From: Planctomycetota bacterium
GTDB taxonomy: Bacteria > Planctomycetota > Phycisphaerae > Phycisphaerales > Phycisphaeraceae
Assembly (NCBI GenBank): GCA_039188575.1
Contig: JBCCYY010000010.1
Span: 4,836 to 68,835 of the forward strand
Length of the DNA stretch: 64,000 bases
Direction: 5' to 3'
The position numbers were made by a program, and so were the translations under genes. Below, piece after piece: positions 1 through 64,000 of the stretch (positions within the stretch are counted from its first letter, which is position 1; the number at the start of each line of letters is the position of its first letter). Below the pieces are notes generated by a model, which was given only the letters and a program-made list of their open reading frames with translations, ran no database searches and had not been told where the DNA came from.

Positions 1-212
1 GGAGGGGAATCAGGCGTTGAAGTTGGTGTGTCTCCGTTCAGACTGGCCGCAACCCACTGATGGTATTGAGCGCGGGCTTCGCTCTCGCTCACCATGCCGA
101 ACTTGTGTTTCTTAGCGATGCCGGTTTCTGGGTCACGGTAGTTGACGTGATAGCCCAGTCCACGCTTGGGTGAGTAACAGAGCTTTGGGATTCGACGACG
201 CTTTGTAGCCAT
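1..212 (-). CDS. 5' part of a probable tyrosine recombinase/integrase (runs off window start)
   Basis: Not in the ORF track; translated by hand from ATG at 212: MATKRRRIPKLCYSPKRGLGYHVNYRDPETGIAKKHKFGMVSESEARAQYHQWVAASLNG..., open to base 1. Resembles the N-terminal arm-binding region of planctomycete integrases and sits just 3' of a tRNA-like sequence. The catalytic domain is outside the window. Confidence 0.5.
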   Translation of the reverse strand, partial: MATKRRRIPKLCYSPKRGLGYHVNYRDPETGIAKKHKFGMVSESEARAQYHQWVAASLNGDTPTSTPDSP

Positions 213-316
213 AGCTGCACACCTCGGAAGCGCCGGCGTGGCGCCTTATGTCGTGCATGCTATGGTTCTTAAGTCGTGCAAGAGAGATGAATCTTGGAAA
301 AAACGGGCTCTATCAA

Positions 317-390
317 TCGGGGCGGCCAGATTTGAACTGACGACTTCCTGCTCCCAAAGCAGGCGGTCTATCAGGCCATGCAAGACCCCG
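317..390 (-). tRNA. tRNA-Pro(UGG)-like, degenerate 5' half (pseudo-tRNA / att remnant)
   Basis: CGGGGTCTTGCATGGCCTGATAGACCGCCTGCTTTGGGAGCAGGAAGTCGTCAGTTCAAATCTGGCCGCCCCGA. The anticodon arm (CCTGC-TTTGGGA-GCAGG) and T arm (GTCAG-TTCAAAT-CTGGC) are intact. The acceptor stem has a C7:C66 mismatch, the D-stem is broken, the conserved A14/G19 are changed, and no CCA is encoded. Confidence 0.7.
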
Positions 391-514
391 TTTCCAGCGA
401 CCTTTTGTTCGGTGTGGCCATTGGGGTGGGTTGTCTTGATCCCGGACGCCCAGTTGTGCGCCGTTGCGGTATCACGCATTCTCCGTACTAACCGTAGTCG
501 TTTGGTGTGGTCAA

Positions 515-760
515 TTAATCTGCGGTGTATTCCTTGATCACAGCAATAATGTTGGCTCGTGCGGCGGGCGAAAGAGTCGTCCATACTTCCTTAAGCCGGT
601 TAACGGCATGAGAGACATCCGAAGCTTCTGATGCCTCACGCGCACCGGATTGCGCACCAGAATCATTAGGACCATCGTCACAACGCTGTTTTAAGCCGTT
701 GTCTTCGCAATCGGTTGCATCAATTTGAGGGTTCTTGGCTACAAGTCCTGTATCGCCCAT
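515..760 (-). CDS. small hypothetical ORF with an att-junction-type motif (SGAQSGA...WTTLSPAARANIIAVI)
   Basis: 81-aa ORF in the track. The C-terminal motif resembles short ORFs I recall next to integrase/tRNA junctions in planctomycetes. May be non-coding. Confidence 0.3.
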   Translation of the reverse strand: MGDTGLVAKNPQIDATDCEDNGLKQRCDDGPNDSGAQSGAREASEASDVSHAVNRLKEVWTTLSPAARANIIAVIKEYTAD

Positions 761-872
761 TCACTTATTACTGCGGGCACAAATAGCAGGAGACTCTATT
801 ACGATCGATTGATCGATTCGGTGCTGCAGCGTTTTGATTGTCTCTGTTTGCTTGGTGTTGGTTGCTGGATCA

Positions 873-1143
873 CAACGCCCGAACATCCTGCTGAGCATGG
901 CCGACGATATGAGCTATGAAGGTGTCAAGGCGAACGGGGCGAGACCTATGAGACGCTGAACTTAGATAAATCGGCCATGCAGGGGTTGAGGTTTGCGTGT
1001 GGGCATACGCAACCGATCAGCACGCCGACGCACGTCTAGATCATATCGGGGCTCTACAGCAGCAGGAACTACACCGTCTTTGGTGAGTTGAAGCCCGGCA
1101 CTATCACGTTTGCGAACATCCTCTAAGACGCGGACTGGACCAA
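873..1143 (+). pseudogene. arylsulfatase N-terminal fragment (frameshift and two in-frame stops)
   Basis: QRPNILLSMADDMSYEGVKANG / frameshift near 945 / TYETLNLDKSAMQGLRFACGHTQPISTPTHV*IISGLYSSRNYTVFGELKPGTITFANIL*DA. Stops at 1037 and 1124; the CxPxR motif has decayed to STPTH. Confidence 0.8.
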
Positions 1144-1224
1144 CGAGCGGCCCAAGGTAGCGGAGATGCTATGCAAGGCCAGCAAAGACTATATGCGCTA
1201 ATAATAGCATAGGCATTTGCCTCT

Positions 1225-4200
1225 TTACGAAACGGGCGTGACCCTGCCTTCAGATTCTTGCGCCTCACCGCGATCGATCATTACCTGCACCGCCTGGTCG
1301 AGTTGCTCCACAACCCGCGCGGTCGCCCGGCTGATGCCAAAGAGCTTCGCCGCCTCGCGGATGAGGTCCTCACGCGGCAGTCCGAACTGCTGGTCAACGA
1401 TGTAGACACAGGCATTGACTTGCTCAATTAGTGGGATATCTTCGATGTCGCGTAGCGAAGCCTCGTCTTCATTGGCGATCCGTACCGTGGTGTAAGCCGA
1501 CGGGTCCTGTGTCGAAAGCCAGAGTACCTCGGCCTCGCGCTTAATCAGGTTCTCTGCGATTGAGCGGTCGAGCACCTCGTTGAAGCGTTCACGCAGCCGC
1601 TGCGTAGTGCGTGAGATGTTGAAACCTTCGGCTAGCCGTCTTATAGCTAGCTCTTCGGTGATCGGTGCCTCGTGCTTAACAATCTTGGTGAGTGTCTTGA
1701 CCATCCGGTCGTCCGCCGAGGCGGCATAGAGATCTTTTACCGCGGTGTCACGTTTGGTCAGGTTGGTGGGCTCGTAGACCGGCGGTCCATTGTCCTTCTC
1801 TTTCTCGACCTTTGCGCGCGTAAAAAGCCAGTCTGAATCATCGTTCTCGGAATCGATTGGCTCGCGCTCGACAACTGCTGACTCTGGCGCTGGGGGCATA
1901 TCCTCTTGCTCCTCCTCCTTTCTTGTCTTCGTAACCGCCTGCTCGATCAGGTCGAGCAGTTGCTGCAAGCTGCCTTTCGGGTTGACCTGCCATTGCGTGG
2001 ACCAGATGCGCTCGATCTGCCAACCAAGGCCTTCGAGCACGGATTCGCGGGTCCGGTCGCGGTCGCGGGCGGTCTTTGCGCTGTGGTAAGACTTGCCATC
2101 GCACTCGATGCCGACGAGGTAGCGGTTCGGGTTGCCGGGGTCCTTGACCGCGAGGTCGATGCGGTAGCCCGCGCAGCCGACCCGGGTATCGACCTCCCAG
2201 CCGTGCTCGGTCAGGGCGTCGTAGACGACGCGCTCAAAGCCTTCTTTGAAATCAAGCTCGCCGGTCGCCGCTTCGTAGTCGGGGATCGCCTGCGGCCCGT
2301 GCTCAGCGAACTCGAGGAAGGTCTTGAAGTCGCGGACGCCTCTCGCGCGTGTTCGGCGGAGGTCGATCGCCTCGCTGGTCATCGACGAGAAGACCATCAG
2401 ACGGCGGCGCGCACGGGTCACCGCGACGTTGAGCCGGCGTTCGCCGCCTTCTTTGTTTAGCGGCCCGAAATTCATGCTCTGCTTGCCGTCTTGGTCGGGC
2501 CCATAGCCGACGGAGAAGATGATCGCGTCGCGTTCGTCGCCCTGTACGTTCTCGAGGTTCTTGACAAACACCGGCTCATCGACTTCATTCGTCAGGAACC
2601 GCTCGATGCCCGGCGTGTCCCGCCGTGCCTGGTCGAGCAGGTCTTCGATCAGTGTTTGCTGGGCTTGGCTGAACGTGACGATGCCGATCGAGTCGGTATC
2701 GGCCGGGTCGAGCAGCATCGCGACGACTTGTTCGATCACCGCCTCGGCCTCGGCGCGGTTGGTCCGGCTCCCACCGCGGTCGTAGACGCCGTCCTCGATA
2801 TGGCGGAACGTCACGCCGAGTTCGTCGGATCGCTCGATCGGCGAGGGGAAGGTGTACAACTCGTTCTGGTAGTAGTGGTGGTTGGAGAACGTGATTAGTG
2901 TCTCGTGCCGGCTGCGGTAGTGCCAGAGCAGACGCAGCGCGGGGATCCCCGACGCGTTGCATTCCTTGAGGATCGACTCCATATCATCTACCGCGTGGTC
3001 ATCGAGGTCGGTGTCTTCCTCATCCTCGAGTGTGCTGAAGAAGGTGGTGGGGGGCAGCTGCTTAGAGTCGCCGACGACGATGACTTCCTTGCCGCGTGCG
3101 ATCGCGCCGATCGCGTCCCATACCGGGATCTGCGAGGCCTCGTCGAAGACGACCAGGTCAAACGGCGGCAGTTCTGCTGCGAGGAATTGCGCGACCGACA
3201 GCGGGCTCATCAGGAAGCAGGGCTTGAGCCTTGGGAGTAGTGTGGGAACCGACTCAATCAACCTCCGCGTTGGCAGGTGCCTGCGTTTCTTCTCGATCTC
3301 GCGTCGAAGGATGCCCATCTCCGACTGCGAAGAAGCGGCGTTGGTCGGGCGCGGTCGGCCCTCGTCCAGCCGGGCGGCGATGAGGTGACGCGTCAGCTCG
3401 ATCACCTGCTTGTCTAGCAGGCGGAAACGCTCGGCGGTGGCCGTGTGAGCTGGTGCGTTGAAGCTGCGTACGGCCTCGACACGGTCCGCCACTGCGGCGA
3501 ACCAGGCGCTGCCAAAGCCCCGCCAGAAGATCGTTTCGAGGTCGTGCAAGGGCAAGTCGCCGGACTCATAGCCAGCGATGAGCTTCGTCAGGCGCAACTC
3601 AATGGCTTCATCTCGGGCAGCGCGGTAGCTGCACCAGGTGTTGAGCTCGCCGAGGTGCTCGGCCCACCGCTGAAGCGTGGCTTGAACGGTCTCTAGCCAG
3701 TTGGGAATATCCTGCCCAAAGGCCTGATCGTTATTGGTTTGCAGCGCCTGCTCGACATGACACCACTGCTCCGTCCAGGCCTGCCAGGCAGCTATGAGTG
3801 TCTCGCATGATTGGGTGAGCGTTGTGGGGCGTGGTGCACCCGCGATCGCAACGATTTGGTCACTGACACCCGCCAGCGAACGATCTGACTCGATGATTGC
3901 CAGCTGATCGGCGAACTGTTCGCACCAATAGACCAAACCCTCGACTGCCTCCCAATCCGCGTTGGTGTTGTTCCACGCCGGCCCGAGTACTTGGCCGACA
4001 TCGGTATGGTCCTTGAGTTGCTGTTCAAGTTTCTTCACTCTGCCAAGCTGCTCGAGATGGTTGACAACCTCGGCCAGGGGGGCCAGCTTGTCCTTGGCAT
4101 AGGGGCTAAGCGGTTTCGTAACACCGCCCGCGGTGAAGAATCGCATGAACGCGTTGCGCTTGAGGTGACGTTGGATCGCATCGATGTGGACGAGGTGGTC

Positions 4201-7122
4201 GAGGCCGAGGAACTCCTCGCGGTAGTCCTGCAAGAGTCGACCGCGCTCTTCGTCGCGCTGCCGCCCTAGCACGATGGCTTCACGGACGCGCTCACGCAGC
4301 GCCGTTGCATGCATGCCTGTCAGCAGGCTGGGATTGGGTTGCTCGTCTTGTAGTAGCAGCTCTGCGAGTGCTCGCAGTGCTTTGACCGATTTATACCTGG
4401 GTGTATTGGCATCAACCTCTGAACCGGCTTCCGTAAGGAACAACGCGACGGCTTGTTGGAGTTTTTCCGACTGTTCGATCGCCGATTGAATGGCCGCCTT
4501 GGCTTGCTCTGGCAGCGAAAAGCTCCAGCCACAGGAGCCGATACCACGCAGTGGATGATCGTTATGCGGGTCGATGGGTTTGGCACGCTCTTTCAGCATC
4601 GCGATCGCGTCAAGCCATGCCTGCAGTTGTGTTTCGGATGTATCGGCAGGCGTCTTGGTCGGGGGCTCGATGGCCTGGCCTTTCCCAAGGCGGTTGAGCC
4701 GTCCGATCATGCGGAAAAGGCTCTCACCGGTGCCGCGCGGCTCGTGTATGGCTCGGACGTAGGCGTTGAGCTGATCGCGTGTCGCGCCGAGTTCATCGCA
4801 GAGACGGTCCCAGTTGCCCGGTTCGCCGCCGCGCGGGGCGTGTAGGCTCTCTTCGATCTGCGCGAGGACCTGCTTCTTTGAAGCCTTGGCCGAGTGTAGC
4901 TCCAAGCAGAACGCGCCGAGGCCGTCCTGTTCCAGCCGTTTGCGTACGACCGATAGTGCCGCCATCTTCTCGGCCACAAACAGGACGCGTCGACCGCGCG
5001 AGAGGGCATCTGAGATAATGTTGGCGATGGTCTGGCTCTTGCCTGTGCCCGGCGGGCCTTCGAGGACAAATGAGCGCTCGTCCTTCGCGGCGCAGACCGC
5101 GGTGAGCTGTGATGAGTCCGCGTCCCGCGTACAAAGCAGGCCATCGGGTTCTAGCTGGTCGTCGAGCTCCGCGCTGTCGGGCAATGGTTCGGAATCAAAG
5201 TCCGCTTCGGGCAGGTCGATGAGGTGTCGGACCAGCCGGTTCTCTTTGAGCTTGTCGGCCTTCTCCTGCAGATCCTTCCACATGAGGAACTTGTTGAAGG
5301 AGAACAAGCCGATCGATGCGGTATCGATGACCTCCCACTTGGGAACATCACGAATCACGCTTCGAAAGTTGCGGAAAAGCAGTTCGATATCGAGCCCATG
5401 CTCATCTTCGGGCATGTCGTCTAGCTCATCGGCGACGATGCCAAAGTCCGTACGGAGCTTCTCGAGCAGCGTGACATTGGGGTAGAGCGGTTCGTCGTTG
5501 AGCTCGATCCGGTACGCATACCCGCCGCCGGTCGAGGTGCGGGTCAGTGTGATCGGCAGCATGACGAGCGGGGCGTAGCGTGGCTGGTCGGCGGCGTCGT
5601 GCTCGTACCACTTGAGTTGGCCCATCGCGAGATACAGGATGTTCGCGCCCGTTTCCTCGATGCTGGACTTCGCGGTGCGGTAGAGATTGAGCAGGCGTTT
5701 CTTCGACTCGGCGTCAGTCGCTTGGGTACGCAGCCGGCGGTCTTTGAGTTCTTCGGCCAGGAAGTCTTCGCTGTCATCGAGCTTGGGCAGGACCTCAAAC
5801 GACTGCCCATCGGCGAGCATGTTCTCTAGCAGGGGCAGGTCCGGGACAGTCAGCGGCAGCGTCCGGCCCGTCTCTTTGAAGTTCAGCAAACGGTTGCGCA
5901 GCGATAGATCGAGCAGGCGTTTTTGCCAGCGCGTGACGCGGGCGGACGCGCCTTGGTCATCCGGCTCATCGTTGGCGTGCTCGGCCGACCAGGCCTCGGC
6001 GCGTTCAGCCAGGGCAACGCGGTCGATTGTGCTGTTCGCATCAGTGACCTGTTCTGTCGCCAAGGCATCTACATCAACCCCTGCCTCACCGTCCGACCGC
6101 AGCGGCAGTGGGCGCACCCCACGCTTTCGGGCCGAGCGGATGTCGATCGCGCAGAACGTATCACCTGGTTTTTGCATGGTGCGCTTTGCCGCGTCGATCG
6201 CCCCGGCAAAGGTCGCCCCTTGTTCGGTCAGGTGAGTGGACTCGACCGGCAGCACCTCGCCGAGCTCGATGAGGTTACGGATACGCGCGGGCTCGTCGAT
6301 CACGGTCTGGGCCAGGTGCGTGTCGTGGGTCCAGACCGCTGGCATGGCGTGGCCCTGCGTGAGCAATAGCAGCGGGTGCATCCCGCACTGCTCCCAGAGC
6401 GATATCAGCATCAGTGAAGTGTCGAGGCAGGTGCCGAACCTCTCACTCATGACGCGGTCGATCAGGCGGACGCGCTGCCCGGTGGTTTCGAAGCTTGCGG
6501 GCGGGTTGATGTAGCCGATGCGCTGCGCGGCGGTGCTGTTGAAGCAGGCTTCCGCGATCAGCGAAGCGCGCTGCCGGCTCTTGGATTGGTAGCCATCCAG
6601 CGCATCGGAGTCGCTGAGGTCGCCTAGCGATTGTCGTGCGGCCTGCAAGAGCTCGGCAACCTTAGGGTGGTTGGGTGTTACAAACGCCGCGGTCAGCTCC
6701 GCGAAGTAGCCAACGCCCGGCCAGTGATCAAAGGGCAACAGCTCGACCGGGTAGGAAGCCTTGGCCATACCGTGCTCGCAGGATACTTCGCAGCGGATCG
6801 TGCAGCGTTGGGCCTCGGTTCGTGTTGCGAGCTCTTTGACCGAGAGCACAAAGCCCTCGGCACTGAGTGTCGCGCTGTTGCCCGGGTCCAGCCTGGCCAG
6901 CCTTGTGGCCCAAGGCTCGGCCTCATCGTTGTCGAGGTAGAGGCGGACCGTCAGGTCGTGCAGCGGTTCATCATGCGACGAAGTCAGTGTGACCCGGTCC
7001 ACCCAGGGCGCATCGTTCTGCTGCATCGCGAAGTTCACCCGGTCGCTATATTCCAGCGTGATCCCACAAGCGAGTTCTGGCTGCGGAGTGGGTTCTATGT
7101 TGTCGATCGTTTCGTTGTCCAT
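1225..7122 (-). CDS. DUF4011 - SF1 (Upf1/DNA2-like) helicase - Vsr/MTES_1575-like nuclease - DUF3320 protein (HheA-like anti-phage protein)
   Basis: 1965 aa. DUF4011-type WQKRLLDLSLRNRLLN; Walker A GPPGTGKS; DEASQ; VGDSKQLPP; HYRS; NVQGDERD; RLNVAVTRAR; PD-(D/E)xK-like RIDLAV...GIECDG..YH...RDRDR..VLEGLGW..RIWS; C-terminal winged-helix-like repeats. Confidence 0.85.
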   Translation of the reverse strand: MDNETIDNIEPTPQPELACGITLEYSDRVNFAMQQNDAPWVDRVTLTSSHDEPLHDLTVRLYLDNDEAEPWATRLARLDPGNSATLSAEGFVLSVKELATRTEAQRCTIRCEVSCEHGMAKASYPVELLPFDHWPGVGYFAELTAAFVTPNHPKVAELLQAARQSLGDLSDSDALDGYQSKSRQRASLIAEACFNSTAAQRIGYINPPASFETTGQRVRLIDRVMSERFGTCLDTSLMLISLWEQCGMHPLLLLTQGHAMPAVWTHDTHLAQTVIDEPARIRNLIELGEVLPVESTHLTEQGATFAGAIDAAKRTMQKPGDTFCAIDIRSARKRGVRPLPLRSDGEAGVDVDALATEQVTDANSTIDRVALAERAEAWSAEHANDEPDDQGASARVTRWQKRLLDLSLRNRLLNFKETGRTLPLTVPDLPLLENMLADGQSFEVLPKLDDSEDFLAEELKDRRLRTQATDAESKKRLLNLYRTAKSSIEETGANILYLAMGQLKWYEHDAADQPRYAPLVMLPITLTRTSTGGGYAYRIELNDEPLYPNVTLLEKLRTDFGIVADELDDMPEDEHGLDIELLFRNFRSVIRDVPKWEVIDTASIGLFSFNKFLMWKDLQEKADKLKENRLVRHLIDLPEADFDSEPLPDSAELDDQLEPDGLLCTRDADSSQLTAVCAAKDERSFVLEGPPGTGKSQTIANIISDALSRGRRVLFVAEKMAALSVVRKRLEQDGLGAFCLELHSAKASKKQVLAQIEESLHAPRGGEPGNWDRLCDELGATRDQLNAYVRAIHEPRGTGESLFRMIGRLNRLGKGQAIEPPTKTPADTSETQLQAWLDAIAMLKERAKPIDPHNDHPLRGIGSCGWSFSLPEQAKAAIQSAIEQSEKLQQAVALFLTEAGSEVDANTPRYKSVKALRALAELLLQDEQPNPSLLTGMHATALRERVREAIVLGRQRDEERGRLLQDYREEFLGLDHLVHIDAIQRHLKRNAFMRFFTAGGVTKPLSPYAKDKLAPLAEVVNHLEQLGRVKKLEQQLKDHTDVGQVLGPAWNNTNADWEAVEGLVYWCEQFADQLAIIESDRSLAGVSDQIVAIAGAPRPTTLTQSCETLIAAWQAWTEQWCHVEQALQTNNDQAFGQDIPNWLETVQATLQRWAEHLGELNTWCSYRAARDEAIELRLTKLIAGYESGDLPLHDLETIFWRGFGSAWFAAVADRVEAVRSFNAPAHTATAERFRLLDKQVIELTRHLIAARLDEGRPRPTNAASSQSEMGILRREIEKKRRHLPTRRLIESVPTLLPRLKPCFLMSPLSVAQFLAAELPPFDLVVFDEASQIPVWDAIGAIARGKEVIVVGDSKQLPPTTFFSTLEDEEDTDLDDHAVDDMESILKECNASGIPALRLLWHYRSRHETLITFSNHHYYQNELYTFPSPIERSDELGVTFRHIEDGVYDRGGSRTNRAEAEAVIEQVVAMLLDPADTDSIGIVTFSQAQQTLIEDLLDQARRDTPGIERFLTNEVDEPVFVKNLENVQGDERDAIIFSVGYGPDQDGKQSMNFGPLNKEGGERRLNVAVTRARRRLMVFSSMTSEAIDLRRTRARGVRDFKTFLEFAEHGPQAIPDYEAATGELDFKEGFERVVYDALTEHGWEVDTRVGCAGYRIDLAVKDPGNPNRYLVGIECDGKSYHSAKTARDRDRTRESVLEGLGWQIERIWSTQWQVNPKGSLQQLLDLIEQAVTKTRKEEEQEDMPPAPESAVVEREPIDSENDDSDWLFTRAKVEKEKDNGPPVYEPTNLTKRDTAVKDLYAASADDRMVKTLTKIVKHEAPITEELAIRRLAEGFNISRTTQRLRERFNEVLDRSIAENLIKREAEVLWLSTQDPSAYTTVRIANEDEASLRDIEDIPLIEQVNACVYIVDQQFGLPREDLIREAAKLFGISRATARVVEQLDQAVQVMIDRGEAQESEGRVTPVS

Positions 7123-7316
7123 TCCACTTCAGGTATACGTAAGATGCATGATGACGAAATCATATTTTAATCGATTGCGATGAGTGCCAACCCTGATTGA
7201 GTGGGCAGTAGCAGCCCAAATATGCGGATTGAGTTCACTTCCCGCCGAAGACTGTTTTGTGCTGTAATCATGCAGGCAAGTGAGAGTTGCCTATCTGTCT
7301 TGAATGGAGGCCCGTG

Positions 7317-7590
7317 ATGCAGCACCTGTTGATACTTTTAGCGTGTTGCCATGTAGCGGCTGCTTTCGTGTAGCACGAGTCCTTTTATAAGGGCGAGGCA
7401 CTTTTCTCGACTCGGCCCAACGAGACAAAATCTCTCACAAGTATCAAGCGGTTCGGCCCGGTCGGGATGGGGATCGATCTCGTCCGGCCCGCCTTTGTGA
7501 TGAAGATCGCCAACATCGAGCCCGGCTCCCCCCGCGGAGCAGGCCGGCCAGCACAAGAAGGGTCAGGTCATCGAGTCGATCAACGGCGAG
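7317..7590 (+). pseudogene. DUF6288-family protein, N-terminal (signal peptide + PDZ-like) fragment
   Basis: GGAGG at 7306-7310, ATG at 7317: MQHLLILLACCHVAAAFV*HESFYKGEALFSTRPNETKSLTSIKRFGPVGMGIDLVRPAFVMKIANIEPGSP, then +1 C in the C6 run at 7528-7533, then AEQAGQHKKGQVIESINGE, after which similarity ends. TAG at 7371. Family assignment is from memory. Confidence 0.65.
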
Positions 7591-7685
7591 TACCTGTTCA
7601 TCGAAGCGGGTGGGTTCAGCAACCGACACAGGCCGGGCTGGAAGAGCCCCTAGCTCGTAATGAAGCGTCAGCTATAGAAACGGTG

Positions 7686-10600
7686 TTAATCGTTGCGCAG
7701 CGCATCGGTAAGCCGGCCGCTGAGCGCGGGCATCAGGCCGAGCACGATCGCGGCGAGGCCGACGAGCAGCGGGGCGATGTAGGCTAGCGCGGTCGTCCAC
7801 AGGATCAAGCTAGAACTGCTTTGTGCGTGCATCGTGGCGAGCCAAGCACTCGCGCTGCCGAGCGATAAGCCGACGATGAGGATCACCGCGTGCTCGGTCA
7901 GGACGATGCGGGCGATCCGTTTTCGGCTCAGGCCAACCGCGCTAAGTAAGGCAAGCTCGGACCGCCGCTCGAGCAGGTTGCGCGCGGTGACGATGCCCAG
8001 GCCCAGCGAGCCGAGCAAGACGCCGAGCCCACCAAGCGACTGGAAGACGGCGAGGTACGTGTTCTGCACCCGGTTGTACTCCGCGAGGCGCTCGTTCGTT
8101 GGTGTAATCGTCGCGCCTTCATCGACGAGCACTTCGTTGAGCAGCTCTCTTGTTTCGCCAGCGGCTTGCCCCGAGACCGCATCGACGAGCAGCATGCGGT
8201 GGCCTGAGGTCGAAGGGAAGACCCGTTCGAAGTCTCGCTCGTTGATGATCAGGCTGCCCTGGAGGATGGTGTTCTCGATCGTGCCGACGAGTTGGAGCGT
8301 GACCGGCCGGCCCTGCTCGTCCGGCACGGTGACCGTGTCACCGACTGCGATCTTGAGTGCCCACTGCGCGGTGTTGGCGTCGGCGATGACGGGGATCATG
8401 CCGCGCTTATTTGGTGTTGATGCATTCAGAACGCCCCAACCGCTTGCCTTGTAGGCCACCTTCTGAAACCTGAACGCTGCTCGATCGGCGAGCAGCGCGG
8501 GGTCCACACCAAGTAGCCTTGGCGTCGGTGTCTGGTTCAGGTTCAAGCAACTCGCATCGTCGCCACCGCTGACACGGAAGGGCACAACGGAGCCTGTAGG
8601 CAACTCGTCTTCGCCTAGGACGTAGTGGTCTCGGCCGAGCTCGGTATTGAGGTCGTAGCGGATCGGCTGGCTTGTTTCGACGAGTAGCGCGAACCCGCCG
8701 GTACCCGAGGCGCGGTTGGTCGGGTCGTCGGTGCTGCTGAGTTGGAAGCCAGATACAGCGTAGACCAGGAACAGCCCTGCGCCGAGCATGAAGACGCCCG
8801 CAAGCGTACGGCCGCGTCGTCTTGTGAGATTCAAGACCGAGAGCGCGTTGTTCCACCGGAGCAGTGGCCCGGGGCTTTGCCCGCCGCCGCGTCGGATCAG
8901 GACCGTGAAGAGCAGCAGTAGCCCGCCGGCAAACCCAACCCCGCCTGCGGCAAAGCCGAACAGCGCACCGCGCATGCCTGTCTGCGTGTTTGTTATGGCG
9001 AGTAGTAGCGCGATGGCGATACCCGCGACAGCGAGGCCCGCCGTGATCTGCCACGAGAACCGAGAAGCTGACGACACCTTGCCGACACCGCCGGCCAGCA
9101 GTTCCCGCGCATGGTGCTTCGTCAAACCGCGGATTGCGATCGCCATCGCCAGCACGCAGATGATGAGCGTGACGAGCGGTCCAATCACCAGGGTCGTGGC
9201 GGGCATGTGCAGCAGCACGGCCGAGCCTGCCACCGCGCCGGACCACACGCCGGCCAGCGCATTGGTCACGCTGTAGGCGTAAGCCACTGCGCCGCCAACG
9301 CCGAGCAGCGCACCAACGAACGCGACGATCACCCCCTCACCAAGTAGGAGCCGCATGGCCTGACTTCGTGTTAGGCCGAGGGCCAGCAGGGTGCCGAGCT
9401 GTCTCGCACGCTGCTCGGCCGACATCGTAAATAGCATCACAGCCAGCACGATCGCAGCGATGATGATGAAGCCCGACAGCGAGAGGAACAGCTGGCCGAA
9501 GTCGACGGTACCGATCGCGGCGGCGTTGGCCTGGGCTTTGATGTCTGTTACAACGAGACCGAGTGCTTCAGCGTCGATGCGTTCGAGCAGTTGCTCCTCG
9601 GTGATCTCGTTGTCGAAGCGGATCGCAGTCAGTGTGCCGAAGCGGTTGGTCCACAGCCGTTGGCCTGTTTCGAGGTTGATGAAAGCCTTGGGCGTCGCGC
9701 GGTAGTCATCCCAGTAGGCCTCGTCCTTGTCGCGGATACGCGAGCGGTCGATCGCGGGCCCGGCGTCCCATCGTGAGAGCGTGTCCGCTTCGGCCAGCCC
9801 GGGGAAATCAGGTGTGAGCGTGCGGTCAGCGAATTTGCCTTCAAGTGGGACGATCTGTGCGATTGTCAGCGTCGCTGATGCTTCCACGAGACGATCGCCT
9901 TCGTCGGGAAGGAAATAGGTCAGCGTGAGCGTATCACCGATATCGGCGCCCAAGTCTTCGGCAAGCCATTCATTGACCGCGATTTCGTCGTCGGCAAGGT
10001 CCAAGTTGCCGAGCTGATTGGCCGCCGTCACCATGGCGTAAGGCGATTCGTTGCCATCGAGTGCAACAGTATTGACCATATACGTGAGGATGCGTTGGCC
10101 CGGCAGGTCGGCGAGATCGCTCTCAATCGATGGGTCGAGGAAAATACGATCGGTTGCGAGCTCTTGCTGACCGCCGCGCGGCTGCAGGATCAGTTGCAGG
10201 TCATCCAAGGACGGTTCAAAAGGCCCGATCGACTCGGCGGACAAGGCGAGGTTCACCTTGCCGGGTTGCCCGAGTTGGTCGGCTAGCCAATTCCGATCGA
10301 CGAAGACATTCAGTGGAGTCGTCTGTTCGGCACGGAGGCTGAACCGGCCGCCCTCATCATTGCCTGGGACATAGTCTTGGAGATCGACCTGGAGCGCGAG
10401 CGATGGTTTACTCGCGTTGACTAAAGCCGCATCGATCGGCAGTGCCGAGGGTTCAGCTACACGGATGATGAATGTTTCATTTGATTCGAGCCCGAGTTGA
10501 TCCTTCAGTGGTTGGTTGATTAAGACACTGTTCCCAGCGGGAAGAACAGCGATGTTCATCAAACCAGCAAATGCTGCATCGATACCAATCAGCGTGACGT

Positions 10601-10901
10601 TATTCGCTCGCCTGTTTCCATCAGGCGTTGAGGCTACGCCTTCTGCGATGATAACACCGCTGCTACCTTCACCAAATGATTGAGCGAGGCTATCGGTAAA
10701 GAAGCGATCGCCACCGATGACAGCCTGCTCGATGTTGCCGAGGCGTTGTTTCGCCGCTTGCGAGAGTGTGTAACGCATCGAATCCCCGACGAGCAGGGCG
10801 CCGGTGATGACGGTGCTGGCCAGGGCAACGCCTAGCATCACGCCCAGGTTCGTCCGCCAGAAGCGCGACATCGACTGCAGCATGAGGCGGTACAGCGTCA
10901 T
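7686..10901 (-). CDS. ABC transporter permease, tandem MacB/FtsX repeats
   Basis: 1071 aa with two MacB-periplasmic + FtsX-like halves (R..xLGTLLALGL, RRSELALLSAVG). ATGA overlap with the upstream ATPase. Confidence 0.9.
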   Translation of the reverse strand: MTLYRLMLQSMSRFWRTNLGVMLGVALASTVITGALLVGDSMRYTLSQAAKQRLGNIEQAVIGGDRFFTDSLAQSFGEGSSGVIIAEGVASTPDGNRRANNVTLIGIDAAFAGLMNIAVLPAGNSVLINQPLKDQLGLESNETFIIRVAEPSALPIDAALVNASKPSLALQVDLQDYVPGNDEGGRFSLRAEQTTPLNVFVDRNWLADQLGQPGKVNLALSAESIGPFEPSLDDLQLILQPRGGQQELATDRIFLDPSIESDLADLPGQRILTYMVNTVALDGNESPYAMVTAANQLGNLDLADDEIAVNEWLAEDLGADIGDTLTLTYFLPDEGDRLVEASATLTIAQIVPLEGKFADRTLTPDFPGLAEADTLSRWDAGPAIDRSRIRDKDEAYWDDYRATPKAFINLETGQRLWTNRFGTLTAIRFDNEITEEQLLERIDAEALGLVVTDIKAQANAAAIGTVDFGQLFLSLSGFIIIAAIVLAVMLFTMSAEQRARQLGTLLALGLTRSQAMRLLLGEGVIVAFVGALLGVGGAVAYAYSVTNALAGVWSGAVAGSAVLLHMPATTLVIGPLVTLIICVLAMAIAIRGLTKHHARELLAGGVGKVSSASRFSWQITAGLAVAGIAIALLLAITNTQTGMRGALFGFAAGGVGFAGGLLLLFTVLIRRGGGQSPGPLLRWNNALSVLNLTRRRGRTLAGVFMLGAGLFLVYAVSGFQLSSTDDPTNRASGTGGFALLVETSQPIRYDLNTELGRDHYVLGEDELPTGSVVPFRVSGGDDASCLNLNQTPTPRLLGVDPALLADRAAFRFQKVAYKASGWGVLNASTPNKRGMIPVIADANTAQWALKIAVGDTVTVPDEQGRPVTLQLVGTIENTILQGSLIINERDFERVFPSTSGHRMLLVDAVSGQAAGETRELLNEVLVDEGATITPTNERLAEYNRVQNTYLAVFQSLGGLGVLLGSLGLGIVTARNLLERRSELALLSAVGLSRKRIARIVLTEHAVILIVGLSLGSASAWLATMHAQSSSSLILWTTALAYIAPLLVGLAAIVLGLMPALSGRLTDALRND

Positions 10902-11614
10902 GCGGTTGCCCCATCAACGAGCTGGCCTTCTTCAAGCCGAAGCGTCTGGTCCAGACGCTTGGCTAGTGTATCCGCGTGAGTGACCATCAGCATCGCGGTC
11001 TGCTCGGCCTGGTTGAGCTCAATTAACAAGTCCATGATCTGGTCGGCGGTCTTGCTGTCCAGTGCCCCGGTCGGCTCATCGACCAGCAAGAGGGCGGGGC
11101 GGTTGATCAGGGCGCGAACGATGGCGACACGTTGTCGCTGCCCGCCTGAGAGCTGGTCGGGGCGGTGGTGGATGCGGTCACCCAGGCCGACGCGCGTGAG
11201 TAATTCGGTCGCGCGCTGCTGGCTACCCTTGCGGTCGATGCCTTTGGCGAGTGTGGGGATCAGCGCGTTCTCGAGCGCGGAGCACTGGGGGAGCATGTGG
11301 TGCTCCTGGAAGACGAAGCCGATCTGTTTGGCACGGAGATCGGCTTGTTGTATTGCGTTGAGTGAGGTGGTGTCTTTGCCAGCGATCGAGATAGAGCCGG
11401 CGGTTGGTGTGTCAAGAGTGCCGATGAGGTTTAGCAGAGTGGTCTTGCCGCAGCCGCTTGGGCCGATGATCGCGGCGGAATGACCTGTGTGCAGGCTGAG
11501 GTCAATGTCTTTGAGGACAGTCACCTCGCCGCCGTCCGCGTCGGGGTAGGTCTTGGTCAGGCCCTGAACGGACAGGATTGGGCTGTCTGCTGCGTTGGCT
11601 GCGGGTTCGCTCAT
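10898..11614 (-). CDS. ABC transporter ATP-binding protein (LolD/MacB-type)
   Basis: GPSGCGKT Walker A, LSGGQ signature, LLLVDEPTGALD Walker B, H-loop MVTH. Confidence 0.95.
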   Translation of the reverse strand: MSEPAANAADSPILSVQGLTKTYPDADGGEVTVLKDIDLSLHTGHSAAIIGPSGCGKTTLLNLIGTLDTPTAGSISIAGKDTTSLNAIQQADLRAKQIGFVFQEHHMLPQCSALENALIPTLAKGIDRKGSQQRATELLTRVGLGDRIHHRPDQLSGGQRQRVAIVRALINRPALLLVDEPTGALDSKTADQIMDLLIELNQAEQTAMLMVTHADTLAKRLDQTLRLEEGQLVDGATA

Positions 11615-12876
11615 GATTGCACCTCACGCCACCGCTTCGCCTTCATCTCGAATTTGGGTAGCGTGCCTTCCGCGGCCGCGCTAACCGGCACGCGTAGGCT
11701 CAATGCATCTCGCATCGCCTCGGCGATCAGTTTGCAGAGCGCATCGACATCAGTACAACCCGCGCCGGGTTCGATCCTTACAGACAACTCGTGCATCGCT
11801 CCGCTTGTTTCAATCAATACCTCGTATTCCGAAACCTCTTCGAAGCGGCGCACGATGGCATCGATCGCGGAGGGGTAGACGTTGACGCCACGGATGAGCC
11901 GCATGTCGTCGATCCGGCCGAGGATTCCGCCGACGAGCCGCATCGGGTCGGCTGGGTCTTGTTTGACGAGGTCGCCGGTGCGGTAGCGGAGCAGCGGGCA
12001 GGCGGTACGTTTGAGTGTGGTGAGTACGAGCTCGCCTTCGGTGCCGGGTTCAACGGGTTCGGTCGTTTGCAGATCGATGACCTCGACGAGGAAGTAGCCG
12101 TCGACTACACGCAGCGCGTGCGTAGTGCTTCCAGGGGTGTTGTGCTGGTAGGTCACAGGTCCGACCTCGGTCATGCCGTGGTGGTCGTAGAGCCTAGCAC
12201 CCCACGCGGACTCGATGCGCCCGCGCACCGCGGGGAGCGACCCACCGGGTTCGCCCGCGACGATAAGGCGAGCGACGGGTGAGTTGCTGAGGGGTTGCCC
12301 GGCCGCTGAAGCGGCATCGGCCAGGTGGAGGGCATAGGTCGGGGTGCAGCAGATGGTGTTGATGGCGTTGTCGTCGATCATCGCGAGGCGGGCGCTCGTG
12401 CTCATCCCGCCGGCGGGGAGGCACATCAGGCCCATCTGAGCTGCGGCCTCGTAGGCGGTCCAAAACCCGAGGAACGGGCCGAACGAGAACGCGAAGAGTA
12501 CGCGGTCGTCTCGCTTGCAGCCGGCCTGCTCGAAGACGATCTGCCAGACGTCGAGCATGCTTTGCCACGACTGCGGTGTGTCGATGATACGCAGCGGCTT
12601 ACCGGTCGTGCCGCTGGTCTGACAGAAGCGGGTGTACTGGTCGATCGGGAAGCTGTGATTGCTGCCGTAGGGCGGGTGGGCGAGTTGGTCTTCGACGAGC
12701 TGCTGCTTCGTCGTGAAAGGCATCTGCTGAACGAACTGTTCTATGGTGACGTGGCCGGTGTCTTCAAGCCCGGCCGCTTGCAGCAACGGTTGGTAGAACG
12801 CGTTTCCTTCTTGGATTGCGCGCAACAGAGCGCGCAAAGCCTTTGTTGTCGTCGAGTTGTCGATTACGGATGACAA
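11611..12876 (-). CDS. phenylacetate-CoA ligase (PaaK)-family aryl/acyl adenylating enzyme
   Basis: QTSGTTG P-loop, CCTPTYA, VAGEPG, DHHGMTE, PLLRYRTGD, GRIDDM..IRGVNVYPS, PKFEMKAKR. TTG start is uncertain. Confidence 0.85.
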   Translation of the reverse strand: MSSVIDNSTTTKALRALLRAIQEGNAFYQPLLQAAGLEDTGHVTIEQFVQQMPFTTKQQLVEDQLAHPPYGSNHSFPIDQYTRFCQTSGTTGKPLRIIDTPQSWQSMLDVWQIVFEQAGCKRDDRVLFAFSFGPFLGFWTAYEAAAQMGLMCLPAGGMSTSARLAMIDDNAINTICCTPTYALHLADAASAAGQPLSNSPVARLIVAGEPGGSLPAVRGRIESAWGARLYDHHGMTEVGPVTYQHNTPGSTTHALRVVDGYFLVEVIDLQTTEPVEPGTEGELVLTTLKRTACPLLRYRTGDLVKQDPADPMRLVGGILGRIDDMRLIRGVNVYPSAIDAIVRRFEEVSEYEVLIETSGAMHELSVRIEPGAGCTDVDALCKLIAEAMRDALSLRVPVSAAAEGTLPKFEMKAKRWREVQS

Positions 12877-12891
12877 GGGCTATTCCAACAG

Positions 12892-12964
12892 CCGCGATGC
12901 TACGCATCGCAGGATTTACCTGACAGAGTTGGTTGCGAGTCGCCAGCGACGCGTAGCGTCGCGG
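12892..12964. repeat. REP-like inverted doublet
   Basis: CCGCGATGCTACGCATCGC (12892-12910) and GCGACGCGTAGCGTCGCGG (12946-12964) are 17/19 inverted repeats; each arm is itself a 7-bp hairpin with a 3-nt loop. Intergenic. Confidence 0.7.
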
Positions 12965-13501
12965 TTATTCCTGCTGCGCGTTTTCAGTCGGTGTGGGCTT
13001 GCCGTGCGGCACGGGTTTGGGCTTCTGGGTCACGATCAGGTACGCCCCGACCGCCGCAAGCACGATACCCAGGAGGAACAACGGCTTGACCTGGCCCCAC
13101 TGTTTGTCCATCGTGATCGCGACCGCGGCATTCACCAGCGGGGCCCCCGCGAAGATCAGCGACATCACGACCGCTGGCTTGCCGCCCGCTCCGAACGCGA
13201 GCAGCACGCCGAACGCGCCGACGGCTCCGACGATGCCCGCGATCAGCGACCAGCTCATACCGCTGCCGGTCATCTTCCAGTCCGATCCGGTAATGAGCAG
13301 CATCACGAGCGGCGCGAGTACGGCAACGAGGAAGTACGCGATGCCGACGAAGAGGAAGGCCTTGTACCGCGCATTCGGATCACCGGGGCTCATCAGCACC
13401 TGCCCCTTGTGCAGGAAGATGCCGTAGAGCCCCCACGTGCCAATAGTCAGCAGTACGAAGAGGAGGTAGGACGATGAAGAGGAGGAGCTTTGAGCGAGCA
13501 T
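12965..13501 (-). CDS. small integral membrane protein, EamA/DMT-like transporter
   Basis: 178 aa with about five hydrophobic segments and Gly-rich DMT-like motifs (SLIAGIVGAVGAFGVLLAFGAGGKPAVV..LIFAGAP). Confidence 0.6.
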   Translation of the reverse strand: MLAQSSSSSSSYLLFVLLTIGTWGLYGIFLHKGQVLMSPGDPNARYKAFLFVGIAYFLVAVLAPLVMLLITGSDWKMTGSGMSWSLIAGIVGAVGAFGVLLAFGAGGKPAVVMSLIFAGAPLVNAAVAITMDKQWGQVKPLFLLGIVLAAVGAYLIVTQKPKPVPHGKPTPTENAQQE

Positions 13502-13509
13502 ACGGTTTC

Positions 13510-13944
13510 TCAGTTTTCTGGATCAATCACAACGAGGGCCTGGTCGATCTCTGCCGGTAACGACGCGGCCTTAAACTTGCCTTCACCGGCGGGCTTGATA
13601 GCGTAAACCACCTTGAGCGTGCCGGTTGCGATCGGGTCGGATTCGTCTGCCTTGCGGAACGCGAAGCCGTAGGTCACGGACTTGTTGGTCTTGGCTTTGA
13701 CAAAGACATCGACCGTGAAGACGTCCTCAAAGCGAAGCGGCTTCTTGTAGTCGCACGCCGCACTGACGCGGGGGAAGCCCGCTACGTCGTCGCCGATATC
13801 GCGATGCACCGATAGGCCAAGGTCGCGGAGCAGCGCGTGCTCGGCGTCTTCCATGTACCGGAAGAAGTGCGAGAAGTGCACGATGCCCGCGGCGTCGGTC
13901 TCGCTGAAGGCGACGCGTCGTGTCATGCGGAAGGTGCTAGGCAT
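13510..13944 (-). CDS. 4HBT/YbgC-family hotdog acyl-CoA thioesterase
   Basis: RRVAFSETDAAGIVHFSHFFRYMEDAEH signature; CDYKKPLRFED. Confidence 0.9.
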   Translation of the reverse strand: MPSTFRMTRRVAFSETDAAGIVHFSHFFRYMEDAEHALLRDLGLSVHRDIGDDVAGFPRVSAACDYKKPLRFEDVFTVDVFVKAKTNKSVTYGFAFRKADESDPIATGTLKVVYAIKPAGEGKFKAASLPAEIDQALVVIDPEN

Positions 13945-15221
13945 GCGGCCTCCAGGGCGGTTACGACGTGCAGTGACATGTGCTCGGCGGTAAACTGCTC
14001 GAGGACGGCTTTGCGTCCGACTTGCCCGAGCGCTCGCATCCGGGCAGGTTCGCTGATCAGCTCGGCGAGCTTGTCGGCCAGCGACCCCGGGTCGTCGGGT
14101 TCATACAAGATACCCCCGCCGGTGAGGGCGACAACCTCGGCCAGCCCCGCGTGGTTGGGCTCGATCACGGGGACGCCGCAGGCGTTGGCCTCAAGGACGT
14201 ACAGTCCGAAGGATTCGCCGTAGCTCGCGGGCACACTGAGCACGGACATCCCGCGCAGCAGGTGGGCCTTGTCTTGTAGGCTGACGTTGGTCTCGATGAG
14301 CACGCGGTCGGCCAGGCCCGCATCCGCCAGCCGCTTGTGCTGCTCATCGACGTAGCGCATATCCTTAGGCGAGGCCGCGCCGGCCAGGTGCAGGCGTGCG
14401 TTACCCAGCCGGCCGCGCTCATGCAGCAGTAGCACCGCGTCGACGAGCGTATGCAGCCCCTTGTTCTCGCAAAGCCGGGCGAAGAAACCGATTACCGGCG
14501 GGTCGGGCGGGTTGTCTTGTGGTTTGTAGTGCTGGGCCTCGATGCCGTTGTATACCACGCGGATCCTCTCGAACGACAGACCCATCCGGTCCGCCATCAC
14601 GTCCGCGTGGTACCGGCTGACCGGGAGGAACAACGCGACATCCCTCGCCTTCTCGGCGAGCAGTTTCCAGGCATTCGACCGCCAAGGCTCGGGCAGCGAA
14701 TCGATAAATGTATCCTCGCCCTGCAGGGTGCAGACCACCGGGCAGCCCATTACCTTGACGATCGGCTCGGCCAGGCCGAGCAGCAGCGCGTTGTTGAGCA
14801 GCACAACGTCTGGCGAGCCCTCTTGCCTGAGGTGTTGGATGAGGCGGTCGATTTCCAGACGTGTCTTACCGTGCTCGCCTAGTAGCATCTGCTCGGTCAT
14901 CCGGCCGAGTTCCTGTGGGCTGGTCATGTCGGCTCGGTTCGATGCCTTGCGCAGAAGCCCCGGCCGGTCGAGCCAACGCATCGCGGTGTTGGGCATGATG
15001 CGGAACAGCGCAGACTTCGCCTGGAGGTACAGGCCGATGCCACCCATGCTCACGTCATCGCCGTCGATGCCCTCTTCATTGTCGAGGACCAGCGGCAGGT
15101 AGAGCGCGTTGATCGCGGCGTCATGGCCGAGCTTTCGCAGCCCCCGCACGAGCGACTCGTCGTGCAGGCAGCTGCCGCAGTGAAAGTTGCCGGTGCCGGG
15201 CGTGAGGAGGAGGACTTTCAT
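13923..15221 (-). CDS. glycosyltransferase family 4 (GT-B) with N-terminal CxxC
   Basis: MKVLLLTPGTGNFHCGSC; C-terminal GT1 domain GFFARLCENKGL...ESFGLYVLEANACGVP. An alternative GTG start exists at 15281. Confidence 0.9.
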   Translation of the reverse strand: MKVLLLTPGTGNFHCGSCLHDESLVRGLRKLGHDAAINALYLPLVLDNEEGIDGDDVSMGGIGLYLQAKSALFRIMPNTAMRWLDRPGLLRKASNRADMTSPQELGRMTEQMLLGEHGKTRLEIDRLIQHLRQEGSPDVVLLNNALLLGLAEPIVKVMGCPVVCTLQGEDTFIDSLPEPWRSNAWKLLAEKARDVALFLPVSRYHADVMADRMGLSFERIRVVYNGIEAQHYKPQDNPPDPPVIGFFARLCENKGLHTLVDAVLLLHERGRLGNARLHLAGAASPKDMRYVDEQHKRLADAGLADRVLIETNVSLQDKAHLLRGMSVLSVPASYGESFGLYVLEANACGVPVIEPNHAGLAEVVALTGGGILYEPDDPGSLADKLAELISEPARMRALGQVGRKAVLEQFTAEHMSLHVVTALEAACLAPSA

Positions 15222-15285
15222 GGGGTTCGTCAGAGCACGAAGCGCAAGCGAGTGCCCCAGGTTCTCGATGTTCTGCGTCACTCGC

Positions 15286-16569
15286 TTACGCTTTGTGTTC
15301 CGCCAAGACTAGCGGCCTGCCGTAACTCAATGGCCTAGGCACATCGACGAACTCAGCGGTGGCTTCAAACAGCGATGTGAAGTCCGTGGACATCTTGCCG
15401 ATAAGGCAGTCGGTCAGGTCGCTGCGCAGGTGCGGGTGCTTCTTGAGGAGGTCGGCGAACGAGAAACCCTCTGCGTAGAAGGCGTACACCAGCTTGCGCA
15501 TCGCTTCGATACCGTTCTGAAACTCGTCGGTGTATTTCTCGAAGCGTTCGGCCGAAGGGTCGTCGTGCTTGAGCGCTTCGTGCACGGTGTCGGCGGCGAG
15601 TTGCCCGCTGGTGAGCGCGAGGAAGACGCCTGACGAGAACACCGGGTCGAGGAAGCCGAACGCGTCGCCCGTCAGGACTAGCCCGTCCGTTGCGCTGTGC
15701 TCTGAGCGGTAGGAGTAGTCGCCGGTCACCCATGTTTCGCCGAACTGCTCGGCGTCCTGCATGACGTCTTTCACCCACTGGTTGGATTCGATCTCGCGTT
15801 CCATCACCGCGAGCGGGTCCTTGAGCCCGTCGCGATAGAGGTAGGACCGCTCGCCGACAACACCGAGACTGATCCGATCGTCGTGCATCGGGATGTGCCA
15901 GAACCAGCCCTTCTCGGGGACGTAGGCGACGGTGGTCGCGCCTTCGTCCCGGCCCGCGCCGCGCTTACCACCCTTGTAGTAGGTCCACAGCGCGATCTTG
16001 TTGAGCTGTGGGTCGCGCTTGCGCTTCCAGCCCATCGCGTTGGCGGCGAAGCCGTTACGACCCGACGCGTCGATGGTCATCGGCGCATGAAGTTGGATCG
16101 TCTGGCCGTGCTCGTCCTTGGCCTCGATGCCGACCACGCGGCCTGTGTCGTCTTGCAGGACCTTGCTCGCTGAGACACCGAAGCGGACATCGACGCCGTG
16201 GTCATTGGCGTTGTCGGTCATCATCATGTCGAACTTCGCGCGTTCGACCTGCCAGGTCTGGCCTGCGGGGTGGCCATCGAGGTGGTCGGAGAAGTAGAAC
16301 GGCTGAGACATCCGCCCGTCCATCGTGGCGAACTGCACCGAGTACTTCCTAACGAACGCGGTCTTGTTGAGTTTGTCCACCATGCCCAGGCGCTGGAGCG
16401 TCTCGTAGCAGAAAGGCAGCAGCGACTCACCGACATGGTAGCGCGGGAAGCCCTCGCGTTCGAGCAGGACGACCCGTCGGCCGTGCTGTGCTAGCAGTGT
16501 CGCGGCAGAAGAACCGGCCGGCCCGGCGCCGACCACAATCACATCGTACTGGTTGTTTCTACTAATCAT
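15286..16569 (-). CDS. flavin-dependent halogenase-family oxidoreductase
   Basis: GAGPAG (GxGxxG), FPRYHVGESLLP, FVRKY (candidate catalytic Lys), GWFWHIP (WxWxIP), GDAFGFLDPVFSSG (FxxPxxSxG). Halogenating activity itself is inferred. Confidence 0.8.
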   Translation of the reverse strand: MISRNNQYDVIVVGAGPAGSSAATLLAQHGRRVVLLEREGFPRYHVGESLLPFCYETLQRLGMVDKLNKTAFVRKYSVQFATMDGRMSQPFYFSDHLDGHPAGQTWQVERAKFDMMMTDNANDHGVDVRFGVSASKVLQDDTGRVVGIEAKDEHGQTIQLHAPMTIDASGRNGFAANAMGWKRKRDPQLNKIALWTYYKGGKRGAGRDEGATTVAYVPEKGWFWHIPMHDDRISLGVVGERSYLYRDGLKDPLAVMEREIESNQWVKDVMQDAEQFGETWVTGDYSYRSEHSATDGLVLTGDAFGFLDPVFSSGVFLALTSGQLAADTVHEALKHDDPSAERFEKYTDEFQNGIEAMRKLVYAFYAEGFSFADLLKKHPHLRSDLTDCLIGKMSTDFTSLFEATAEFVDVPRPLSYGRPLVLAEHKA

Positions 16570-16577
16570 GGCAAATA

Positions 16578-17147
16578 CTAGGCCTGCGTACTAAATGGGT
16601 CTAGGGGAGGTAGGATTTCAATGATCTGGGCGATTGCCCGCCCGTCGGGCATCTTAAGCTCATTTTTCCGGCCGTAGAGCGACCCCTCCGTGACGTGGAG
16701 GGCTTGGCAGAGCAGCTCGTCCGGGTCGACCTCGAGGTAGGCCGAGGGGTTGGAGACGTAGGCGACACCGTGCTCGCGGAGGACCCGGCCCAGCGGGACC
16801 CTGCACTCGGCGACGAGCTCGCGGGTTTCCCCATCGAAGCAGGACAGGTCAATCCGGATCGCGCCGAACTCAGCGGGCCGGCCGTCGTCCTTGCCCATGA
16901 GCGAGACCTGGCGGTAGAGCGAGTCGCCCTCGAGCCGCTTGACGTGGACGCGGAGGGTCATGGGCTGCTTGAAATACGTCTCGAGCGTGCCGGTCATGTC
17001 GCGGTCGTGGGCCAGCAGCGTGCGATATGGCTCGGGCAGCTCCTCGGCCTCGAGGATCCGTGCGCGGGTCACGCCCTTGCTCGCGTCGCAGTCGAAGCAC
17101 GAGAGCGGGTAGAGGATGTCGCTGGTGGGGGAGTCGGTCATACTCAT
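16578..17147 (-). CDS. chorismate pyruvate-lyase-like (UbiC/DUF98 fold) protein
   Basis: LLAHDRDMTGTLE...LYRQVSL...EFGAIRI...PLGRVLREHGV...YGRKNEL...IIEILP pattern typical of the chorismate lyase fold. ATGA-coupled to the radical SAM gene. Confidence 0.65.
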   Translation of the reverse strand: MSMTDSPTSDILYPLSCFDCDASKGVTRARILEAEELPEPYRTLLAHDRDMTGTLETYFKQPMTLRVHVKRLEGDSLYRQVSLMGKDDGRPAEFGAIRIDLSCFDGETRELVAECRVPLGRVLREHGVAYVSNPSAYLEVDPDELLCQALHVTEGSLYGRKNELKMPDGRAIAQIIEILPPLDPFSTQA

Positions 17148-18517
17148 GCGTATCGCACCCCCCGGTGCTCTTCCTTGAAGAAGGCGACCAGCAGCGTATC
17201 AATCCGCAGCAGGGTCTGCCTCGGGATGATGATCTCGTCGCCCTCGATGACAAACAAGCCCTGATCGACATAGTCCTGCAGTACATCGGCCCACTTCTCG
17301 AACGGGTCGACACCGAACTTCTCGATGAACGGCTGGCGGTTGATCTTGCCGATCTTCAGCTGCAGGACCCACTCCCGTATCATCGCTTCTTCGGCATCGA
17401 TCGGCAATGCGCGGTACATCGGCTGCTCCCCGCCGGCGATGGCGGACATGTACGGCACGATGTCGTGCTGGTTCTGGTAGTGCATGCCGCCGCCTTCTTT
17501 GTCCGCACCCTCGGGCGCGGTCATGTAGCCGAAGGACGAGACGCCCAGCGCGAGCATATCGGCCCCGGACCACAGCGCATCGCGGTAGACAAACTTGATC
17601 TCGGCCTCGTCGCGCACCGCCGTGTAGGCGCTGGTGATGTCGTAGCCGTTGGCTTCGAGCGCGGCGTAGGCCTCGGTGACCCAGCGTCGCTTCGTGCCCC
17701 AGTCGGCGACCGGGGCCTCATCGCTGCCCGACTCTTTCATGTTCTTATAGATGGTGGTGTTGTAAGGCACCTCCATCTGGTAGATCGTGACCGCGTGTGG
17801 CCGCAGGTGCACGAGCGTATCGATGTTGGCCCGCCAGTTTTCATCGGTCTCGCCGAGCATGCCCGAGATCAGATCGATGTTGACCTGCTGGAAGCCGGCG
17901 TCGATCGCCCACTGGTACGCGTTGCCGACCTGCTGGCTGCGGTGGGCGCGGTTGTTGAGCTCTAGGATCTGGTCGTTGAAGTTCTCGATGCCCAATGAGA
18001 TGCGCGTTACGCCTAGTTCTTTGAGGCAGGCAAGCTTTCGGGTGCTCAGCGTGCCGGGCTCGCACTCGAAGGCGACCTCTTCGACTTCGTTCCAGTCGAG
18101 CAGGTCTTTGAGCCCGTTGAACAGGTATGTCAGCTGCTTCTCGGAGAGGTAGCTCGGTGTGCCGCCGCCGAAGTAGACGAACTTGAGCTTCCGGCCGGCG
18201 ATGCGTTCGGTCTGGGCGTACCGCCTTGCCTCTTCGAGCACCGAGTCGAGGTACTCGGTTACCTCGTCGCGCGTCTTATCTGTGTACACGCGGAAGTAGC
18301 AGAAGTGGCAACGCTTCCGGCAAAACGGGATGTGCACATACAGCCCAAGCGGCGTCCCAGGCGGAGCGGGCGTGTCAAAGATTGCCTGACCCGCGTCGCG
18401 GTGGTCCACGGACCACGTCGAGTAAAGCGGGTAATTCGAGACGAAGAAGTTGCCGACGGTGGTCTTCTTATCGTCCGCCTCGAGCACGGTCAGCCGGGTT
18501 GTGTCTTCGGTTGACAT
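17144..18517 (-). CDS. HemN-like radical SAM enzyme (coproporphyrinogen III oxidase family / class C methyltransferase)
   Basis: LYVHIPFCRKRCHFCYF (CxxxCxxC), VYFGGGTPS, RISLG, NIDLISG, LGVSSFG; HemN C-terminal domain. Confidence 0.9.
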   Translation of the reverse strand: MSTEDTTRLTVLEADDKKTTVGNFFVSNYPLYSTWSVDHRDAGQAIFDTPAPPGTPLGLYVHIPFCRKRCHFCYFRVYTDKTRDEVTEYLDSVLEEARRYAQTERIAGRKLKFVYFGGGTPSYLSEKQLTYLFNGLKDLLDWNEVEEVAFECEPGTLSTRKLACLKELGVTRISLGIENFNDQILELNNRAHRSQQVGNAYQWAIDAGFQQVNIDLISGMLGETDENWRANIDTLVHLRPHAVTIYQMEVPYNTTIYKNMKESGSDEAPVADWGTKRRWVTEAYAALEANGYDITSAYTAVRDEAEIKFVYRDALWSGADMLALGVSSFGYMTAPEGADKEGGGMHYQNQHDIVPYMSAIAGGEQPMYRALPIDAEEAMIREWVLQLKIGKINRQPFIEKFGVDPFEKWADVLQDYVDQGLFVIEGDEIIIPRQTLLRIDTLLVAFFKEEHRGVRYA

Positions 18518-18521
18518 GGGC

Positions 18522-19649
18522 TTAGTCCGCGTTGCTCGGTTTGAAGGCGTAGATGCTACCGTCCTCGGAGCCGACGACGATGAGGTCTTTAGTGACAGCG
18601 GGGCTGACGTTCATCGCGCCGCCGAGGTCGCGCTCCCAGACGGTACTACCATCCTTTACTTCAATGATAGAGAGCCGGCCGCCGGCCGAGCCGAAGATTG
18701 CACGCGACTTGGCGATGACCGGGGCACCTTCGACGCCGCCGCGGGTGCGGATGTCCCATAGCTTCTCGCCGGACTTACGATCGACGGCGTAGAGCCGTCG
18801 GCCGCGCGATCCGATGAGCAGCGTGTCGCCTGACAGCGCGGGCGAGCCGATGAACGGGAAATCCCGGTCGCGGAACCGCCAGGCGACTTTCTTCTTGTTG
18901 AGATCGATCGCGAGCACCTCGCCCTGCATGTGCCCGATGTAGGCGTGGCCGTTGCTGAGCGCGGGGGTTCCTGCGACCTCGCCGCCGAGCTCGATCTGCG
19001 CGGTGCCTTCGCCGGTCTGGAGGTCGATGAGGTGCATCATGGTGTCACAGCCCCCGAGGACAATCGTATTATCGTCCAGCACGATGCCGCAGTTGACGTA
19101 ATCGCCTGTCTCGTAGGCCCAGACCTGCTCGCCGGTCTCGGCGTTGATGCAGTAGAGCTGGCCGTCGTGGCTGCCGACGATGACAACTTTTTGTCCTTTG
19201 CGGGCGGTGACCGCTGCCTCGCCGGCGATCCGTCCCTCGGTCTTGAACTGCCATTTGGGCTCGCCTGTCTTGGTATCGACCGCGAGCAGCACGCCGCCGT
19301 CTGTTCCGATGTAGACGACGCCGTCGTCGTAGATCGGCGAGGCATCGATGAGGCTCTCGGTCGCGAGCTTCCATTTCTCTTTGCCGGTCTTCGCGTCGAT
19401 CGCATGCAGGTGCTTATCTTCTGAACCAACGTAGACGACGCCGTCCACGATGATCGGCGAAGACAGCACGGCCCCGTCGGTTTTGTACGTCCACATGGGC
19501 TGGTAGCTGTTCTGCAGCTGTACATCCGCGGTACCCAGCCCCTGCAGACCGCCGCGCGGGTGCGGCCAGTTGGTTGGCTCTGCGTGGGCGACCAAGCCTG
19601 ATGTAGCCAGTACCATCAGGGCGAGTAGGAAAAAGTTGTTTCGCATCAC
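18522..19649 (-). CDS. secreted PQQ-binding-like (BamB-like) beta-propeller protein
   Basis: Signal peptide, W...RG start, eight repeats of the type SSP.I.DG.VY.GS.D..L.A.D..TG..KW. Confidence 0.9.
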   Translation of the reverse strand: MMRNNFFLLALMVLATSGLVAHAEPTNWPHPRGGLQGLGTADVQLQNSYQPMWTYKTDGAVLSSPIIVDGVVYVGSEDKHLHAIDAKTGKEKWKLATESLIDASPIYDDGVVYIGTDGGVLLAVDTKTGEPKWQFKTEGRIAGEAAVTARKGQKVVIVGSHDGQLYCINAETGEQVWAYETGDYVNCGIVLDDNTIVLGGCDTMMHLIDLQTGEGTAQIELGGEVAGTPALSNGHAYIGHMQGEVLAIDLNKKKVAWRFRDRDFPFIGSPALSGDTLLIGSRGRRLYAVDRKSGEKLWDIRTRGGVEGAPVIAKSRAIFGSAGGRLSIIEVKDGSTVWERDLGGAMNVSPAVTKDLIVVGSEDGSIYAFKPSNAD

Positions 19650-20812
19650 ATTTCCCCCCCAAACGCTGCGGCATAAAGCGCTTCAAAGTCTTCGGCTTTG
19701 ATCTCGCGTGGATTGAAGTTGGCCGTCCATTGTCCGGCAGCTTTCTCTGCTAATTCGGGGATTGCTTCGGGACTTGCGATGGGGCCGAGCTTTGTTTCCA
19801 GACCTGCTTTCGTGAGCAAGCGAGTCAGTGTTTCGATCAAAGGATCGACACCCGACACCCCGGCAAGTTCCGCGAGCGTCTCATAGGACGCCTTGGCCTC
19901 TTCATTCTTCGCGTTGAAGCGGATGACGTGTGGCAGCATCAGGCCGACAGCCTGGCCATGGATCGTGCCGAACTTCGCGGTCAGCGGGTTCGCGCAGGAG
20001 TGCGCCGCACCAAGCATGCTGTTCTCGATCGCTAGCCCGGCATAGGCCGCGCCAAGCAGCATGTCGCCGCGGGCCTTGGTATCGCCCGGGTCTTCGAGCA
20101 CCCTGGGCAGTGCGTGAATGGCCAGCGCGAACGACTCCGCCGCGTAACGCATTGAGACATCATTGCGGCGCGTACAGACGTACGACTCAACGGCGTGCGT
20201 GATCGCATCGATACTCGTGCACGCCGCGACGCTGGCGGGCTGGGTCAGGGTCAGTGCGGGGTCAAGCAGCGCGATGATGGGCAGGGCCTTTGGGTCGCCG
20301 CAGGCCATCTTCATGTGCGTGTCTTCATCCGCGATCAGCGCGTAGGACTGCGCTTCGCTGCCCGTGCCGTGCGTGGTGGGCACGGCGATCAGCGGCAGCA
20401 TCTTCTCGACGGGCTTGTCGGCGTGGTGGTAGTCCGCCATCACGCCGCCATTGGTATAGATGAAGTTACAGCCCTTGGCGGTGTCGATCGCCGAGCCACC
20501 GCCCAGGCCAATTAAAAGATCCGGCTCGAATACACTTGCGGCTTCGACCGCCTCGGTCACATCGGCGGTCGAGGGATTCTCGTGGACACGTGTGAATGTC
20601 GCCGCTTCTAGGCCGGCGGCTTTTACGATGTCCAGCCCGTGCTCGGTGTGCCCGGCCTGCGTGACGCCGGGGTCGCTAATGATCATGACGCGCTTGACAC
20701 CAAGCTCGGCACAGAGTGTGCCGAGGTGTTCCAACGCACCGTCCCCGAACACCAAGCGTGTGCCGGGCGTGTGGTCGAGGTCCGCTGGGGCAGGCGTCGT
20801 GATCGTCGTCAT
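19646..20812 (-). CDS. iron-containing alcohol dehydrogenase
   Basis: GLGGGSAIDTAK, AVPTTHGTGSE, DAITHAVESY, GAAHSCANPL, HGQAVG. Start placed at the ATG overlapping the upstream stop (ATGA at 20809-20812). Confidence 0.95.
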   Translation of the reverse strand: MTTITTPAPADLDHTPGTRLVFGDGALEHLGTLCAELGVKRVMIISDPGVTQAGHTEHGLDIVKAAGLEAATFTRVHENPSTADVTEAVEAASVFEPDLLIGLGGGSAIDTAKGCNFIYTNGGVMADYHHADKPVEKMLPLIAVPTTHGTGSEAQSYALIADEDTHMKMACGDPKALPIIALLDPALTLTQPASVAACTSIDAITHAVESYVCTRRNDVSMRYAAESFALAIHALPRVLEDPGDTKARGDMLLGAAYAGLAIENSMLGAAHSCANPLTAKFGTIHGQAVGLMLPHVIRFNAKNEEAKASYETLAELAGVSGVDPLIETLTRLLTKAGLETKLGPIASPEAIPELAEKAAGQWTANFNPREIKAEDFEALYAAAFGGEM

Positions 20813-22257
20813 GCACCCGCCCCGGCCAACGCGTGATGGATCGCGCGGCGCTGATAGAGAAACTCGAACAAGTTGCCCTCGTGCGGCTGGTCCCACTGCG
20901 CACTGCTCGTCGGCGCTGGGCCGAGGTTCAGCCGCTGGATATCACGGCAACGCAGGAGCTCGTTCGTGAACCGATCGTCGTGCGTGATCGCACTGACGAC
21001 CAGCGTCCCGCCGATCTTGCTCAGCACCTCGCTCTGTGGCACCTCGACGACCGATGCGAACGGGAACATAAACTCAGTGTTACAGAGCACGTGCTCCCAC
21101 GAGTCACAGTGGATCAGCGTGGGCAGCACGTAGGTCCGACCCTCAAAAGTGGAAAGCCGAGACGACCCACCACGGACCGCCTCGGTCAGGTCCGCGGCCC
21201 CCGGCGACTGCAAACCATTGGTAATCTGTGCGTCCGCCCACTCGGCGACCTTCGGGTTCGCAATTGCGGACAGCTTCGCGCTAGCGTCATCGTTGGGCAG
21301 CGGCGTGATTTGCGCGAGCTTCTCGGCGATGGCCTGGGCCAACTCCTTGCCGTGGCTGGGCACGATGATGGTCGAAGCATTGATGCAGGACCGGCCGGAG
21401 TTCGCCGCAATCGACTGCACGATGACATCGACGTACTTGGGCCAGTTCGCGATCTCGTCTTCGCCGATGATGACCTTGGACCAGCCCGGGCCGTGTACCT
21501 CGACGCGTTCATCGCCGCCATAGCGCTTCATAGTCGCTTCGCCTCCGAAGATGATCGAGCGGTCGCAGAGGTCCATAACGGCGGCCGAGCCCTCGTGGTC
21601 GGTCGGGTAGAACCCAAAGGCCTCTTCGGGCACGCCCGCGGCGATCATCGCCTGCACGACGCGGTAGGGCGTCCACGGCTCATCGCTACCCGGCTTGAGG
21701 ATCACCGGCGTCTTGAACGCGATCGACGGCAGCCAGAGCGCGTTCACGCCCGGCGAGTTGCTCGGCATCACCATGCCCAGTGCCTGCGTTGTGGGGTAGA
21801 AGCTCACTGCTGTGTTGCCGACTTCGCCGAAGCCGGCGTCGATCACCGACGGGTCGATCCCGCGCGTGAGGCCTCGGACGATGTCTTCGAGGTGCGTCAG
21901 CGCTTCATGCACCTTTGCCATGTTCGCACGGACCAGCGTGTGCGGCAGGCCGCTCGTGCGTGACAGCTGCTGGACGTAATCGCCCGGCGACTGGACCGCG
22001 TCACCCAGCGGCAGATCGGCGTTCATGAACAGATCGCCCGCCTTGGCGGACATCTCGATCAGCTCCTCGCAGGGGATCGCATCGAGCGCGGCCTTGGCCT
22101 GGGCGAACTTGTGGCTGTCGCGCTTGAGCAGGCCCGCGTTGCCGACGGACATCTCGGCGACGGTCTCGCCTGTTCCGAGGTCCTTGATCGGGCGGGTGTT
22201 GACGCTGCGGTAGGTGGTTCCGAGGCGGAGGATCGGGATATGGGGGAGGCTGGTCAT
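20809..22257 (-). CDS. aldehyde dehydrogenase / acyl-reductase family protein (GriD/EhpG/LuxC-like)
   Basis: VMPSNSPGV..LW, VILKPGSDEPWT, IFGG, HGPGWSK, SGRSCINAS (catalytic Cys region), EFMFPF. Directly downstream of the EhpF/GriC-like gene. Confidence 0.8.
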   Translation of the reverse strand: MTSLPHIPILRLGTTYRSVNTRPIKDLGTGETVAEMSVGNAGLLKRDSHKFAQAKAALDAIPCEELIEMSAKAGDLFMNADLPLGDAVQSPGDYVQQLSRTSGLPHTLVRANMAKVHEALTHLEDIVRGLTRGIDPSVIDAGFGEVGNTAVSFYPTTQALGMVMPSNSPGVNALWLPSIAFKTPVILKPGSDEPWTPYRVVQAMIAAGVPEEAFGFYPTDHEGSAAVMDLCDRSIIFGGEATMKRYGGDERVEVHGPGWSKVIIGEDEIANWPKYVDVIVQSIAANSGRSCINASTIIVPSHGKELAQAIAEKLAQITPLPNDDASAKLSAIANPKVAEWADAQITNGLQSPGAADLTEAVRGGSSRLSTFEGRTYVLPTLIHCDSWEHVLCNTEFMFPFASVVEVPQSEVLSKIGGTLVVSAITHDDRFTNELLRCRDIQRLNLGPAPTSSAQWDQPHEGNLFEFLYQRRAIHHALAGAGA

Positions 22258-22356
22258 GTCTGGATACAACTAATGGGTGTACGTATTATTGCAGGTATTA
22301 CACAACAGCCTGCATTTTGCACTGGGTGTGCATGAACAAGACGATAAAAAACGCGT

Positions 22357-23481
22357 TTAGTAAACGCCTTCAACGATTTTTTGCGTGCTGGCGCCGAACG
22401 GGCGGACCTCAGATACGCCGTCCCAGGGGTATTTCTCGGCCCAGGGTTCAACACGCCGGGCCTCGTCGCGCTCGAGGAAGCGGGGCATGAACAGCTCCTT
22501 GGTCAGCGTGGTCAGCTCGACCCGGCCGAACTCGCCGTAGGGCACGGTCAAAGCGGTGTTGTCCGGGTCGACGACACGGAGCACGGCCCTGGGCTGGGGG
22601 CAGTAATAGGTCGTCTGCCAGTGGTTCTCTTTGATGTTTGGGCGGTGGGGCGCGACGCCCATGAGCGTGTTGCCGTAGGTCGGGTAGAAGCCGACGCCCG
22701 CGGTGCCGGCACAGTCGCCATCGGGTTGCTCGCAGACCTCTTCGATGAGGAAGCGGGTGTACTGCGGGTCCATCGTGGTGCCACCGACGAACGCGCCCTT
22801 GATACCGAGCTTGACAAGCGACATCCGCTCGCTGAGCGCTTCGAGCAGCTTGGGCGTGGTGAAGAGCGCAGTCACCTCGCGGTGACGGAGGATGGTCATC
22901 GCCTGATCGATGGCGTGGCCCATGTACGCCTTAGCCTGATTGGGCTGCCCTTCGCGGATGACGCGCTTGACCCAGCGCGGGTCGAGGTCCACAAAGTAGA
23001 CCGACGAGTCGCGGCAGTGCGCGAGGTGCTCGATCGCCAGGCGGAGCCGCCGCGGGCCGGTCGGGCCGATCATCAGCCAGTTGCCACCGCGTGGGAAGTG
23101 ATCGTCGCGTAGGGTCTTGGAGAACTGGGTGTAGTCGTGCTGGAAGTCGCCCCAGTTGAGCCGCTGCTTGGGCATGCCGGTGGTGCCGCCGGTCTCAAAG
23201 ACGTTGTAGGGCTTGCCGGCAAACGCACGGGGGATCATCTGATCGTGCGGGATGTAGCGGAGCACCGTGTCCGCATCGAAGTGGTCAAACGCGGCGATCA
23301 AATCATCGAAGGTCTGGATCGACGCAGGGTCGATCCCGTGCTCCTTGGCGTAGCTGATCCAGTAGGGCGTGCCGGTATCTTCGCTGAAGTGCCAAGCGAT
23401 GGTCTCTCGCATGTGTGCATCAAGCGATTCCCTCGCCGCGGCGGCCGGGTCGGTGGTGGTAGGGGTGGTCGTGCTAGTCAT
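22357..23481 (-). CDS. EhpF/GriC-like aryl-carboxylate adenylating enzyme (ANL superfamily, lacks C-terminal subdomain)
   Basis: WHFSEDTGTPYW, ETGGTTGMPK, PTGP, DLDPRWVKR, DQ...IL, FTTP, GGT, YG, YGEFGRV, PRFLERD: collinear with the motifs I recall for Pantoea EhpF. The ATG at 23481 overlaps the SSS stop. Confidence 0.8.
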   Translation of the reverse strand: MTSTTTPTTTDPAAAARESLDAHMRETIAWHFSEDTGTPYWISYAKEHGIDPASIQTFDDLIAAFDHFDADTVLRYIPHDQMIPRAFAGKPYNVFETGGTTGMPKQRLNWGDFQHDYTQFSKTLRDDHFPRGGNWLMIGPTGPRRLRLAIEHLAHCRDSSVYFVDLDPRWVKRVIREGQPNQAKAYMGHAIDQAMTILRHREVTALFTTPKLLEALSERMSLVKLGIKGAFVGGTTMDPQYTRFLIEEVCEQPDGDCAGTAGVGFYPTYGNTLMGVAPHRPNIKENHWQTTYYCPQPRAVLRVVDPDNTALTVPYGEFGRVELTTLTKELFMPRFLERDEARRVEPWAEKYPWDGVSEVRPFGASTQKIVEGVY

Positions 23482-25117
23482 GTTTCTTCGGGAAGAACCG
23501 CTCGATGGTGGATTGTTCCGGGGCCTTCGTGGCAAGGGATACTAGGACCAGCGAGCCGACCGAGGCGGCAAAGATAAAGATCGCCGGCATCATGCCCACG
23601 ACGAGGTATTTGGCCTTGGTCTGTTCGCCGAACACCTTTGGGCCGGTGTTGATGATGTCGTCCCAGAAGAACAGTGACCAGGTGCCGACGGTCGCGATCA
23701 CGCAGGCGATCGCACCTGCCTTGGTCGTCCGTTTCCAGTACAGCGCCGCAAACACCAGCGGGAACAGGCAGCCAAAGCCTGTGAAGCACCACACACCCAG
23801 GTCGAAGACGTTCGTATCCAGCAGCAGCAGCGACAATACGTACGACACGGCGACGATGACGAGGACGAATCCTCGGGCCAGCCAGATCATCTGCTTGTCG
23901 CTGAAACGGTCTTTACCTGCCACCCGTGCGACGATATCGTTGGTAAACATCGTGCCCAGGCAGACGAACTGGGAATCGAGCGAGGACATGATCGCAGCGA
24001 GGATGCCGGCGGTGAGCAGGCCGGTCACCAGCGGGTTCTCGACGAGCGTCCGCACGATCGCGCCGAGAGCCGCATTGGCGTTGGGCGTGCCCGCGTCCGT
24101 CAAGGGCAGACGCAGGTCGCCCGCCGCGTACAAACCCGCCGCCCACATGCCCACGATCACGCAGGGCACCCAGACCAGCATCATGAAGAACGGGTGCAGC
24201 ACCACGGTTGCCCTGAAGGTCTTCGCCTTCTTGGCCGTCATCCAGTGCTGAAAAAGGTGGGGGAACATCCCCACCGACAGCGGGATGACGAAGTAGCTGA
24301 AGAAGTAGGTCTTACCCATCAGGGAACGGTCGGCATTCTCCGGTGACTCTCTGAGCACCATCTTCGAGGCTTCGACCGGGCCACCCAATGCGTTGCTGAT
24401 GAGGATAAACGCGGTGACGCCCATGATCATGAAGACGATCGTCTGGAAGGTATTGGCCCATGCTGCCGAGCGCACTCCGCCGAACAAGACGTAGCACAAC
24501 ACAACGAAGCAGACCACCAGGGCCGTTAGCCATGGCGGGATACTGCCGGAAATCCGCGCATGCGTGCCGTCATCGTTGAGTACCGGAAACAGGTCTGGGA
24601 ACATGCCCATTGTGATCGGGACCATTGTCTTGCAGGCCGAAATGATGCCAACGAGCAGATAGGGGATCACGAGCGCGACGAGGATCGGGAAGAGTATCCA
24701 GCCCAGGGCGGGCGACTCGAAGCGGTCGCGGAAGAACTGGACCTGTGTCACGTAGCCGTATCGCTTGCCGATGGCCCAGAGCTTGATGCCGATGACGAAA
24801 AAGATGGCGGAGTGCAGCAGCCCGGAGTAAGACGCCATCAGCCCGTAGACGCCGACGCCGAGTTCGAAAGATTTGCCCGACGAACCGACCAGTGCGAAGC
24901 CGGTCATCGTTGTGCCGAAGACGGACATCAGCAGCAGGAACGGCCCGATGGACCGCGAAGCGACAAAGTAGTCCTTACTCGTACCTCGGAAGAAGGTAGC
25001 GGAGAAGATACCCAGCAGCAGCAGCAGGGCGAGGTAGCCGCAGATCACCCACAGTGGGAGCTTCGAGACATCGGCCACAATCAGATATTGCGGACTGGCA
25101 ACCAGCGACACAGTCAT
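23474..25117 (-). CDS. sodium:solute symporter (SSS; PanF/MctP-like)
   Basis: DYFVASRSIG, TTMTGFALVGSSG, AGILAAIMSSLDSQ, about 13 transmembrane segments. Confidence 0.95.
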   Translation of the reverse strand: MTVSLVASPQYLIVADVSKLPLWVICGYLALLLLLGIFSATFFRGTSKDYFVASRSIGPFLLLMSVFGTTMTGFALVGSSGKSFELGVGVYGLMASYSGLLHSAIFFVIGIKLWAIGKRYGYVTQVQFFRDRFESPALGWILFPILVALVIPYLLVGIISACKTMVPITMGMFPDLFPVLNDDGTHARISGSIPPWLTALVVCFVVLCYVLFGGVRSAAWANTFQTIVFMIMGVTAFILISNALGGPVEASKMVLRESPENADRSLMGKTYFFSYFVIPLSVGMFPHLFQHWMTAKKAKTFRATVVLHPFFMMLVWVPCVIVGMWAAGLYAAGDLRLPLTDAGTPNANAALGAIVRTLVENPLVTGLLTAGILAAIMSSLDSQFVCLGTMFTNDIVARVAGKDRFSDKQMIWLARGFVLVIVAVSYVLSLLLLDTNVFDLGVWCFTGFGCLFPLVFAALYWKRTTKAGAIACVIATVGTWSLFFWDDIINTGPKVFGEQTKAKYLVVGMMPAIFIFAASVGSLVLVSLATKAPEQSTIERFFPKKHD

Positions 25118-25362
25118 TGTGCGTCTCCGTCGGGCTGTTCAGCATCGCCATCGATTTCATCCGCCCACGCCTCGACCTCGCTGGGCCAAGCGAACCTCAC
25201 CGCGAACGCCCAAAGCGTGACCGCGCACATTGAGAAACCCGCGTGGTACGCCAACGAAACAGGGATAAAACCGAACACCAGGTCATTGTTGTCCCAGTTC
25301 CAGAAGTCCTGGTGCAGGATGAACATCAGGCAGAAAATGATGAGTATGATTTTTTTGCCCAT
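25114..25362 (-). CDS. DUF3311-like small membrane partner of the SSS transporter
   Basis: 82 aa, LHQDFWNWD...FGFIPVSLAYH, two transmembrane segments; ATGA-coupled to the SSS gene. Confidence 0.8.
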   Translation of the reverse strand: MGKKIILIIFCLMFILHQDFWNWDNNDLVFGFIPVSLAYHAGFSMCAVTLWAFAVRFAWPSEVEAWADEIDGDAEQPDGDAQ

Positions 25363-25378
25363 GGCGAGTTCTCATACA

Positions 25379-25447
25379 GGAGGGCGGGGCTCTTTGGCGA
25401 GCCGCGAATCAGAGAGGGCCTTCGGCTCGGCAGGAGCCCCGCCCTCC
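25379..25447. repeat. planctomycete-type REP element (RLGRSLALP/GEAPAEP family)
   Basis: 14-bp perfect arms GGAGGGCGGGGCTC / GAGCCCCGCCCTCC with inner GAGCCG/CGGCTC pair; intergenic. The plus strand translates as RLGRSPALP. Confidence 0.75.
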
Positions 25448-25456
25448 CTGATAGCT

Positions 25457-27019
25457 TTACTGCGCATCCTCCGCTATCGCGTAGAGGTGGGACTGCGTCG
25501 CGACGTAAAGCACGCCGTTCGCCGCGATCGCACTGGAGTAGATCGGCGCGGGGAACTCGACCTCGGCGAGCAGTTTCTTCTCCGGGCCGGCTTCAAGGAT
25601 CGTCAGGATGCCGTCCTCGTTGCCGAGGAAGACTTTGCCGTCCGCGACAAGCGTGGAGGACCAGATATGGCCGAGCGTGTCGTGGTGCCACTTCTTCTCG
25701 CCGGTCTTTGCGTCTAGGCAATAGAGGTTGCCGGAGTAGTCCGCGGCGTAGACCAGGCCTTTGTGAACGCTCACGGTTGAGATCGTGCGGTCGATTTCTG
25801 TGAAGTCCCAGACGACCTTCGCGATACCGTCGGTAACCTGGGTCGGGTCGATGGCGATGAGTCGGCCGACCCCCTCGCCGTGCTCGGGGTCCTGGCCGAT
25901 TGGCGCGTAGATCAAGCCGTCGTGGATAACCGGCGTCGCGATGTACTCGCTGGGGCCCGGCGGGGTGGCGTAGGGGATCGGCTCGCCTGCCTCATCGAAG
26001 CGGTAGGAAGGCAGGTTGCCGTCGACCTTCCATCGCTCGGGGAGGATGTCGAAGTCGTCCTCGTCCTTGACGGTCTTGGTGTCGTAGCCGTAGACAAAGC
26101 CGTCGCCAGCCCCGAAGACGACGGTGGCCTTGCCGTCGAAGGTACCAAACGATGGGCTGGACCAGTTGCAGTGCAGGATGTTCGGACCGATTCCGCTTCC
26201 ATCTTCGCCGACGAGCTCGCCGGTCTCCGCGTCGAGTGCGATGAGCGAGGGCGCGTTGGGTGCCGGGACATTGATGTGCGACCAGTCCACGCCGTTGGAG
26301 GTCGCGACGTAGAGCACGCCGTCCACGGCAAGGCAGGAGTTGGAGGTGATGTTGTGCGGGAAGACGTTGAGCTCCTCTCGCATGTCGTACTTCCAGATGA
26401 CGTCGGCGTCCTTGGGACCGATCTCGATGGGCGGCTTGCCCTGGCCGGCGTAGTAGGCGCTCTCGTCCTGGAAGCCCTGGTTTCCGTTGGCCATGCCGTT
26501 GAGGTCGAGGCAGACGATCTCGCAGAGGTTGCTGACGACGTAAACCCGGTCGCCGTAGACCGCGGGCGAGGAGCACATGCCTAGGAACTCCCAGTCGCTG
26601 ACCTTGCCCGCCCCGAGCTTGTGCAGGCTGAACTCCCAGATGAGTTCGCCGGTCTTTTCGTCGAAACAGTAGAAGTTGGAGCGGTCACCCTGGTACTTGG
26701 GATCGCGGGGCGTTTCGTTGTTTGTACCGACCAGCACGCGGCCCTGCGAAACCACGGGGTTTCCAAAAGCCTGGCTGCCGAGCTTGGCGACCCACTTGAT
26801 CTTCTTTTTCGTGTCCGGGTCGATCTTACCGGTGCGCCCGATCTCTTCGCCGGGGGCGAAGTCGAAGGGGATCGGCCCGCTATCTGGCGCGACCATGTTG
26901 CGGGAGCCATTCAAACCCCAGACGGGCCAGTCTTCTGCGGAAGAGGAGGATGTAACCGCAGATGAACACAGATAAACGCAGATAAAGGCAGCAAGCCCAG
27001 TCGTTTGTTTTTTCATCAT
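25457..27019 (-). CDS. secreted PQQ-binding-like beta-propeller protein
   Basis: Signal peptide, EDWPVWG...RNM, repeated W.. / SSP / LYCLDAKTGEKKW blades. Confidence 0.9.
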   Translation of the reverse strand: MMKKQTTGLAAFICVYLCSSAVTSSSSAEDWPVWGLNGSRNMVAPDSGPIPFDFAPGEEIGRTGKIDPDTKKKIKWVAKLGSQAFGNPVVSQGRVLVGTNNETPRDPKYQGDRSNFYCFDEKTGELIWEFSLHKLGAGKVSDWEFLGMCSSPAVYGDRVYVVSNLCEIVCLDLNGMANGNQGFQDESAYYAGQGKPPIEIGPKDADVIWKYDMREELNVFPHNITSNSCLAVDGVLYVATSNGVDWSHINVPAPNAPSLIALDAETGELVGEDGSGIGPNILHCNWSSPSFGTFDGKATVVFGAGDGFVYGYDTKTVKDEDDFDILPERWKVDGNLPSYRFDEAGEPIPYATPPGPSEYIATPVIHDGLIYAPIGQDPEHGEGVGRLIAIDPTQVTDGIAKVVWDFTEIDRTISTVSVHKGLVYAADYSGNLYCLDAKTGEKKWHHDTLGHIWSSTLVADGKVFLGNEDGILTILEAGPEKKLLAEVEFPAPIYSSAIAANGVLYVATQSHLYAIAEDAQ

Positions 27020-27088
27020 TCAATCCATTTCACTTCGTATTTGTTGTTTTAGTTTTCAATCTGCGTGTATCCACGTTCATCCGCGGTT
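26954..27088. repeat. 30-bp inverted repeat pair (3 x 10-nt AAC(G/A)CAGAT-type units) enclosing a start codon
   Basis: AACCGCAGATGAACACAGATAAACGCAGAT (26954-26983) versus ATCTGCGTGTATCCACGTTCATCCGCGGTT (27059-27088): 25/30 complementary, 75-nt loop. Confidence 0.8.
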
Positions 27089-27103
27089 CCAAACGCTTCG
27101 ACT

Positions 27104-29488
27104 TTATGGCTTAGGTTCTACTTTCACGTTGTCTACATACACGCGGTGTTTGGACTGCGGGGAGAAGCCGTAGATGCCCGGGCTGCCCTCGGTGTGGCAG
27201 ATCGGGACCTTGACCTCGATGGTCCAGTCCGCGGGCTCGTCCTCGCCCTTGGGCCAGGCCTTGCCGTATACAGTGCCCGTGCCGTCTTCATTAGGGACGA
27301 CCGCCGACTTGATCGTGTACCAGTTCTTGGCAGACCATTTGAACGGCACGGTCTCGGCGATGCGGTTGTGGTTGGAGCTGACCTCGATGGCCTGCTTGTT
27401 GCCATCCAGCACGATGAGGTAGCGCTGGTTGATGACGCCGACGACGCTCATGCCCCGGCGGTTGCCATCACTCATCACATCCGCCTGCACGGTGTAGCCC
27501 GTGTCATCGGGGTGGCCCAGAAAGATCATGGAACGCTGGAAGAGGACACGGTCAAGCGTCTTGGCGAGCACTTTGTTGTCGCCATCGTCGTACGGGTCGT
27601 CGCGGACCTGCCACTTCAGCCGGGCCCCGATCCAGGGCAGCGGCGGGTGGGCGTAGGCGACGCTGTCGTTCTGATCAGTCAGGCTCAACTCGAACGCCTG
27701 GAAGTCGAAGCTGTACGGCGGGACGGGGAGGATGCGCCCGCGCGTTGTGCCGGATATGTTCGCGGGGTTAGATGCTTTGAACGCACCGGCCGAAGGCGCA
27801 TTGGCATCCGACGCGGTGATGGTTGTTCCGTCTATGCTCGCATCCATCTCGACCTTGACCCGCGCGGTCGGTGGAATGAATTTTTTGAATGTCATACCTG
27901 TAACACTGTCGGACAGCTGCATGCCATGACGATCAATGGTCTTGGTAGTTGGTGTGACGGCCTCGCCGGGCTTGAGCAGGAATTCTGCAGGCGTGATCAT
28001 GTACTTAACCGGAGACACTTTAAAGGTCGGTGACGGTCTACTTGCCAAAGCTGTTGTCCCGCCGCTGTCGTTGCCGAAGCAGTAAAGCTTGTCGGTGGTA
28101 TGCACGTAGATTTTGCCGTTCCACACGGTGACGTTGCCAATGCATTTGCCTGCGAGCTTGGTCTGCACGGTATCCGTCGGCTCGGCACGTCCGGGGGTGA
28201 CAACCGACAGGCCATCGTTCCAGTAGGGGATGTACAGCTTGCCGTCCGCGTAGAGCGGGGAGGCGTGCAGCTGGCTCGCGCCTTGTTTCTTCTGCCAGAG
28301 CGTATGGCCGGTCTTGGCGTCCATCGCGATGAGCCTGCCGTCTAGAGCACACTGGTAGACGACACCATCGACGATGACAGGCGAGCTGGTAAACATGCTG
28401 ACATCGTTGTTGCGCCAGACGACCAGGTCGTCTTCGATCTTGACCGGCTTCTCATCACTTTGTAGCGCTTGTACCAGCGCCTGGTCGGCACGGATGGCGA
28501 TCATGTAGCCCCGGCCGGAGTCGCCGACGTTTTCCTTACCGTGCACCTGGATGATCAGGTCGTCGCTAAGCACGTCGGGCGTGCCGTTGTTGTAGATGAT
28601 GGGCGAGGCGTTGACGCCGCCGAGGGACATCTGGTAGCGCCAGAGCGGCTGGCCGGTGCGGATGTTGACGCAGACGAGGTTGCCGCAGCCTGTACCGGCG
28701 TAGAAGACCCGGTAGCCCTGACGGTTTTCGATATGAGGGGTCGAGAACGACGAGTCGGCCAGGAAAGGTGGCCCCACGCCGGGCGTGGAGGACCAGATCA
28801 GCTCGCCGGTATTCTTATCGAAGGCGTAGAAACGGTTTCGTGCCGGCCCCTCGGATCCCCAGTTCGTGGAGATGATGTTGACGATGGCGAGCTGGCCGTC
28901 GATGGTGACGACGCCGGTCCGGCCGTTGGGGAAGGTCAGCCGGCCGTACTGCTCCTGCAGTGAGATGCGCCAGAGCTCGTTGCCATCCCGGTCTAGTGAG
29001 ATGAGCAGGCCCGGCGAGGTGTGGATGAATACGTTGCCGGTCTCGGGGTCGATGGTTGGCCCGCCGATGCTGTAGCGGTTGTAGACGATGTCGGAGATGA
29101 AGTCGGCGTAAGAGCGTGACCAGACCTCTTCGCCGGTCTCGGGATCGAGGCAGTAGAGGGTCTCGGTGAGCTCAGCGCCCTCGCCGGGGTAGCCGAGGAC
29201 AAAGAGTCGGTTGCCCTCGGGGTACTCGGCGATGGCGGCGGTGCCACGGCCCGGCACATCCAGAGTCCAGCGGAGGTTGGCGTCGTCGCCTTCAATGATG
29301 GCTTGCTTGGGCAGACCGGTCTGGTTGCTGATGCCGGTCTGGTCGATGCCGCGCCAACTGAGCTTGCCCTTGATGGGGCTGTTCGGGCCGCCTTCCGGCG
29401 GAGGGTGCAAGATTCCGGTCTTTGTGCCACAGCCAACCGCGAAGGCGATGAGGAGGAAGAGCGGAGCGATGCGCGGGATCAGAGACAT
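27104..29488 (-). CDS. PQQ-binding-like beta-propeller lipoprotein with C-terminal beta-sandwich (lectin/DUF1080-like) domain
   Basis: Lipobox FAVGC; SWRG start of propeller; LYCLDPETGEEVW, SSPVIVDGVVY, LHASPLYADGKLY; C-terminal beta-rich domain ending VYVDNVKV. Confidence 0.85.
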   Translation of the reverse strand: MSLIPRIAPLFLLIAFAVGCGTKTGILHPPPEGGPNSPIKGKLSWRGIDQTGISNQTGLPKQAIIEGDDANLRWTLDVPGRGTAAIAEYPEGNRLFVLGYPGEGAELTETLYCLDPETGEEVWSRSYADFISDIVYNRYSIGGPTIDPETGNVFIHTSPGLLISLDRDGNELWRISLQEQYGRLTFPNGRTGVVTIDGQLAIVNIISTNWGSEGPARNRFYAFDKNTGELIWSSTPGVGPPFLADSSFSTPHIENRQGYRVFYAGTGCGNLVCVNIRTGQPLWRYQMSLGGVNASPIIYNNGTPDVLSDDLIIQVHGKENVGDSGRGYMIAIRADQALVQALQSDEKPVKIEDDLVVWRNNDVSMFTSSPVIVDGVVYQCALDGRLIAMDAKTGHTLWQKKQGASQLHASPLYADGKLYIPYWNDGLSVVTPGRAEPTDTVQTKLAGKCIGNVTVWNGKIYVHTTDKLYCFGNDSGGTTALASRPSPTFKVSPVKYMITPAEFLLKPGEAVTPTTKTIDRHGMQLSDSVTGMTFKKFIPPTARVKVEMDASIDGTTITASDANAPSAGAFKASNPANISGTTRGRILPVPPYSFDFQAFELSLTDQNDSVAYAHPPLPWIGARLKWQVRDDPYDDGDNKVLAKTLDRVLFQRSMIFLGHPDDTGYTVQADVMSDGNRRGMSVVGVINQRYLIVLDGNKQAIEVSSNHNRIAETVPFKWSAKNWYTIKSAVVPNEDGTGTVYGKAWPKGEDEPADWTIEVKVPICHTEGSPGIYGFSPQSKHRVYVDNVKVEPKP

Positions 29489-29526
29489 GCTTAGGCCCTG
29501 TTCGGGGGAGTGGACTAATTCCAGAA

Positions 29527-29547
29527 AAAGTACTGTACACGTACTTT
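29527..29547. promoter_or_regulatory. candidate MarR operator palindrome
   Basis: AAAGTAC-TGTACAC-GTACTTT: perfect 7-bp arms, in the spacer between the divergent operon and the marR gene. Confidence 0.7.
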
Positions 29548-29555
29548 ATAGTCAA
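29527..29555 (-). promoter_or_regulatory. sigma70-type promoter of the 17-gene operon
   Basis: Minus strand TTGACT (29555-29550) - 17 nt - TACTTT (29532-29527), ending about 40 nt upstream of the ATG at 29488. Confidence 0.65.
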
Positions 29556-29573
29556 GCGGGATGACGTTAGAAT
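29545..29573 (+). promoter_or_regulatory. candidate promoter of the marR gene
   Basis: TTTATA (29545-29550) - 17 nt - TAGAAT (29568-29573); ATG at 29596. Confidence 0.45.
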
Positions 29574-29595
29574 CCTTTTGCATCTTACGCACGCT

Positions 29596-30084
29596 ATGAC
29601 GCCACCCAAGCCCCCGATTGATGATCCGCACCGCCGCCGGCTGCCGCCGCTGCTACGGCGTTGTTGGTACGGTTTAAACCAGGCGTTTCGTAAGCGGCTG
29701 GCGATACTTGGGATCACGCCCAATCAGTTCACGGTCCTGCGCTGGCTGGAGGAAGATGATGGCGGCGGCGTCCGCCAAGCTGAGATCTGCTCGCGGATGG
29801 CCAGCGACCCCAACACCATCGCGGCCCTGGTCGAGCGGATGCAGTCCGACGGGCTGATCAAGCGGAAAACCGACCCGACGGACCGCCGGGCCCGCCTGAT
29901 CTCGCTGACCCCCAAGGGCCGACGCGTCTATGCCAAGGCCCGCCCGGTCGCGGTCGAACTGCAGGAAGAGGTGCTCAAGGCGATCCCCGCGGGTGAACGC
30001 GAGAGGCTGCTCGAGCAGATCGAGATCCTCGCGGATGCGTGTCAGGTCGCGCTGGAAGGCGAGGCGGAATCATCCGCGACTTAA
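29596..30084 (+). CDS. MarR-family transcriptional regulator
   Basis: GITPNQFTVLRWL...RQAEICSRM.SDPNTIAALVERMQSDGLIKR..DPTDRRARLISLTPKGR. Confidence 0.95.
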   Translation: MTPPKPPIDDPHRRRLPPLLRRCWYGLNQAFRKRLAILGITPNQFTVLRWLEEDDGGGVRQAEICSRMASDPNTIAALVERMQSDGLIKRKTDPTDRRARLISLTPKGRRVYAKARPVAVELQEEVLKAIPAGERERLLEQIEILADACQVALEGEAESSAT

Positions 30085-30226
30085 ATCCTGATCTAGAATG
30101 ATGCTGTTGCAATTTCAGGGTGGGTGTGGAAAACGTTCAAGCGGCCGTGTATAACTACACTCGGTTAGCCGTCTGTGGTGAGGTGCAAGGTGTTTGCCCC
30201 ATGCGTATGGCTGGAGAAAGGATCAC

Positions 30227-31141
30227 ATGATTTCGATGAAGAAGCGTTTCCGTACTCAACACGGGTTGGCTGCCGTGGCCTGCCTGGCCGTCAGTTCGCA
30301 GGTCTCTGCCCAGTCGATCGCGCTGGTGAATGGCTCGTTTGAGGACCCTGACATCCCGCAGGCCAACCTATCGCTGATCGATTTCAGCCAGATCAACAGC
30401 CAGTTGGAATTCGAGTTTGCGATCGGCCGGCTCTTGTCGGTCGATTTCTTCGGCAGCGGCTGGACACAGACCGGCCCAACCTCGAACTTCACCAACCCGC
30501 CTAATCAGCAGACCGGCGTTTTCAGCAACCAGTCCGTGGTCGTCAACAGCCCGCAGTTCAACGTTCAGATCGATCCGATCGAGAACGTTGATGGTGACGG
30601 CGTCGGCTTCGATCAGCTTGGTTTTATCCTCGCTGACCCGTTCGCGGACGGGGTGCTCAACGATTTTGTTTCGATCCACCAGGCATCCGCCGGCGTCTTC
30701 GAAGCGGATACCGAATACCGCTTTACGCTGGCGGTGGGCCTCTCCAGTGTCTTCCCTGCCGGCGATGACGCGCCGCTACGCATCGCGATCGGGTACCTCG
30801 ACGATACGCCCGGGCTGGAGGGATCTGAAAAGTTCATCGAGCTCGATGGGCTGGACATCATCGCTTCGGACCTCGGCCCGGGTACCGGCACGTCTGGGCC
30901 GACCCCGCTCGAGGACTTCTGGGTCGACCTCACGCCAGACGAAATCGCTCCCGAACTCCTTGGCAAAACGATCGCAGTTGAGATCCGTGTGGACGTGCCT
31001 AGCGATGTGCCGGTGCAAGACCGGTTCAATATCGGTGGCTCGTTCAACTTCGACAACGCACGCCTGACGGTTGTTCCCGAGCCGACCTCGCTTGCACTCT
31101 TAGGTCTTGGCGGACTGTTGGCTCTCCGGCGACGCAGGTGA
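30227..31141 (+). CDS. PEP-CTERM sorting-domain surface protein
   Basis: SD GGAGAAAGG, signal peptide, NGSFEDP beta-sandwich start, C-terminal VVPEPTSLALLGLGGLLALRRRR. Confidence 0.9.
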   Translation: MISMKKRFRTQHGLAAVACLAVSSQVSAQSIALVNGSFEDPDIPQANLSLIDFSQINSQLEFEFAIGRLLSVDFFGSGWTQTGPTSNFTNPPNQQTGVFSNQSVVVNSPQFNVQIDPIENVDGDGVGFDQLGFILADPFADGVLNDFVSIHQASAGVFEADTEYRFTLAVGLSSVFPAGDDAPLRIAIGYLDDTPGLEGSEKFIELDGLDIIASDLGPGTGTSGPTPLEDFWVDLTPDEIAPELLGKTIAVEIRVDVPSDVPVQDRFNIGGSFNFDNARLTVVPEPTSLALLGLGGLLALRRRR

Positions 31142-31235
31142 TTGCACAACGACCTTTCTTGGGGTGACGTACCGGTTTGAGGGGCCTAGACTAAGTGCCG
31201 AGGCAAGGACTGTCTCAGACGAAAGCACGCATGCC

Positions 31236-32024
31236 ATGACTCCGAAACGACGGGCATTTACACTGATCGAGCTCCTGGTCGTAGTGAGCATCATCGCGAT
31301 CCTTATCGCGATCCTGATCCCCGCGCTCGCCTCGGCAAGGGCATCAGCGATCAGCGTGAGCTGTCTCTCGAATCAGCGACAACTCATGATTGCGGTCAGC
31401 ACCCACGCGGCGGACCAGCAGGGCCGTATCCCTTATGGGCCAGAGGAGCCGAACGGCGGACTGTTCAACGGTATCGACGACCTGTACATCATCAACGGCA
31501 TGACGACGAGCCTGATCTCCGACCGCTTTGGCCGGGTCGTTGGGGCAGGCTTATTGCTGGACGACTATCTCTCCGAAACGCCTGAGGTGTTGTTCTGCCC
31601 CGGCGCGGACCAGGAGATCGTCGTGCAGGAGCAGTTGGACCTCGTCGGGGTGGACAACGCGATCAGCGGCTACATCTATCGGCATGGCACCAACACGATC
31701 GCGGACCTTGAAGCATTCCGCGATTTCGGCACCCCGCTCGACCGCCGCATCCAGCTCGACAACCTAGGCTTGAACCGCAACGGCGACCCAGCCCAGGCAA
31801 TGTTTGTCGACAACAATTTCATCCTCCCTGAGGGTTCGTCTTTTGAGGCGTTTCACCGCAGCAACCACGAGCGCAAGTTTGTGAATATCGCCTACGCCGA
31901 TGGCCACGCCGAACAACGGCGGAACGACGACAGTACGTATGAAGTCAACGTGGTGGGGACGAACCTCTTCAACGCGATCGACCAGATGGTCGAGGTGTTT
32001 GAAGCAGCCGACTTGGCAGAATAG
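31236..32024 (+). CDS. prepilin-type N-terminal cleavage/methylation protein (DUF1559-like)
   Basis: KRRAFTLIELLVVVSIIAILIAILIPAL; LFCPG; C-terminal H..N.AYADGH (H-Xn-DG motif). Confidence 0.9.
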   Translation: MTPKRRAFTLIELLVVVSIIAILIAILIPALASARASAISVSCLSNQRQLMIAVSTHAADQQGRIPYGPEEPNGGLFNGIDDLYIINGMTTSLISDRFGRVVGAGLLLDDYLSETPEVLFCPGADQEIVVQEQLDLVGVDNAISGYIYRHGTNTIADLEAFRDFGTPLDRRIQLDNLGLNRNGDPAQAMFVDNNFILPEGSSFEAFHRSNHERKFVNIAYADGHAEQRRNDDSTYEVNVVGTNLFNAIDQMVEVFEAADLAE

Positions 32025-32100
32025 ACCGAACAACGGTTCAACGTTGTTTGATTTGTGTCAGAAGCTCATGTCGTAAACCAGTAATAACGAGGACAGCCCT

Positions 32101-33306
32101 ATGAAACGCGATCGGGTGACAGGTTTAGCCGTTCTTTTTGCCTTAGTTTTCAGTGTTAGCACCATTGCCGCAGACTGGCCGAACTGGCTCGGGCCGAACT
32201 TTGATGGCACGACGACCGACTCGGGCTTTGACCCCGCGTTCGCCAAGGGCGGCATTGACGTCAAATGGTCTAAAGACATCGGTGTGGGGTTCACCGGCGT
32301 CACTGTCGCCGATGGCAAGGCCTATACTGCAGGCTGGAATAAGGGGAACACCACCTTCTTTGCCTTTGATAGCAACACCGGCAAGGAGGCTTGGTCGCAC
32401 AGCTTCCCCACAGCGAAATACGACAACCTCAACGTCGGCGGGCCCTCCGGCACCGCGGCCGTCTCCGAGGGCAAGGTTTACCACATGGCCCGCGACGGCC
32501 AGTTGTTCTGTTACGACGCGGACAGCGGCGACGTCCTTTGGCAGAAGAACCTGACCCGGGAGTACGGCGTGCGGGTCCCGCGTTGGGGCTTCTCCGGCTC
32601 CCCCCTGATCCTCGACGACACGGTCTACCTCGACATCGGCAAGATCATCGCGCTTAACAAAGCTGACGGCAAAGAGCAGTGGGCGACCAAGGACTACGGC
32701 CCGGCGTATTCGACGCCCGCGTTGATGACCTTTGATGGCAAGGACTACCTCGCGGTCTTCCCCGAGTCCGGCTTGTACGTGCTCGAGCGGGACGGTGGCA
32801 AGCAGGTCGCTCACAAACCGTGGGAAACCAGCTACGGCGTGCACGCGGCGACGCCCGTCGTCATCAAGGACAAGTTCATCTTCATGTCCTCCGACTACAA
32901 CACCGGTTGCGCGCTCGTCGAGTTCACCGGCAGAGGCGTCACGACGATCTGGGAAAACAAGAACCTCAAGAACCAGATGTGCACCAGCATCTTCAAGGAC
33001 GGGTACCTGTATGGCTTCGACTCGTCGCAGCTGACCTGCATCGACGCGGAGACGGGCAGGGAGATGTGGAGCCAGCGCGGCCTGGGCCGGGGCACCGTGA
33101 TCATGGCGGGCGAGACGCTGATCGTGCTGTCAGATAAGGGCGAGGTACTGACCGTGCCTGCGTCGCCACGGGGCTACCGCCCGATCAGCAAGGTCGAGGT
33201 GATCGACGGCGACGACACGATCTGGACCTCGCCGACGCTGGCTAACGGGATGCTCTACATCCGCGGTAGCAGGGGCAAGCTGGTTTGTATTGATGTGAGC
33301 AAGTAG
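32101..33306 (+). CDS. secreted PQQ-binding-like beta-propeller protein
   Basis: Signal peptide, ADWPNWLGP, YSTPAL, LTCIDAETGREMW, WTSPTLANGMLYIR. Confidence 0.9.
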   Translation: MKRDRVTGLAVLFALVFSVSTIAADWPNWLGPNFDGTTTDSGFDPAFAKGGIDVKWSKDIGVGFTGVTVADGKAYTAGWNKGNTTFFAFDSNTGKEAWSHSFPTAKYDNLNVGGPSGTAAVSEGKVYHMARDGQLFCYDADSGDVLWQKNLTREYGVRVPRWGFSGSPLILDDTVYLDIGKIIALNKADGKEQWATKDYGPAYSTPALMTFDGKDYLAVFPESGLYVLERDGGKQVAHKPWETSYGVHAATPVVIKDKFIFMSSDYNTGCALVEFTGRGVTTIWENKNLKNQMCTSIFKDGYLYGFDSSQLTCIDAETGREMWSQRGLGRGTVIMAGETLIVLSDKGEVLTVPASPRGYRPISKVEVIDGDDTIWTSPTLANGMLYIRGSRGKLVCIDVSK

Positions 33307-33429
33307 GTCTTTTTAAGCTTCGAACTTGCTGTTTAGCGGGTGACGCGCAGCATCCCGTGCGGAGTCTTTACAATGCACCTGGGACGCTGTGCGTCGCCCG
33401 TTACACCGTTCTGGACAAGGGTCAACAGT

Positions 33430-34710
33430 ATGCGTCACTTCTCTTTCTTGATCTGCCTTACGTTCGTCTTCGGTTGCGCTATGCCTCAGCCGACCCACGC
33501 CGACACAGACTGGCCGCAGTTCCGCGGGTTCGATGGGACCGGTGCCGTGCCCGATGCGGACACGGTGACGAGCCTGGATCTGAAGACCGGCAAGAGCATC
33601 AAGTGGGCGGCCGACATGCCCGGGCCGACCGCCGGCACGCCGGCCATCGTCGGCGACTACATCTTTACCACCGCCGGCACGACCGATACCAACCGGCTCG
33701 TCGCGATGGCGCTGTCACGCAAAACAGGCGAGGTCCTCTGGCAGCACGACGTCGCCGAGGCACGCAAGTCGCGCCAGCGCAGCCGGGAGAATAACCACGC
33801 CGTCTGCTCGCCCGCCGCGGATGATAAGCACGCCTACTTCCTCTTCGGTGGGGGAGACCTCGTTGCGCTGACGCACGAAGGCGAGAAGAAGTGGCACATC
33901 AACCTCACCGAGATGTACGGCAAGATCGAGATCCTCTGGGGCTACTCATCCAGCCCGCTGCTCCTTGACGGCAAGCTGTACGTGATGGTCCTCCGTCGCC
34001 AGCCGTCGTTCCTGCTCTGCATCGACCCGGCGACCGGTGAGGTCCTCTGGAAGCAGGACCGGCCGACCACCGCCGAGGGTGAGTCCCCCGAGTCCTACGC
34101 GAGCCCGATCGCTGCGACCATCGACGGCAAGAAGCAGATCATCTGCTACGGCGGCGACTGCCTCACCGGGCACGACCCGAATACAGGCAAAGAGCTCTGG
34201 CGGTTCACCGAAGACATCAACCCAACGAACAACAAGATGTTCCGCGTCATCTCGGGCCCGACGCAAGGGCTCAACGGCCTGATCTACTTCACCACCCCGC
34301 GTGGCGAAGACCTCTTCGCGGTCGAGGTGAAAGACAACCAGCCCAAGCTCAAATGGATGGCCGAGAAGGTCAACGCTGATGTGCCGTGCCCGGTCTACAC
34401 CGAGACGGGCTTATACGTCCTCAGCGGCGGCAAGAAGCGCATCTTCAAGTTCGACCCGAGCACCGGCGAGAAGCTCTGGGAAGGACGGATCGACACGCCG
34501 GGCTACTTCCGCTGCGGCCCGACCTACGCGAACAAGCACCTCTATCTCATCGACGGCGATGGCGAGTTATTTATCTACTACGCCGGCGATGAGCTGAAGA
34601 AAGTCAGCCGCACCAGCCTTGGCGGCTACCCGACCCGCGCGACGGTCGCTGTCGCGGGTGATGATTTGTTTATCCGCACGGGCAACAAGCTGATTTGCGC
34701 GGGCAAGTAG
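33430..34710 (+). CDS. secreted PQQ-binding-like beta-propeller protein
   Basis: Signal peptide, DWPQFRG, YSSSPLL, LLCIDPATGEVLW, ATVAVAGDDLFIRT. Confidence 0.9.
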   Translation: MRHFSFLICLTFVFGCAMPQPTHADTDWPQFRGFDGTGAVPDADTVTSLDLKTGKSIKWAADMPGPTAGTPAIVGDYIFTTAGTTDTNRLVAMALSRKTGEVLWQHDVAEARKSRQRSRENNHAVCSPAADDKHAYFLFGGGDLVALTHEGEKKWHINLTEMYGKIEILWGYSSSPLLLDGKLYVMVLRRQPSFLLCIDPATGEVLWKQDRPTTAEGESPESYASPIAATIDGKKQIICYGGDCLTGHDPNTGKELWRFTEDINPTNNKMFRVISGPTQGLNGLIYFTTPRGEDLFAVEVKDNQPKLKWMAEKVNADVPCPVYTETGLYVLSGGKKRIFKFDPSTGEKLWEGRIDTPGYFRCGPTYANKHLYLIDGDGELFIYYAGDELKKVSRTSLGGYPTRATVAVAGDDLFIRTGNKLICAGK

Positions 34711-34725
34711 ATTGGCTCTAAGAAG

Positions 34726-36075
34726 TCAGCGGTTACTGATACCGATCAACTCGGTATCAGTCCTCAGGACAATGTGCTTGTCCACAAACCCGACGCCGTA
34801 GACTTTGCCCTTGATCGATAGCTTGTTTTCGGTAATAACTTCTGCGGCAATACCGTTATCTTTGAGGACGACCGCGCTGCCATCGGTGCAGAAGAAGTAG
34901 AGGTGGCCGGTGCGTGTGTCCCAAACGGGCGAGGCCCAGACACCCTCGGGCAGGGCGTGCTGCCAGCGGCGGTCGCCGGTTGCTGGGTCGAGCGCCTCGA
35001 CGGCGCCAGGCTTGTTCACGAAGTACAACGCGTCGTCGGTCGCGAGCGGGGAGCCGAAGCCGGAGGGCCGGCCTCCGCCCTCCCAGGTGATGTGGGTGTT
35101 GCTGAGGTCCCCGATCCCGCCGCGCTCGATCGCGAGGTTGGATTTGGGCTCGGAGCTCGCGATGTAAACCGTATCTCGTGTGATGGTCGGCGATGGCACG
35201 AAGTTCTTCTCGACGCTACCGACCCGCCAGACGCGTTTGCCGGTCTCGGCGTCGAATGACTCGACCAGCGGGCTGATCGAGGTAACGATGCGCTGCCCGT
35301 GCGGCTGCTCATGCCCGCCTGGCGCATCAACCACGATGGGTGAGGCCCAGGACGTGCCGGCCTCGCGGTCGGTCTTCCAATTGTTCTTGCCGGTCTTTTT
35401 GTCGATCGCGAGCAGGTAGGACGGCCCACGGTGCGCGACGAGGACGATGATGGCATCTTCGGTCTGTGCGAGCGATGAGCCCAGGCCGTGGCCCTGCTCC
35501 TGCCGGCCGTACTGATCGAGGATCGATCGCGTCCAACGGGTGTTGCCATCATGGTCGAAGGCGACGAGGTCGCCCGATTCGAAGAAGGCGTAGAAGCCGG
35601 CCTCATCAGCGCAGCCGGTCGGCGCGGCCTGGGACACCATCATGGTGCGTTCTTGCGGGCAGCTGGAGTCGAAGCGTTTGATCCAGCGCACCTCGCCGGT
35701 CGCGAGGTCGTAGCAGGCCGCGGTGTTCTGTTCTTTGTTGTCGCCCTCGACGGAGGTGATGTAGACGCGGCCGTCGTACACAACGGGGCTTGACTGGCCG
35801 TAGCCCGGCAGCGTGATCCGCCAGGCGAGGCTGTTGTCGGACCATTGTGTTGGCAGGTTTGCAGCCGTGGTGTGCGAGGCCCCGTCGCCGCGGAAACCCG
35901 GCCAGCGGGTAACCGATTGGTTATCCACGGCGGCTGCGTTGCTCGCGGCTGGGGTCGCGTCTGTCGTAGCCTGCTTGACTATTGATTCGCGATCGGTTGA
36001 ACAGCCCGCGGTCAGCGCGATCAGAGAGAGCAGCGTTTGGCGACTTAGCAGCAACGTTCTGCGTTTTAAAGTCAC
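34726..36075 (-). CDS. PQQ-binding-like beta-propeller lipoprotein
   Basis: Lipobox LTAGC, WPGFRG, GQSSPVV, SWASP, VWASPV. Confidence 0.85.
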   Translation of the reverse strand: MTLKRRTLLLSRQTLLSLIALTAGCSTDRESIVKQATTDATPAASNAAAVDNQSVTRWPGFRGDGASHTTAANLPTQWSDNSLAWRITLPGYGQSSPVVYDGRVYITSVEGDNKEQNTAACYDLATGEVRWIKRFDSSCPQERTMMVSQAAPTGCADEAGFYAFFESGDLVAFDHDGNTRWTRSILDQYGRQEQGHGLGSSLAQTEDAIIVLVAHRGPSYLLAIDKKTGKNNWKTDREAGTSWASPIVVDAPGGHEQPHGQRIVTSISPLVESFDAETGKRVWRVGSVEKNFVPSPTITRDTVYIASSEPKSNLAIERGGIGDLSNTHITWEGGGRPSGFGSPLATDDALYFVNKPGAVEALDPATGDRRWQHALPEGVWASPVWDTRTGHLYFFCTDGSAVVLKDNGIAAEVITENKLSIKGKVYGVGFVDKHIVLRTDTELIGISNR

Positions 36076-36154
36076 GGGGAGGTTACTCCGGTTCGCAAGG
36101 AGCGTTGTTGATCCACATCTTTCGTTGTTGGCCGTCTCGACGCGGGTTGATTAG

Positions 36155-36751
36155 TCACGAACTCTTCCCCGCCTGCTCGGCAAGGAACGGCTTGCAGTCG
36201 ATCTCGGCGGCCGGGCTGGACAAGCGGATCAGCTGTTGTGGGCCAACGATTTGTGAGATCTCCTCTTCCGACTTGCCCGCGTCCGACGCGAGGTGCCTCG
36301 CGAAGGCTTCGGAGACCTCGATCTGCTCGAGTTTGCCCTCGACCACGGCAATCGAGCCGGACGCTTCGAGCGGCACCAGGCGCGTGTCGTCGATCGGGCA
36401 GACGAACTTGACGAACAGCACCCCGTTCTCTGGGGCATCTGGATCGCCCAGGGTCACCCAGCAGCCCTTGGGCTTGCAGACCTCGATGACGGTCCCCTGC
36501 ACGCGGATGAGCTTATCCTTGTAAGCCGAGAGGTCTTTGAGAACAACACCGACCGAGATGGCATCGGCCACGTCGCCCTGGATCTCCCCGCCGAACTGCG
36601 TCATCTCCGGCGGGAGGTTGCCGCCTTCGACGGGCGTCATGTTGTCGTACGGCTTGTCCGCTGTTTTTGCAGGACTGCTGCAGCCAACCAGAATTAGCAC
36701 CCCTAGTGAAAGGCAAAATGGGGTCAACAGACGGGAGCAATGGGTCATCAT
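36155..36751 (-). CDS. DUF4920-like lipoprotein (OB-fold)
   Basis: Lipobox ILVGC; VQGTVIEVCKPKGCWVTL...VKF..P....VP motif. Confidence 0.7.
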   Translation of the reverse strand: MMTHCSRLLTPFCLSLGVLILVGCSSPAKTADKPYDNMTPVEGGNLPPEMTQFGGEIQGDVADAISVGVVLKDLSAYKDKLIRVQGTVIEVCKPKGCWVTLGDPDAPENGVLFVKFVCPIDDTRLVPLEASGSIAVVEGKLEQIEVSEAFARHLASDAGKSEEEISQIVGPQQLIRLSSPAAEIDCKPFLAEQAGKSS

Positions 36752-36833
36752 GATGGGTTCTCCTGATCAAAAAGGTTTATTCAGTCAGCGTGATCATACA
36801 AAGCCAGGACGGATGTCATACGTACCGTGTAAG

Positions 36834-37682
36834 CTAATCTTCAACAAGCAGGTTCGTGAGAAGGAAGGCCTTGAATTCCTGGTGGTCGATGGTCTCCAAG
36901 GCATTGGTTTGTTCTCGGTAGAACCGCGTGACGAGGCTGTCTTTCTTCGGCTCGACATGCCCGTCGATGAAAGCGACCAGAAAGACGGACTGGTTCTCGT
37001 GTGCGTTGGTGTCGTAGCCCCAGCCGATCAGCAGATCGAGGAAGAGTGGGGCCTGGGTGGGGAACTCGCTCTGGCCATCCGGCCCGATCTTCGAGTCGAA
37101 GTTGTCGAGGGTTGTGTACAACCGGGGCCTTGGGCCGAACCCGTTCGTGCCCAGATCGAAGGCAGGGTTGTACATGTAGTTGCCACGGACGAGGAAGGTG
37201 CTGCCGTCGGCACCGGAGTCTGGGCCGGTGAGGCCGGCCTGCCCCACCTTGCCAAAGGGGTCTGGGAAGTAGCTCTTCTGCCAGAAGGGCGCATCCTGGC
37301 TGGGGCAGTAGAAAACTTCTGGGCTTGAGATATAGCCCTGTTCGATCAAACGGCCCTTGCCAACGTACTCGACGTTGTTGGCCGCAGGCCCAGCGGCGAT
37401 CCGGTAGGACAGGACCGGGCTGCCCAGCGTGTCGGGGACGACAGGCCCATCCGGGTCGTAGTGGCTCGGCAATCGGTCGCGGTTGTCGGATGCAAAGCTG
37501 GAGACCGCGATCACGAGTTGGCGCTGGTTCGACGAACAGGCCGATTGCCTGGCCGATTCGCGGACGCTCCCCAAGACAGGCAAGAGGATCGCGATCAGCA
37601 GGGCGATGATGCTGATCACCACGAGTAGTTCGATGAGCGTGAAGGCGGGTCGTGCGGGGATTGAGGGATCGGGGTACTTCAT
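36834..37682 (-). CDS. prepilin-type N-terminal cleavage/methylation protein (DUF1559-like)
   Basis: RPAFTLIELLVVISIIALLIAILLPVL; FYCPS; H...VAFIDGHVE. Confidence 0.9.
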   Translation of the reverse strand: MKYPDPSIPARPAFTLIELLVVISIIALLIAILLPVLGSVRESARQSACSSNQRQLVIAVSSFASDNRDRLPSHYDPDGPVVPDTLGSPVLSYRIAAGPAANNVEYVGKGRLIEQGYISSPEVFYCPSQDAPFWQKSYFPDPFGKVGQAGLTGPDSGADGSTFLVRGNYMYNPAFDLGTNGFGPRPRLYTTLDNFDSKIGPDGQSEFPTQAPLFLDLLIGWGYDTNAHENQSVFLVAFIDGHVEPKKDSLVTRFYREQTNALETIDHQEFKAFLLTNLLVED

Positions 37683-37780
37683 TTGAATTTGTGGTTGCAA
37701 CTCTATCTCAATTGATCTAGTATATTCTTGTTAGTCAGGTGTGTGTAGCCCTGAAGCCTCTTTTTATTGGAGAATTGATC

Positions 37781-38860
37781 ATGTTTAGTCGTTTTGCTTC
37801 CTCTCGTCGTTCATCTACTCTGCTCGGGACGGCGTTGGTCGCTGGCGTTGCGGCCTTGCCTGCAGTTGCTGACGAGTATGAGCAGATCTTTGCTTTAAGC
37901 GATATCAACCCATCTTCGCCAGATGCCGGGATTTTCGGTGTTGCATCGATCGGTGGGAATTTTGTATTTACGACCGCTTTTGGCGATGCGAATGAAAACG
38001 ACATTATCCAGGGCCCGCCATTTACAACCGTGATTGATAACAGTGGTGTTCTGATTGCGAATGGCAATGCGACTGGGATCGCAGGTGGTCAGTTTTATGC
38101 CAACTCAGCAACCACATCCGTATTCGTGGACACCAACTCGGACTCTATCTTTACACTCGATGTGCAAAATAACACACTGGTGCGTGAGAAATCCAACGCG
38201 GAAATTATCGCTTTTACAGGCCTGACCAGTTCGAGTCAGCAAATCGATCAAGGTGTGCTTGACTCCGATGGGAACCTGCTTTTTTACAACGGCAGTTCGG
38301 ACAGCATTATTTCCCTTTCGCCAGGCGGAACACTTTCGACTTTTGCGAGTGATAGCGACCTAACCAGCGGTATTGGTACCGACATTGTGCGGAGTATGGT
38401 CAGTGATACCGCGAATCAGATTTTGTACATCGGTAGTACAGCAACCGATGAGATCTATAGCCTTGATTACAGCGGCGATACGTTTGTTTACAGCACCGTG
38501 CTGGCAAACGCTGACCTTGAGGCATTTACCGGCTCGACCACCTTTGGGCCAAACAACCTTTTCTTTGCACCGGATGGCTTGGTCTATTTTTACGATAGCT
38601 CTTCTGATGGGATTTACAGCTTCGATCCCGGCGATGCGTTGAACTCACTTACACTTGTGATCGATGACGATGCCCTGATCGATGGCCCGGGCGGCACCGC
38701 TGTACTCGGTGGCCTCGTGTGGGTTGATGGTGAGATCGGCTGGTGGGTCTCTCGCACATTCAACGGGTCAGTGGCCGGCGTATACGCCATCCCCGAGCCG
38801 AGCTCGCTGGCACTTCTTGGCTTGGGCGGCCTGCTCGTGACTCGTCGGCGACGCGGCTAA
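37781..38860 (+). CDS. PEP-CTERM surface protein (beta-propeller-like repeats)
   Basis: SD GGAG, signal peptide, LFAPDGLVYFYDSSSDGI-type repeats, AIPEPSSLALLGLGGLLVTRRRRG. Confidence 0.9.
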   Translation: MFSRFASSRRSSTLLGTALVAGVAALPAVADEYEQIFALSDINPSSPDAGIFGVASIGGNFVFTTAFGDANENDIIQGPPFTTVIDNSGVLIANGNATGIAGGQFYANSATTSVFVDTNSDSIFTLDVQNNTLVREKSNAEIIAFTGLTSSSQQIDQGVLDSDGNLLFYNGSSDSIISLSPGGTLSTFASDSDLTSGIGTDIVRSMVSDTANQILYIGSTATDEIYSLDYSGDTFVYSTVLANADLEAFTGSTTFGPNNLFFAPDGLVYFYDSSSDGIYSFDPGDALNSLTLVIDDDALIDGPGGTAVLGGLVWVDGEIGWWVSRTFNGSVAGVYAIPEPSSLALLGLGGLLVTRRRRG

Positions 38861-38890
38861 GACATCACGCGGGACTAGTGTGAAGAAATC

Positions 38891-38922
38891 AACGCCATGC
38901 ATTTTTTGCGTATGGCGTTTTT
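38891..38922 (+). terminator. probable intrinsic terminator
   Basis: AACGCCAT...ATGGCGTT stem followed by a T run, 30 nt after the PEP-CTERM stop. Confidence 0.5.
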
Positions 38923-39280
38923 AATTCTCAACGCGGTGTAATTTTGTCGCCTCGATCAGCTCGAGCATCGCCTTTCCCATCGCCTCGCCGATGAGCCAGT
39001 TGCCCTCGCCGTTGGCCATCCAGTGGGTCTGGGTGCCCCGGTCGCCGTGCGTTTCGCGTGGTCGCCAGATGTCGCGGGTCTCGGCGGTGATGGTATTGCC
39101 CCTGAATGCCTCCATCTTCGGAATGGCGAGCTGCGTTTTGGCCAGCTTCTTCATGCCGTTGATGTCGGCGTTGCGGTAGTTGTCTGAGATCTGCTGATTC
39201 TCTTTGAGTTCGGTGTCGTCCCGGCCCCCGGTTGCCGTGCCGGTGACGCCGATGCTGACGAGCATGTCCGACGCATCGAC
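38921..39280 (-). pseudogene. C-terminal fragment of an SGNH/sialate O-acetylesterase (SASA)-family protein
   Basis: DASDMLVSIG...KTQLAI...FRGNT.T.ETRDIWRP...THWMANGEGNWLIGEAMGKAMLELI. It lacks the GQSN N-terminus and a signal peptide; similarity stops near a C9 run at 39305-39313. Confidence 0.65.
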
Positions 39281-39339
39281 GGGCGATAGCCGAATGCGAT
39301 TGTGCCCCCCCCCTGTACGCGTGGGCCGCAGCGGGCTTG

Positions 39340-41235
39340 CTATTCATTGTTTAGCTTGGTTCTATTCTTCTCCCACCACTGCTTCCAGAGCTTGGCATCG
39401 GTTCCGTAGGCCCTGCGTGCGATGGGTTGCAGGGCGAGGCCCGCGGCGTCGGCGACGGCGGGGTCGGGGTCGTCCAGCAGCGCGACGAGATCGCCAGCGA
39501 TTGCCGGCGATCTGTGCCGTTCGAGCGATGAAAGCATGGCGAGGCGCAACCCGGTTGGTCTGCTCCGGTCTTTTGCGGCCTTAAGGACAGCAGGGATCGC
39601 TGGCTCACCGATCCGCCAGAGCGCTTTGCTTATGTTGCCGGCGTAGTGTTGCGCGTCGATATCGAGATGATCAGCGATATATGCGATCAGCGGCTGGATC
39701 GCCGGCCCGTACTGCATCTGCCCCAGCGCATCGATCAGGGGGTAGACCGGCTCGTTCCGCTTGAGGAACAGGTCGAGCATCGCTTTGCTTCCGCGATCGT
39801 CTCCAAGTTCGGCGAGGATCGGGGCGACCCACCTGCGGTAGCGCTCGTCTGCCACCGCGGCGACCAGGACCCCCGCCGCGCGCTCGTCCCCAAGCCGACC
39901 CAGCGCAGCGGCAGCGAGCAGGCGCCGGGGCAGTTCGCCCTGCCGGTGGTCTTCTTTCAGTTCGAGGAGCGGCGTGAGTGCTTCGATCACGTGCTTGCGG
40001 GCCGCGTCTCCTTTGGCCGCGCTGAGGACATCAAACGCCGAAAGGCGCACTTTGTGATCGTTGCTCTCGATAAGTGGCTCGGCGGCCCGCACCGCTTCTA
40101 GCGCGGTTTCTTCTACGGCGGCGAGGTGCTTGAGTGATCGCAAGGCTTCGCGCTTTGCATGATTTGAACTGGCTTTCTCAAGATGCTCAAGTGTCGGGTC
40201 GAGTGCTTCGGGCTGCTGAAGGCGGGCCGACAGCTTCAAGGCGATCTCGCGGAATGCTGGGTTGGGGTGCTGCTTGACCTCGTTGACGCCCGCCCCCGCG
40301 TACATGGCGACGACCAAGCGTTCTGCGCCGCGAGCACGCCCGCCCCGCTCGGCGATCTCGGTCAGGGTGTTCAGCGCCCACCGCGCTTCAGCGATATCCT
40401 TCGTGCTCCAAAGCCTTTCATTGATCGCGTTGATGGCGTCCCCGGACACCGGCCCCATCTCGCCCAGCGTTCGGTATGCGAACCGTCTTTGACGCGTCGT
40501 CCCGCTCTTGAGTACCTCGATGAGCGGGTCGATCACCGCGGAGGCATAGCTGGCCAGCGCTTTTGACGCGGCGTAGGCGACCGTGTCTTCGTCGGCATCG
40601 AGCGCGAGGATGAGGTTGGGGATCGCCCTGGCCGCCGGGCCGCGTGGCTGGATCGCGTCGATTGTCTGGATCGCGCGCACCTGGACCCCGGTGTCTTCGT
40701 GCGAGAGCAGGGCGATCAGTTCGTTAATCGCTTTGTCCGTGCCGAACATCATCGCTGTGCCCGCGAAAAAGGGCTCGAGTGTCCCGTTCGCCGCCGCGGC
40801 GACGATGGCAGAGCGGCCGTCATCCCCCATCTTGGCCAGGGCATCTGCCGCGTTAGCGCGTCGCTGCTTCGACTCGGAGCCGAGCGCTTGCTTCAAAGAT
40901 TCAAACGCAGGCTGTCCGATGGCGACCAGTGCTTTGACCGCGGCGTGGGAGGGGAAGGTGTACCGCCGTTCATCGACGAATACTTTTTCGAAATCATCCA
41001 GCCGGTCGATCAGGTGCGGGACGAGATCGGCCACGCTTTGTTTGTGCTCTGCTGCCGCCTCGATCGCCAGGATCCGTTTGGCGGGGTCTTCATGCCGAAT
41101 CTCTTGGATCAGCTGTTCGAGGCCGAGGTTCTTAAGTTCATCTTCCTCCGCGGACGCAGGCAGGTAGAAGCTGGACAAGAGTGCGACCAGCGCGATCAGG
41201 GAAATGAGGTACCTGGTTCTGCGTTCGGTTTGCAT
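39340..41235 (-). CDS. secreted HEAT/PBS-lyase repeat protein
   Basis: Signal peptide; repeated RRANAADALAKMG, AAAALGRLGDERA, LIDALGQMQY helices. Confidence 0.8.
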   Translation of the reverse strand: MQTERRTRYLISLIALVALLSSFYLPASAEEDELKNLGLEQLIQEIRHEDPAKRILAIEAAAEHKQSVADLVPHLIDRLDDFEKVFVDERRYTFPSHAAVKALVAIGQPAFESLKQALGSESKQRRANAADALAKMGDDGRSAIVAAAANGTLEPFFAGTAMMFGTDKAINELIALLSHEDTGVQVRAIQTIDAIQPRGPAARAIPNLILALDADEDTVAYAASKALASYASAVIDPLIEVLKSGTTRQRRFAYRTLGEMGPVSGDAINAINERLWSTKDIAEARWALNTLTEIAERGGRARGAERLVVAMYAGAGVNEVKQHPNPAFREIALKLSARLQQPEALDPTLEHLEKASSNHAKREALRSLKHLAAVEETALEAVRAAEPLIESNDHKVRLSAFDVLSAAKGDAARKHVIEALTPLLELKEDHRQGELPRRLLAAAALGRLGDERAAGVLVAAVADERYRRWVAPILAELGDDRGSKAMLDLFLKRNEPVYPLIDALGQMQYGPAIQPLIAYIADHLDIDAQHYAGNISKALWRIGEPAIPAVLKAAKDRSRPTGLRLAMLSSLERHRSPAIAGDLVALLDDPDPAVADAAGLALQPIARRAYGTDAKLWKQWWEKNRTKLNNE

Positions 41236-41323
41236 GACTGTATCCCGGCTTTGTGATCAAGTTGGCAACAACGAAGCGTCATACTACGACGGCGGGTTCA
41301 GTCTTGTTGGTCATTTTGAGTGG

Positions 41324-43978
41324 TTAGTCGCTTGATTCGACGGTGCGGTATAGGAACGCGTCCGATGTCAGCAGGGAGGTGATCAGTGCGTTTATGCTGC
41401 CGCCGGATTCTTTGTAGGCGCGGTGGGCGTCCCGCAGGACTGGGGCGTCGTTGAGGGTTTCGTTGCGGCCCATCCAGAAGCGGAAGGCGTGGCGGACGAA
41501 GACCTGCTCGGCGCGTTCGCTGTTGGCGAGGCGTTCGATGAGTTCGATGGCGTTGGCGACCTCGCCGTCAAGTTCGGGGACGCCGGACTCGATGACCGCC
41601 CCGGTCGTATCGACGGGCTGGCCGAGTTCCTCGGTGCGGTACAGGCCCGCGTGGTTGTACATCTCGAAGGGCAGGCCCAGCGGGTCCATCTTCTTGTGGC
41701 AGGTCCAGCAGTAGGCCTCCTGCGTGACGCGCATCCGCTCGCGGAGGGTCTTGTTCGGCTCGTCGGGGAGCATCGCATCGACCGTGATCGGGACATCGGG
41801 CACCGCGCCGCCGATGAGCCGCTTCTGGATCCATAGCCCGCGGTGGATGGCGTGGTTGTCCATCGCGTCGGAGTGTGAGACGAGCCAGCTGGGGTGGGTG
41901 AGGATGCCCAGGCGTTGTCCCTCGGGCGCGGTGGCGAGGACGCGGTCGGGCTTGAGCGAGCTGTTACCAAAGCTCTTGTGCGAGACGCGGGCGTAGATCT
42001 TCGGGCCGTCGAGGATGGCCTGGGTGACCTTGGCGTTCTGCCGCGCCTGCGCTTGCTTGTGCAGCCGGTTCAATTCGTTCTGCTTGTTCTCTACCTTCTT
42101 TTTGAGCTTACGGTCATCGGGATTGAGCTTTAGCGCCTCCGATAGCTCGAACATCTCTTGTGCGACTTCCTGGTACTTCTTGGTCGGCTCGGTGGCCTGC
42201 TCCGCTTCCTTCATCTGAGCCCGAGAGCGCCGCTCGCCGAAGTAGATGTTGTCCGCCTTGGTGGCGACGACCTTGTCGGTGGTGAGCAGCTGCCGGAGCA
42301 CATCCTTGTCCTCTTCGAGGATCAGTTCGATAAGCCGATCGGTACTGGCGGTCGCATCGAACATCGCGCGGAAGTGGGTGACACCGCGGGTTGAGACGCC
42401 GGTATCGGCCAGAGCCTTCGTGTCCTTGCAGATGTACCCGCCGAGGTCGTGGTCGAAGTAATCCCGGAAGAACTGTAAGACGCGGGGCTTGCGGATACTG
42501 TCGTCGGCGAGCATGCGCTCGACCTCGCGCTGCACATCCACGCGGGTCTGCATGCGTCCATCGAGGATTGCCTGCTTGAGCGTTTCGTCCGGCTTGATAT
42601 AGCGGAGCGCGTGGTTGACCGCCAGGCCGAGCTCCCAGTCCTGCAGCATGACCCGGCCGTACTCATCCGGCTCACCGTAGTCCACGAGCTCTGGGCGGAA
42701 CAGCGCATCGCGGTCGAGGAAGATCGCGGACAGGCCGAGCATCACGCCGTCTTCTTTGCCGAGCTTATCGACCGACTGCTTGACGATCTGGAGGTACTCG
42801 TCCGATTCGTCCAGCGTCGGCGGGCGGAAGGTGAGCGATTCGAAGAGGTCATCGACCGCCGCACGGAGGCGCGCTGCGTCAACGCCATCTTCTTTCATGA
42901 GCTCATAGACCGGCGTGAGCGGGCGGACGACCTTGGTGCTATACACCAGCGCGGTGGGCAGGCCGCGGATATCGCCCTGGAATGGGTAGCTCTTGGGGTC
43001 GTCGGTGATCTGCTCCGGGTTCGCGATGCTCAGCGGGCCGTACGCCATGTAGCGCAGCACGTCGTCGGCGACGCTGAGAATCTGCGTCGCTTCCGCGCTG
43101 TTGACGGTGTAGAAGTCGGGGTAGTTTTCCAGGCCGTGGTTCTTCGCGGTGGATAGCACGGCCGGGACGCTCTTGACCGAGGTGGCGTACGCAACCGTGC
43201 CGCCTTGCCACTTGGTGATGCGATCAACGCCGAAATACATCTTGAGTTCGCCGCCGTGATTGGTGGGGACCGCGTCGCCCTTAGTACGCAGGCCGGGCTT
43301 TTGCGGGTTGAACGCGGGCTCGGAGTTGATCAGTTCGTTGAGCCGGGTGATATGCTCCTGCGGGGTAACGCGCCAGAGCCTGGCGGGCGACGACGTCGGG
43401 GCCAGCTCGATCCCTTCGGGCAGCTCGCCGAACAGCAGGTCGTGGCTGACGAAGTTGCCCTTGCCCGGGTCCAGGTGGGCGGTGAATCCGCCTTTGTCAT
43501 GCATAACGCGATGGAGCTCGGCGACGATCCAGTCGGCCATCTGCAGCCGCTCGATCACCTCGGGCTGGGGCCTTTTCTTTGGCGGCATCTCCTGCAGCGC
43601 AACCTGCGCCCAGACCGACTTCCACAGCGCGGCGTTGGTCTCATCGACTGGGCCGAGCTCTTCCAGCGACAGGTTGCCTTTCTTCGTCTCACTGTTGTGG
43701 CAGTCGATGCAGTAGTCTGCGATAAAGGGCTGCGCGAAGTCTGCGTGGACCCTGTCGATCTTCTGCCCCGGGGTGTAGGTTTGCTTGGTGTCCTCGGCGT
43801 GAGATGTAAGTCCGAAAACACCGCAAAGTGTGGCGGTGAGAAGGTGAAGGACAAGGTGGGGCGGGCGTCTCGCCTGCCGTTGGGCGCGGCCCAAGTCACC
43901 CGCCACTCGTGTGTGAGCCACGACGAAAGGCGGGACGCCTATCCCACCGGGGGCGGCCGCGAAGACAACCCCGATCAT
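41324..43978 (-). CDS. DUF1592/DUF1588 (PSD) protein with planctomycete cytochrome c domain
   Basis: YCIDCH heme motif, [67 protein letters not shown]. Start placed at the ATG overlapping the DUF1552 stop. Confidence 0.85.
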
Positions 43979-45309
43979 GCCAGCAGTTCCTTGATCGGCC
44001 CGGACCCGTCGTCGTACTTCTTGGCCAGCTGCTCGCTCATGTTGAAGCGGTCGCACTTCTTGCCCGCGGCGAGGAGGAGGGTTGCGTAGAACGCGTTGAG
44101 CGGGCGCTTGCCATTGAGCTGTGTGAACCGGCCGGTCTTGAACGCGCCGTCGAAGTCGCCAAGCAGCATGACGGGCCAGTTCGCGCCGTTGGTGTGCTGC
44201 TTGTCTGCGTTGTTGCTGGTGTACACGATGAGCGTGTGGTCCATCATCGTCCCGCTGCCCTCGGGGATGCTTTCCAGCGCCTCTATAATCCGTACGAGCA
44301 TGTCGCAGTTGTACTGCCGGATCTTGATCCAGATCGGGTTGTCCGGCTGCTTCATGTGGCCGAGGTTGTGGCCCTGCTGCTCGATGCCCAAACCCTTCCA
44401 GGCGCCGAAGATCTCGCCCCGGCCTGAGCCGATCGTCAGCGTGTTCGTGATCCCTGAAGTCAGCGCCGAGATGCCCAATTCGAGCAGCGCATCGTGCCAG
44501 TCCGTTTCATAATCAGGCGTCGTGTAGCGGTCGTCCACCTTCGGTGCGAACTGCTTGAGGTGATCGGCGATCTTGCTGAGCTTGCCCTGCAAGGCATTGA
44601 CATCAGTCAGACACTGGATGTACTGGCCGTAGCGTTGCGCATCGGCACCGGGCAGGGCGGTTCCCTTCGCAGAGGCAAGACCCTCAATCTGCTGCATCAG
44701 GTGTGTGCGGGCCTCGTGCTGCTGTCGGATGGCGCCGGTCGCGATCCCGCCGTACAGCATCTGGAACAGGTGGTTCGGGTTGGAGTGCATGAAGATCGGC
44801 TGGCCGGCCCCGCTCGCGGAGAGGTTGGCGACGGTGGGCTTGCTGCGCATGTTCTCGATCGAGTCCATCCCGATACAGAGATGCGGCAGCAGCGTCTCGG
44901 GCAGCACCCGGCTGATCTCGTGATCGATCGTCGCCGCGGAAGGGGGCACGCCGTCGCCGCCGCGGTACCCGCCCAGCGCCCCGAAGAAAGCGGAATGCGA
45001 CGGGCTGGTGTGGACGCCGTGCAGCCCGTTGATGATGTGCAGCCGCTCCTTGTGGGGCTCAAGCGCTTCGATCGGCTCGGGCAGCTTCTCCTTGGCCAGC
45101 GACCCACCGTTGACCATCCCGCTCGGGATACAGGTCTTCGGATCGAAGCCCTGGTTCTGCAGGAAGAAGACCACCCGCTTAGGCGAGGCCCCGGAAAGAC
45201 CCGCCAGTGCGACGTTCGGCAGCGCCAGGCCGCTCAACAAAGATGGCACAAGCCCGGCCGCGATCCCGCTGCCAAACATCCCCCGGAGCATGTTTCTGCG
45301 GTTCATCAT
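43975..45309 (-). CDS. DUF1552 domain protein with Tat signal
   Basis: [10 protein letters not shown] twin-arginine; [39 protein letters not shown]. Confidence 0.9.
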
Positions 45310-45544
45310 GAGCCAGATTCCTTCATGCCTATGCTATCCCGACGCCAGATATCCTCGGGTCATTGCGGCATTTGCGCAACATTTTTGTCTTATCTCCGAC
45401 AACAAGCTGCGTTAACGGCCAAACCTGCCGCTGAATCAGCATTTCTCGCAGGATGGCTGTTTTCTTCGTAACGCCTCGGCCCGACGCGCAGATTAACAAT
45501 AAGAGGTTCTTTCTCCTTTCACTTCCCGCAGGATTCAACGCCGC

Positions 45545-46084
45545 ATGACGCGCCCCACGCAGGAACAATCCGAGCAGCTCGCCGTGCTCTGGACCCAGGC
45601 CCAGCCGGTCGTCTCGGCGTATATCCGCACGCTCCTGCCCGACTACCACCAGTCCGAGGAGGTGCTCCAGCGAGTCGCCGTCACCCTGGTCCGCAAGTTC
45701 GAGGCCTACGACCCCGCCCGCCCGTTTGTCCCCTGGGCGATCGGCTTCGCCCGGTTCGAGGTCCTCCGCTACCGCCGGGACCACGCGACCGACCGCCACC
45801 GGTTCGAGTCGGACATTATCGAGCAGGTCGCCGAGCTCTACCAATCCGAAGACATCGACTTCGCCGGCTGGCGCGAGGCCCTGCGCACGTGCGTCGGCAA
45901 GCTGCAGGGCCGCAACCGCGAGGTCCTCCAACTCCGCTATACCCAGGACCAGAGCCCGACAGACATCGGCAAAGAGATGAACATGTCGTCCAACGCGGTC
46001 CGACAGCTGCTGCACCGAATCCGCGCGTCGCTGCGTCAGTGCATCGAGCGTGCCATCGTCGGGAAGGGAGCCGGCCGTGAGTGA
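45545..46084 (+). CDS. ECF sigma-70 factor (Rhodopirellula/Verrucomicrobium type)
   Basis: LWTQAQPVVSAYI..L.PD.HQSEEVLQ, YDPARPFVPWA.G.AR, CVGKL..R.R.VL.LRY, V...LHRIR.SLRQCI. Confidence 0.9.
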   Translation: MTRPTQEQSEQLAVLWTQAQPVVSAYIRTLLPDYHQSEEVLQRVAVTLVRKFEAYDPARPFVPWAIGFARFEVLRYRRDHATDRHRFESDIIEQVAELYQSEDIDFAGWREALRTCVGKLQGRNREVLQLRYTQDQSPTDIGKEMNMSSNAVRQLLHRIRASLRQCIERAIVGKGAGRE

Positions 46085-47897
46085 CCCGTATCCCTTGCTC
46101 GAGGCCTGCCTCAACGGCGAACTAGAAGACCAGGACTTCCTCGCCTTCAACGCCTGGCTGCGCGAAGACCCCGAGCACCTGCGCCAGTGGGTCCTCGCCT
46201 CGTTCATGAGCCACGAACTCGCCGAGGCTCTGGCCCAAGAGTCGGCCACGATTGAACGTCCGCCCGTCATCGACCAGGCCGGCGCCGCGGGGCAGGGGGT
46301 CATGGACGCGGAGGTCCTTAGCCTGCTTGAGCAGATCGAGGCCGCGTCGCACGACGCCCCGCTGCGCGAGCTCGACCTGACACAGGGTAAGACGTCCAGG
46401 CCCAGCCGCCAGCGTTCGTCAGATTCGATCGATCTGGGCGCCGCAATGAGCGACCTGAGCTGGGCCGTCGGCAAACTGGCCCGCAAGCTACTGGCCTCCA
46501 AGCCGGCGTACTCTGCCTACGCCGCAGCTGCCGTCTTGCTGTGCGTCGTCTTTTTCATGCACTGGGGCGGTGAAGACGCCGAGCCGATCGCCGAATTGCC
46601 GCCAGTTAATACAGCCCCGGGTGTCGAAACGCCGAGCCCGTTCATGCCGCCGGTCGCGACCCTGGCCGCCGAGCGAGATGCGGTCTGGCATCGCCGACCG
46701 GGCGAAGACCTCTATGCTGGCCAGCGTTTCACACTCAATCAAGGCTTCGCCGAGGTCGTTACCACGCGCGGCGCGATTGCTCTGATCGAAGCCCCTGCCA
46801 CGATCGAGTTTCTCGATAACCCTAACGCGATCTATCTACACAGCGGCAAACTCGTCGGCATCTGCGAAACCCAATCATCCAAGGGCTTTGTCGTCCGCAC
46901 GCCTCAAATGGATATGGTTGACCTGGGTACCGAGTTCGGCGTGACGGTACGGCGAGACCGTGTCGAAACCGTGGTATTTGACGGGGAGGTCGAGGTTTAC
47001 CCCACCAAGCCCCCAGGCGCCTCCGGGAGCACCGCACCGGTCCGCTTGTCACGCGGGCAGTATGCCGCTGCCGGCCCGGCGGGCACGCTCGCCTCGGGTG
47101 ACATGACCGACGGCAGCGTTGGGCTGTCGTATCTTCGTTCGCTGAACCCCGATGAGGTGGCATCGAGGCGGTATGCCCAGTCTGTTCTTGAACAGAAGCC
47201 TCTGATCTATTGGGGGATGCAAGACTTGGCAGTACAGGCTGTTGTCAATCGTGGCACTGCCGGCAACCGCTACGACGGCCGTGCCCAAGCCACCGAGCAG
47301 CGAGAAGGCGGGGTCGGTGGGGCCTATGCCCGCTTCGGCAACGCCGGCGATGACTCGGTGATCGCGGTAGACGAGCCGATTAAAGAGATTCAAGGGGCCG
47401 ACAGCTACACCATCGAGTGCTGGGCCCGGGTGGAAAAACATCATCGCGGCATGGTTGCGGTCCTGACCGCCGGCAACAGGCGCAACATCATGCACCTCGA
47501 AGTGCTTGATAATTTGTACGGGAGCGATGTCGGGGGCACCGCCCGCACGGTTCGTTTTATGCACCGCGAAAAACCTGCTGAAACAGGCGGCCAACAGCTC
47601 TACAGCGACCCGTACCCACTCGGTGTCTGGATGCACCTGGTCTGTGTGAAAAACGGAGACAGTGTCGCGTTCTATGTGGACGGCGAGTTGGTTGCTCAGC
47701 AAGCCTGCGAGCGTTTTTTCTCCGGCACGCTACAGCTCATGATCGGGCGTTTAGACCCCAAGCAGGGCAGCTTGGACAGGAACGCCCGCACCTTTTACGG
47801 GGACCTGGATGAGTTTGCCCTCTACCCCCATGCGTTAGACCTCGAAACCATCCGACGCCATTACGCGTTGGGGACCGAGGCGCTTGGTGATCAATGA
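46077..47897 (+). CDS. FecR-like anti-sigma factor with C-terminal LamG-like jellyroll
   Basis: GTG start overlaps the sigma gene; one transmembrane helix (AAVLLCVVFF); FecR motif FVVRTP...VDLGTEFGV...VFDGEV; LamG YTIECW, WMHLVCV, GDLDEFALY. Confidence 0.85.
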   Translation: MSDPYPLLEACLNGELEDQDFLAFNAWLREDPEHLRQWVLASFMSHELAEALAQESATIERPPVIDQAGAAGQGVMDAEVLSLLEQIEAASHDAPLRELDLTQGKTSRPSRQRSSDSIDLGAAMSDLSWAVGKLARKLLASKPAYSAYAAAAVLLCVVFFMHWGGEDAEPIAELPPVNTAPGVETPSPFMPPVATLAAERDAVWHRRPGEDLYAGQRFTLNQGFAEVVTTRGAIALIEAPATIEFLDNPNAIYLHSGKLVGICETQSSKGFVVRTPQMDMVDLGTEFGVTVRRDRVETVVFDGEVEVYPTKPPGASGSTAPVRLSRGQYAAAGPAGTLASGDMTDGSVGLSYLRSLNPDEVASRRYAQSVLEQKPLIYWGMQDLAVQAVVNRGTAGNRYDGRAQATEQREGGVGGAYARFGNAGDDSVIAVDEPIKEIQGADSYTIECWARVEKHHRGMVAVLTAGNRRNIMHLEVLDNLYGSDVGGTARTVRFMHREKPAETGGQQLYSDPYPLGVWMHLVCVKNGDSVAFYVDGELVAQQACERFFSGTLQLMIGRLDPKQGSLDRNARTFYGDLDEFALYPHALDLETIRRHYALGTEALGDQ

Positions 47898-47975
47898 CCT
47901 TACCCCGCCCAACACGTTGTCGGGCTTTATTTCATCTGCGCTTTTTGCGCGACACATCTCTATGGAGAATTTGTT

Positions 47976-48728
47976 ATGCGACGATTTCTGAATCTTTCTC
48001 TTCTTACCATCGGCACACTGGGCCTTGCTGTTCAAGCCGACGCGGCGACCGTCCCCTTCGTTGGGTTCAATGGCGGCAACGACTTGATCGTCGTCGAGGC
48101 GGATGAGTTTAATGTCGGCGGTACCCCTGGTAATACAGTTTTTGCCACCCCTCCAGCCGCCCCAATCGACCCAGGGACCACCACTCAGACGCAGAGTTCC
48201 TTCGCCGATGCGGATACTTGGAAGTACCGCCCGTCCAGCGGCAGCAATGATTGGAACGGTGTACCCGACGTGTTTAGCGGCGTCTACAGCAGCTTTGGTA
48301 ATGGAGCAACCGACAACGCAGCTATGACGGTCACCACCTCTGTCACCGGGTTGGCATCCAACACCTACAATGTTTATGCGATCTACCTATCAACTGCAGG
48401 CGATGATCCCTCGGGTGGTATAGCCGCGGCCTTGTCCGGAGATCCCTTGGTGGATTATGCAGGGGATGGAGGCGGTGCGATTTCCCTCGGAGTTACCGGC
48501 AATGGCAATGACTCGGGCTTCATCGCTTTCGCGGTCCAGATCGGCACCGTCACCGGAACCGGCTTTGATGTCGATGCCGGCCTCAGGTCGACTACTGACG
48601 ACCTTACATCTGGTGTTTCCCAGCGTAATGTCTATATCGGTGTGGGCTATCAAATCGTTCCTGAGCCCGGCTCACTGGCGCTACTCGCTGTAGGTGGCCT
48701 GTGCGTCCTGCGTCGTCGGCGTGGTTAA
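47976..48728 (+). CDS. PEP-CTERM surface protein
   Basis: Signal peptide; IVPEPGSLALLAVGGLCVLRRRRG. Confidence 0.9.
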   Translation: MRRFLNLSLLTIGTLGLAVQADAATVPFVGFNGGNDLIVVEADEFNVGGTPGNTVFATPPAAPIDPGTTTQTQSSFADADTWKYRPSSGSNDWNGVPDVFSGVYSSFGNGATDNAAMTVTTSVTGLASNTYNVYAIYLSTAGDDPSGGIAAALSGDPLVDYAGDGGGAISLGVTGNGNDSGFIAFAVQIGTVTGTGFDVDAGLRSTTDDLTSGVSQRNVYIGVGYQIVPEPGSLALLAVGGLCVLRRRRG

Positions 48729-48850
48729 TCTCGTTTTCTCCTTCAAACGGCTTCGTGTCCCGCAAGGGGCACGACGCCATTCTCCTGTGGCCAGTTCTTT
48801 GTTCGGCCCTCTCAGGCTGTTGGTCACACTTCTGTTCTCCTTCTTAAGGA

Positions 48851-49624
48851 ATGACGCTCATGTCTCCCTATCTAAAATCCCGTGGCTTCACACTGATCGA
48901 ACTGCTCGTTGTCATCTCGATTATCGCGTTGTTGATCGCGATCCTGCTGCCCGCCCTCGGGGCGGTCCGGAGGTCGGCAGAACTTACACAGTGTGCATCG
49001 GGGATGCATCAGATCGGCGTTGGGGCAATGGCCTATGCCGTCGACAACGACAATGAGCTGCCGAAAACAGTCTCGGCTTTTAATCCAGCCGCCCCGGTGA
49101 GGCACCCGTATGAGACAAGGATCGCGACCTCGATCCACTATAACCCAGAAGACAAAGAATCCAGCATTGCCGCTTTGTGGGACGGCGGATATATCGAGAC
49201 CCCGGAGATCTTTTACTGCCCCAGCCAGACAAGTGAGAAGTTGGTCTTCTCATTTAACAAGGATGCTACCGGCCAGTGGGGCATCAATCCCAGCAGCTTC
49301 GCCCTGCGGATGGCATACATGTGGAACCCCAACGACAAGAATGATGCGCGTGGTATCCTCTACGATCAAGTGGATCAGATGAGGTCGGATTATCTATTGA
49401 TGATCGATACGGTTGAGTCTGTTGAAATCACGGCACATATCGAAGCGAAGGGATTCAACGCGATGCGTGCCGATGGCAGCGTTGCCTTCGAGTCCTCATC
49501 CGATGGGTGGGAAGCCCTGGAGAAGTTCACTGATGATGGGACTGATATCGCGAGGCTGTGGGACCCCTGGAACGAGATCGTCGACAAGCTGCTGGATGAG
49601 TACCCGGAAGGACGCAATGATTAA
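48851..49624 (+). CDS. prepilin-type N-terminal cleavage/methylation protein
   Basis: SRGFTLIELLVVISIIALLIAILLPAL; FYCPS; H....FNAMRADGSV. Confidence 0.9.
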   Translation: MTLMSPYLKSRGFTLIELLVVISIIALLIAILLPALGAVRRSAELTQCASGMHQIGVGAMAYAVDNDNELPKTVSAFNPAAPVRHPYETRIATSIHYNPEDKESSIAALWDGGYIETPEIFYCPSQTSEKLVFSFNKDATGQWGINPSSFALRMAYMWNPNDKNDARGILYDQVDQMRSDYLLMIDTVESVEITAHIEAKGFNAMRADGSVAFESSSDGWEALEKFTDDGTDIARLWDPWNEIVDKLLDEYPEGRND

Positions 49625-49715
49625 CAGTCCACTCGGCGGTTTGTATTTGGTTTCTACGCTTTGTGTCGAACATCAGTTTGTTCTATAGAAAGCAAGTATC
49701 CTGTGATGGAGGATC

Positions 49716-51413
49716 ATGATGTATCGATCGTGTTTCAGCGCCCTTATGATTTTGTTTACTGCAGCCTCGCCGGCCTTGGGGCAAGGGCTTTCTGACCCCC
49801 TTCCCGCACCAACCGACAACGGCTTTCGTATCGGCTACGAGCGTGTATTGATTGCACCCAATACGAGTGGCATTGTTGATAGTCGTGATAGTCGTACTAG
49901 GATTAATTTTTTCAACGAAGCCCCGGATGGCCGGCACTTCTTAAACGACTTGCGAGGCCAACTCTATACGATTGATTCCACGATCAGCCCGACCGACAAC
50001 AAGGGAACGACCACAAAGTACCTAGACCTCAACGACAGGTTTACAGATCTAAGATACGACAGCGGTCTGGCGGCAGGTTTTATCAATTTTACGTTTCATC
50101 CCGAATTCGTGACAAACGGCAAGTTCTACACGATCCATGCTGAACGTGGCCAGGATGCCCAGAGCAACGGGAAGAACCCTGACTTTATCCCCCCGACGTT
50201 CGATCAAAGTGATATCACACACCACACGGTCATTACCGAGTGGACCGCGAACAATCCTGCCGCTAGTGTTTTTTCGGGGAGCTCCAGGGAACTGCTCCGC
50301 GTAGGCACTGTCCCGCGAAGCTATTTCCACCCCTTCGGCGATGCTCAATTTAATCCTAATGCCCGGCCCAGCGATGACGACTATGGGCTGCTCTACATCT
50401 CTGGCGGCGACCACGGCTTCATCAATGGCCTGGGCGCAGGTGGGGCCGACCCTTCCAACGACACACCGCTTCCAAGTCAACTCCAGCGGCTAGATACCCT
50501 CGCAGGCACCTTGATCCGCATTGACCCACGCAGCGCAAGCGAAACCGGAGGTATCGCGGGCATCGGCGACTATACGATCCCAGATATCAACCCCTTCGCG
50601 AATGACAACGACGCGAATACACTAGGTGAAGTCTTTGCCTATGGTCTTCGGAACTCCCACCGGATCACTTGGGATAGTGTTGATGTTGAGCAGAATGACG
50701 GCGTGACCGGCAGCCTCTATGCTTCCGACATTGGCGGTGCTGAAATTGAAGAAGTCAACCGTATTATCGCAGGCGGAAACTATGGCTGGGTCTATCGCGA
50801 AGGGACTTTTGTCAACGCTCTGGATTTCGCAGACAACGATACTTCTAATAATAGTTTGGATGATACCTTTATTGTTAATGTCGATAGTGATGACGATGAT
50901 GGGGACAATTTCTTGTACCCCGTTCTTCAGTACGACCATGATTCTGCGAATACAGGCTTTGCGATCGCTGGCGGCATCGTCTACCAGGGGTCGATTCCTG
51001 AATTGCAAGGCAAGTTTATCTTTGGAGATATCGTGACAGGCCGTCTTTTCGTCTCCGAACTCGACGACATCCGCAATATTGACTTGGACCGTGACATCAA
51101 CTCACTTGTTGGGGATGATCCGCTTCTTGGTTCTGCGCCGTTCGAAACTTTTGAATTAATCGATGAGGACGGAAATAGTAAAACACTGCGTGATTTGGTC
51201 CAAGAGAATCTGGGATCGGGCTACAGCAGCCGTATTGATCTTCGTTTTGGTGTTGATGCTGAGGGCGAGATTTATGTCCTAACAAAATCTGATGGCGCAC
51301 TTATTCGCCTGGTACCAGAGCCAAGCTCGCTGGTGCTGTTAGGTAGCGTGGGTGCTTTCATGCTACATCGTCGGCGAAGTCGATACGAAATGCTACAAGA
51401 GCGACAAATATAG
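49716..51413 (+). CDS. glucose/sorbosone dehydrogenase-like (soluble PQQ sugar dehydrogenase fold) with PEP-CTERM
   Basis: FTFHPEF..NGKFY, FNP....GLLYISGGD, GTLIRIDP, IP.INPF, EVFAYGLRNSHR..WD, GGNYGW, YDH, GKFIFGD; LVPEPSSLVLLG..RRR tail. Confidence 0.8.
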   Translation: MMYRSCFSALMILFTAASPALGQGLSDPLPAPTDNGFRIGYERVLIAPNTSGIVDSRDSRTRINFFNEAPDGRHFLNDLRGQLYTIDSTISPTDNKGTTTKYLDLNDRFTDLRYDSGLAAGFINFTFHPEFVTNGKFYTIHAERGQDAQSNGKNPDFIPPTFDQSDITHHTVITEWTANNPAASVFSGSSRELLRVGTVPRSYFHPFGDAQFNPNARPSDDDYGLLYISGGDHGFINGLGAGGADPSNDTPLPSQLQRLDTLAGTLIRIDPRSASETGGIAGIGDYTIPDINPFANDNDANTLGEVFAYGLRNSHRITWDSVDVEQNDGVTGSLYASDIGGAEIEEVNRIIAGGNYGWVYREGTFVNALDFADNDTSNNSLDDTFIVNVDSDDDDGDNFLYPVLQYDHDSANTGFAIAGGIVYQGSIPELQGKFIFGDIVTGRLFVSELDDIRNIDLDRDINSLVGDDPLLGSAPFETFELIDEDGNSKTLRDLVQENLGSGYSSRIDLRFGVDAEGEIYVLTKSDGALIRLVPEPSSLVLLGSVGAFMLHRRRSRYEMLQERQI

Positions 51414-51620
51414 CTAGTGGTCTACGGACAACCACATGTACGAACAAGCAGGCGCCTCATCAGCAAGCACTTGTTTCACGTTCAAGGCATATAGGCCGTA
51501 GGTGAGAGACAGTACATATTGAACAGGGAGTATCCTCCTTCACTTGGGTTCGTTCCATACGGGCGAATCCAGGTTTCCAAAGCATTATTCTCAGATTGAT
51601 CTCAAAAGGAGTTTGATAAC

Positions 51621-52328
51621 ATGAACCAAGTCATCGCACTGGCCTTCTTCATGACTATTTCTATAGGCTCATTCGGTGCCGAGACACAGAGCCTGTTCAA
51701 TGGGACAGACCTGACCGGATGGACACAAGCGACCGGTTCTGCAAGCTACGAGGTGGAGCCGGGATTGAATGGGGCGCCCGCTTCGATCCTTGGCAAAACG
51801 ATTCAGAATGACAGCGTCAATAGTTTCCTGGTCACCGAAGACACGTATAGCGATTTTATTCTTGAGTACGAGTTTAAAGTCGACTCGAATTTAAACTCAG
51901 GCGTTCAGTTTCGGAGCTTTATTAACTCGAACAATCGGGTCCAAGGCTATCAGTCGGAAATCGATCCAAGTTCGCGTGCATGGAGCGGAGGCTTGTTTGA
52001 AGAACAGGGTCGCGGTTGGCTGAATGACTTGAGCAACAACGCCGCGGCTCGTAGTGCGTTTGTCGCAAATGAATGGAACCATATCAAGATCCGTGCGGAA
52101 GGTACCCATATCCAAACGTGGATTAATGGCGTTCAAGCCGTTGATTATGTTGAGAAAAACCCGGCGATCCCAACAGAGGGTTTCATCGGTCTGCAGGTCC
52201 ATACGGAACCCCAAGCAGATTTGGAGGTCCGCTGGAGGAACCTCAACTTGATACAAATACCCGAGCCCAGTTCGTTGGTGTTACTCAGTTTGGGCGGCTT
52301 GCTGATCACTCGCCGTCGTCGTGGCTGA
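51621..52328 (+). CDS. DUF1080 (3-keto-disaccharide hydrolase) with PEP-CTERM
   Basis: SLFNGTDLTGW, YSDFILEYEFK, NSGVQFRS, GYQSEI, WNHIKI, INGV, GFIGLQVH, WRN; IPEPSS tail. Confidence 0.9.
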   Translation: MNQVIALAFFMTISIGSFGAETQSLFNGTDLTGWTQATGSASYEVEPGLNGAPASILGKTIQNDSVNSFLVTEDTYSDFILEYEFKVDSNLNSGVQFRSFINSNNRVQGYQSEIDPSSRAWSGGLFEEQGRGWLNDLSNNAAARSAFVANEWNHIKIRAEGTHIQTWINGVQAVDYVEKNPAIPTEGFIGLQVHTEPQADLEVRWRNLNLIQIPEPSSLVLLSLGGLLITRRRRG

Positions 52329-52429
52329 TTCTCAAGCACCACCGACATCACGTGGGGTTCGTTGCTATTTGGAGAGGATAACGCTGTTCCCGACGCCGTC
52401 TGTTCGTACCTTAAACCTTCGGAAGAAAA

Positions 52430-55276
52430 ATGAAAAAACGATTTAGTTTTATCGCAGTAGCCGCCTTGCTGGCTTGCCCGCTGTTGGCCTTTAATGTGAC
52501 CGCGGGCCAGGCAGTAAAGGTCTATATTCTTGCCGGGCAATCCAATATGGAAGGCCATGCATCGGTCTCGACGCTCGACGCGGTGCTCGGCGACCCGGCA
52601 CAACGAGACGCGATCAAGCACCTCAAGCACGACGGCCAGTGGGTGGAGCGTGACGATGTCTTTGTCACCTTCCTGGACCGGGCGCACTCGGCGCTCAGCC
52701 CGGCGCACGGGCCGCTGACAGTGGGGTATGGCACGCCGAAGAGCCTGCGCGGCCCGGACGGCAAGCGGAAGAGGTACGCCGGCGTCGGGCCTGAGCTCGG
52801 CATCGGCTGGGTGCTGGGTGAGCACCACAACGAGCCGGTGCTGCTGATCAAGGCGGCGTGGGGCGGCCGGGCGATCAAGCACACGTTCCGCCCGCCGAGC
52901 GCGGCAATGCCCAGCGAGGAAGAACTCAAAGCGCACCTGGCGAAGTCCCAGCGAAAGAACCCAGACATGACACTCGAAGCGCTGCGCACGTCGTACGGCC
53001 AGGACTACCGCAAGGTGCTGTCTGAGGTCGCGCGTGTGCTGGACAACATCGATCAGTACGTGCCGGGCTACGACAAAGACAAGGGCTACGAGTTGGCCGG
53101 GTTAATCTGGTTCCAGGGGTGGAACGACATGGTCGGCGGCGGGAATGGTGTGGTCAGTGTGCGAGTCCCGAAGCTTGGCAGATATAGTTCGACTTGGCCT
53201 ATCGATTGCCCTAAGTCGTCCGAGATTATTCAAGACCATGCAGAGTATTTGATTAGAGCCCAGGTAGCCGAGGGATGGTTCGACGCCAAACGGAAGGGCG
53301 GCCTCACGGAGGTCATGGGGGCGTTATTCCTGCTTTCGCTTGATGATCCCCGATATGAAAAAAATAATAAGCGCTTTGCACAAGCCCTCAGTCAATCGTT
53401 ACTTAAAGGATCGATGCGTAGCACCTGGCACTTGGGTTATCAGGTCATCTATCTCTCCGAGTACTACTTAAAGACGGGCGACACATCTGTTCTGCCATCA
53501 ATCGAAGCCGCGTGTAAGAAAGCCGCAGAACACCAGCAGGCCGGGAGCTGGGGGCACTACATGGCCCCTGTCAACGTGGGTTATGTACAAGGCGGGTTGA
53601 TGAATAATGCTGGCGTGACGATGTTCCTGGGCTTGGCGCTGGCAAGAGAGTGTGGGGTGACAGTCAGTGAAGAGGCTTTCCAGCGAGCAGCCGTTTTCTT
53701 CTACCGCATGGCTGGGCGCGGCAGCATTGCTTACGGTGACCATCGTGCCGAGATGCGTCTTGATACGAATGGACGTAATGCAGCGATTGCTTGCGCCTTT
53801 AGCCTGATCGACGAGAAGCCTTTTCAGTCGGCATCTGAGCATCTCACCATGATGGTTGCAGAGTCCTACTCTGTTGCCGAGTCGGGGCATACCGGCGGAG
53901 CGTTTAACATTCTCTGGCGCGGCATCTCGCTGCCGCTCCTGCCCGAGGGCGCGCGGTTTGAGCAGGCGCGGCAACTTCATATGAATCAGCTTGGATGGTA
54001 TTACGACTTGTGTCGGCTGCCTAATGGAGGATTTAGCATGCTCCCTTCGCCGCCCAATAAAACACGGTATGTCGGCGAGTCCTGGGGACGCGGGCTTGGA
54101 CTGACCTATACGGCACCCATGCAGACCCTGCGAATGACAGGGGGCGCACGAACAAAGTACAGCAAGCAAGCTCCTGAGTTTGATTTGGCCGAGCTTCAGC
54201 CGTGGACGAACCAACACGATGAGTATTTTTTAATTACTGAACATGCCAAGGGCTACGGTAAAGACAGGCAAACACCCCATGAAATAAAGGCATTCTTGGA
54301 AGAGCGGCAGCCCTCGATTGAATATGCTGCAAAGATCCTGCGCCACCACAACCCTGCGATACGGTTCGAGGCATCACGCGTCCTAGGTCAGGCTAAGACC
54401 AACGATGCTTATCAAGCGATTGAGCAAGCACTACAAGATGAGGACCCGCGTGTCCGGCGAGCAGCATGTGATGCGATTTCGAATTACGCCAACTTTAGAA
54501 CATTTCCAGATGGGCATAAGATCCCCCGCGCGGTTGTATCAGAGCGGTTTATACCGCACATCGAGAAAATGCTGAGGGACCCCGATGCCGCGGTATGGGA
54601 GTTGGACGGGGCGCTCTGGGCACTGGGTATGGGCAAGCCCGACGATATCCGCCGAAACCGAGAAACGATTAACCGTTATTCCGAGCATGAAGAGTGGTAC
54701 TTGCGTGAGAGCGCCTACTGGGCCATGGTCGGCTTGGGTAAGGACATATCCAGTGAAGAGTTTTTGTTCTTGGCCGAGATATTTAATCGCTCCGCACACA
54801 TCTACGAGCGCGGGTCGTACAGCAGTGGGATCACCTGGCTAACCAAGGGTAGCCAGCGGGCACAGCTGCCACCTGAAACGATTGCGGCATTTGCAAAAAT
54901 GATGGGTGACCATCTCCACAATGTGGCGATTACTGCGGGTTACGACAAGATGGCCGCACGCCACGAGGCCGCGCACCGTGTGGTTATGGTTCTAGGCCGA
55001 TTCAGCGACCCACCATACGAACTTATTGCAGCTGATCTTGCAACCTATATGGACGAGTGGGAGCCAGGTAATCAGCATGGCGACTGGCTCATTGTTGGTA
55101 ATAAATGGCAGCCTGGTCTCGTACAGATCGCAAGCGAAATGGGTGAGGGTGCGGGTTCTTTGATTAAGAAGTTTGAGTACTGTTTGCGGCAAGACTACTG
55201 GAATTTGAACGATAAAAAACAGGTACCTATCTACGAAGCAATGCAAGGTGTGGTAGACGCATATAAGCGCCGCTGA
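52430..55276 (+). CDS. chimeric protein: truncated SASA/SGNH esterase N-terminus fused to DUF6288 C-terminal region with HEAT repeat
   Basis: Signal peptide, ILAGQSNMEG, GPELG, LLIKAAWGG, WFQGWND, then an abrupt switch at about 53146 to VRVPKLGRYSSTWPIDCPKS...W.LGY...LSEYYL.TGD, GGLMN.AG, G.HTGG (DUF6288-like). Codon style shifts at the junction. Confidence 0.7.
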   Translation: MKKRFSFIAVAALLACPLLAFNVTAGQAVKVYILAGQSNMEGHASVSTLDAVLGDPAQRDAIKHLKHDGQWVERDDVFVTFLDRAHSALSPAHGPLTVGYGTPKSLRGPDGKRKRYAGVGPELGIGWVLGEHHNEPVLLIKAAWGGRAIKHTFRPPSAAMPSEEELKAHLAKSQRKNPDMTLEALRTSYGQDYRKVLSEVARVLDNIDQYVPGYDKDKGYELAGLIWFQGWNDMVGGGNGVVSVRVPKLGRYSSTWPIDCPKSSEIIQDHAEYLIRAQVAEGWFDAKRKGGLTEVMGALFLLSLDDPRYEKNNKRFAQALSQSLLKGSMRSTWHLGYQVIYLSEYYLKTGDTSVLPSIEAACKKAAEHQQAGSWGHYMAPVNVGYVQGGLMNNAGVTMFLGLALARECGVTVSEEAFQRAAVFFYRMAGRGSIAYGDHRAEMRLDTNGRNAAIACAFSLIDEKPFQSASEHLTMMVAESYSVAESGHTGGAFNILWRGISLPLLPEGARFEQARQLHMNQLGWYYDLCRLPNGGFSMLPSPPNKTRYVGESWGRGLGLTYTAPMQTLRMTGGARTKYSKQAPEFDLAELQPWTNQHDEYFLITEHAKGYGKDRQTPHEIKAFLEERQPSIEYAAKILRHHNPAIRFEASRVLGQAKTNDAYQAIEQALQDEDPRVRRAACDAISNYANFRTFPDGHKIPRAVVSERFIPHIEKMLRDPDAAVWELDGALWALGMGKPDDIRRNRETINRYSEHEEWYLRESAYWAMVGLGKDISSEEFLFLAEIFNRSAHIYERGSYSSGITWLTKGSQRAQLPPETIAAFAKMMGDHLHNVAITAGYDKMAARHEAAHRVVMVLGRFSDPPYELIAADLATYMDEWEPGNQHGDWLIVGNKWQPGLVQIASEMGEGAGSLIKKFEYCLRQDYWNLNDKKQVPIYEAMQGVVDAYKRR

Positions 55277-55600
55277 ACACAAACTTTGTATCGTCAGATC
55301 TTTAGGGTGGGAGTAAGGGGGTTGGGAGTCGCTTTCGGGGCTGTCTCACAGCGCGTACACTGAAATCGTTTGGGGAAAATAGAGATGATCGTGCGAGGCC
55401 TTTTAAGAGTTGCGCGTTGATAGTGTTGACCGGATTGCACGCGCGGGGTTGTGGATTGGGTTTTGGTTGAGGGGGATCATATCAAAATCGCCGAGTGTGT
55501 CGGCGGCTTTGAGGATGCTCGTGCGCGCCTGGGTTTTGGGTCATTTAAATCAGTCCGCGTGACCTGCACGTTCTGCGCGACATCGCAGAGAACAGAAGCA

Positions 55601-56479
55601 CTACTTGATCGCGTTCATCGCTTTGCGGATCGATTTGATCTCCTCGCGGATCGCGGGGCCGTCGATGGTGTCGCCGGCGAAGGCGTCGATGATGGCACGG
55701 ATACGGGCTGACAACGTCGAGTCCCTCGCGTCCAGGGCGGACAGGGCGGCGGGGTAGGTGTCCAGCTTCTTCTGCATGGCCTCGCTGGACTGGATGCGTA
55801 CATCGAGGGCGAAGTCGCTGCGGGTGAACTGGCTGAGCTGGACGAGCAGGTTCTCGACGCCAAGGAGTTGCTGCGACCGGGCGGGGTCGGCGCGTGGGGA
55901 GGGGTCGGGCACCGGCCCGGGTGTCGGCGGGGTAGCGTCCAGCGTCGTGTCGGGTGTATCGAGTTCGTTGGGGGTGCGGTCGGCGAAGGGGGCGGGGTCA
56001 TCGGAGATGCCCAGGCCTTCGAAGATCTTGCTCTCTGAGTCGGTGGAGCGGTTACCAGGCTGGTTGGGGCTGTTGCTGGCAGCGTCGTCATCGAAGGGAT
56101 TTTCGGTGGTGTCCGCGGTGTCCGGGGCCTGGTTCATCTGCCAGTAGATGAGGTAGCCCCCGCCCGCGACGCCGGAGAGGACGACGGCCCAGACGATCAG
56201 CGCGGTGGTGCCCTTGGCGAAGGAGGCAATGCAGCCCGGGCCCTGCTTGCGGGGCTTAGAGGCTTGCGGGGCGGCATGGCCTTGCTGGGCCTGGAGGGCA
56301 AGGAGCTGATCGATGATAGCGGAGGCTTGATCGGTGCCGAGCTTGATGTAGTCGAAGCGGTAGCCGTGCAGCGCGAGGCCGGAGACGAGTTGCCGGATCA
56401 GCTGGAGCTGTTCCGGGGAGGCGGGTGCCTCGTGCTCTAGGCGTTCGGGAATCTCGATTTGGTTTTGCCGATCGGCCAT
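55601..56479 (-). CDS. hypothetical single-pass membrane protein
   Basis: 292-aa ORF with high-GC codon bias, one transmembrane helix (TALIVWAVVLSGVAGGGYLIYW) and a Pro/Asp-rich linker. Confidence 0.7.
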   Translation of the reverse strand: MADRQNQIEIPERLEHEAPASPEQLQLIRQLVSGLALHGYRFDYIKLGTDQASAIIDQLLALQAQQGHAAPQASKPRKQGPGCIASFAKGTTALIVWAVVLSGVAGGGYLIYWQMNQAPDTADTTENPFDDDAASNSPNQPGNRSTDSESKIFEGLGISDDPAPFADRTPNELDTPDTTLDATPPTPGPVPDPSPRADPARSQQLLGVENLLVQLSQFTRSDFALDVRIQSSEAMQKKLDTYPAALSALDARDSTLSARIRAIIDAFAGDTIDGPAIREEIKSIRKAMNAIK

Positions 56480-56487
56480 AGGCGGGT

Positions 56488-57039
56488 TCAGGGTAGGGCG
56501 GGGGTGTCGGTGGCGGGTCTGTTCGCGGCGCCTAGGGTTTCGTTGTTTCGTTCAAGCCATCGCGTCAGCGATTGGATGACGGGCAGGCTGGCCTCGGGGA
56601 ATGCGTAGTTGGTAAGGTCGTGCGGGGACACCCAGCGTACCTGATCGACCTCGAGCGCTTGGGGTGTACCCGCGATCCATCTACAGATGAACGGGATCAG
56701 CCTGACATGGGCGTGGTCGTAGTGGTGCTCGGCTTGCTCGAGTTGGTCGATCGGCTGGACTTCGATCCCGACCTCTTCACGCAGTTCGCGGATGACGGCC
56801 TTGGGTGCGGCTTCATTTGGCTCGACTTTGCCGCCGGGCAACTCCCAGTAGCCGCCGAGCACCTGCGCTGCCTTTCGTTTAGTAATCAGTACACGCGCTG
56901 GGCGTGCCGCGTCATGCTGGGAAGGGTGCGACTGTTCTTGACCAAGCGATGCTTCGCTTGGATATGACGACATTTTGTCCACAACTACCGCGATAGCCAC
57001 GTCTACGCATCGCTTGGACTGCTCATTAGGACACATCAC
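56488..57039 (-). CDS. Nudix hydrolase, MutT-like
   Basis: VDVAIAVV; Nudix box WELPGGKVEPNEAAPKAVIRELREEVG; Y.FPEAS.PVI. Confidence 0.85.
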   Translation of the reverse strand: MMCPNEQSKRCVDVAIAVVVDKMSSYPSEASLGQEQSHPSQHDAARPARVLITKRKAAQVLGGYWELPGGKVEPNEAAPKAVIRELREEVGIEVQPIDQLEQAEHHYDHAHVRLIPFICRWIAGTPQALEVDQVRWVSPHDLTNYAFPEASLPVIQSLTRWLERNNETLGAANRPATDTPALP

Positions 57040-57288
57040 CCCATCTTAGCGACTTGGTGTCTGGTCGAGCCTTTGCTATTTCACTCGAACAGTAAGGCTG
57101 CCATGGTGGGCTGGGCTTACCACCCACACGAAATTCAATCAACAAGCTATACGAGGCGTAAAGTGTTTATTTACATGGTATTATTAAATTTTGAGAAACA
57201 CCTGTACAGTGCATTGACAGGGGAGGAGCGATGCCGATACGATGGAAGGTGTCTCGTGATGAGACGTCTCACATTTTGGCCGTGGCGC

Positions 57289-57331
57289 GCCTCCGCTCAC
57301 AGGTTCGGAGCCCTGTGGCGGAGGTTTTTTT
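57289..57331 (+). terminator. strong intrinsic terminator with no clear protein gene directly upstream on the same strand
   Basis: GCCTCCGC-T-CACAGG / loop / CCTGTG-GCGGAGGT followed by a T run. Confidence 0.75.
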
Positions 57332-57576
57332 GTGCGCCTGGCGGTTAAAAAGCGATTACACGACTCAGAAATAAGCTTTTTCCACAATTTAATCGGGGCA
57401 TGATTTGGCTGTTCAGGCAAAGGATTTGGCCGCTATCACTGTGTTTATACAGACATGTCAAGCTGCCGAACAAATATCCAAACAAAATCCATTCAAAAGG
57501 ATTGACACTACTGTTTGATAGGTATAAGTTAGTGCGATCAATTACCAATCTTTTACCGATCAAGCGAGAACCCATC

Positions 57577-58248
57577 ATGCTAAGCATCCACACCATTGAC
57601 CGTGCGCTGGAATCCCGAGACTACGACCGCCTGCTTCGGGACCTCGGGCAGAATGGTCTGGTCATGCCTTTGCCCCTGCGTTTACAACTTGCGGAGTCGC
57701 CAGCTGGGGCGAAGGGGCTTGGGCTCCGTCGTTTGGTTGAGTTGACCTTCGGGCCGACGGCTCTTTCGAGACAGCTTGTTGAGAATTTGATCCGGTTACA
57801 AACGCCAGAAGGCGCGATCTTGGATGCCGCGGGTCGGCCAAGTTGTCTACTGATGTCCGCATTTGTGGCGGGGCTTGGGCGGGTGCTGCGTGACCATGGC
57901 ACGCGACTTTGCGATCATCTCGCTGTCGTGCAGTTAGCTTATGATCGGGCACTCGCTTGTCTTGCTGCGATGCAGCACGAGAATGCGCTGTTTTCGGGTC
58001 CTCAGGATCGCGATGAGCAGGATCGGCTTTTGACGTCAGCCTTTATCGGGTACCTACTTATCGATGCGCCGGGTTTTGCTGCCGTCTGTCGTGGCCATGC
58101 GTTGTTGTCGGCCCTTGAGGATTGTTTGGAGATGGCCCTGCCCGATTCATGTCAATTGATCAGCATGGCCAGACTCGCGCGCCTGACCCCGGTCGAGGCA
58201 GCCGCTTCCCAATCACACCAAGATGACCGCGTGCTGATGGCGGTCTAA
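57577..58248 (+). CDS. hypothetical helical protein
   Basis: 223-aa ORF from ATG 57577; no motif recognised. Confidence 0.6.
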   Translation: MLSIHTIDRALESRDYDRLLRDLGQNGLVMPLPLRLQLAESPAGAKGLGLRRLVELTFGPTALSRQLVENLIRLQTPEGAILDAAGRPSCLLMSAFVAGLGRVLRDHGTRLCDHLAVVQLAYDRALACLAAMQHENALFSGPQDRDEQDRLLTSAFIGYLLIDAPGFAAVCRGHALLSALEDCLEMALPDSCQLISMARLARLTPVEAAASQSHQDDRVLMAV

Positions 58249-58303
58249 GATCACTCGTTCCTGTTGTCTTCGTCATCTAAGCACAAGAATACAGGCGTGT
58301 GTT

Positions 58304-58335
58304 GATCGGCGTGGAACCGCTCCTCCACGCCGATC
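58304..58335. terminator. perfect 12-bp hairpin (possible terminator/REP)
   Basis: GATCGGCGTGGA-ACCGCTCC-TCCACGCCGATC, intergenic; no T tract on either strand. Confidence 0.35.
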
Positions 58336-58437
58336 CACCTGCCATTGGACTAATATAAAGATAGTCTATGTCAGCAAGGTTAAGTGTTCGATCTTGATTT
58401 ACTTGCAGGTAATCTGCCACTCGGCGACACTAATGTT

Positions 58438-59061
58438 GTGAACTTCCTGGCCCATCTGGTTCTTGCGCCGCAGACCCCTAAGGGTCTGATCGGTGCGATC
58501 GCTCCAGATATGATCCGTGGCCCCTTGCCTGCGGACTTGCACGAATCCGTCATGTTGTCTGCCCAGGAGCATCGGAGTATCGATCGTTTTACCGATCTAC
58601 ATCGCGGGTTTATTCAAACACGCGATCGGCTTCGTACATTTGTTCACCCTAGACTCACGGGCGTACTCGCGGATATTCTTTACGATCACGTATTGGCCCG
58701 CGACTGGGTGCATTGGCGTGAAGATAACTTCGCCAATTATGTCTCAAATGTCGAAGCCGGCCTGATCGCGGCGCTGCATCAAGTGCCCGATCAGATGCGG
58801 CTCGTGGTGAAGAAGATGATCGATGAGCAGTGGCTGATCAGTTATGCCACGGCCGATGGCATTTGTGCAAGGCTAGAAACGATGTCCAGGCGCCTGACCG
58901 CCCGTGTCGGGAGACCGATGTCGCTGGTCATCTCGGGGCAAGACCTGCAAACGATCTACAAACACATCGTTACTGATTTCGCTTTGCTGTGGCCCGACCT
59001 GCTGGATCATGTTGAGCAACGAAGGATCAAAAGGTACGAATGCTTCGCTGATCCGTTTTAA
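58438..59061 (+). CDS. acpH: acyl carrier protein phosphodiesterase (DUF479)
   Basis: GTG start, NFLAHL.L...G...PD..RG, HRSIDRFTD.H, D..YDH.LARDW. Confidence 0.8.
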   Translation: MNFLAHLVLAPQTPKGLIGAIAPDMIRGPLPADLHESVMLSAQEHRSIDRFTDLHRGFIQTRDRLRTFVHPRLTGVLADILYDHVLARDWVHWREDNFANYVSNVEAGLIAALHQVPDQMRLVVKKMIDEQWLISYATADGICARLETMSRRLTARVGRPMSLVISGQDLQTIYKHIVTDFALLWPDLLDHVEQRRIKRYECFADPF

Positions 59062-59064
59062 AGA

Positions 59065-60174
59065 ATGGGAGTTGTTTTGAAACCGATAGCGCATCATGTT
59101 TTTCTTTTCATCGTGCTGCTGATGACGAGTCATACAGTACTCGCACAAATGGAAGTACCGGCTGAGGCCGATCCACCCCGTCCCGGCACGGTCAAAATCT
59201 ATTGGGAGAATGATGGCACCTTCCACGACCCGTTCGATAGCTACGACCGTCACTACACCAACGGTTTTGCCGTCGTGCTCGAACATCAGCCCCAGTGGGC
59301 GGATGATCTCGCGCCTTCGATGCCGCTGAGTAATCGCTTCGAGCGGCGTCATGGGCAGGCCAAGACCGGCGCGGGTTACCAACTCGCACAGCTGATCTTC
59401 ACCCCAGCGAACCTCAGCGCGACCGGGCCGATCTCTACCGACCGGCCGTACGGCGGATACCTTTACGGCGGCGTGTTCTGGCAGCGCGAGGGCCAGTACG
59501 AGGGGCGTCAAGACCTGGCCGTGCTCGATCATTTCGAAGTCAACCTTGGCATCGTCGGCGAAGACTCGCTGGCCGAGGACATTCAGGACTGGGTGCACGA
59601 GAACTTTACCGGTGTCGATCCGCTGGGATGGGATAACCAGGTCGGCAACGAGGTGACTGGGCAGTTTTTCTTCCGCCGCAAGTGGCGTAAGGACCTTGGC
59701 TCGGTCGAGTCTGCGCTGCTCGGGGACCTGGAGATGCAGGTGATCCCGCAGGCGGGCTTCGCGCTAGGCACGGTATACCGCTACGGCGAAGCGGCGGTGA
59801 CCTTCCGCATCGGCCAGCAGCTGCCCGATGATTTCGGCCCTGGCCGGATTAACGACTTGCAGTCCGTTACCGGCGATCCCTACAGACATACGGGCTGGTC
59901 GTGGTACGCCTTCGGTCGATTGGGCGGCCGGCTTGTTGAGCACGACCTCTTTTTGGATGGATCGGATTTCGAGTCTTCGCCCGTGACGGTTGATAGCGAG
60001 CCGCTCGTCGGCGAGGTGCAGGCGGGGCTTGCGGTCAGTTACCGTCCGAACATCAACCACCGGTTCGACCTGAGCTGGGGCGTGACGTTCTCGACAGACA
60101 CGTTCGACGCGCCCGGTGCTACGGGGACCGAGTCCTATGGCACGTTTGTCTTCAGCTGGACAAAGACTTTTTAG
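59065..60174 (+). CDS. LpxR/DUF2219-family outer-membrane beta-barrel (lipid A deacylase family)
   Basis: YWENDG..DRHYTNG, QLIFTP, DRPYGGYL, GWDNQV, C-terminal aromatic beta-strand FSWTKTF. Confidence 0.8.
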   Translation: MGVVLKPIAHHVFLFIVLLMTSHTVLAQMEVPAEADPPRPGTVKIYWENDGTFHDPFDSYDRHYTNGFAVVLEHQPQWADDLAPSMPLSNRFERRHGQAKTGAGYQLAQLIFTPANLSATGPISTDRPYGGYLYGGVFWQREGQYEGRQDLAVLDHFEVNLGIVGEDSLAEDIQDWVHENFTGVDPLGWDNQVGNEVTGQFFFRRKWRKDLGSVESALLGDLEMQVIPQAGFALGTVYRYGEAAVTFRIGQQLPDDFGPGRINDLQSVTGDPYRHTGWSWYAFGRLGGRLVEHDLFLDGSDFESSPVTVDSEPLVGEVQAGLAVSYRPNINHRFDLSWGVTFSTDTFDAPGATGTESYGTFVFSWTKTF

Positions 60175-60977
60175 CGCTCGCGGTAGTACGCTGTGACGTT
60201 CACGGTTGCGAGCCGGTGCATTAGCGGCAGCTTGAGCAGGGTATGGTCGAGTTTGTGCAGTGTCACGGCGAGTTGCCATCGGTTGGGCCAGAGACGCCAT
60301 ACGCGGGAGGTGAGTTGGAAGTGGCGGGTTTGCATCCGGTCGAATGGTTCGCCGAAGCGTCGCATGTCGTGGTCGGTAAGAGGTCGTTCGTCATCCGTCA
60401 TATCGTCGATGGCGAAGGGGACGCACCGTCGGAGGAGACCAAGTGTATTTGAGTTGAGAACAGGCTCGGCGAAGACAGCAGAGCCGCCGGGATTCAGCCT
60501 GTCGTAAATCCGCTGGCCCAGCGTGTCCATGTCGGGCAGGTGGTGCAGCGCGGCGTACCCGACGATGTGGTCAAACGTTTCGCCTGGGAACGCTTCGTCG
60601 AAGTCGCCTGTGACCTGGGTGCGGAGTTGGTCGGCCGTGTCATTGATTTGGCAGCGTCGCTGGACCATCTCGATTGATTTGGGTGAGAGGTCGTAGGCGG
60701 CGAGGTCGGCGCCGTTGTGGGTCAGGATGGCGGCGTCGATGCCGTTTCCCGCGGCGATCTCCATGACGGACTTGCCTTTGAGTGGGGCGAGCAGGTGGTA
60801 GTAGTACTCGCGCGGGAAGACCGTGTTGGAAGGCGGGCTGGCGTAGCGGACCTGATCGTAATCCGAAAGGGCTGCGATGCCCTGCTCGGCCTCGTCGGTG
60901 TAGTGCTGATCGAAGTGTGTTTGCTCGCGAGCAAGCAGATCGGGATCGATCGTTGGTTGGGGTTGGATCGTGGTCAT
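60171..60977 (-). CDS. class I SAM-dependent methyltransferase
   Basis: VMEIAAGNG, AYDLSPKSI, FDHIVGYAALHH, LNPGG.AVFAEP. Confidence 0.85.
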   Translation of the reverse strand: MTTIQPQPTIDPDLLAREQTHFDQHYTDEAEQGIAALSDYDQVRYASPPSNTVFPREYYYHLLAPLKGKSVMEIAAGNGIDAAILTHNGADLAAYDLSPKSIEMVQRRCQINDTADQLRTQVTGDFDEAFPGETFDHIVGYAALHHLPDMDTLGQRIYDRLNPGGSAVFAEPVLNSNTLGLLRRCVPFAIDDMTDDERPLTDHDMRRFGEPFDRMQTRHFQLTSRVWRLWPNRWQLAVTLHKLDHTLLKLPLMHRLATVNVTAYYRER

Positions 60978-61119
60978 CGCTTAGTGAGATATCGACCTGC
61001 CCCGTATTTGTGGGCGAAACGATTGACCCACATGTGCTCTTGACAGATCATTATCGGAACCGGGCTCGATTCCACTGTCGGGCGGATGATCTCGACTGCT
61101 CATCGAAAGGAGCCATGTC

Positions 61120-61821
61120 ATGACTGTTCTGATTCGAAATCTGATGGTGATCGGCTGTGTGCTGTTTATTGCAGGCCAAGCGGTTGCAGAAGAAGAGCCG
61201 CGGACGATCTATGTGTCCGGCACGGCCGACATCGAGCTTCAGCCAGACATGATCAATTGGGAGGTCGATCTCCGTGACAGCGACCTTGATCCGCTGGAGG
61301 CGAAGAAGATGAATGACGAGCGTTTTGAGGCGCTGTTGAAGCTAGCTAAGGACCTTGATATTGATCCGAGCGATGTGGTGATCGGGGAGGTCTCGATCGA
61401 CAAGAAGTTCACGCGGAACAAGGAAAACGAGTATATCTTTACGGGCTACATCGTCGCGCGCGAGGTTGTGGTGGTCCAGCGGGACTTCGATGATTTCGAC
61501 GAGATGCTGGAGCGTCTGGCGGGTTTCAAGGCCGAGTTTTATGTCAGCTATGGGTCGACGGAGGTGCGTGAGGCCAAGCGCAAGGCTCAGCTTGCAGCGG
61601 TTCAGGCGGCCCGCGAGAAGGCCCAGGCCATCGCGGAGGTGCTGGGCCAGCGCGTCGGGCACCCGTTAAGCATCACAGACCATGATGTCGATATGGGTTT
61701 TGACCTGAATGACGCGCTCAGCAACACCGCGAGTGGAGGCGGAGACCGCGATGGCACGCGGTACGGATCGATCAAGGTCCGCTCTGGTGTTGATATCCGC
61801 TTTGAACTATTGGATCAATGA
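61120..61821 (+). CDS. SIMPL (DUF541) domain protein
   Basis: Signal peptide; RTIYVSGTADIELQPD, AVQAAREKAQAIA..LG..VG. Confidence 0.85.
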   Translation: MTVLIRNLMVIGCVLFIAGQAVAEEEPRTIYVSGTADIELQPDMINWEVDLRDSDLDPLEAKKMNDERFEALLKLAKDLDIDPSDVVIGEVSIDKKFTRNKENEYIFTGYIVAREVVVVQRDFDDFDEMLERLAGFKAEFYVSYGSTEVREAKRKAQLAAVQAAREKAQAIAEVLGQRVGHPLSITDHDVDMGFDLNDALSNTASGGGDRDGTRYGSIKVRSGVDIRFELLDQ

Positions 61822-63845
61822 AGCGAAAACACCTCGATTACTGGATTGCCTTGCTGTTGACGCTCGCCGGGGCGTATTCGACGCAGACGGTTGCGCAGCC
61901 GATCGATGTGCGGATCGACCGCGACCCAGCGGTAGAGGACTACGACTTCTCGTGGGTCTACTGGTTCGAGACGCACGGTCAGCGTTACTTACGCGAGGCG
62001 GTGGCGGAAAAAGCATTGCCCTGGGATACGCCTGCTTCGCGACGCTGGCGGGGGCAAGTGATCGAGGCGCTTCTACCAATGCTGCAGGATGACGATGCGG
62101 GCGTTCGCGCAGCGGCGGTGCTCGCATTAGCCAAGATTGGCCATGAGGGCTTACTAGAGGAAGTGCTGCCTGGGGGTGGGGGGAAGCTCAACCTGCTACT
62201 CGATGAGTCGGGTGATGTACGACTGTCGGCGTGGGTATCGCTAGGTTTGCTGCAGACGGATGCGGCGCGGGCGGCGTTAGGTGTTGAGCCGTTGGAGGGG
62301 CTTGAAGAGATCGACCGGGTTGGCCAGGCGGTGGCAATCGGACTGATGACGAAGCTCGATCGTGTACACGCCAAGTGGCTGCTGGGCAGGCTGGAGGATG
62401 CCGGTGAGTCGCTGGAGGTCAAGCGCTGGTGTGTCTGGGCAATGACCCGGCACGATGACGCATCGGTGGATGAGGCGTTCGATACGGTGCTCGTCAGGCT
62501 GCCCAGCACGTTCATGATCAACGAGGTGCTGGCCAATCGGGCTTATGTGGAGCGGCGGGGCGGGTCGAGATGGCTCGGCGATGTGCTGCGCTACCACCCG
62601 GACATGCGTGGATGGCAGGGCTACCGGTCGTTATCGGCGATGCCCGCGGCGGGTTTGAACGGGAGCACACCGCGGCGCCTGGCGGTGGAGACGCGCGTTG
62701 GCGCAGCGCTGGCGATCGGGGAGCAGCCTGTACTCAGCGATGAAGAAGACCGGGTGTCTCTGCTCAGGCAGCTCCACCGACGGATGGTTCCTGGCAACTC
62801 GGCTCAGGTGATGGACTTTAATCGTGGCTTCGACACGCTTGCCTACTTCATGCATTGCAAAGGGACGCAGGACGATCGCGATCTGCTGTACAACCAACTC
62901 CGCGGCTTCGCATCGCTGCGGAAGGATGATCCGGGTGTTTTGGAGAAACTCGAAGAAGGTGAGGAGCCTTCAGAAAAAGACTTGTTTGTTCGGCAGTCGG
63001 ACAACGAGCTGCGCGGATACGCGGCGATCGCGGTGGGGCTGCTGATCCGGCGGGCGACCGAGGGCACAGTGCTCCACGAGCAGCGGCCGGTCATCGTGAG
63101 CCGGGCGATCGAGATCGAACGCCTGAAGCGGCGGTTTGGCCGCCGGCTCATGCGGGCGGTCGCGGATGACAGCGAGCCCGTGTCATACCGTGCTGCATGT
63201 GCACTCGCGTTGGGCCTTAGCGGTGATGAGCGCTACCGGGAAGAACTCGCGATTGAGTTAGGCCAATTGCGGACGGGTGATGAGGCCGTGCTGGGGTACG
63301 GTTTGTTGGCGCTGTCGATGCTAGGGGAGGACCGAGTGTCTGGCCCGGCTTTACGCTACTTGACCCGGCCCGGGCGCGTGCTTGGGGTCGGCGATCAGCT
63401 GGGGCGTCGCGCAGTGCTGCGTGCATTGGCGGTGCTTGATCAAGCGGGTGGTCCGGCCTTTGCTGATATCTGGGGCCGCGACCCGTGGGTCAGCCTGCAC
63501 GCCGCCGAGGCAGCGGCTTGGTCTGGTCAGTACGACGCGGTGCCGGCGATGATCAATGCGCTTCAGAGCGAATCGGTGGCGTGGCGCAGAACGGCGGCGA
63601 TATCGCTCGGCCGAGTGTTTGAGGCGTCGTGGCCCTCGCGGTTGTCGGGTCTGACCGATGGCAGCAACCCGACGCTGTCGCTGAGGCCAGCCGTTGAGTT
63701 ACAGCCCGACCGTATCGTGATCAAGGACACTAATTCGCCGACCCGGCCTGGTGCGTGGTGGCCAATGGGCCGCGTCTACGCGCTGGACAACCCGTTCTTT
63801 ATCGTGATGAAGCGGGGTGAGTTTGAGCAGCCTGCAGGAGAGTAG
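61818..63845 (+). CDS. secreted HEAT-repeat protein
   Basis: Signal peptide; LQDDDAGVRAAAVLALAKIG, RAACALALGLSG, WRRTAAISLGRV; ATGA-coupled to the SIMPL gene. Confidence 0.75.
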   Translation: MKRKHLDYWIALLLTLAGAYSTQTVAQPIDVRIDRDPAVEDYDFSWVYWFETHGQRYLREAVAEKALPWDTPASRRWRGQVIEALLPMLQDDDAGVRAAAVLALAKIGHEGLLEEVLPGGGGKLNLLLDESGDVRLSAWVSLGLLQTDAARAALGVEPLEGLEEIDRVGQAVAIGLMTKLDRVHAKWLLGRLEDAGESLEVKRWCVWAMTRHDDASVDEAFDTVLVRLPSTFMINEVLANRAYVERRGGSRWLGDVLRYHPDMRGWQGYRSLSAMPAAGLNGSTPRRLAVETRVGAALAIGEQPVLSDEEDRVSLLRQLHRRMVPGNSAQVMDFNRGFDTLAYFMHCKGTQDDRDLLYNQLRGFASLRKDDPGVLEKLEEGEEPSEKDLFVRQSDNELRGYAAIAVGLLIRRATEGTVLHEQRPVIVSRAIEIERLKRRFGRRLMRAVADDSEPVSYRAACALALGLSGDERYREELAIELGQLRTGDEAVLGYGLLALSMLGEDRVSGPALRYLTRPGRVLGVGDQLGRRAVLRALAVLDQAGGPAFADIWGRDPWVSLHAAEAAAWSGQYDAVPAMINALQSESVAWRRTAAISLGRVFEASWPSRLSGLTDGSNPTLSLRPAVELQPDRIVIKDTNSPTRPGAWWPMGRVYALDNPFFIVMKRGEFEQPAGE

Positions 63846-63850
63846 CTGGG

Positions 63851-64000
63851 TCAGCTCGCGCGGTACCGGCCGCCATCTTTAGTGACGCCTTGCCTATTCG
63901 CCGCGCGGTGTTCAAGGATGTGGTACACCGTTTCGACTGACTCGGGGCTGCCAATCATCTCGGCCAGCTCGTCCGCGGAGAAGAGCGTCTTCCGCTTGTT
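63851..64000 (-). CDS. pgi: 3' end of a gene, probably glucose-6-phosphate isomerase (cyanobacterial/planctomycete type)
   Basis: Hand translation: NKRKTLFSADELAEMIGSPESVETVYHILEHRAANRQGVTKDGGRYRAS*. The ETVYHILEH.AAN segment resembles the Pgi C-terminal extension; only 49 aa are visible. Confidence 0.45.
   Translation of the reverse strand, partial: NKRKTLFSADELAEMIGSPESVETVYHILEHRAANRQGVTKDGGRYRAS

Follow-up and report, generated by a model that had tools for sequence, protein, structure and literature searches.

Chorismate lyases and flavin-dependent halogenases together make bromophenols from 4-hydroxybenzoate (4-HB), as established by heterologous expression (PMC10579414), and the same pairing has been proposed for a planctomycete (bioRxiv 10.1101/723874). 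In another pathway, GriC and GriD turn 3-amino-4-hydroxybenzoate into its aldehyde (PMC10179220). The nearest precedents for the locus analysed here, a predicted operon in a 64,000-nucleotide stretch of DNA (the window) from a marine planctomycete, are chorismate-lyase and halogenase pairs, namely Bmp6/Bmp5 and the proposed BaaA/BaaB. The enzyme core of the operon matches no described pathway and, as a preliminary description of this DNA had held, no characterised cluster with such a combination of genes was found in the literature searched.

The operon consists of 17 co-oriented minus-strand open reading frames (ORFs) running from position 29488 down to 7686 (21,803 bp), with a divergent ORF adjoining it (Table 1). 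The preliminary description had reported this layout, and all of the start/stop overlaps it quoted are present in the ORF list: 4-nt overlaps at 25114/25117, 19646/19649, 17144/17147, 11611/11614 and 10898/10901, a 22-nt overlap at 13923/13944, and junctions at 23474 and 20809 that overlap with any candidate start. The start of g07 is probably the ATG at 20812. In total, 8-9 junctions overlap and the other gaps measure 4, 4, 8, 8, 84, 87, 88 and 94 nt. There is no PKS or NRPS core, as had been noted, and most of the earlier enzyme-family calls were right (halogenase, HemN-like, iron-containing alcohol dehydrogenase (Fe-ADH), PaaK-like, 4HBT, GT4, SSS, LolD/MacB ATPase with double-FtsX, MarR and EhpF). 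Sequencing runs that hold the operon sequence are DNA metagenome runs only.

Table 1 Genes of the operon, the divergent regulator and the region between them, in window coordinates
Feature	Description	Coordinates	Strand	Basis
g00	divergent MarR-family regulator, 168 aa	29578..30084	+	Pfam MarR_2 5.3e-13, MarR 1.5e-10
Control region	divergent; palindrome and TTGACT hexamer	29489..29577	.	sequence read; function inferred
g01	exported PQQ_2/BamB-type propeller, 794 aa	27104..29488	-	Pfam PQQ_2 1e-29
g02	PQQ_2/BamB-type propeller, 520 aa	25457..27019	-	Pfam PQQ_2 1.3e-19
g03	small DUF3311-like membrane protein, 82 aa	25114..25362	-	Pfam DUF3311 28.8 bits
g04	sodium:solute symporter (SSS) family transporter, 547 aa	23474..25117	-	Pfam SSF 6.1e-37
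g05	EhpF/GriC-type adenylating subunit of a two-protein aryl-carboxylate reductase	22357..23535	-	PDB EhpF 3l2k/3hgu
g06	divergent ALDH/LuxC-like reductase partner (EhpG/GriD type)	20809..22269	-	Pfam Aldedh 7.7e-16, LuxC 0.0018
g07	iron-containing alcohol dehydrogenase	19646..20896	-	Pfam Fe-ADH 9.9e-48, ADH_Fe_C 1.4e-34
g08	exported eight-bladed BamB-type propeller, 375 aa; core	18522..19649	-	AF2 pLDDT 94
g09	HemN-like radical SAM; core	17144..18517	-	Pfam Radical_SAM 2.6e-24
g10	chorismate-lyase-fold protein, 189 aa; core	16578..17147	-	AF2 model, pLDDT 91.7
g11	flavin-dependent halogenase family; core	15286..16569	-	top PDB matches all halogenases
g12	GT4 glycosyltransferase	13923..15281	-	Pfam Glycos_transf_1 7.2e-26
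g13	4HBT/YbgC-type hotdog thioesterase	13510..13944	-	Pfam 4HBT_2 2.8e-11
g14	polytopic membrane protein, weakly DMT/EamA-like, 178 aa	12965..13501	-	several hydrophobic spans
g15	PaaK-family acyl/aryl-CoA ligase	11611..12876	-	Pfam AMP-binding and AMP-binding_C_2
g16	LolD/MacB/YbbA-type ABC ATPase	10898..11614	-	Pfam ABC_tran 2.7e-37
g17	permease with two FtsX domains (type VII ABC, MacB/LolCE/YbbP-like), 1071 aa	7686..10901	-	Pfam FtsX 9.3e-19

All 17 genes are syntenic in congeners (59-86% identity) and keep the same order in three other Phycisphaerales families (35-62% identity). Full sets were also found in Planctomycetales ZRK34 and further Planctomycetota families, and g01 is syntenic within Planctomycetota. 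Finding the complete gene order again in distant genomes goes far beyond what chance would produce, and the earlier view of one conserved unit instead of a chance neighbourhood stands. That the 17 genes are several unrelated operons merely lying side by side is highly improbable: the four gaps of 84-94 nt could house internal promoters, a weak terminator-like hairpin lies 3' of g05 and a strong hairpin between g01 and g02, and modules are found apart in other lineages, but against this stand the overlapping junctions, the retention of the full order at 35-62% identity across families and classes, and a flanking helicase gene and other neighbours that are not conserved.

The proposal of a 17-gene pathway held as regards this unity, but the unit is not indivisible; it comprises a four-gene core (g08, a BamB-type propeller; g09, a radical SAM protein; g10, with the chorismate-lyase fold; and g11, a halogenase) and modules that come and go. 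These modules are a GT4 glycosyltransferase with a 4HBT thioesterase, a small membrane protein and a PaaK-like ligase; a LolD/double-FtsX ABC exporter; an SSS transporter with an EhpF/EhpG-type carboxylate reductase and Fe-ADH; and extra propellers. Many lineages hold the four-gene core alone, without GT4 or transporter, and the g10+g11 pair moves jointly in one rearranged lineage. Locus comparison confirmed co-occurrence across Planctomycetota, Verrucomicrobiota and Acidobacteriota; the enzyme core is shared by at least three phyla of bacteria, with other phyla also represented among at least 519 loci. In the 67 loci whose g10 homologue has complete 10-kb flanks, the core partners g09, g11 and g08 were present in 85%, 79% and 72%, respectively, g12, g13 and g15 in 42-46% (g12 in 46%, g13 in 45%), g16/g17 in 24-30%, g07 in 22% (sometimes without g05/g06) and g02 in 15%; unrelated flanking genes reached 0-1% and u4, a paralogous flanking propeller, 10%.

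A concatenated g09+g10+g11 tree groups by phylum, with Acidobacteriota forming one clade; Planctomycetota need three changes on this tree, and none of 200 label shuffles was as low. Antibiotic-type products do not usually come from pathways retained within phyla across distances of this order. The main interest of the operon is that few halogenase pathways are so widespread and phylum-coherent. The cluster is dispensable: g05 and g10 are both missing from two congeners that are 98% complete.

The earlier designation of g10 as chorismate-lyase-like is borne out by fold and motifs, but g10 matches no Pfam, NCBIfam or curated chorismate-lyase model and none of 44 family members has a Pfam match. 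The model predicts a chorismate-lyase/UTRA fold with confidence: Foldseek returned AF1396/DUF98 (E 8.6e-8), making a DUF98 member the nearest structure, and E. coli UbiC at TM 0.50-0.62. Alignment to UbiC with hhalign is weak (probability 36%), with the DxMT, R79, PLGR and LYGR motifs aligned; R79 and E177, the UbiC-like Arg and Glu, are kept without exception in 44 orthologues. This fold is also common to the ligand-binding domains of GntR regulators. The PDB matches of g11 begin with 8zop (5.8e-62), followed by 3e1t, PltA, 5bul/5bva, 5buk and CmlS, and its GxGxxG, Lys75, GWFW[YH]IP and FxDPxFSxG show no variation across 43 orthologues; the Lys and WxWxIP motif set halogenases apart from oxygenases. 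Solved halogenases nearest g11 act mostly on carrier-tethered substrates; the cluster encodes no carrier protein, and many core-only loci are also without a ligase. About a fifth of loci, including L184, have no g11 nearby, and halogenation may therefore be optional. For g09, scores on the HemW, STM4012, ChuW and HemN models are equal (161-172 bits) and all under cut-offs, with HemN (1olt, 117 bits) and NocN (93 bits) matched in the PDB; its CxxxCxxC and GGGTP occur unchanged in 46 orthologues. By these scores g09 is none of HemN, HemW or ChuW, and any reaction assigned to it is a guess.

Among the accessory genes, g05 matches EhpF over its full length (E 1.9e-38) and has plasmid homologues (34-37% identity) annotated as 'arylcarboxylate reductase' or 'phenazine biosynthesis protein'. 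Its partner g06 has a full-length match (28% identity, E 1e-28) to a Streptomyces plasmid ALDH-family gene that itself adjoins an EhpF-like gene. The transporter g04 falls under the cut-offs of all named NCBIfam subfamilies; g03 is always beside the SSS gene in relatives, and the earlier DUF3311 call for it narrowly misses the cut-off of 30. Two PDB comparisons, with 2-hydroxyisobutyryl-CoA synthetase (1.4e-49) and PaaK (1.9e-40), place g15 closest to CoA ligases by sequence; it scores 184-191 bits on PaaK models with cut-offs of 646-700. The nearest structures of g12, all at low scores, are Tll1590 (6kih), D-inositol-3-phosphate glycosyltransferase (7qsg) and other group 1 glycosyltransferases, and g13 reaches 57 bits on TIGR00051, under its cut-off. 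The EamA-like label of g14 proved weak: g14 has no Pfam match at E ≤ 0.001, and EamA is matched by 2 of 11 orthologues (best E 0.0016). g16 scores 260 bits on the LolD model TIGR02211 (cut-off 308), and g17, with an FtsX match in two stretches, always follows g16 in relatives.

The three propellers of the operon had been called PQQ-like, a label that did not survive: they carry the PQQ_2/BamB repeat, the modelled g08 is BamB-like, and none comes near the PQQ-dehydrogenase cut-off (g01 scores 49.8 bits on the PQQ alcohol dehydrogenase model TIGR03075 against a cut-off of 480). The top natural Foldseek matches of g08 are BamB and tetrathionate hydrolase, no PQQ enzyme appears in its top 50, and apart from a GGCD motif the positions that never vary in it are nearly all structural Gly and Trp. 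Three further exported propellers lie just upstream of the operon, so that six of the ~18 PQQ_2-type propellers in this 4.15-Mb genome fall within 17.6 kb, where ~0.08 would be expected. In other families, too, the cluster has propeller genes beside it. PEP-CTERM proteins are also encoded just upstream, an orphan g10-like gene in another family adjoins a gene for a 1567-aa propeller protein, and a 29-bp RNA stem encloses the g02 start codon.

The operon may well serve the biosynthesis and export of a small chorismate-derived aromatic, which would be made, halogenated, further modified and exported; we give this reading an even chance. The gene families make plausible a route from chorismate through hydroxybenzoate to halogenation, C1 modification, reduction, glycosylation and export, and we infer the 4-HB intermediate, the order of steps, the radical SAM methylation and the glycosylation of an aromatic from family names. 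g10 would free hydroxybenzoate, most simply 4-HB, from chorismate; g11, which has all the hallmark motifs, would chlorinate or brominate the ring; and g09 would add or rearrange a one-carbon unit, for which C-methylation is the best precedent. In the Phycisphaeraceae version the acid may also be handled as a CoA thioester (g15 ligase, g13 thioesterase), which could replace the carrier-protein tether of the closest solved halogenases. The g05/g06 pair would reduce the carboxylate to an aldehyde, which g07 would take to a benzyl alcohol; g12 would glycosylate the product, and g16/g17, possibly aided by g14, would move it across the envelope. The exported propellers (g08, g01, g02 and the three upstream) may work on the product, or together with it, outside the cytoplasm, and the SSS/DUF3311 transporter would import a substrate, the simplest guess being a carboxylate for the reductase module. 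It is hard to see where this importer and the six exported propellers would fit into a simple secondary-metabolite pathway. A ubiquinone route was considered and rejected: in this genome no gene passes the cut-off for a 4-HB prenyltransferase, and futalosine-pathway genes are present.

In an unlikely alternative, the aromatic is not secreted as a free metabolite but forms the head group of a glycoconjugate or glycolipid of the envelope. The PaaK-like ligase would activate it, the GT4 enzyme glycosylate it and the small DMT-like membrane protein flip it, after which the LolCDE/MacB-like ABC machine would extract it to the outer layers, where BamB-type propellers would handle it, in loose likeness to mycobacterial p-hydroxybenzoate glycosides and phenolic glycolipids. 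GT4, the small polytopic membrane protein and the LolD/double-FtsX transporter do travel together as a module, the transporter type to which g16 scores 260 bits serves extraction of lipoproteins and envelope components, g08 is modelled with the fold of an outer-membrane assembly factor, PEP-CTERM proteins are near, and coherence by phylum suits a structural role more than an antibiotic. However, the cluster holds no lipid-forming enzyme, acyltransferase, polyprenyl-phosphate glycosyltransferase or carrier protein, core-only lineages lack GT4 and transporter, and its absence from two nearly complete congeners means that it is not an essential envelope part.

Less probable still is that the locus exists for its propellers, the aromatic being a ligand or prosthetic group delivered to them by the ABC machine as cofactor or effector. 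The place of exported g08 in the most conserved core, the local excess of propellers, their recurrence beside the cluster in other families, the orphan g10-like gene next to a propeller gene and phylum-coherent retention all fit a cofactor. Yet g08 is similar to BamB and to a propeller hydrolase that has no cofactor, and not to quinoproteins, its invariant residues are nearly all structural bar GGCD, no propeller nears the PQQ-dehydrogenase cut-offs, close relatives lack the cluster, and we know of no halogenated cofactors. Equally doubtful is salvage, detoxification or catabolism of exogenous aromatic acids, in which SSS would import an acid for transformation by ligase, thioesterase, carboxylate reductase and alcohol dehydrogenase, the halogenase-like flavoenzyme would be an oxygenase and MarR would sense the phenolic substrate. 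In its favour, translational coupling links the importer to the reductase module, aryl-CoA catabolism classically employs PaaK relatives and 4HBT thioesterases, and MarR regulators often control aromatic catabolism, g00 having weak NCBIfam matches to HpaR and Saro_0803. On the other side, the core has a chorismate-lyase-fold protein, an aromatic acid source inside the cell; the flavoenzyme retains the halogenase-defining motifs; exporter and glycosyltransferase are conserved members of the set; and the cluster has no ring-cleavage, beta-oxidation-like or dearomatising genes.

Under the biosynthesis and export reading, the divergent MarR protein probably represses the operon at a GTAC-rich palindrome and would be released by a phenolic ligand. 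The position of g00 and a conserved operator-like motif favour the earlier claim of MarR control, but this applies to part of Phycisphaerales only: a divergent MarR gene was also found in G002, G003, G033 and G038, and none beside the cluster in G027 or G037 or in any of the 67 fully flanked loci from other lineages. The best NCBIfam match of g00 is BagL/FevM, under its cut-off. The palindrome itself, AAAGTAC-N7-GTACTTT, is present at 29527-29547 as described, and the sigma70 promoter reported with it goes as far as a consensus match, TTGACT. The left part of the palindrome and the adjacent hexamer (TTGACT with AAAGTACGTGTAC) are kept in the congeners G002 and G003, where the flanks differ, and GTAC repeats are present in the G033 control region.

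The 17 genes of the operon form one conserved unit, composed of a core of four genes (g08, propeller; g09, radical SAM enzyme; g10, chorismate-lyase fold; g11, flavin-dependent halogenase family) and several accessory modules. The ORF list showed nine overlapping junctions. Six overlap by 4 nt, if g07 begins at the ATG at 20812 in the case of the junction at 20809; another overlaps by 22 nt, and the length of the overlap at 23474 depends on the start; the remaining junctions have gaps of 4, 4, 8, 8, 84, 87, 88 and 94 nt. Together with the spacer sequence, this list confirmed the co-oriented, overlapping genes and the operator palindrome that the preliminary description had read from the DNA. 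By tblastn with all proteins, the complete 17-gene order was found in two congeners, whose proteins are 59-86% identical, and in other families, where identity is 35-62%; in one lineage the g10-g11 pair has relocated as a unit behind g15. The cultured Planctomycetales bacterium ZRK34 (CP050848) also carries all the genes. No version of the cluster encountered in this analysis was larger than the one described here, with its 17 genes and MarR.

Features of the operon and its surroundings. Shares are percentages of 67 loci around g10 homologues with complete 10-kb flanks, a limit that undercounts the outermost genes; ranges cover the gene groups named in brackets.
Feature	Position	Strand	Description	Share of loci (%)
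Operon, g01-g17	29488-7686	minus	17 ORFs, 21.8 kb	
g01			exported PQQ_2/BamB-type propeller protein	
g02			exported PQQ_2/BamB-type propeller protein	13-15 (g02-g04)
g03			DUF3311-like small protein	13-15 (g02-g04)
g04			sodium:solute symporter (SSS)	13-15 (g02-g04)
g05			full-length EhpF homologue; PDB 3l2k/3hgu, E 1.9e-38, residues 41-392 vs 23-366	18-22 (g05-g07)
g06			divergent ALDH/LuxC-like protein	18-22 (g05-g07)
g07			Fe-ADH	18-22 (g05-g07)
g08			375-aa exported propeller, core member	72
g09			HemN-like radical SAM protein; Pfam Radical_SAM 2.6e-24	85
g10			189-aa protein	
g11			flavin-dependent halogenase family protein	79
g12			GT4 glycosyltransferase	42-46 (g12, g13, g15)
g13			4HBT/YbgC hotdog thioesterase	42-46 (g12, g13, g15)
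g14			178-aa polytopic membrane protein	24-30 (g14, g16, g17)
g15			PaaK-family ligase; nearest solved relatives 2-hydroxyisobutyryl-CoA synthetase and PaaK	42-46 (g12, g13, g15)
g16			LolD/MacB-type ATPase	24-30 (g14, g16, g17)
g17			1071-aa permease with two FtsX domains	24-30 (g14, g16, g17)
MarR gene	29578-30084		divergent 168-aa ORF, Pfam MarR	0-1 (with unrelated flanking genes)
u4			paralogous flanking propeller gene	10
Palindrome	29527-29547		AAAGTAC-N7-GTACTTT in the spacer between operon and MarR gene, adjoining a TTGACT hexamer	
g05-g06 hairpin	22353-22367	minus	weak terminator-like hairpin with T-run directly after the g05 stop	
g01-g02 stem	26954-27110	minus	29-bp long-range RNA stem, intergenic, around the g02 ribosome-binding site and start codon	
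Inverted repeat	15233-15300		28-nt arms, 82% complementary, 12-nt loop, across the g11 stop/g12 start junction	
Propeller-rich stretch	18522-36075		six propeller genes within 17.6 kb	
Upstream flanking genes	30194-32024 and 37739-38860		genes for two proteins with PEP-CTERM tags and for one whose N terminus has a pilin-type methylation motif, flanking the upstream propellers	
Helicase-nuclease gene	1225-7122	minus	1965 aa, downstream of g17	

The gene divergent from the operon encodes a predicted MarR winged-helix protein, and the palindrome between them, a putative operator at which MarR would repress transcription, is conserved in relatives. In the congeners G002 and G003, the palindrome core and the -35-like hexamer are conserved and the TTGACT...AAAGTACGTGTAC motif is kept, with diverging flanks. 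The divergent MarR gene is retained in four of six genomes (tblastn). The earlier label of a MarR-controlled operon thus fits the divergent gene and its conserved palindrome but not the related genomes G027 and G037 or any of the collection-scan loci, where no MarR gene was found beside the cluster. A consensus scan of positions 7000-26999 gave no convincing internal promoter, and no Rfam family, riboswitches included, reached gathering scores in the region. The hairpin within the 87-nt gap before g06 could serve attenuation between two reductase subunits. At the g01-g02 junction, the long-range stem (minimum free energy -47.9 kcal/mol, z -4.87) may be an element for mRNA processing, stability or translation control; G002 has a similar stem with arms of related sequence, and G033, a genome of another family, has a different, perfect 22-bp hairpin there (z -4.4). 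A search for transcript data found the sequence in three runs, all of them DNA metagenomes and marine.

To assess the conservation of the cluster, we searched 41 related genomes for g05. The gene was present in 11 of 14 congeners, in 1 of 10 further genera within the family and in 4 of 16 genomes that represent other families of the order. Both g05 and g10 are missing from two congeners whose genomes are 98% complete, and the cluster is therefore dispensable. Two collection scans with g10 alignments yielded at least 519 and at least 362 confirmed loci from Phycisphaerae, other Planctomycetota, Verrucomicrobiota and Acidobacteriota (Bryobacterales, Terriglobia and Vicinamibacteraceae), as well as from metagenome-assembled genomes (MAGs) labelled Sumerlaeia, Armatimonadota, Methylomirabilota and others; the nearest relatives of the window are Phycisphaeraceae MAGs. 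The preliminary description had proposed looking for conservation across Planctomycetota, Verrucomicrobiota and Acidobacteriota, and the scans, neighbourhood counts and synteny agree that cluster genes co-occur in these phyla. In a sample of 301 Planctomycetota genomes, the g10 family was present in 43 (14%), representing 30 of 238 genera.

The composition of the neighbourhood varies. About a fifth of loci have no halogenase gene nearby, and many lineages carry the core without any ligase. Among regions fetched from 12 of the 43 g10-positive Planctomycetota genomes, full gene sets occurred in three further families, and reduced forms consisted of g09-g11 alone, of g07-g11, or of g01, g02 and g07-g10 without the halogenase; one form had the reductase and SSS modules, and the 20-kb stretch retrieved for it contained no ligase, glycosyltransferase or exporter. 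Divergent g10-like genes (85-120 bits) occurred as orphans among unrelated neighbours at three loci (L180, L181 and L183) in complete genomes of one Planctomycetota family, with no halogenase or radical SAM gene near them; the neighbours were a SpoIIE phosphatase, a glycoside hydrolase-like protein and a Ser/Thr kinase, and one of these genes adjoins a 1567-aa propeller protein.

In a FastTree phylogeny of concatenated g09, g10 and g11 from 89 loci, sequences grouped by phylum. Acidobacteriota formed one clade (support 97), Planctomycetota required three label changes, and Verrucomicrobiota formed one clade with good support, within which a few bins bearing odd labels were nested; no label shuffle came near the observed grouping. 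The tree argues for inheritance of the core mainly within phyla without proving it, as its support values are local and its phylum labels are those of the submitters. Verrucomicrobial-type clusters also appeared on contigs labelled Bifidobacterium, Klebsiella, Chitinophaga pinensis or Akkermansia muciniphila (L072, L090, L116, L122, L141, L142, L147, L157 and L175). Those that entered the tree nest within the Verrucomicrobiota clade, and the contigs probably come from bins that were mislabelled or contaminated.

When 1079 ORFs from the neighbourhoods were clustered in search of hidden conserved genes, most of the output consisted of antisense shadow ORFs, the sole real addition being a lineage-specific right-handed beta-helix protein of ~730-750 aa (Beta_helix/GH141-like). 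It lies directly upstream of g10 in nine Verrucomicrobiota loci (L044, L051, L063, L065, L073, L084, L088, L089 and L093); in those of the loci that contain g09, it separates g09 from g10. It is apparently a second extracytoplasmic protein inserted into the core. In three verrucomicrobial loci (L072, L087 and L099), the cluster is immediately followed by FeoA/FeoB genes for ferrous-iron transport, and in Bryobacterales (L045, L055 and L060) the ligase gene is followed by a Fes-family 'putative esterase' gene. These neighbours are too sparse to sustain a siderophore or iron link and represent a hint or a coincidence.

Every sequence test that we applied to g11 agrees with a flavin-dependent (FADH2) halogenase. 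Nine of its best ten PDB matches are labelled halogenases (E 5.8e-62 to 3.2e-35; the tenth, 3nix, has only a flavoprotein/dehydrogenase label). The halogenase matches comprise 8zop, 3e1t (CndH), PltA, 5bul/5bva (Bmp2), 5buk (Mpy16), CmlS, ChlB4 and RadH, and the first reductase or monooxygenase matches came at E 1e-16 or worse. Across 43 orthologues, the GxGxxG motif (GAGPAG), K75, GWFW[YH]IP and FxDPxFSxG (F-L-D-P-V-F-S-S-G) show little or no variation. The protein falls in the two-component FADH2-dependent halogenase family with WxWxIP; on the NCBIfam CmlS model, it scored 203 bits against an equivalog cut-off of 900.

The g10 protein of the window had no Pfam or NCBIfam match, and none of 44 orthologues matched chorismate-lyase models at E <= 1. 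An AlphaFold2 model built from the 44-orthologue alignment (pLDDT 91.7) was predicted to adopt the chorismate lyase/UTRA-like fold: Foldseek placed AF1396, a DUF98 protein, first (E 8.6e-8, TM 0.65-0.77), followed among PDB matches by GntR-type effector domains and then E. coli UbiC (TM 0.50-0.62). Mycobacterial Rv2949c, a chorismate pyruvate-lyase, belongs to DUF98. In a weak hhalign alignment to E. coli K-12 UbiC (E 3.8e-4, probability 36%), the DxMT, Arg, PLGR and LYGR motifs align and R79 of g10 pairs with the REILL arginine (the product-binding R76 of UbiC); E177 lies one position off E155, the catalytic glutamate of UbiC, past the alignment end. Both R79 and E177 are invariant in the 44 orthologues. 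We infer from model and alignment that g10 represents a new sequence family of the chorismate-lyase fold with plausible catalytic residues and putative lyase activity.

The radical SAM protein g09 forms a conserved subfamily of its own, tied to g10 and g11. Its scores were below the curated cut-offs of HemW (172.5 vs 205.4), STM4012 (171.5 vs 380), ChuW/HutW (170.9 vs 400) and HemN (161.3 vs 325), and in the PDB it matched HemN at 117 bits and NocN at 93 bits. C66, C70 and C73 (CxxxCxxC) and YFGGGTPS (GGGTP motif) are invariant in 46 orthologues. The cluster-binding stretch, CRKRCHFCYF, lacks the fourth cysteine of HemN. Class C radical SAM members methylate sp2 carbons of aromatic rings. The fold and CxxxCxxC are common to g09 and the class C enzymes HemN, HemW and ChuW/HutW and the methyltransferases NosN/NocN and MenK/MqnK. 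The genes near g09 include none for haem or quinones.

For g08, the structure model (pLDDT 94) is eight-bladed and closest to designed propellers, BamB and tetrathionate hydrolase. Its top 50 structural matches include neither a quinoprotein dehydrogenase nor another PQQ enzyme. Apart from a GGCD motif, its invariant residues are mainly structural. On TIGR03075, g01, g02 and g08 scored 37-105 bits against a cut-off of 480. A role as PQQ quinoproteins is ruled out by score for all three and by fold for g08, whose BamB-like structure without a quinoprotein dehydrogenase match means that 'PQQ-like' denotes a repeat type rather than a function. Six of the approximately 18 PQQ_2/BamB-type propeller proteins in the 4.15-Mb genome are encoded in the propeller-rich stretch, namely g08, g02, g01 and three genes upstream of MarR.

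Outside the core, genes were identified with Pfam and NCBIfam scans and PDB sequence searches. All NCBIfam matches of operon proteins fell below curated cut-offs, so no operon gene is a named equivalog. On plasmids, g05 has homologues whose annotation reads 'arylcarboxylate reductase' or 'phenazine biosynthesis protein'; the arylcarboxylate reductases have 34-37% identity at 91% coverage. For g06, the candidate partner subunit, the comparison covered a Streptomyces plasmid ALDH-family gene near an EhpF-like gene, which it matched end-to-end (28% identity, 472 columns, E 1e-28). On PaaK models, g15 scored 183.8-190.6 bits against cut-offs of 646-700, consistent with a family-level relative of PaaK only. 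Two of 11 g14 orthologues matched EamA (best E 0.0016). The Pfam and NCBIfam scans detected no flavin reductase or carrier protein within the operon. Among the calls made earlier from the DNA, then, the conserved unit and most enzyme families stood, including the flavin halogenase, with halogenases at the top of its PDB matches and motifs kept in its orthologues, and the HemN-like radical SAM enzyme with its invariant cluster motif. The chorismate-lyase-like label held for the fold but not for any curated sequence model, for the three propellers 'PQQ-like' stood as a repeat type and not as a function, and the EamA-like call proved weak.

Family membership and precedent suggest an outline in which g10 would make hydroxybenzoate from chorismate, g11 would halogenate it and g09 would carry out radical one-carbon chemistry on the ring or a precursor. 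A CoA thioester would be formed by g15 and later hydrolysed by g13, g05/g06 would reduce the carboxylate to an aldehyde in the manner of GriC/GriD, g07 would convert the aldehyde to an alcohol, g12 would add a sugar, and g16/g17, perhaps with g14, would export the product. We consider this outline, taken as a whole, about evenly balanced between right and wrong, and have much lower confidence in any single tailoring step. In the nearest solved halogenases, the substrate is an acyl group tethered to a carrier; the operon leaves no place for a carrier protein, and a CoA tether would therefore be an attractive idea. As many lineages keep the core without a ligase, the halogenase may act on the free acid.

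Other explanations for the locus differ in weight. That the genes are unrelated adjacent operons is essentially excluded by synteny. A unit making an envelope glycoconjugate is improbable, and we give still less credence to a ligand or cofactor for the propellers or, equally, to a salvage or catabolic system. These three stay alive owing to the concentration of propellers and the presence of one in the core, given that exported propellers have no obvious job in a cytoplasmic small-molecule pathway, and owing to the SSS importer coupled to the reductase module. They also gain from the loci with the core but no ligase, from the fifth without a halogenase and from the tracking of phyla, which is unusual for a halogenase pathway. 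On a further reading, which we think unlikely, the four-gene core would be no occasional antibiotic cluster but an old module, kept largely within each of the phyla Planctomycetota, Verrucomicrobiota and Acidobacteriota, that makes a halogenated, C1-modified aromatic with an extracytoplasmic physiological role, either as a propeller ligand or prosthetic group or as an envelope phenolic glycoconjugate. If so, phyla that are for the most part uncultured would contain functional halogenated molecules of a new class.

Several further readings were rejected. A quinoprotein-maturation system (QhpG/LodB-like flavoenzyme, radical SAM enzyme, propeller and ABC transporter) was raised by a QhpG match of 140 bits; stronger halogenase matches, the invariant halogenase motifs and a radical SAM protein that is HemN-like, not SPASM, speak against it, as does the lack of room for a precursor peptide gene, the largest gap being 94 nt. 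An aryl-polyene, xanthomonadin or flexirubin-type cluster is discounted because ketosynthase and carrier protein are absent. A ubiquinone-type role for g10 is likewise rejected: no 4-hydroxybenzoate (4-HB) prenyltransferase in the window's genome exceeded the cut-off (best 79 bits against 275), and two genes of the MqnA/MqnD family point to menaquinone synthesis by the futalosine route. The producers appear to be menaquinone-only and lack this prenyltransferase, so a halogenated 4-HB analogue could poison the ubiquinone or plastoquinone synthesis of neighbours and leave the producer unharmed. A related bromophenol inhibits plastoquinone synthesis (PMC10579414).

The operon is best described as a new version of aromatic biosynthesis by chorismate lyase and halogenase, with an unusually wide, phylum-coherent distribution. 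The closest systems with experimental support are pairs of chorismate lyase and flavin halogenase that convert 4-HB to bromophenols, such as Bmp6/Bmp5 and the tetrabromo-biphenyldiol cluster of marine Gammaproteobacteria (PMC10579414). Such clusters resemble the operon in having a lyase-type gene adjoining a flavin halogenase, no PKS/NRPS and a marine origin, and by analogy the product class may be similar, that is, small halogenated phenolics from 4-hydroxybenzoate. Bmp5 is a single-component enzyme, unlike the two-component FADH2-dependent family. Moreover, the operon has no P450 corresponding to Bmp7, its lyase g10 is outside Pfam models, and it adds a HemN-like radical SAM enzyme, exported propeller, CoA ligase and thioesterase, carboxylate reductase, GT4 and ABC exporter. 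A similar pair, baaA-baaB, comes from Planctomycetales strain 10988; its proposed product is 3,5-dibromo-p-anisic acid, an assignment never confirmed genetically (bioRxiv 10.1101/723874) and still listed as postulated in a 2025 review (PMC12078418). Compared by description only, the baa locus shares with g10/g11 the phylum and the adjacency of a chorismate-lyase-like gene and the genome's most halogenase-like flavoprotein; its description includes no radical SAM, reductase, glycosyltransferase or exporter genes. The orphan g10-like genes of one Planctomycetota family differ from this pairing in having no halogenase alongside.

For the reductase module, the precedent is GriC, which adenylates, and GriD, which reduces, 3-amino-4-hydroxybenzoate to the aldehyde (PMC10179220). 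Compared with GriC/GriD (grixazone) and EhpF/EhpG (Pantoea phenazine), the operon has a full-length EhpF homologue and, in g06, a match to the ALDH-family gene next to an EhpF-like gene, but identity is just 28-37%, phenazine and 3,4-AHBA genes are absent, and the pair is coupled instead to the SSS importer and Fe-ADH. A likeness by fold only, through the DUF98 match of g10, links the operon to mycobacterial p-hydroxybenzoate derivatives and phenolic glycolipids. In mycobacteria, the DUF98-type lyase Rv2949c feeds 4-HB to an adenylating enzyme (FadD22) and glycosyltransferases, giving exported glycosylated phenolics; that system is not known to have a PKS, halogenase or radical SAM enzyme, and its ligase family and exporter differ. 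A full-text literature search returned no paper on the operon's gene combination, none joining chorismate lyase, radical SAM and halogenase, and none linking Verrucomicrobia, flavin halogenase and chorismate, in line with the preliminary description, which knew of no characterised cluster of this kind.

Flavin halogenases usually occur in sporadic, horizontally scattered antibiotic clusters. The halogenase module described here occurs in species-level genomes that number at least several hundred and come from three or more phyla about which little is known, with phylum-wise grouping in the tree. In it the halogenase is joined by a radical SAM subfamily yet to be characterised, a previously unrecognised family with the chorismate-lyase fold and an exported propeller. 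The product is probably halogenated and would be a metabolite common in Acidobacteriota and in PVC bacteria from the sea, fresh water and soil. Identifying it would give functions to four protein families together, and the 17-gene version would show how such a core has been extended with carboxylate reductase, glycosyltransferase and type VII ABC exporter genes. Rule-based cluster finders would probably miss the operon because it has no PKS, NRPS or other rule-defining core.

The flanks of the operon differ in their conservation. Downstream of g17, the helicase-nuclease gene encodes DUF4011, AAA_11/AAA_12, MTES_1575 restriction-endonuclease-like and DUF3320 domains and is possibly defence-related; it is not kept beside the cluster in relatives. 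Upstream of the MarR gene are genes for a PEP-CTERM protein, a pilin-like protein and the three further propellers, and the genes two and three past MarR are syntenic in congeners.

Follow-up and report, generated by a model that had tools for sequence, protein, structure and literature searches.

The window, by which we mean the whole 64-kb stretch of DNA analysed here, carries two neighbouring genes on its minus strand, one for a putative chorismate pyruvate-lyase of 189 aa with the UbiC/DUF98 (chorismate-lyase/UTRA) fold (16578-17147) and one for a predicted FADH2-dependent halogenase of 427 aa, which is of the phenol/pyrrole (CndH/PltA/Bmp2) type (15286-16569). As noted in the first-pass annotation, the genes are 8 nt apart, the TAG stop codon of the lyase-like gene being separated from the ATG of the halogenase gene by the sequence tatttgcc. 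On the upstream side, the start codon of the lyase-like gene overlaps the stop codon of a gene for a HemN-like (class C type) radical SAM enzyme (17144-18517; PF04055, 86.7 bits) within the sequence ATGA, i.e. both are translationally coupled, while on the downstream side a gene for a GT4 glycosyltransferase (13923-15281; Glycos_transf_1, 91 bits) starts 4 nt after the halogenase gene. The pair represents genes 10 and 11 of an operon of 17 genes, all on the minus strand, which spans positions 7686-29488. An internal promoter or terminator splitting the pair was rejected: promoter-like sites occur at chance level, and terminator-like sites, of which there are 15 as compared to 7.4 ± 3.7 in shuffles, are absent from the 8-nt gap.

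The head of the operon encodes two beta-propellers (27104-29488 and 25457-27019), a DUF3311-like ORF of 82 aa (25114-25362) and a sodium:solute symporter (23474-25117), in the same order as at the related locus L001. They are followed by genes for an ANL-type adenylating protein (22357-23535) and an aldehyde-dehydrogenase-family reductase (20809-22269), which together would form a two-protein carboxylate reductase, and for an Fe-ADH (19646-20896). The domains of this trio were confirmed and are conserved across related operons, and we regard the trio (19646-23535) as a putative module for conversion of an acid to the aldehyde and further to the alcohol. A third, exported beta-propeller of the PQQ_2 type (18522-19649; Beta-prop_ACSF4 and PQQ_2 domains, N-terminal hydrophobic signal) precedes the radical SAM enzyme, which matches the HemW, STM4012 and ChuW models with ~171 bits, in each case below the cut-off. 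Downstream of the glycosyltransferase gene lie genes for a 4HBT (hotdog-fold) acyl-CoA thioesterase (13510-13944; PF13279 and PF03061), a membrane protein of 178 aa (12965-13501) with about five hydrophobic spans in a hydropathy scan and no Pfam match, a homologue of which matches EamA weakly, a PaaK-like aryl-acid adenylating enzyme/CoA ligase (11611-12876; AMP-binding and AMP-binding_C_2 domains) and the two halves of a putative exporter, i.e. an ABC ATPase (10898-11614; ABC_tran domain) and an FtsX-type permease of 1071 aa (7686-10901; FtsX domain). No carrier protein, P450 or methyltransferase is encoded among the 17 genes.

The 427-aa protein matches the Pfam model Trp_halogenase (PF04820) with 112.8 bits at a cut-off of 21, and its ten top PDB matches (E values 5.8e-62 to 3.2e-35) comprise nine named halogenases and 3nix, which is deposited only under 'flavoprotein/dehydrogenase'. 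Among them are 8zop (5.8e-62), for which no paper was found, CndH (8.1e-53), PltA (2.1e-48) and Bmp2 (7.9e-48), and a geranylgeranyl reductase follows at 1.1e-16 as the first match that is clearly not a halogenase. An identity as geranylgeranyl reductase or UbiH-type hydroxylase was rejected, as matches of these types lie 60-150 bits below those to halogenases and the lysine and the WxWxIP motif are conserved. Indeed, all sequence features on which the halogenase assignment had originally been based could be located: the GxGxxG motif (G14-A-G-P-A-G19), the WxWxIP motif (W222-F-W-H-I-P227; 15889-15906), the FxxPxxSxG motif (F306-L-D-P-V-F-S-S-G314; 15628-15654) and Lys75 (16345-16347), the presumed haloamine-forming catalytic lysine, which aligns with Lys76 of CndH (3e1t) and the equivalent residues of PltA, Bmp2, 8zop and 3nix. 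A set of 119 homologues with at least 56% identity shows no exchange at Lys75, W224, F306, D308, P309, S312 or G314, while W222 and P227 are retained in 118 and I226 in 117 sequences. By all its family signatures, the protein is a predicted flavin-dependent halogenase of the two-component CndH/PltA/Bmp2 type.

The closest solved structures are 8zop and CndH, which share the catalytic lysine and both the WxWxIP and FxxPxxSxG motifs with the operon halogenase; identity amounts to 37% and 36%, respectively, as compared to 31% for Bmp2 (167 bits), and CndH is larger (512 versus 427 aa). CndH chlorinates a para-substituted phenol and probably requires a substrate of the tyrosyl type that is bound to a carrier, and the nearest characterised halogenases in general act on carrier-bound substrates. 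In a phylogeny of the kind that the first-pass annotation had proposed, CndH and 8zop are closer to the 427-aa protein than PltA and Bmp2 are, and the operon-linked halogenases of three phyla form a clade of their own (100/99 support) apart from CndH and 8zop. Bmp5, also named there as a reference, looks like the wrong analogue because the halogenase matches the two-component group. The window encodes no flavin reductase, in agreement with the earlier observation for the operon, and the sole PF01613 (flavin reductase) gene of the genome is located on another contig.

The 189-aa protein matches no Pfam or NCBIfam model even at E = 10 and falls outside both curated chorismate-lyase families, i.e. 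PF04345 (UbiC) and PF01947 (Rv2949c-like/DUF98), at any threshold. A six-frame search of the genome with both models revealed no other gene of either family. Since the family models gave no match, fold and profile comparisons were used. The best Foldseek match of the AF2 model (pLDDT 90.8, pTM 0.86) is 2nwi, a DUF98 protein (E 3.9e-8, TM 0.65/0.77), which was also reached by a profile search (E 0.0068), and E. coli UbiC (1g81) is matched with E 2.2e-4 and TM 0.56/0.63. Comparison of the family with E. coli UbiC by hhalign (probability 78%, E 1.8e-5) places Arg79 (16911-16913) in the column of the catalytic Arg76 of UbiC (Arg77 when the initiator Met is counted; LYRQVSL / WLREILL columns) and the PLGR sequence (PLG, residues 118-120) on the PLGR of UbiC. 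Met51-Thr52 and Glu177 were matched to UbiC sites by eye outside the hhalign block; Glu177 (16617-16619), which is part of the sequence E-I-L-P and the proposed counterpart of Glu155 in the E-L-F-L-P of UbiC, is located just past the end of the alignment, and the pairing requires a shift by one residue. The active site of UbiC comprises Arg76 and Glu155 as well as Met34 and Leu114, at which binding is through the backbone (numbering as in E. coli), and Rv2949c, the namesake of PF01947, is a proven chorismate pyruvate-lyase.

In two alignments of 32 and 9 sequences (A1 and A3, respectively), which reach down to 27-35% identity, no sequence deviates at Met51-Thr52, Arg79, Pro118/Gly120, Gly159-Arg160 or Glu177. 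The 189-aa protein shares the fold of UbiC and Rv2949c/DUF98 and probably keeps the active-site Arg, Met-Thr, PLG and Glu positions, the latter if Glu177 is equivalent to Glu155, while it differs from both by an additional N-terminal segment of ~35 residues and exhibits only ~15-18% identity to either. By fold and profile comparison it is a member of a third family with the chorismate-lyase fold, for which there is no existing model, and it is probably a chorismate lyase producing 4-hydroxybenzoate (4-HBA) from chorismate. The previous label 'chorismate-lyase-like' is thus borne out by the fold and the active-site pattern, although not by any family model.

Loci with the operon, or at least its core, were found in members of four phyla, i.e. 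Planctomycetota, Verrucomicrobiota, Acidobacteriota and Armatimonadota. A search with a 10-sequence alignment of the lyase-like protein yielded 171 loci, the best 80 of which were evaluated, with Planctomycetia being under-sampled. Among these, the halogenase gene directly follows the lyase-like gene at 39 of the 71 evaluable loci, which belong to different species and several phyla, so that the adjacency of both genes is not due to chance. Of the loci, 60 could be evaluated on both sides, and in 27 of these an uninterrupted run of radical SAM, lyase-like and halogenase genes is present. Within 10 kb of the lyase-like gene, a radical SAM gene, which in most loci lies next to it, is present at 42 and a halogenase gene at 34 of these 60 loci. 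In addition, a halogenase homologue is encoded in each of the 57 Planctomycetota genomes that carry the lyase-like gene, as compared to 29 of the 344 genomes without it. The most constant neighbour of the lyase-like gene is the HemN-like radical SAM gene rather than the halogenase gene, and the conserved unit is the 17-gene operon and not the pair alone. A minimal module of four genes (radical SAM, lyase-like, halogenase and PaaK-like) is found in Acidobacteriota, where it is followed by an esterase gene in the one annotated locus. Operon variants exist that lack the halogenase gene (L004, L062 and L125) or the lyase-like gene (L041-L043).

Within the Planctomycetales, 279 of 287 genomes carry the lyase-like gene and 274 a halogenase homologue (each ~96%), carriers including freshwater Planctopirus. 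In Planctopirus limnophila DSM 3776, the radical SAM gene (ADG65996) adjoins the lyase-like gene (ADG65997) and the next gene does not encode a halogenase, the genus nonetheless possessing a halogenase homologue. In many Planctomycetales both genes are megabases apart, e.g. by 2.4 Mb in genome G043 (50% G+C), where each unlinked copy is surrounded by housekeeping or unrelated genes that are uninformative on function; the same applies to the neighbours of solitary copies in Acidobacteriota and Verrucomicrobiota. Genome G157 (70% G+C in the region) has no match to the lyase-like gene, and its halogenase homologue is divergent in sequence and divergently transcribed.

Taken together, the fold, the conservation of motifs and active-site residues, the gene linkage and the phyletic co-occurrence make a halogenated and further modified 4-HBA-derived product the best reading of the pair and its operon. 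This corresponds to the halogenated 4-HBA-derived scaffold postulated before, both family assignments of which hold, and we give it a slightly better than even chance of being correct. The scheme that follows is inferred with respect to substrate, halide, site of halogenation, sequence of steps and end product. The 189-aa protein would act as a very divergent chorismate pyruvate-lyase and split chorismate into 4-HBA and pyruvate. The halogenase would receive FADH2 from a reductase encoded elsewhere and form HOCl or HOBr at the flavin, which Lys75 would relay so that 4-HBA, or an activated derivative of it, is halogenated electrophilically at a position ortho to its phenol OH. In the most economical scheme, the PaaK-like ligase would provide 4-hydroxybenzoyl-AMP or -CoA as substrate for a compact carrier-type halogenase, and the 4HBT thioesterase, or the esterase in Acidobacteriota, would free the halogenated product. 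The HemN-like radical SAM enzyme may catalyze a further modification, probably involving one carbon, and in the Phycisphaeraceae operon the acid could be reduced via the aldehyde to the alcohol, glycosylated by the GT4 enzyme and exported by the ABC/FtsX system. Points against a halogenated 4-HBA derivative are the missing carrier protein, the variants lacking one gene and the frequent separation of both genes by megabases, and further the position of the lyase-like protein outside both curated Pfam families and the one-residue shift in the Glu pairing.

A comparable pair has been described in Planctomycetales strain 10988, in which the chorismate-lyase-like BaaA is encoded beside the flavin halogenase BaaB and both are proposed to account for 3,5-dibromo-p-anisic acid (Panter et al., bioRxiv 10.1101/723874). 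The planctomycete report to which the first-pass annotation referred does exist; its proposal comprises two genes and is without genetic validation, and we found no other literature on the operon. Compared by description, baaAB and the pair in the window are alike in that both genes are adjacent on the same strand in a planctomycete, in the lack of a methyltransferase or flavin reductase gene in the locus, and in the inferred logic leading from chorismate through 4-HBA to a ring-halogenated product. They differ in that the pair in the window is embedded in a conserved 17-gene operon with genes for the radical SAM enzyme, ligase, thioesterase, reductase module, glycosyltransferase and exporter. 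Genomes G157 and G043 were considered as the source of baaAB and neither fits, the former having no lyase-like match and the latter carrying both genes at a distance of 2.4 Mb.

In the bmp pathway of marine Pseudoalteromonas, the chorismate lyase Bmp6 acts together with Bmp5, a single-component brominase that also decarboxylates its substrate, and with the pyrrole brominase Bmp2. The parallel to bmp drawn at the outset stands as far as the supply of 4-HBA by a chorismate lyase, putative in the operon, to a flavin-dependent halogenase is concerned, Bmp2 being a recognisable homologue of the halogenase in the window. It fails beyond that, as there is no stand-alone module, the operon lacks a P450 (Bmp7), a carrier protein and proline-activating genes, its halogenase is of the Bmp2/CndH rather than the Bmp5 type, and its genes are found in several phyla and are largely conserved, whereas bmp is a sporadic marine cluster. 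A bromophenol cluster confined to a marine niche is not in keeping with the near-universality of both genes in an entire order, to which Planctopirus from freshwater also belongs. The ambigol pathway of Fischerella ambigua, consisting of Ab5 (chorismate lyase), Ab6 (adenylation), Ab8 (carrier protein), Ab10 (halogenase) and Ab9 (release), adenylates chorismate-derived 4-HBA, halogenates it meta to the carboxyl group while activated and then releases it. Its logic of activation, halogenation and release is also the one proposed for the operon. However, the operon lacks the carrier protein, condensation domain and P450 of that pathway, activation would proceed through a CoA or AMP ester formed by the PaaK-like ligase and release through the hotdog thioesterase, and the radical SAM enzyme and the branch for reduction, glycosylation and export are additional.

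An alternative in which 4-HBA is formed but stays unhalogenated is suggested by alichondrichlorin (PMC11848864), a product of Alienimonas chondri (Planctomycetaceae) in which a 2-chloro-3-hydroxy C26 acid carries an esterified 4-hydroxybenzoyl group and to which the literature assigns no genes. The compound thus contains both 4-HBA and a halogen introduced by an enzyme, it comes from a family in which both gene families are near-universal, and its chlorine resides at C-2 (the alpha-carbon) of the fatty acid and not on the ring, which counts against ring halogenation. Accordingly, the halogenase could act on an aliphatic or enolisable carbon, as proposed for CmlS, e.g. the alpha-carbon of a beta-ketoacyl thioester, and 4-HBA could be attached as acyl cap by the PaaK-like ligase. 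CmlS is the best NCBIfam match of the 427-aa protein (203 bits), a chlorinated fatty acid has been reported from Rhodopirellula baltica, both genes are near-universal in Planctomycetales, and the operon, while encoding a ligase and hydrolases, is devoid of tailoring enzymes specific for the ring. Yet, the CmlS score is far below the cut-off of 900, CndH, PltA and Bmp2 rank above CmlS by PDB score, fatty-acid or polyketide synthase genes and a carrier protein are missing from the operon and its variants, and strain 10988 produces a ring-brominated 4-HBA derivative. We consider this alternative unlikely.

Likewise, the small protein may not be a chorismate lyase but use the UbiC/UTRA fold to act on a different ligand, e.g. 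isochorismate or a similar dihydroaromatic acid, or serve as substrate-binding or delivery partner of the radical SAM enzyme, with the halogenase acting on the product of that pair. This would agree with the failure of PF04345 and PF01947 to match, the modest hhalign probability, the Foldseek neighbours, most of which are non-catalytic UTRA effector domains of GntR regulators, the steadier linkage to the radical SAM gene and the gene arrangement in Planctopirus. However, the best structural match belongs to DUF98 (PF01947, named 'Rv2949c-like' in Pfam), and the invariant residues are probably those for chorismate binding and turnover in UbiC (Arg, Met backbone site, PLG and Glu). Moreover, 17 of the 60 loci (from the best 80 of 171) have neither a radical SAM nor a halogenase gene within 10 kb of the lyase-like gene, as expected of a self-sufficient enzyme. 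We consider such a role quite improbable.

A halogenase-like monooxygenase comparable to QhpG, LodB or GoxB, which would hydroxylate an aromatic ring or a protein residue, e.g. in the exported propellers, and lead to a quinone-type cofactor instead of an organohalogen, is in line with the matches to these models (139.6, 116.9 and 87.7 bits, respectively), with the three propeller genes and the combination of radical SAM enzyme, flavoprotein, propellers and ABC exporter, which resembles quinohemoprotein amine dehydrogenase biogenesis, and with a near-universal distribution suiting a cofactor better than a toxin, but it is very improbable given that Lys75 and WxWxIP, features taken to separate halogenases from monooxygenases, are essentially invariant, that QhpG and LodB score 60-90 bits below the halogenase matches, and that the radical SAM enzyme is HemN-like and not of the SPASM type, with no evident precursor peptide.

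As a rule, flavin halogenases are regarded as enzymes that occur sporadically and tailor an antibiotic or a toxin. In the present case, the gene of an enzyme with every signature of a halogenase is associated with those for a putative 4-HBA-forming enzyme and an unstudied HemN-like radical SAM enzyme. The presence of the operon or its core in four phyla and the near-universality of the lyase-like gene and a halogenase homologue in one planctomycete order point to a pathway that is common but not yet described, and not to an antibiotic cluster of rare occurrence. With the trio in four phyla, and the lyase-like gene and a halogenase homologue each in ~96% of the genomes of that order, the product would be a common organohalogen or halogenase-dependent metabolite of bacteria in soil, freshwater and ocean. 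Such near-universality in an order that includes freshwater and soil members is unusual for a halogenated secondary metabolite. The spread is near-universal in Planctomycetales and wide in Verrucomicrobiota, Acidobacteriota and Phycisphaerae. Tentatively and as a doubtful possibility, we suggest an ancient pathway, for the most part inherited vertically, that would have the genes for the radical SAM enzyme, the lyase-like protein and the halogenase at its core and in which halogenation of a 4-HBA-derived molecule would be a housekeeping step toward an exported envelope glycoconjugate or a small cofactor for the periplasmic propellers encoded in the same operon. The baaAB pair is the only genetic proposal for a halogenated product of planctomycetes, and should its neighbours be the same, a model with two genes would be incomplete. 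Genetic tools exist for Planctopirus limnophila DSM 3776, which makes the question amenable to direct testing.

The chorismate-lyase-like gene (16578-17147, 189 aa) and the flavin-dependent halogenase-like gene (15286-16569, 427 aa) are minus-strand ORFs separated by 8 nt (tatttgcc) between the TAG of the former and the ATG of the latter, and the start of the lyase-like ORF shares bases with the stop codon of the upstream radical SAM gene in an ATGA overlap. The first-pass annotation had located both ORFs, the 8-nt gap and the motifs correctly. No terminator-like site is present in the gap; across 7-18 kb, promoter-like sites occur at chance frequency and terminator-like sites at about twice the shuffle mean. 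The earlier comparison with the two-gene module of marine bmp clusters proved too narrow, since the pair belongs to an operon of 17 genes (7686-29488). A chorismate-lyase/halogenase module as such is already known, and what is new relative to the literature is its tie to a radical SAM enzyme and to the 17-gene operon. A literature search detected no paper on this larger operon and none on 8zop, the PDB entry closest to the halogenase.

All operon genes share the minus strand, and most neighbours are separated by 4-8 nt or overlap slightly. Two exported PQQ_2-type propellers (27104-29488 and 25457-27019) are followed by a hydrophobic 82-aa ORF (25114-25362), which shares 4 nt with the 5' end of the sodium:solute symporter gene (23474-25117) and whose counterpart in the related locus L001 is annotated as DUF3311. 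This DUF3311-like ORF, which probably encodes a small subunit of the symporter, was included, resulting in the count of 17. Next come an ANL-type adenylating protein (22357-23535), an aldehyde-dehydrogenase-family protein (20809-22269) and an Fe-ADH (19646-20896), a trio whose domains and their conservation were confirmed, and then a third propeller (18522-19649) and a HemN-like radical SAM enzyme (17144-18517). Downstream of the lyase-like gene and the halogenase are genes for a GT4 glycosyltransferase (13923-15281), a 4HBT thioesterase (13510-13944), a 178-aa membrane protein (12965-13501), a PaaK-like ligase (11611-12876), an ABC ATPase (10898-11614) and a 1071-aa FtsX permease (7686-10901). 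The 178-aa protein has about five hydrophobic spans and no Pfam match, is 48-94% identical across the operon copies that have it, and shows a weak EamA match in one homologue; its role may be that of a small DMT-type transporter or flippase acting with GT4 and ABC/FtsX. Directly downstream of the operon, a 1965-aa protein (1225-7122, minus strand) combining DUF4011, an SF1 helicase (AAA_11/AAA_12), a REase_MTES_1575 nuclease and DUF3320 looks unrelated to it. Just past the opposite, divergent end, the plus strand (30194-32024) encodes two proteins, one PEP-CTERM-anchored and the other with an N-terminal methylation motif of the prepilin type.

Judged by its sequence, the 427-aa flavoprotein carries every signature of a halogenase. 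It scores 112.8 bits against Pfam Trp_halogenase (PF04820; cut-off 21), and CmlS, the halogenase of chloramphenicol biosynthesis, is the top NCBIfam model (203 bits), followed by QhpG (139.6), the geranylgeranyl reductase family (135.3) and LodB (116.9); as all four scores fall below the equivalog cut-offs, the protein is none of these exact enzymes. The ten best PDB matches comprise nine named halogenases and 3nix, a deposition titled only 'flavoprotein/dehydrogenase'. Among them are 8zop (E 5.8e-62, 37% identity), CndH (8.1e-53, 36%), PltA (2.1e-48) and Bmp2 (about 1e-47), identity to PltA, Bmp2 and 3nix being 29-33%, as well as Mpy16, CmlS, ChlB4 and RadH, while the first clearly non-halogenase match, a geranylgeranyl reductase, follows at E 1.1e-16. 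The motifs G14AGPAG19, W222FWHIP227 and F306LDPVFSSG314 are present, and alignment with CndH puts Lys75 in the same column as Lys76, the catalytic lysine of that enzyme. Among 119 homologues that are 56% or more identical, Lys75, W224, F306, D308, P309, S312 and G314 do not vary, and W222 and P227 have one exception each. Two Planctomycetota homologues (G033:C3:311339-312586 and G321:C36:19264-20481) contain one in-frame TGA each; the genes could be pseudogenes or recoded, or the TGA a sequencing error. A maximum-likelihood tree unites the operon-linked halogenases of Planctomycetota, Verrucomicrobiota and Acidobacteriota in a single clade (support 100/99), which is adjoined at an unresolved node by 8zop, CndH and the Planctomycetaceae homologues; PltA and Bmp2 are placed further out. 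As the Planctomycetaceae proteins do not fall firmly inside the operon-linked clade, we refer to them as homologues rather than strict orthologues. The genome contains no second strong PF04820 gene and a single flavin reductase gene (PF01613), located on another contig, in line with the first-pass remark that the operon lacks one. This arrangement is unproblematic because the halogenase is taken to be a two-component enzyme.

The modelled fold of the 189-aa protein and its aligned active-site pattern are those of a chorismate lyase, yet the protein belongs to no described family. It matched no Pfam or NCBIfam model even at E = 10, and a database search returned 96 homologues, all of about 185-215 aa, some of them named 'chorismate-pyruvate lyase' by JGI automatic annotation. 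An AlphaFold2 model built from a 32-sequence alignment (pLDDT 90.8, pTM 0.86) was compared with the PDB by Foldseek, whose top match was the DUF98 protein 2nwi (E 3.9e-8, TM 0.65 by query and 0.77 by target), followed by UTRA effector domains of GntR/HutC regulators; E. coli chorismate lyase was found at E 2.2e-4 (TM 0.56/0.63). The sequence profile alone also retrieved 2nwi (E 0.0068). Profile alignment with E. coli UbiC (from NC_000913; probability 78%, E 1.8e-5) places Arg79 on UbiC Arg77, which is Arg76 when the initiator Met is not counted; it likewise matches P118-L-G-R to P-L-G-R and Y-G159-R160 to W-G-R. By inspection, D-M51-T52-G-T-L-E corresponds to S-M-T-K-R-F-E around UbiC Met34, and E177-I-L-P to E-L-F-L-P around Glu155, the latter pairing being putative because it requires a one-residue shift just past the aligned block. 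In the UbiC structures, Arg76 and Glu155 are catalytic, with Met34 and Leu114 providing backbone contacts. The UbiC-like positions are invariant in the 32-sequence set and likewise in nine Planctomycetales sequences that are 27-35% identical to the window's protein. Six-frame searches of the whole, 95%-complete genome revealed no PF04345 or PF01947 gene. The 189-aa protein lies outside the UbiC and DUF98 families in the strict sense and most likely represents a putative third, unmodelled family of chorismate pyruvate-lyases.

Phycisphaeraceae bacterium D3-23 carries 16 of the 17 operon genes in identical order, with a lyase-like protein of 64% identity and a first propeller truncated by the end of the locus. 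Metagenomic contigs have the same gene set, partly reordered, and lyase-like proteins of only 38-47% identity. A pattern scan of GTDB species genomes yielded 171 relatives, the best 80 of which belong to Planctomycetota, Verrucomicrobiota (Chthoniobacterales, Limisphaerales, Verrucomicrobiales, Pedosphaera), Acidobacteriota (Bryobacterales, Terriglobia) and Armatimonadota. Sixty loci from these 80 had enough sequence on both sides for neighbours to be counted: radical SAM gene, lyase-like gene and halogenase are contiguous in 27, and within 10 kb of the lyase-like gene a radical SAM gene is found in 42, a halogenase in 34 and neither in 17. One of the three main rival readings is that the small protein is a non-lyase partner of the radical SAM enzyme. 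Operon variants without the halogenase (L004, L062, L125) and without the lyase-like gene (L041, L042, L043) both exist. In L041 (G388:C99, 8898-10817) the radical SAM gene is directly followed by the halogenase, and the 660-nt stretch behind it matches no operon protein; L042 and L043 carry the halogenase at the far end, beyond the FtsX permease and a propeller. In Acidobacteriota, radical SAM, lyase-like, halogenase and PaaK-like genes form a compact module, which an esterase follows in the one locus annotated. In that Bryobacterales MAG (L066, 7813-13636), the hydrolase is an alpha/beta-type 'putative esterase' at the place where the 4HBT thioesterase would be, and a LytTR-type response regulator gene lies directly upstream of the module.

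The distribution of the module is unusually broad and partly core-genome. In an even sample of Planctomycetota the lyase-like gene occurs in 57 of 401 genomes, always as a single copy, and a close halogenase homologue accompanies it in 57/57 cases versus 29/344 genomes without it, counts that ignore shared ancestry. Within the order Planctomycetales, 279 of 287 genomes (73/74 genera) carry the lyase-like gene and 274 (71/74 genera) a halogenase homologue. Here the two genes are often dispersed, for instance at 2.08 Mb and 4.48 Mb in genome G043 of this order, and the dispersed copies have housekeeping or unrelated genes as neighbours.

The folds and conserved catalytic residues of both proteins, their tight linkage and their genome-level co-occurrence are compatible with the following pathway. 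The lyase-like protein would cleave chorismate to 4-hydroxybenzoate (4-HBA), which the PaaK-like ligase would activate. The compact carrier-type halogenase, provided with FADH2 by a reductase acting in trans, may then halogenate the activated 4-HBA ortho to the hydroxyl group, with subsequent release by the thioesterase or esterase. The radical SAM enzyme might add a one-carbon or other modification, and in this lineage the acid would be reduced, glycosylated and exported. We favour activation, halogenation and release because the ligase is part of the minimal four-gene module and most versions include a hydrolase. The same logic operates in the ambigol and pyoluteorin pathways, except that here CoA would take the place of the carrier protein.

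A halogenated 4-HBA-derived product, as put forward in the first-pass annotation, is putative but plausible; the family calls of that annotation were upheld by fold and motifs, and the precedent it named is accurate, as 3,5-dibromo-p-anisic acid was isolated from Planctomycetales strain 10988 (Panter et al., bioRxiv 10.1101/723874). These authors proposed a chorismate-lyase-like protein, BaaA, and an adjacently encoded flavin halogenase, BaaB, together with an O-methyltransferase encoded elsewhere; mutants of the strain could not be made, and a 2025 review still lists the pathway as postulated. A second main rival is that the halogenase acts on an aliphatic alpha-carbon and 4-HBA serves as an unhalogenated cap. 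Alichondrichlorin, a product of Alienimonas chondri (Planctomycetaceae) whose biosynthetic genes have not yet been assigned, shows this pattern: its 2-chloro-3-hydroxy C26 acid bears a 25-O-(4-hydroxybenzoyl) ester group (PMC11848864). A chlorinated fatty acid has also been reported from Rhodopirellula baltica. The third, a hydroxylase role for the flavoprotein, is the least likely of these, since its homologues conserve both the Lys and WxWxIP.

In practical terms, the chief outcome is that one carrier, Planctopirus limnophila, is genetically tractable; its genus is included in the Planctomycetales survey. In strain DSM 3776, a radical SAM gene (ADG65996) adjoins the lyase-like gene (ADG65997; locus L133, 30-2031), and the ORF following the pair is not a halogenase. 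ADG65997 is annotated as 'conserved hypothetical' and ADG65996 as 'coproporphyrinogen dehydrogenase', a haem-enzyme assignment that is probably wrong.

Follow-up and report, generated by a model that had tools for sequence, protein, structure and literature searches.

Does a trio of genes in a planctomycete genome, encoding an adenylase, a protein of the aldehyde dehydrogenase (ALDH) superfamily and an iron-containing alcohol dehydrogenase (Fe-ADH), form an acid-to-aldehyde-to-alcohol module of its own, and on which acid would it act? Such a module had been proposed in a first-pass annotation of the window, the whole 64,000-nucleotide stretch of DNA analyzed. The three homologies behind this proposal were supported, but the trio was not independent: it is the middle, and the reductive core, of a conserved MarR-controlled system of 17 genes. 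This uncharacterised system is passed on as a unit in numerous species of planctomycetes and Verrucomicrobia.

Gene layout and homologies of the trio

The three genes were consecutive and were all located on the minus strand of the window, as previously annotated. The ATG of the adenylase gene (22357-23481, 374 aa) lay within an 8-nt overlap with the stop codon of the preceding gene, which encodes a Na+/solute symporter ATGACTAG. The ATG of the Fe-ADH gene (19646-20812, 388 aa) overlapped the stop of the ALDH-like gene as ATGA, which was the coupling claimed for the last two genes, and the Fe-ADH stop overlapped in turn the start of the next gene, encoding a secreted propeller (GTGA/TGATG). 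The sole sizeable gap within the module, of about 90-100 nt, separated the adenylase from the ALDH-like gene (20809-22269). The start listed for the latter was the TTG at 22269 (486 aa); ATG 22257 (482 aa) is the likelier one, because the orthologues start at the position of MTSLPHIP... The identical trio order was observed in Planctomycetales ZRK34, in an 8-Mb planctomycete, on a verrucomicrobial soil contig and at dozens more loci and, therefore, this arrangement is not due to chance. In approximately one third of the loci the ALDH gene did not adjoin the adenylase gene.

The 374-aa protein was assigned as a stand-alone adenylase of the EhpF/GriC type, comprising the ANL N-terminal domain only, from its motifs and from its end-to-end match to the EhpF structure (PDB 3L2K/3HGU; E 1.6e-38, residues 23-374 aligned). 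The Pfam AMP-binding match was weak, and a C-terminal ANL domain was not found with Pfam. The motifs FETGGTTGMPK, YGNTLMG and ERD and the C-terminal GVY were invariant in 14 orthologues. The relatives of this adenylase number more than 8000, and the identity across phyla was 60-65%. Streptomyces proteins named "arylcarboxylate reductase" at NCBI were 33-34% identical over 95% of the length of the adenylase, and the identity to EhpF and GriC-like proteins was only 31-37%, which supported the homology initially suggested. The plasmid-borne annotated relatives were each found among genes for chorismate-derived aryl acids (phenazine, PabB plus DAHP synthase, isochorismate synthase, futalosine).

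The proposed kinship of the ALDH-like protein with EhpG/GriD was also sustained. Together with its Pfam Aldedh match (7.7e-16), this protein was colinear with the EhpG-like ALDH of an ehp-type phenazine cluster (E 3e-33) and with the partner ALDH of a Streptomyces PabB/DAHP-synthase cluster (E 8e-39), the C-terminal PHEGN/PHD motif included, at 23-28% identity to the partner ALDHs. Its AF2 model (pLDDT 90.5) displayed a complete ALDH fold (TM 0.75-0.79). The equivalents of Asn169 (PSNSP), Lys192 (KPG) and Cys302 (GRSCINAS) were invariant; the equivalent of Glu268 was a His (HGPGWSK), with the Cys and Asn kept, in 16 of 16 orthologues. Since the general-base Glu is absent, a purely oxidative, hydrolytic role is unlikely.

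The third protein was a group-III Fe-ADH (Pfam Fe-ADH 8.3e-48, ADH_Fe_C 1.2e-34) matching the ADH domains of methanol, lactaldehyde and AdhE dehydrogenases in the PDB with values down to E 2.5e-56. Its metal and NAD motifs were intact, as the GGGS motif and all four metal ligands (the D and H of iDaiTHavE and both later His) were kept. Furthermore, one relative carried an in-frame ALDH::Fe-ADH fusion, a single protein of 900 aa.

A Glu-less ALDH that holds a thioester could in principle hand it on, and the acyl-enzyme might thus pass its acyl group to another acceptor, giving an ester or an amide. Alternatively, the enzymes might run oxidatively from alcohol through aldehyde and thioester to acyl-AMP, which with PPi would yield ATP and the acid and conserve energy. 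The missing C-terminal ANL domain of the adenylase, suggestive of atypical chemistry, and some Streptomyces homologues located directly upstream of a PKS and devoid of an ALDH partner are consistent with such roles. Nevertheless, they are very improbable: GriC/GriD, the precedent, works in the reductive direction, an aldehyde handed over to the ADH is what both the ATGA coupling and the ALDH::Fe-ADH fusion suggest, and an uptake-type symporter upstream suits the consumption of an acid rather than its production.

The 17-gene MarR-controlled system

The first gene of the operon (27104-29488, minus strand) encodes a 794-aa lipoprotein (lipobox AVGC) with a PQQ_2-like propeller (Pfam PQQ_2 1e-29) and a C-terminal jelly-roll-like region; of the 95 loci with enough flank, 70 carried this gene ahead of the adenylase. 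A MarR-family regulator gene is divergent (29578-30084, plus strand; Pfam MarR_2 and MarR), and its position was conserved in relatives. The remaining genes lie on the minus strand. A secreted PQQ_2/BamB-like beta-propeller of 520 aa (25457-27019; Pfam PQQ_2, signal peptide visible in the sequence) is followed by a small DUF3311 membrane protein, the partner of the symporter (25114-25362; Pfam DUF3311 1.2e-6, just below the cut-off), and by the Na+/solute symporter (SSF) itself (23474-25117; Pfam SSF 6.1e-37). This DUF3311/SSF pair was also found at three other loci. Pairs of this kind are similar to carriers for small aliphatic monocarboxylates, an observation that counts against an aromatic substrate. 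An MFS transporter occupied the SSF position in many verrucomicrobial loci.

Downstream of the trio, the operon continues with a third secreted PQQ_2-like propeller of 375 aa (18522-19649; Pfam Beta-prop_ACSF4 2.8e-69, PQQ_2 3.9e-46) and a HemN/HemW-like radical SAM protein (17144-18517; Pfam Radical_SAM 2.6e-24) whose NCBIfam matches to HemW, HutW and HemN were all below the cut-off. The next gene (16578-17147) encodes a 189-aa protein with no match in Pfam, which was assigned to the chorismate-lyase fold (DUF98/UbiC-like), a fold shared with GntR effector domains. Its profile matched 2nwi in the PDB (E 6e-4), and a Foldseek search with the AF2 model (pLDDT 88.9) gave TM values of 0.66-0.78 for 2nwi and of ~0.52 for the chorismate lyase of E. 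coli. The flavin-dependent halogenase-like protein encoded beside it (15286-16569; Pfam Trp_halogenase 2.5e-32) had an invariant GWFWxIP motif and Lys69. The back end of the operon (7686-15281), assigned with Pfam and NCBIfam, encodes a GT4 glycosyltransferase (13923-15281), a 4HBT/YbgC-type thioesterase (13510-13944), a 178-aa membrane protein (12965-13501), a second ligase of the PaaK-like CoA ligase type (11611-12876) with PaaK, FlxY and BagE as best matches, a LolD/MacB-type ABC ATPase (10898-11614) and a duplicated FtsX permease (7686-10901), and six further loci showed the same gene order.

The family matches of the transporters, the MarR regulator and the halogenase-like protein were all far below curated cut-offs: the weak NCBIfam matches of the SSF symporter were the monocarboxylate transporters MctC/MctP, the MFS transporters were closest to the aromatic acid/H+ symporter family, the regulator resembled the BagL/FevM and HpaR-type regulators of aromatic acids, and the halogenase-like protein resembled CmlS (6.6e-60). 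Phenazine and grixazone genes, griH and griI among them, were not found in the window, in line with the first-pass annotation, and the 95%-complete genome contained neither a PhzF-family match above the Pfam cut-off nor a GriH-type DHQS. The term "phosphopantetheine-independent" used there for the reductase is fair, because no carrier-protein domain was present according to Pfam.

Co-inheritance and the likeliest substrate

The orthologues of the adenylase and the ALDH-like protein occurred in an identical set of 57 of the 301 Planctomycetota genomes; both were present even where, as in one of these genomes, the two genes lay at distant positions on one chromosome. The halogenase-like gene was found in 56 of the 57 reductase-positive genomes and in none of the other 244, the chorismate-lyase-fold gene in 43 of the 57 (14 were without it) and once again in none of the 244, and the 520-aa propeller in 57/57 versus 9/244, with Fisher values for co-occurrence that ignore the relatedness of the genomes. 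Of the 25 carriers outside Planctomycetota, 23 likewise possessed the halogenase-like gene, at another place in the genome. These data favored 4-hydroxybenzoate (4-HB) and halo-4-HB, two of the substrates already suggested. Our main reading, with a probability of about 0.55, is that the trio constitutes a carrier-protein-independent two-component carboxylate reductase, a rare type of enzyme, plus an alcohol dehydrogenase, with 4-HB or a halogenated derivative as the likeliest substrate.

We infer the catalytic steps, the acid used and what becomes of the alcohol as follows. By homology, the adenylase would convert the aromatic acid and ATP into an acyl-AMP. The ALDH-fold partner would attack this acyl-AMP with its conserved Cys to form a thioester. 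This thioester would not be hydrolysed, because the partner has no hydrolytic Glu, and its reduction by NAD(P)H would release the aldehyde, an ALDH half-reaction in reverse as proposed for GriD. The translationally coupled Fe-ADH would then yield a benzylic alcohol. The acid would have two sources: synthesis from chorismate, for which the operon encodes the chorismate-lyase-fold protein, the halogenase-like flavoprotein, a PaaK-like ligase and a 4HBT thioesterase, and uptake by the DUF3311/SSF transporter. The GT4 enzyme, the small membrane protein and the ABC/FtsX pair could plausibly glycosylate the product and export it towards the three secreted beta-propellers.

The overlap between the symporter stop and the adenylase start also suits a salvage route or electron sink, in which an imported small aliphatic acid akin to acetate, propionate or lactate would be activated and reduced to aldehyde and alcohol, with the downstream aromatic-tailoring genes serving another purpose. 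With its ANL enzyme beside an SSF transporter and a small membrane protein, the locus is reminiscent of acs-yjcH-actP in E. coli, the MctC/MctP matches point the same way, and the nearest solved relatives of the Fe-ADH use small alcohols (methanol, lactaldehyde, propanediol). This explanation is unlikely, given that the annotated EhpF/GriC relatives all stand in aryl-acid contexts and that other genomes swap the importer for the MFS transporter closest to aromatic-acid symporters. It also hardly explains the co-inheritance of the halogenase-like gene (56/57) and, nested within it, of the lyase-like gene.

The back end of the operon would likewise fit a lipid acid, fatty or otherwise, as the substrate. 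Its reduction would give a fatty aldehyde and then an alcohol, to be glycosylated by the GT4 enzyme and moved into the envelope by the MacB-type ABC/FtsX transporter, in loose likeness to the export of heterocyst glycolipids by DevBCA. The glycosyltransferase gene indeed shares its operon with those for a YbgC-type acyl-CoA thioesterase, the small membrane protein and the FtsX permease with its LolD/DevA/MacB-like ATPase, and LuxC was weakly matched by the ALDH-like protein. However, this match was below the Pfam cut-off (17.7 bits against 21), LuxE had no Pfam match, and genes for a fatty-acid synthase, an ACP or LuxD are absent from the cluster. As the trio is co-inherited with a halogenase-like flavoprotein and a protein of the chorismate-lyase fold, and the known members of the family use aromatic acids, a lipid substrate seems quite improbable.

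Comparison with known systems

The reduction of 4-HB or a halogenated derivative by the adenylase and its ALDH-fold partner would be, in net terms, the reaction of the type I carboxylic acid reductases (Nocardia/Mycobacterium Car, A-PCP-R), which convert acid, ATP and NADPH into aldehyde. Those enzymes are single proteins of 1200 aa and depend on phosphopantetheinylation and on an R domain of the SDR type, whereas here the carrier and the R domain are absent and the reductase has an ALDH fold. The fatty-acid reductase LuxC/LuxE of luminous bacteria shares the logic of an acyl-AMP-forming enzyme (~370 aa) and an ALDH-superfamily reductase (~480 aa) with a catalytic Cys, but here LuxE is unmatched, LuxC is below the cut-off, and LuxD and luciferase genes are missing. 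AdhE also combines an ALDH-fold thioester reductase with a group-III Fe-ADH, as the fused relative does in one protein, and its ADH domains matched the present Fe-ADH at E 1e-36 to 1e-45; it differs in using acyl-CoA and an ALDH domain of another branch, while here a dedicated adenylase would supply acyl-AMP.

Planctomycetales strain 10988, with adjacent chorismate-lyase-like and brominase genes (BaaA/BaaB), makes 3,5-dibromo-p-anisic acid (bioRxiv 10.1101/723874). By description, the only basis on which the loci were compared, the neighboring lyase-like and flavin halogenase genes of that planctomycete resemble those at 15286-17147; the report mentions no reductase, ADH or propellers. This product is a brominated analogue of compounds in the fungal anisyl alcohol/aldehyde redox cycle, in which an intracellular aryl-alcohol dehydrogenase and an aryl-alcohol oxidase act on (chlorinated) anisyl compounds, reduced inside and oxidised outside the cell (PMC8140971). 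The fungal enzymes are unrelated (GMC flavoproteins) and the propellers here are not evidenced as oxidoreductases, so that the parallel is an analogy only.

GriC/GriD of Streptomyces griseus, from the grixazone pathway, is an ATP-dependent, carrier-free two-protein system converting 3-amino-4-hydroxybenzoate into acyl-AMP and then aldehyde (Suzuki et al., 2007, as cited in PMC10179220). The likeness to it was established through annotated Streptomyces relatives, not through the GriC/GriD sequences themselves, and grixazone biosynthesis ends at the aldehyde, whereas the trio couples an ADH. In EhpF/EhpG, from the D-alanylgriseoluteic acid phenazine pathway of Pantoea agglomerans Eh1087 (EhpF structures 3HGU, 3HGV and 3L2K), a short ANL adenylase without the C-terminal domain is likewise followed by a Glu-less ALDH-fold partner. 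In the griseoluteic acid pathway, too, an aryl carboxylate is ultimately reduced to hydroxymethyl. The identity to these two proteins is only ~30% and 23%, and the present host genome has no phz genes. The pair described here is instead linked with an importer, with secreted propellers and with an Fe-ADH of its own. Its conservation, at 50-65% identity between phyla, also sets it apart from antibiotic genes of sporadic occurrence.

The adenylase, ALDH-like and Fe-ADH genes

Three minus-strand genes encode an EhpF/GriC-type adenylase (22357-23481, 374 aa), an EhpG/GriD-type aldehyde dehydrogenase (ALDH)-like protein (ending at 20809) and a group-III iron-dependent alcohol dehydrogenase (Fe-ADH; 19646-20812, 388 aa), and together they would form a carboxylate-to-alcohol reductive module, a reading to which we assign a probability of about three in four. 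All of the long minus-strand open frames between 7686 and 29488 make up one tightly packed gene row, in a window with a G+C content of about 60%. The first-pass annotation had described the three genes as consecutive, with an ATGA overlap, and this was borne out when all of the junctions were read: the adenylase ATG falls within the final codons of the upstream symporter gene (ATGACTAG), the ALDH stop and the Fe-ADH ATG overlap as ATGA, and the Fe-ADH stop overlaps the start of the next gene. The sole real gap among the trio junctions read was the spacer of about 90-100 nt between the adenylase and the ALDH-like gene. The listed start of the latter is a TTG at 22269; the ATG at 22257 is likelier, because the orthologues begin at M..(L/I)PHIP.LR.G. 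The adenylase stop codon lies in the loop of a weak 6-bp hairpin (22353-22367, minus strand), after which comes a T-run (GTTTTTTATC). The fold of the whole spacer was not unusual (z = -1.0), and the same spacer is also the site at which the operon is split in G319, one of the surveyed genomes. The sequencing runs containing the stretch were DNA metagenomes only.

The homology of the adenylase to EhpF, claimed in the same annotation, was confirmed by a direct sequence search against the PDB (phmmer), in which EhpF (3l2k/3hgu) was aligned over its full length with an E-value of 1.6e-38 (query 23-374 against chain 23-366); the Pfam AMP-binding match was below threshold. Among 14 adenylase orthologues, the FETGGTTGMPK loop, the YGNTLMG motif and the ERD hinge were invariant and a C-terminal GVY was conserved. 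These orthologues were 350-375 aa long and all of them stopped about 35 residues past the hinge Arg-Asp; they therefore share with EhpF the lack of a C-terminal ANL subdomain. The AMP-binding_C family was not found in the adenylase by Pfam and was present in the PaaK-like ligase of the same operon. Hence, the adenylase combines the sequence traits of the EhpF/GriC type, namely EhpF homology, an ANL core without the C-terminal subdomain and a partner gene of ALDH fold.

Two other assignments were rejected. A LuxE/LuxC pair was discarded, since Pfam gave no LuxE match and a LuxC score of 17.7 bits against a cut-off of 21, and no lux genes, LuxD and luciferase included, were found in the window. 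A type I CAR (A-PCP-R) was discarded because neither a carrier-protein domain nor an SDR-type R domain was detected in the three proteins with Pfam.

The ALDH-like protein scored 58 bits with Pfam Aldedh (cut-off 23), and its AlphaFold (AF2) model (pLDDT 90.5) displayed a complete ALDH fold, with TM-scores of 0.75-0.79 to many ALDHs. In the alignment with solved ALDHs, the oxyanion Asn (PSNSP), the cofactor Lys (KPG) and the catalytic Cys (GRSCINAS) were retained, and the general-base Glu was replaced by His, with HGPGWSK at the position of the ELGGKS-type motif; this pattern was invariant across 16 ALDH-like orthologues. The adenylase-ALDH pair also occurs on an E. coli plasmid, within an ehp-type phenazine cluster, and in Streptomyces, within a cluster that includes PabB and DAHP synthase. 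In all of the comparisons of ALDH partners, annotated plasmid homologues stood in for GriD and EhpG: the protein was colinear with both partners, the N-terminal extension included, and was aligned by BLASTP with the partner from the ehp-type cluster over residues 2-476 (E 3e-33) and with the Streptomyces partner over residues 68-473 (E 8e-39), and the position of the general-base Glu was occupied by Gln in the EhpG-like protein and by Arg in the Streptomyces one. A C-terminal PH(E/D)G motif was common to the ALDH-like protein and both partners and absent from generic ALDHs, which aligned only over residues 160-420 approximately and without the N-terminal extension. No solved relative closer than generic ALDHs was retrieved by PDB profile search or Foldseek.

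The third protein is a standard group-III Fe-ADH, with scores of 162.6 bits for Pfam Fe-ADH and 120.2 bits for ADH_Fe_C, both above cut-off; its alignment with 8zrl shows that the NAD motif (GGGS) and the four metal ligands (Asp/His/His/His) are retained (GGGSAID, iDaiTHavE, aaHs, iHG). Furthermore, one locus (L024:9206-11908, minus strand, genome G237) encoded an in-frame fusion of 900 aa, in which some 25 linker residues connected an ALDH-like part (16-486) to an Fe-ADH part (512-890); this was a single case and may be a sequencing artefact. Its architecture matches that of AdhE, in which ALDH and Fe-ADH are present in one protein. The earlier interpretation as EhpF/GriC plus EhpG/GriD coupled to an Fe-ADH was therefore supported, the pair having every sequence feature of EhpF/EhpG (GriC/GriD) that could be checked.

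Co-inheritance and the 17-gene row

The trio lies mid-way along a row of 17 genes. A divergent MarR regulator comes first, followed by a lipoprotein propeller and a secreted propeller, DUF3311 and an SSF symporter, the adenylase, ALDH-like and Fe-ADH genes, a third propeller, a HemN/HemW-like radical SAM protein, a 189-aa protein, a halogenase-like flavoprotein, a GT4 glycosyltransferase, a 4HBT thioesterase, a small membrane protein and, finally, the PaaK-like ligase, a LolD-like ATPase and a duplicated FtsX permease. The same gene order recurred in distant Planctomycetota, and in some other genomes of this phylum the adenylase-ALDH pair was relocated together. In the examined genomes outside Planctomycetota the row was split into a front half ending with the adenylase and a back half, both of them present in the same genome; in G319 (locus L226), the ALDH-like gene opened the back half.

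About 130 loci around adenylase orthologues were fetched from Planctomycetota, Verrucomicrobiota and a few other phyla, and adjacency was counted over the non-redundant loci with enough flank. The adenylase was followed by the ALDH-like gene in 64 of 102 loci and by the Fe-ADH in 54 of 98, and it was preceded by propellers of 520 aa (73 of 100) and 794 aa (70 of 95). Since the adjacency of adenylase and ALDH-like gene was common yet not universal, co-inheritance was tested at the genome level in one fixed set of 301 Planctomycetota genomes. Adenylase orthologues were present in 57 of them and ALDH-like orthologues in exactly those 57, a coincidence for which, as for the other co-inheritance counts, the Fisher values take no account of genome relatedness. 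These 57 include genomes with separated pairs, located about 20 kb apart (G074) or at distant sites of the same chromosome (G043). Synteny and co-inheritance ruled out a chance adjacency of the trio. In the complete genome G043 (C1:4479838-4481082 and L037) the system was scattered, its adenylase stood alone beside GH38-like and macro-domain proteins, and its halogenase-like gene contained an in-frame TAA.

The clade of the pair comprised more than 8000 relatives, and an identity of 50-65% was kept between Planctomycetota and Verrucomicrobiota. Some of the adenylase orthologues with 46-52% identity stood alone and some adjoined only an ALDH-like gene; the neighbours of these orthologues and of paralogues with about 33% identity (GH38-like, macro-domain, MMPL, peptidase U32) were uninformative. 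A second EhpF-like adenylase family, about 30-33% identical, was observed at loci L044-L049 (genomes G169, G235, G032, G132 and others), and no ALDH partner for it was found in the genome; at L044 its neighbours were an MMPL transporter, a PMT_2 glycosyltransferase, a peptidase U32 and a class-III aminotransferase. On Streptomyces plasmids (L130, L219), a protein named 'arylcarboxylate reductase' by NCBI was encoded directly upstream of a type I PKS without an ALDH partner, and another of the same name (L132) lay amid futalosine-pathway genes. From these contexts, some family members may load aryl starter units instead of feeding a reductase.

Halogenase-like proteins with about 50% identity were also seen in Acidobacteriota, Poribacteria, Latescibacterota, Gemmatimonadota and Armatimonadota (L139-L218), usually with radical SAM, thioesterase, PaaK-like, GT4 and ABC genes; in most cases no adenylase/ALDH pair lay within 7 kb. 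Around the row in the window, the next gene downstream (1225-7122, minus strand, 1965 aa; DUF4011, AAA_11/AAA_12 helicase, MTES_1575 restriction-endonuclease-like, DUF3320) appears, from its domains, to be a large helicase-nuclease with no relation to the cluster. Beyond MarR there were two genes (30194-32024), the second with an N-terminal methylation (pseudopilin-like) motif, and then three PQQ_2/BamB-like propellers (32101-33306, 33340-34710 and 34726-36075), which gives six propellers within 18 kb. Farther on, a typical planctomycete pair was found at 41324-45309 (minus strand), a PSCyt1/PSD4/PSCyt3/PSD2 (DUF1592/1588/1585) protein followed by a DUF1552 (HXXSHH) protein, and a single 948-aa frame at 52430-55276 (plus strand) with an N-terminal SASA esterase part (29-233), DUF6288 (237-571) and HEAT repeats.

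The acid substrate

Six lines of evidence point to a hydroxybenzoate-type aromatic acid as the substrate. All of the annotated relatives of the pair were located amid genes for chorismate-derived aryl acids, and the one characterised system in the literature consulted, GriC/GriD, reduces 3-amino-4-hydroxybenzoate (PMC10179220). The halogenase-like protein has a GWFWxIP motif and a conserved Lys; among the Planctomycetota genomes, strong orthologues of it were confined to the reductase-positive ones (56 of 57, against 0 of 244), and outside this phylum they were present in 23 of 25 carriers. The model of the 189-aa protein (pLDDT 88.9) had a chorismate-lyase/DUF98 fold and matched 2nwi (TM 0.66-0.78) and E. 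coli UbiC (TM about 0.52), a fold that is shared by GntR effector domains; this protein had no Pfam match, and its profile E-value to 2nwi was only 6e-4. In the same Planctomycetota set, 43 of the 57 reductase-positive genomes carried its gene, against 0 of the 244 others. Additionally, in the loci without SSF an MFS transporter occupied its place, and this transporter was matched best by the aromatic acid/H+ symporter family, with MhpT and PcaK next. MarR, the second ligase and the thioesterase likewise had aromatic-acid systems as their best family matches, all of them below cut-off.

Three points count against such a substrate. A quarter of the carriers were without the lyase-like gene, the SSF/DUF3311 pair resembles an importer of small monocarboxylates, and the Fisher values leave genome relatedness out of account. 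With these weighed, we lean slightly towards the fuller statement, in which the module acts on an aromatic (halo)hydroxybenzoate.

The sixth line is a published one: a planctomycete with adjoining chorismate-lyase-like and brominase genes produces 3,5-dibromo-p-anisic acid (bioRxiv 10.1101/723874). This organism, Planctomycetales strain 10988, was not among the matches when genome contigs were scanned with an alignment of the halogenase-like protein; therefore, a tie between its genes, BaaA/BaaB, and this type of operon is one that we infer.

Proposed route and comparison with known systems

Gene order, residue patterns, fusion and co-inheritance were observed directly; with GriC/GriD and ALDH chemistry in general as models, we infer every chemical step of a three-step route from acid to aldehyde to alcohol, which is the best-supported reading. 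By analogy with GriC/GriD, the aryl acid would be adenylated in an ATP-dependent step. The acyl group would then be captured by the Cys of the Glu-less partner of ALDH fold, and an NAD(P)H hydride would release the aldehyde, as in GriC/GriD and in general ALDH chemistry; the coupled Fe-ADH would take this aldehyde to the alcohol. The acid is probably supplied both by synthesis within the operon, through its own lyase, halogenase, ligase and thioesterase, and by import. More speculatively, GT4 may glycosylate the alcohol, which ABC/FtsX would then export towards the propellers.

The whole 17-gene system could also be viewed as the bacterial equivalent of the redox cycle of halogenated anisyl alcohols in fungi, an analogy that we regard as improbable. 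A halogenated 4-hydroxybenzyl or anisyl alcohol would be made and exported through ABC/FtsX, possibly as a glycoside, and it would either be oxidised by the secreted PQQ-like propellers, which are not accompanied by pqq genes, or serve them as a small-molecule partner. SSF or the importer of aromatic-acid type would bring the acid so formed back into the cell, where the trio would reduce it again; cytoplasmic ATP and NAD(P)H would be spent, and thus reducing power or a cofactor would reach the periplasm. If such a cycle existed, the 3,5-dibromo-p-anisic acid reported from one planctomycete would be the oxidised form of the shuttle. To our knowledge, this acid is the sole planctomycete bromo-aromatic reported, and the acid-to-alcohol route would set it within a larger pathway.

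No description of the 17-gene system was found in the literature. The exact figures of co-inheritance at the genome level, the ALDH::Fe-ADH fusion, the transporter replacement, the map of the split operon and the fold of the 189-aa protein are new, as is the possible link to the published bromo-anisic acid. The acid-to-alcohol step, together with a short list of substrates, offers a testable way into a gene system that is widespread over several phyla. We know of phosphopantetheine-free two-component carboxylate reductases from two antibiotic or pigment pathways only, with little biochemistry. The present clade, whose pair is accompanied by an importer, its own ADH, a halogenase-like enzyme and secreted propellers, would be a source of candidate carrier-protein-independent reductases for biocatalysis.

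The first-pass annotation had placed the trio outside any phenazine or grixazone cluster, and indeed genes of neither set were found in the genome. Unlike the known EhpF/EhpG and GriC/GriD systems, the pair described here has its own importer and its own ADH, is unusually strongly conserved, and forms part of a multi-phylum system of 17 genes with secreted propellers.
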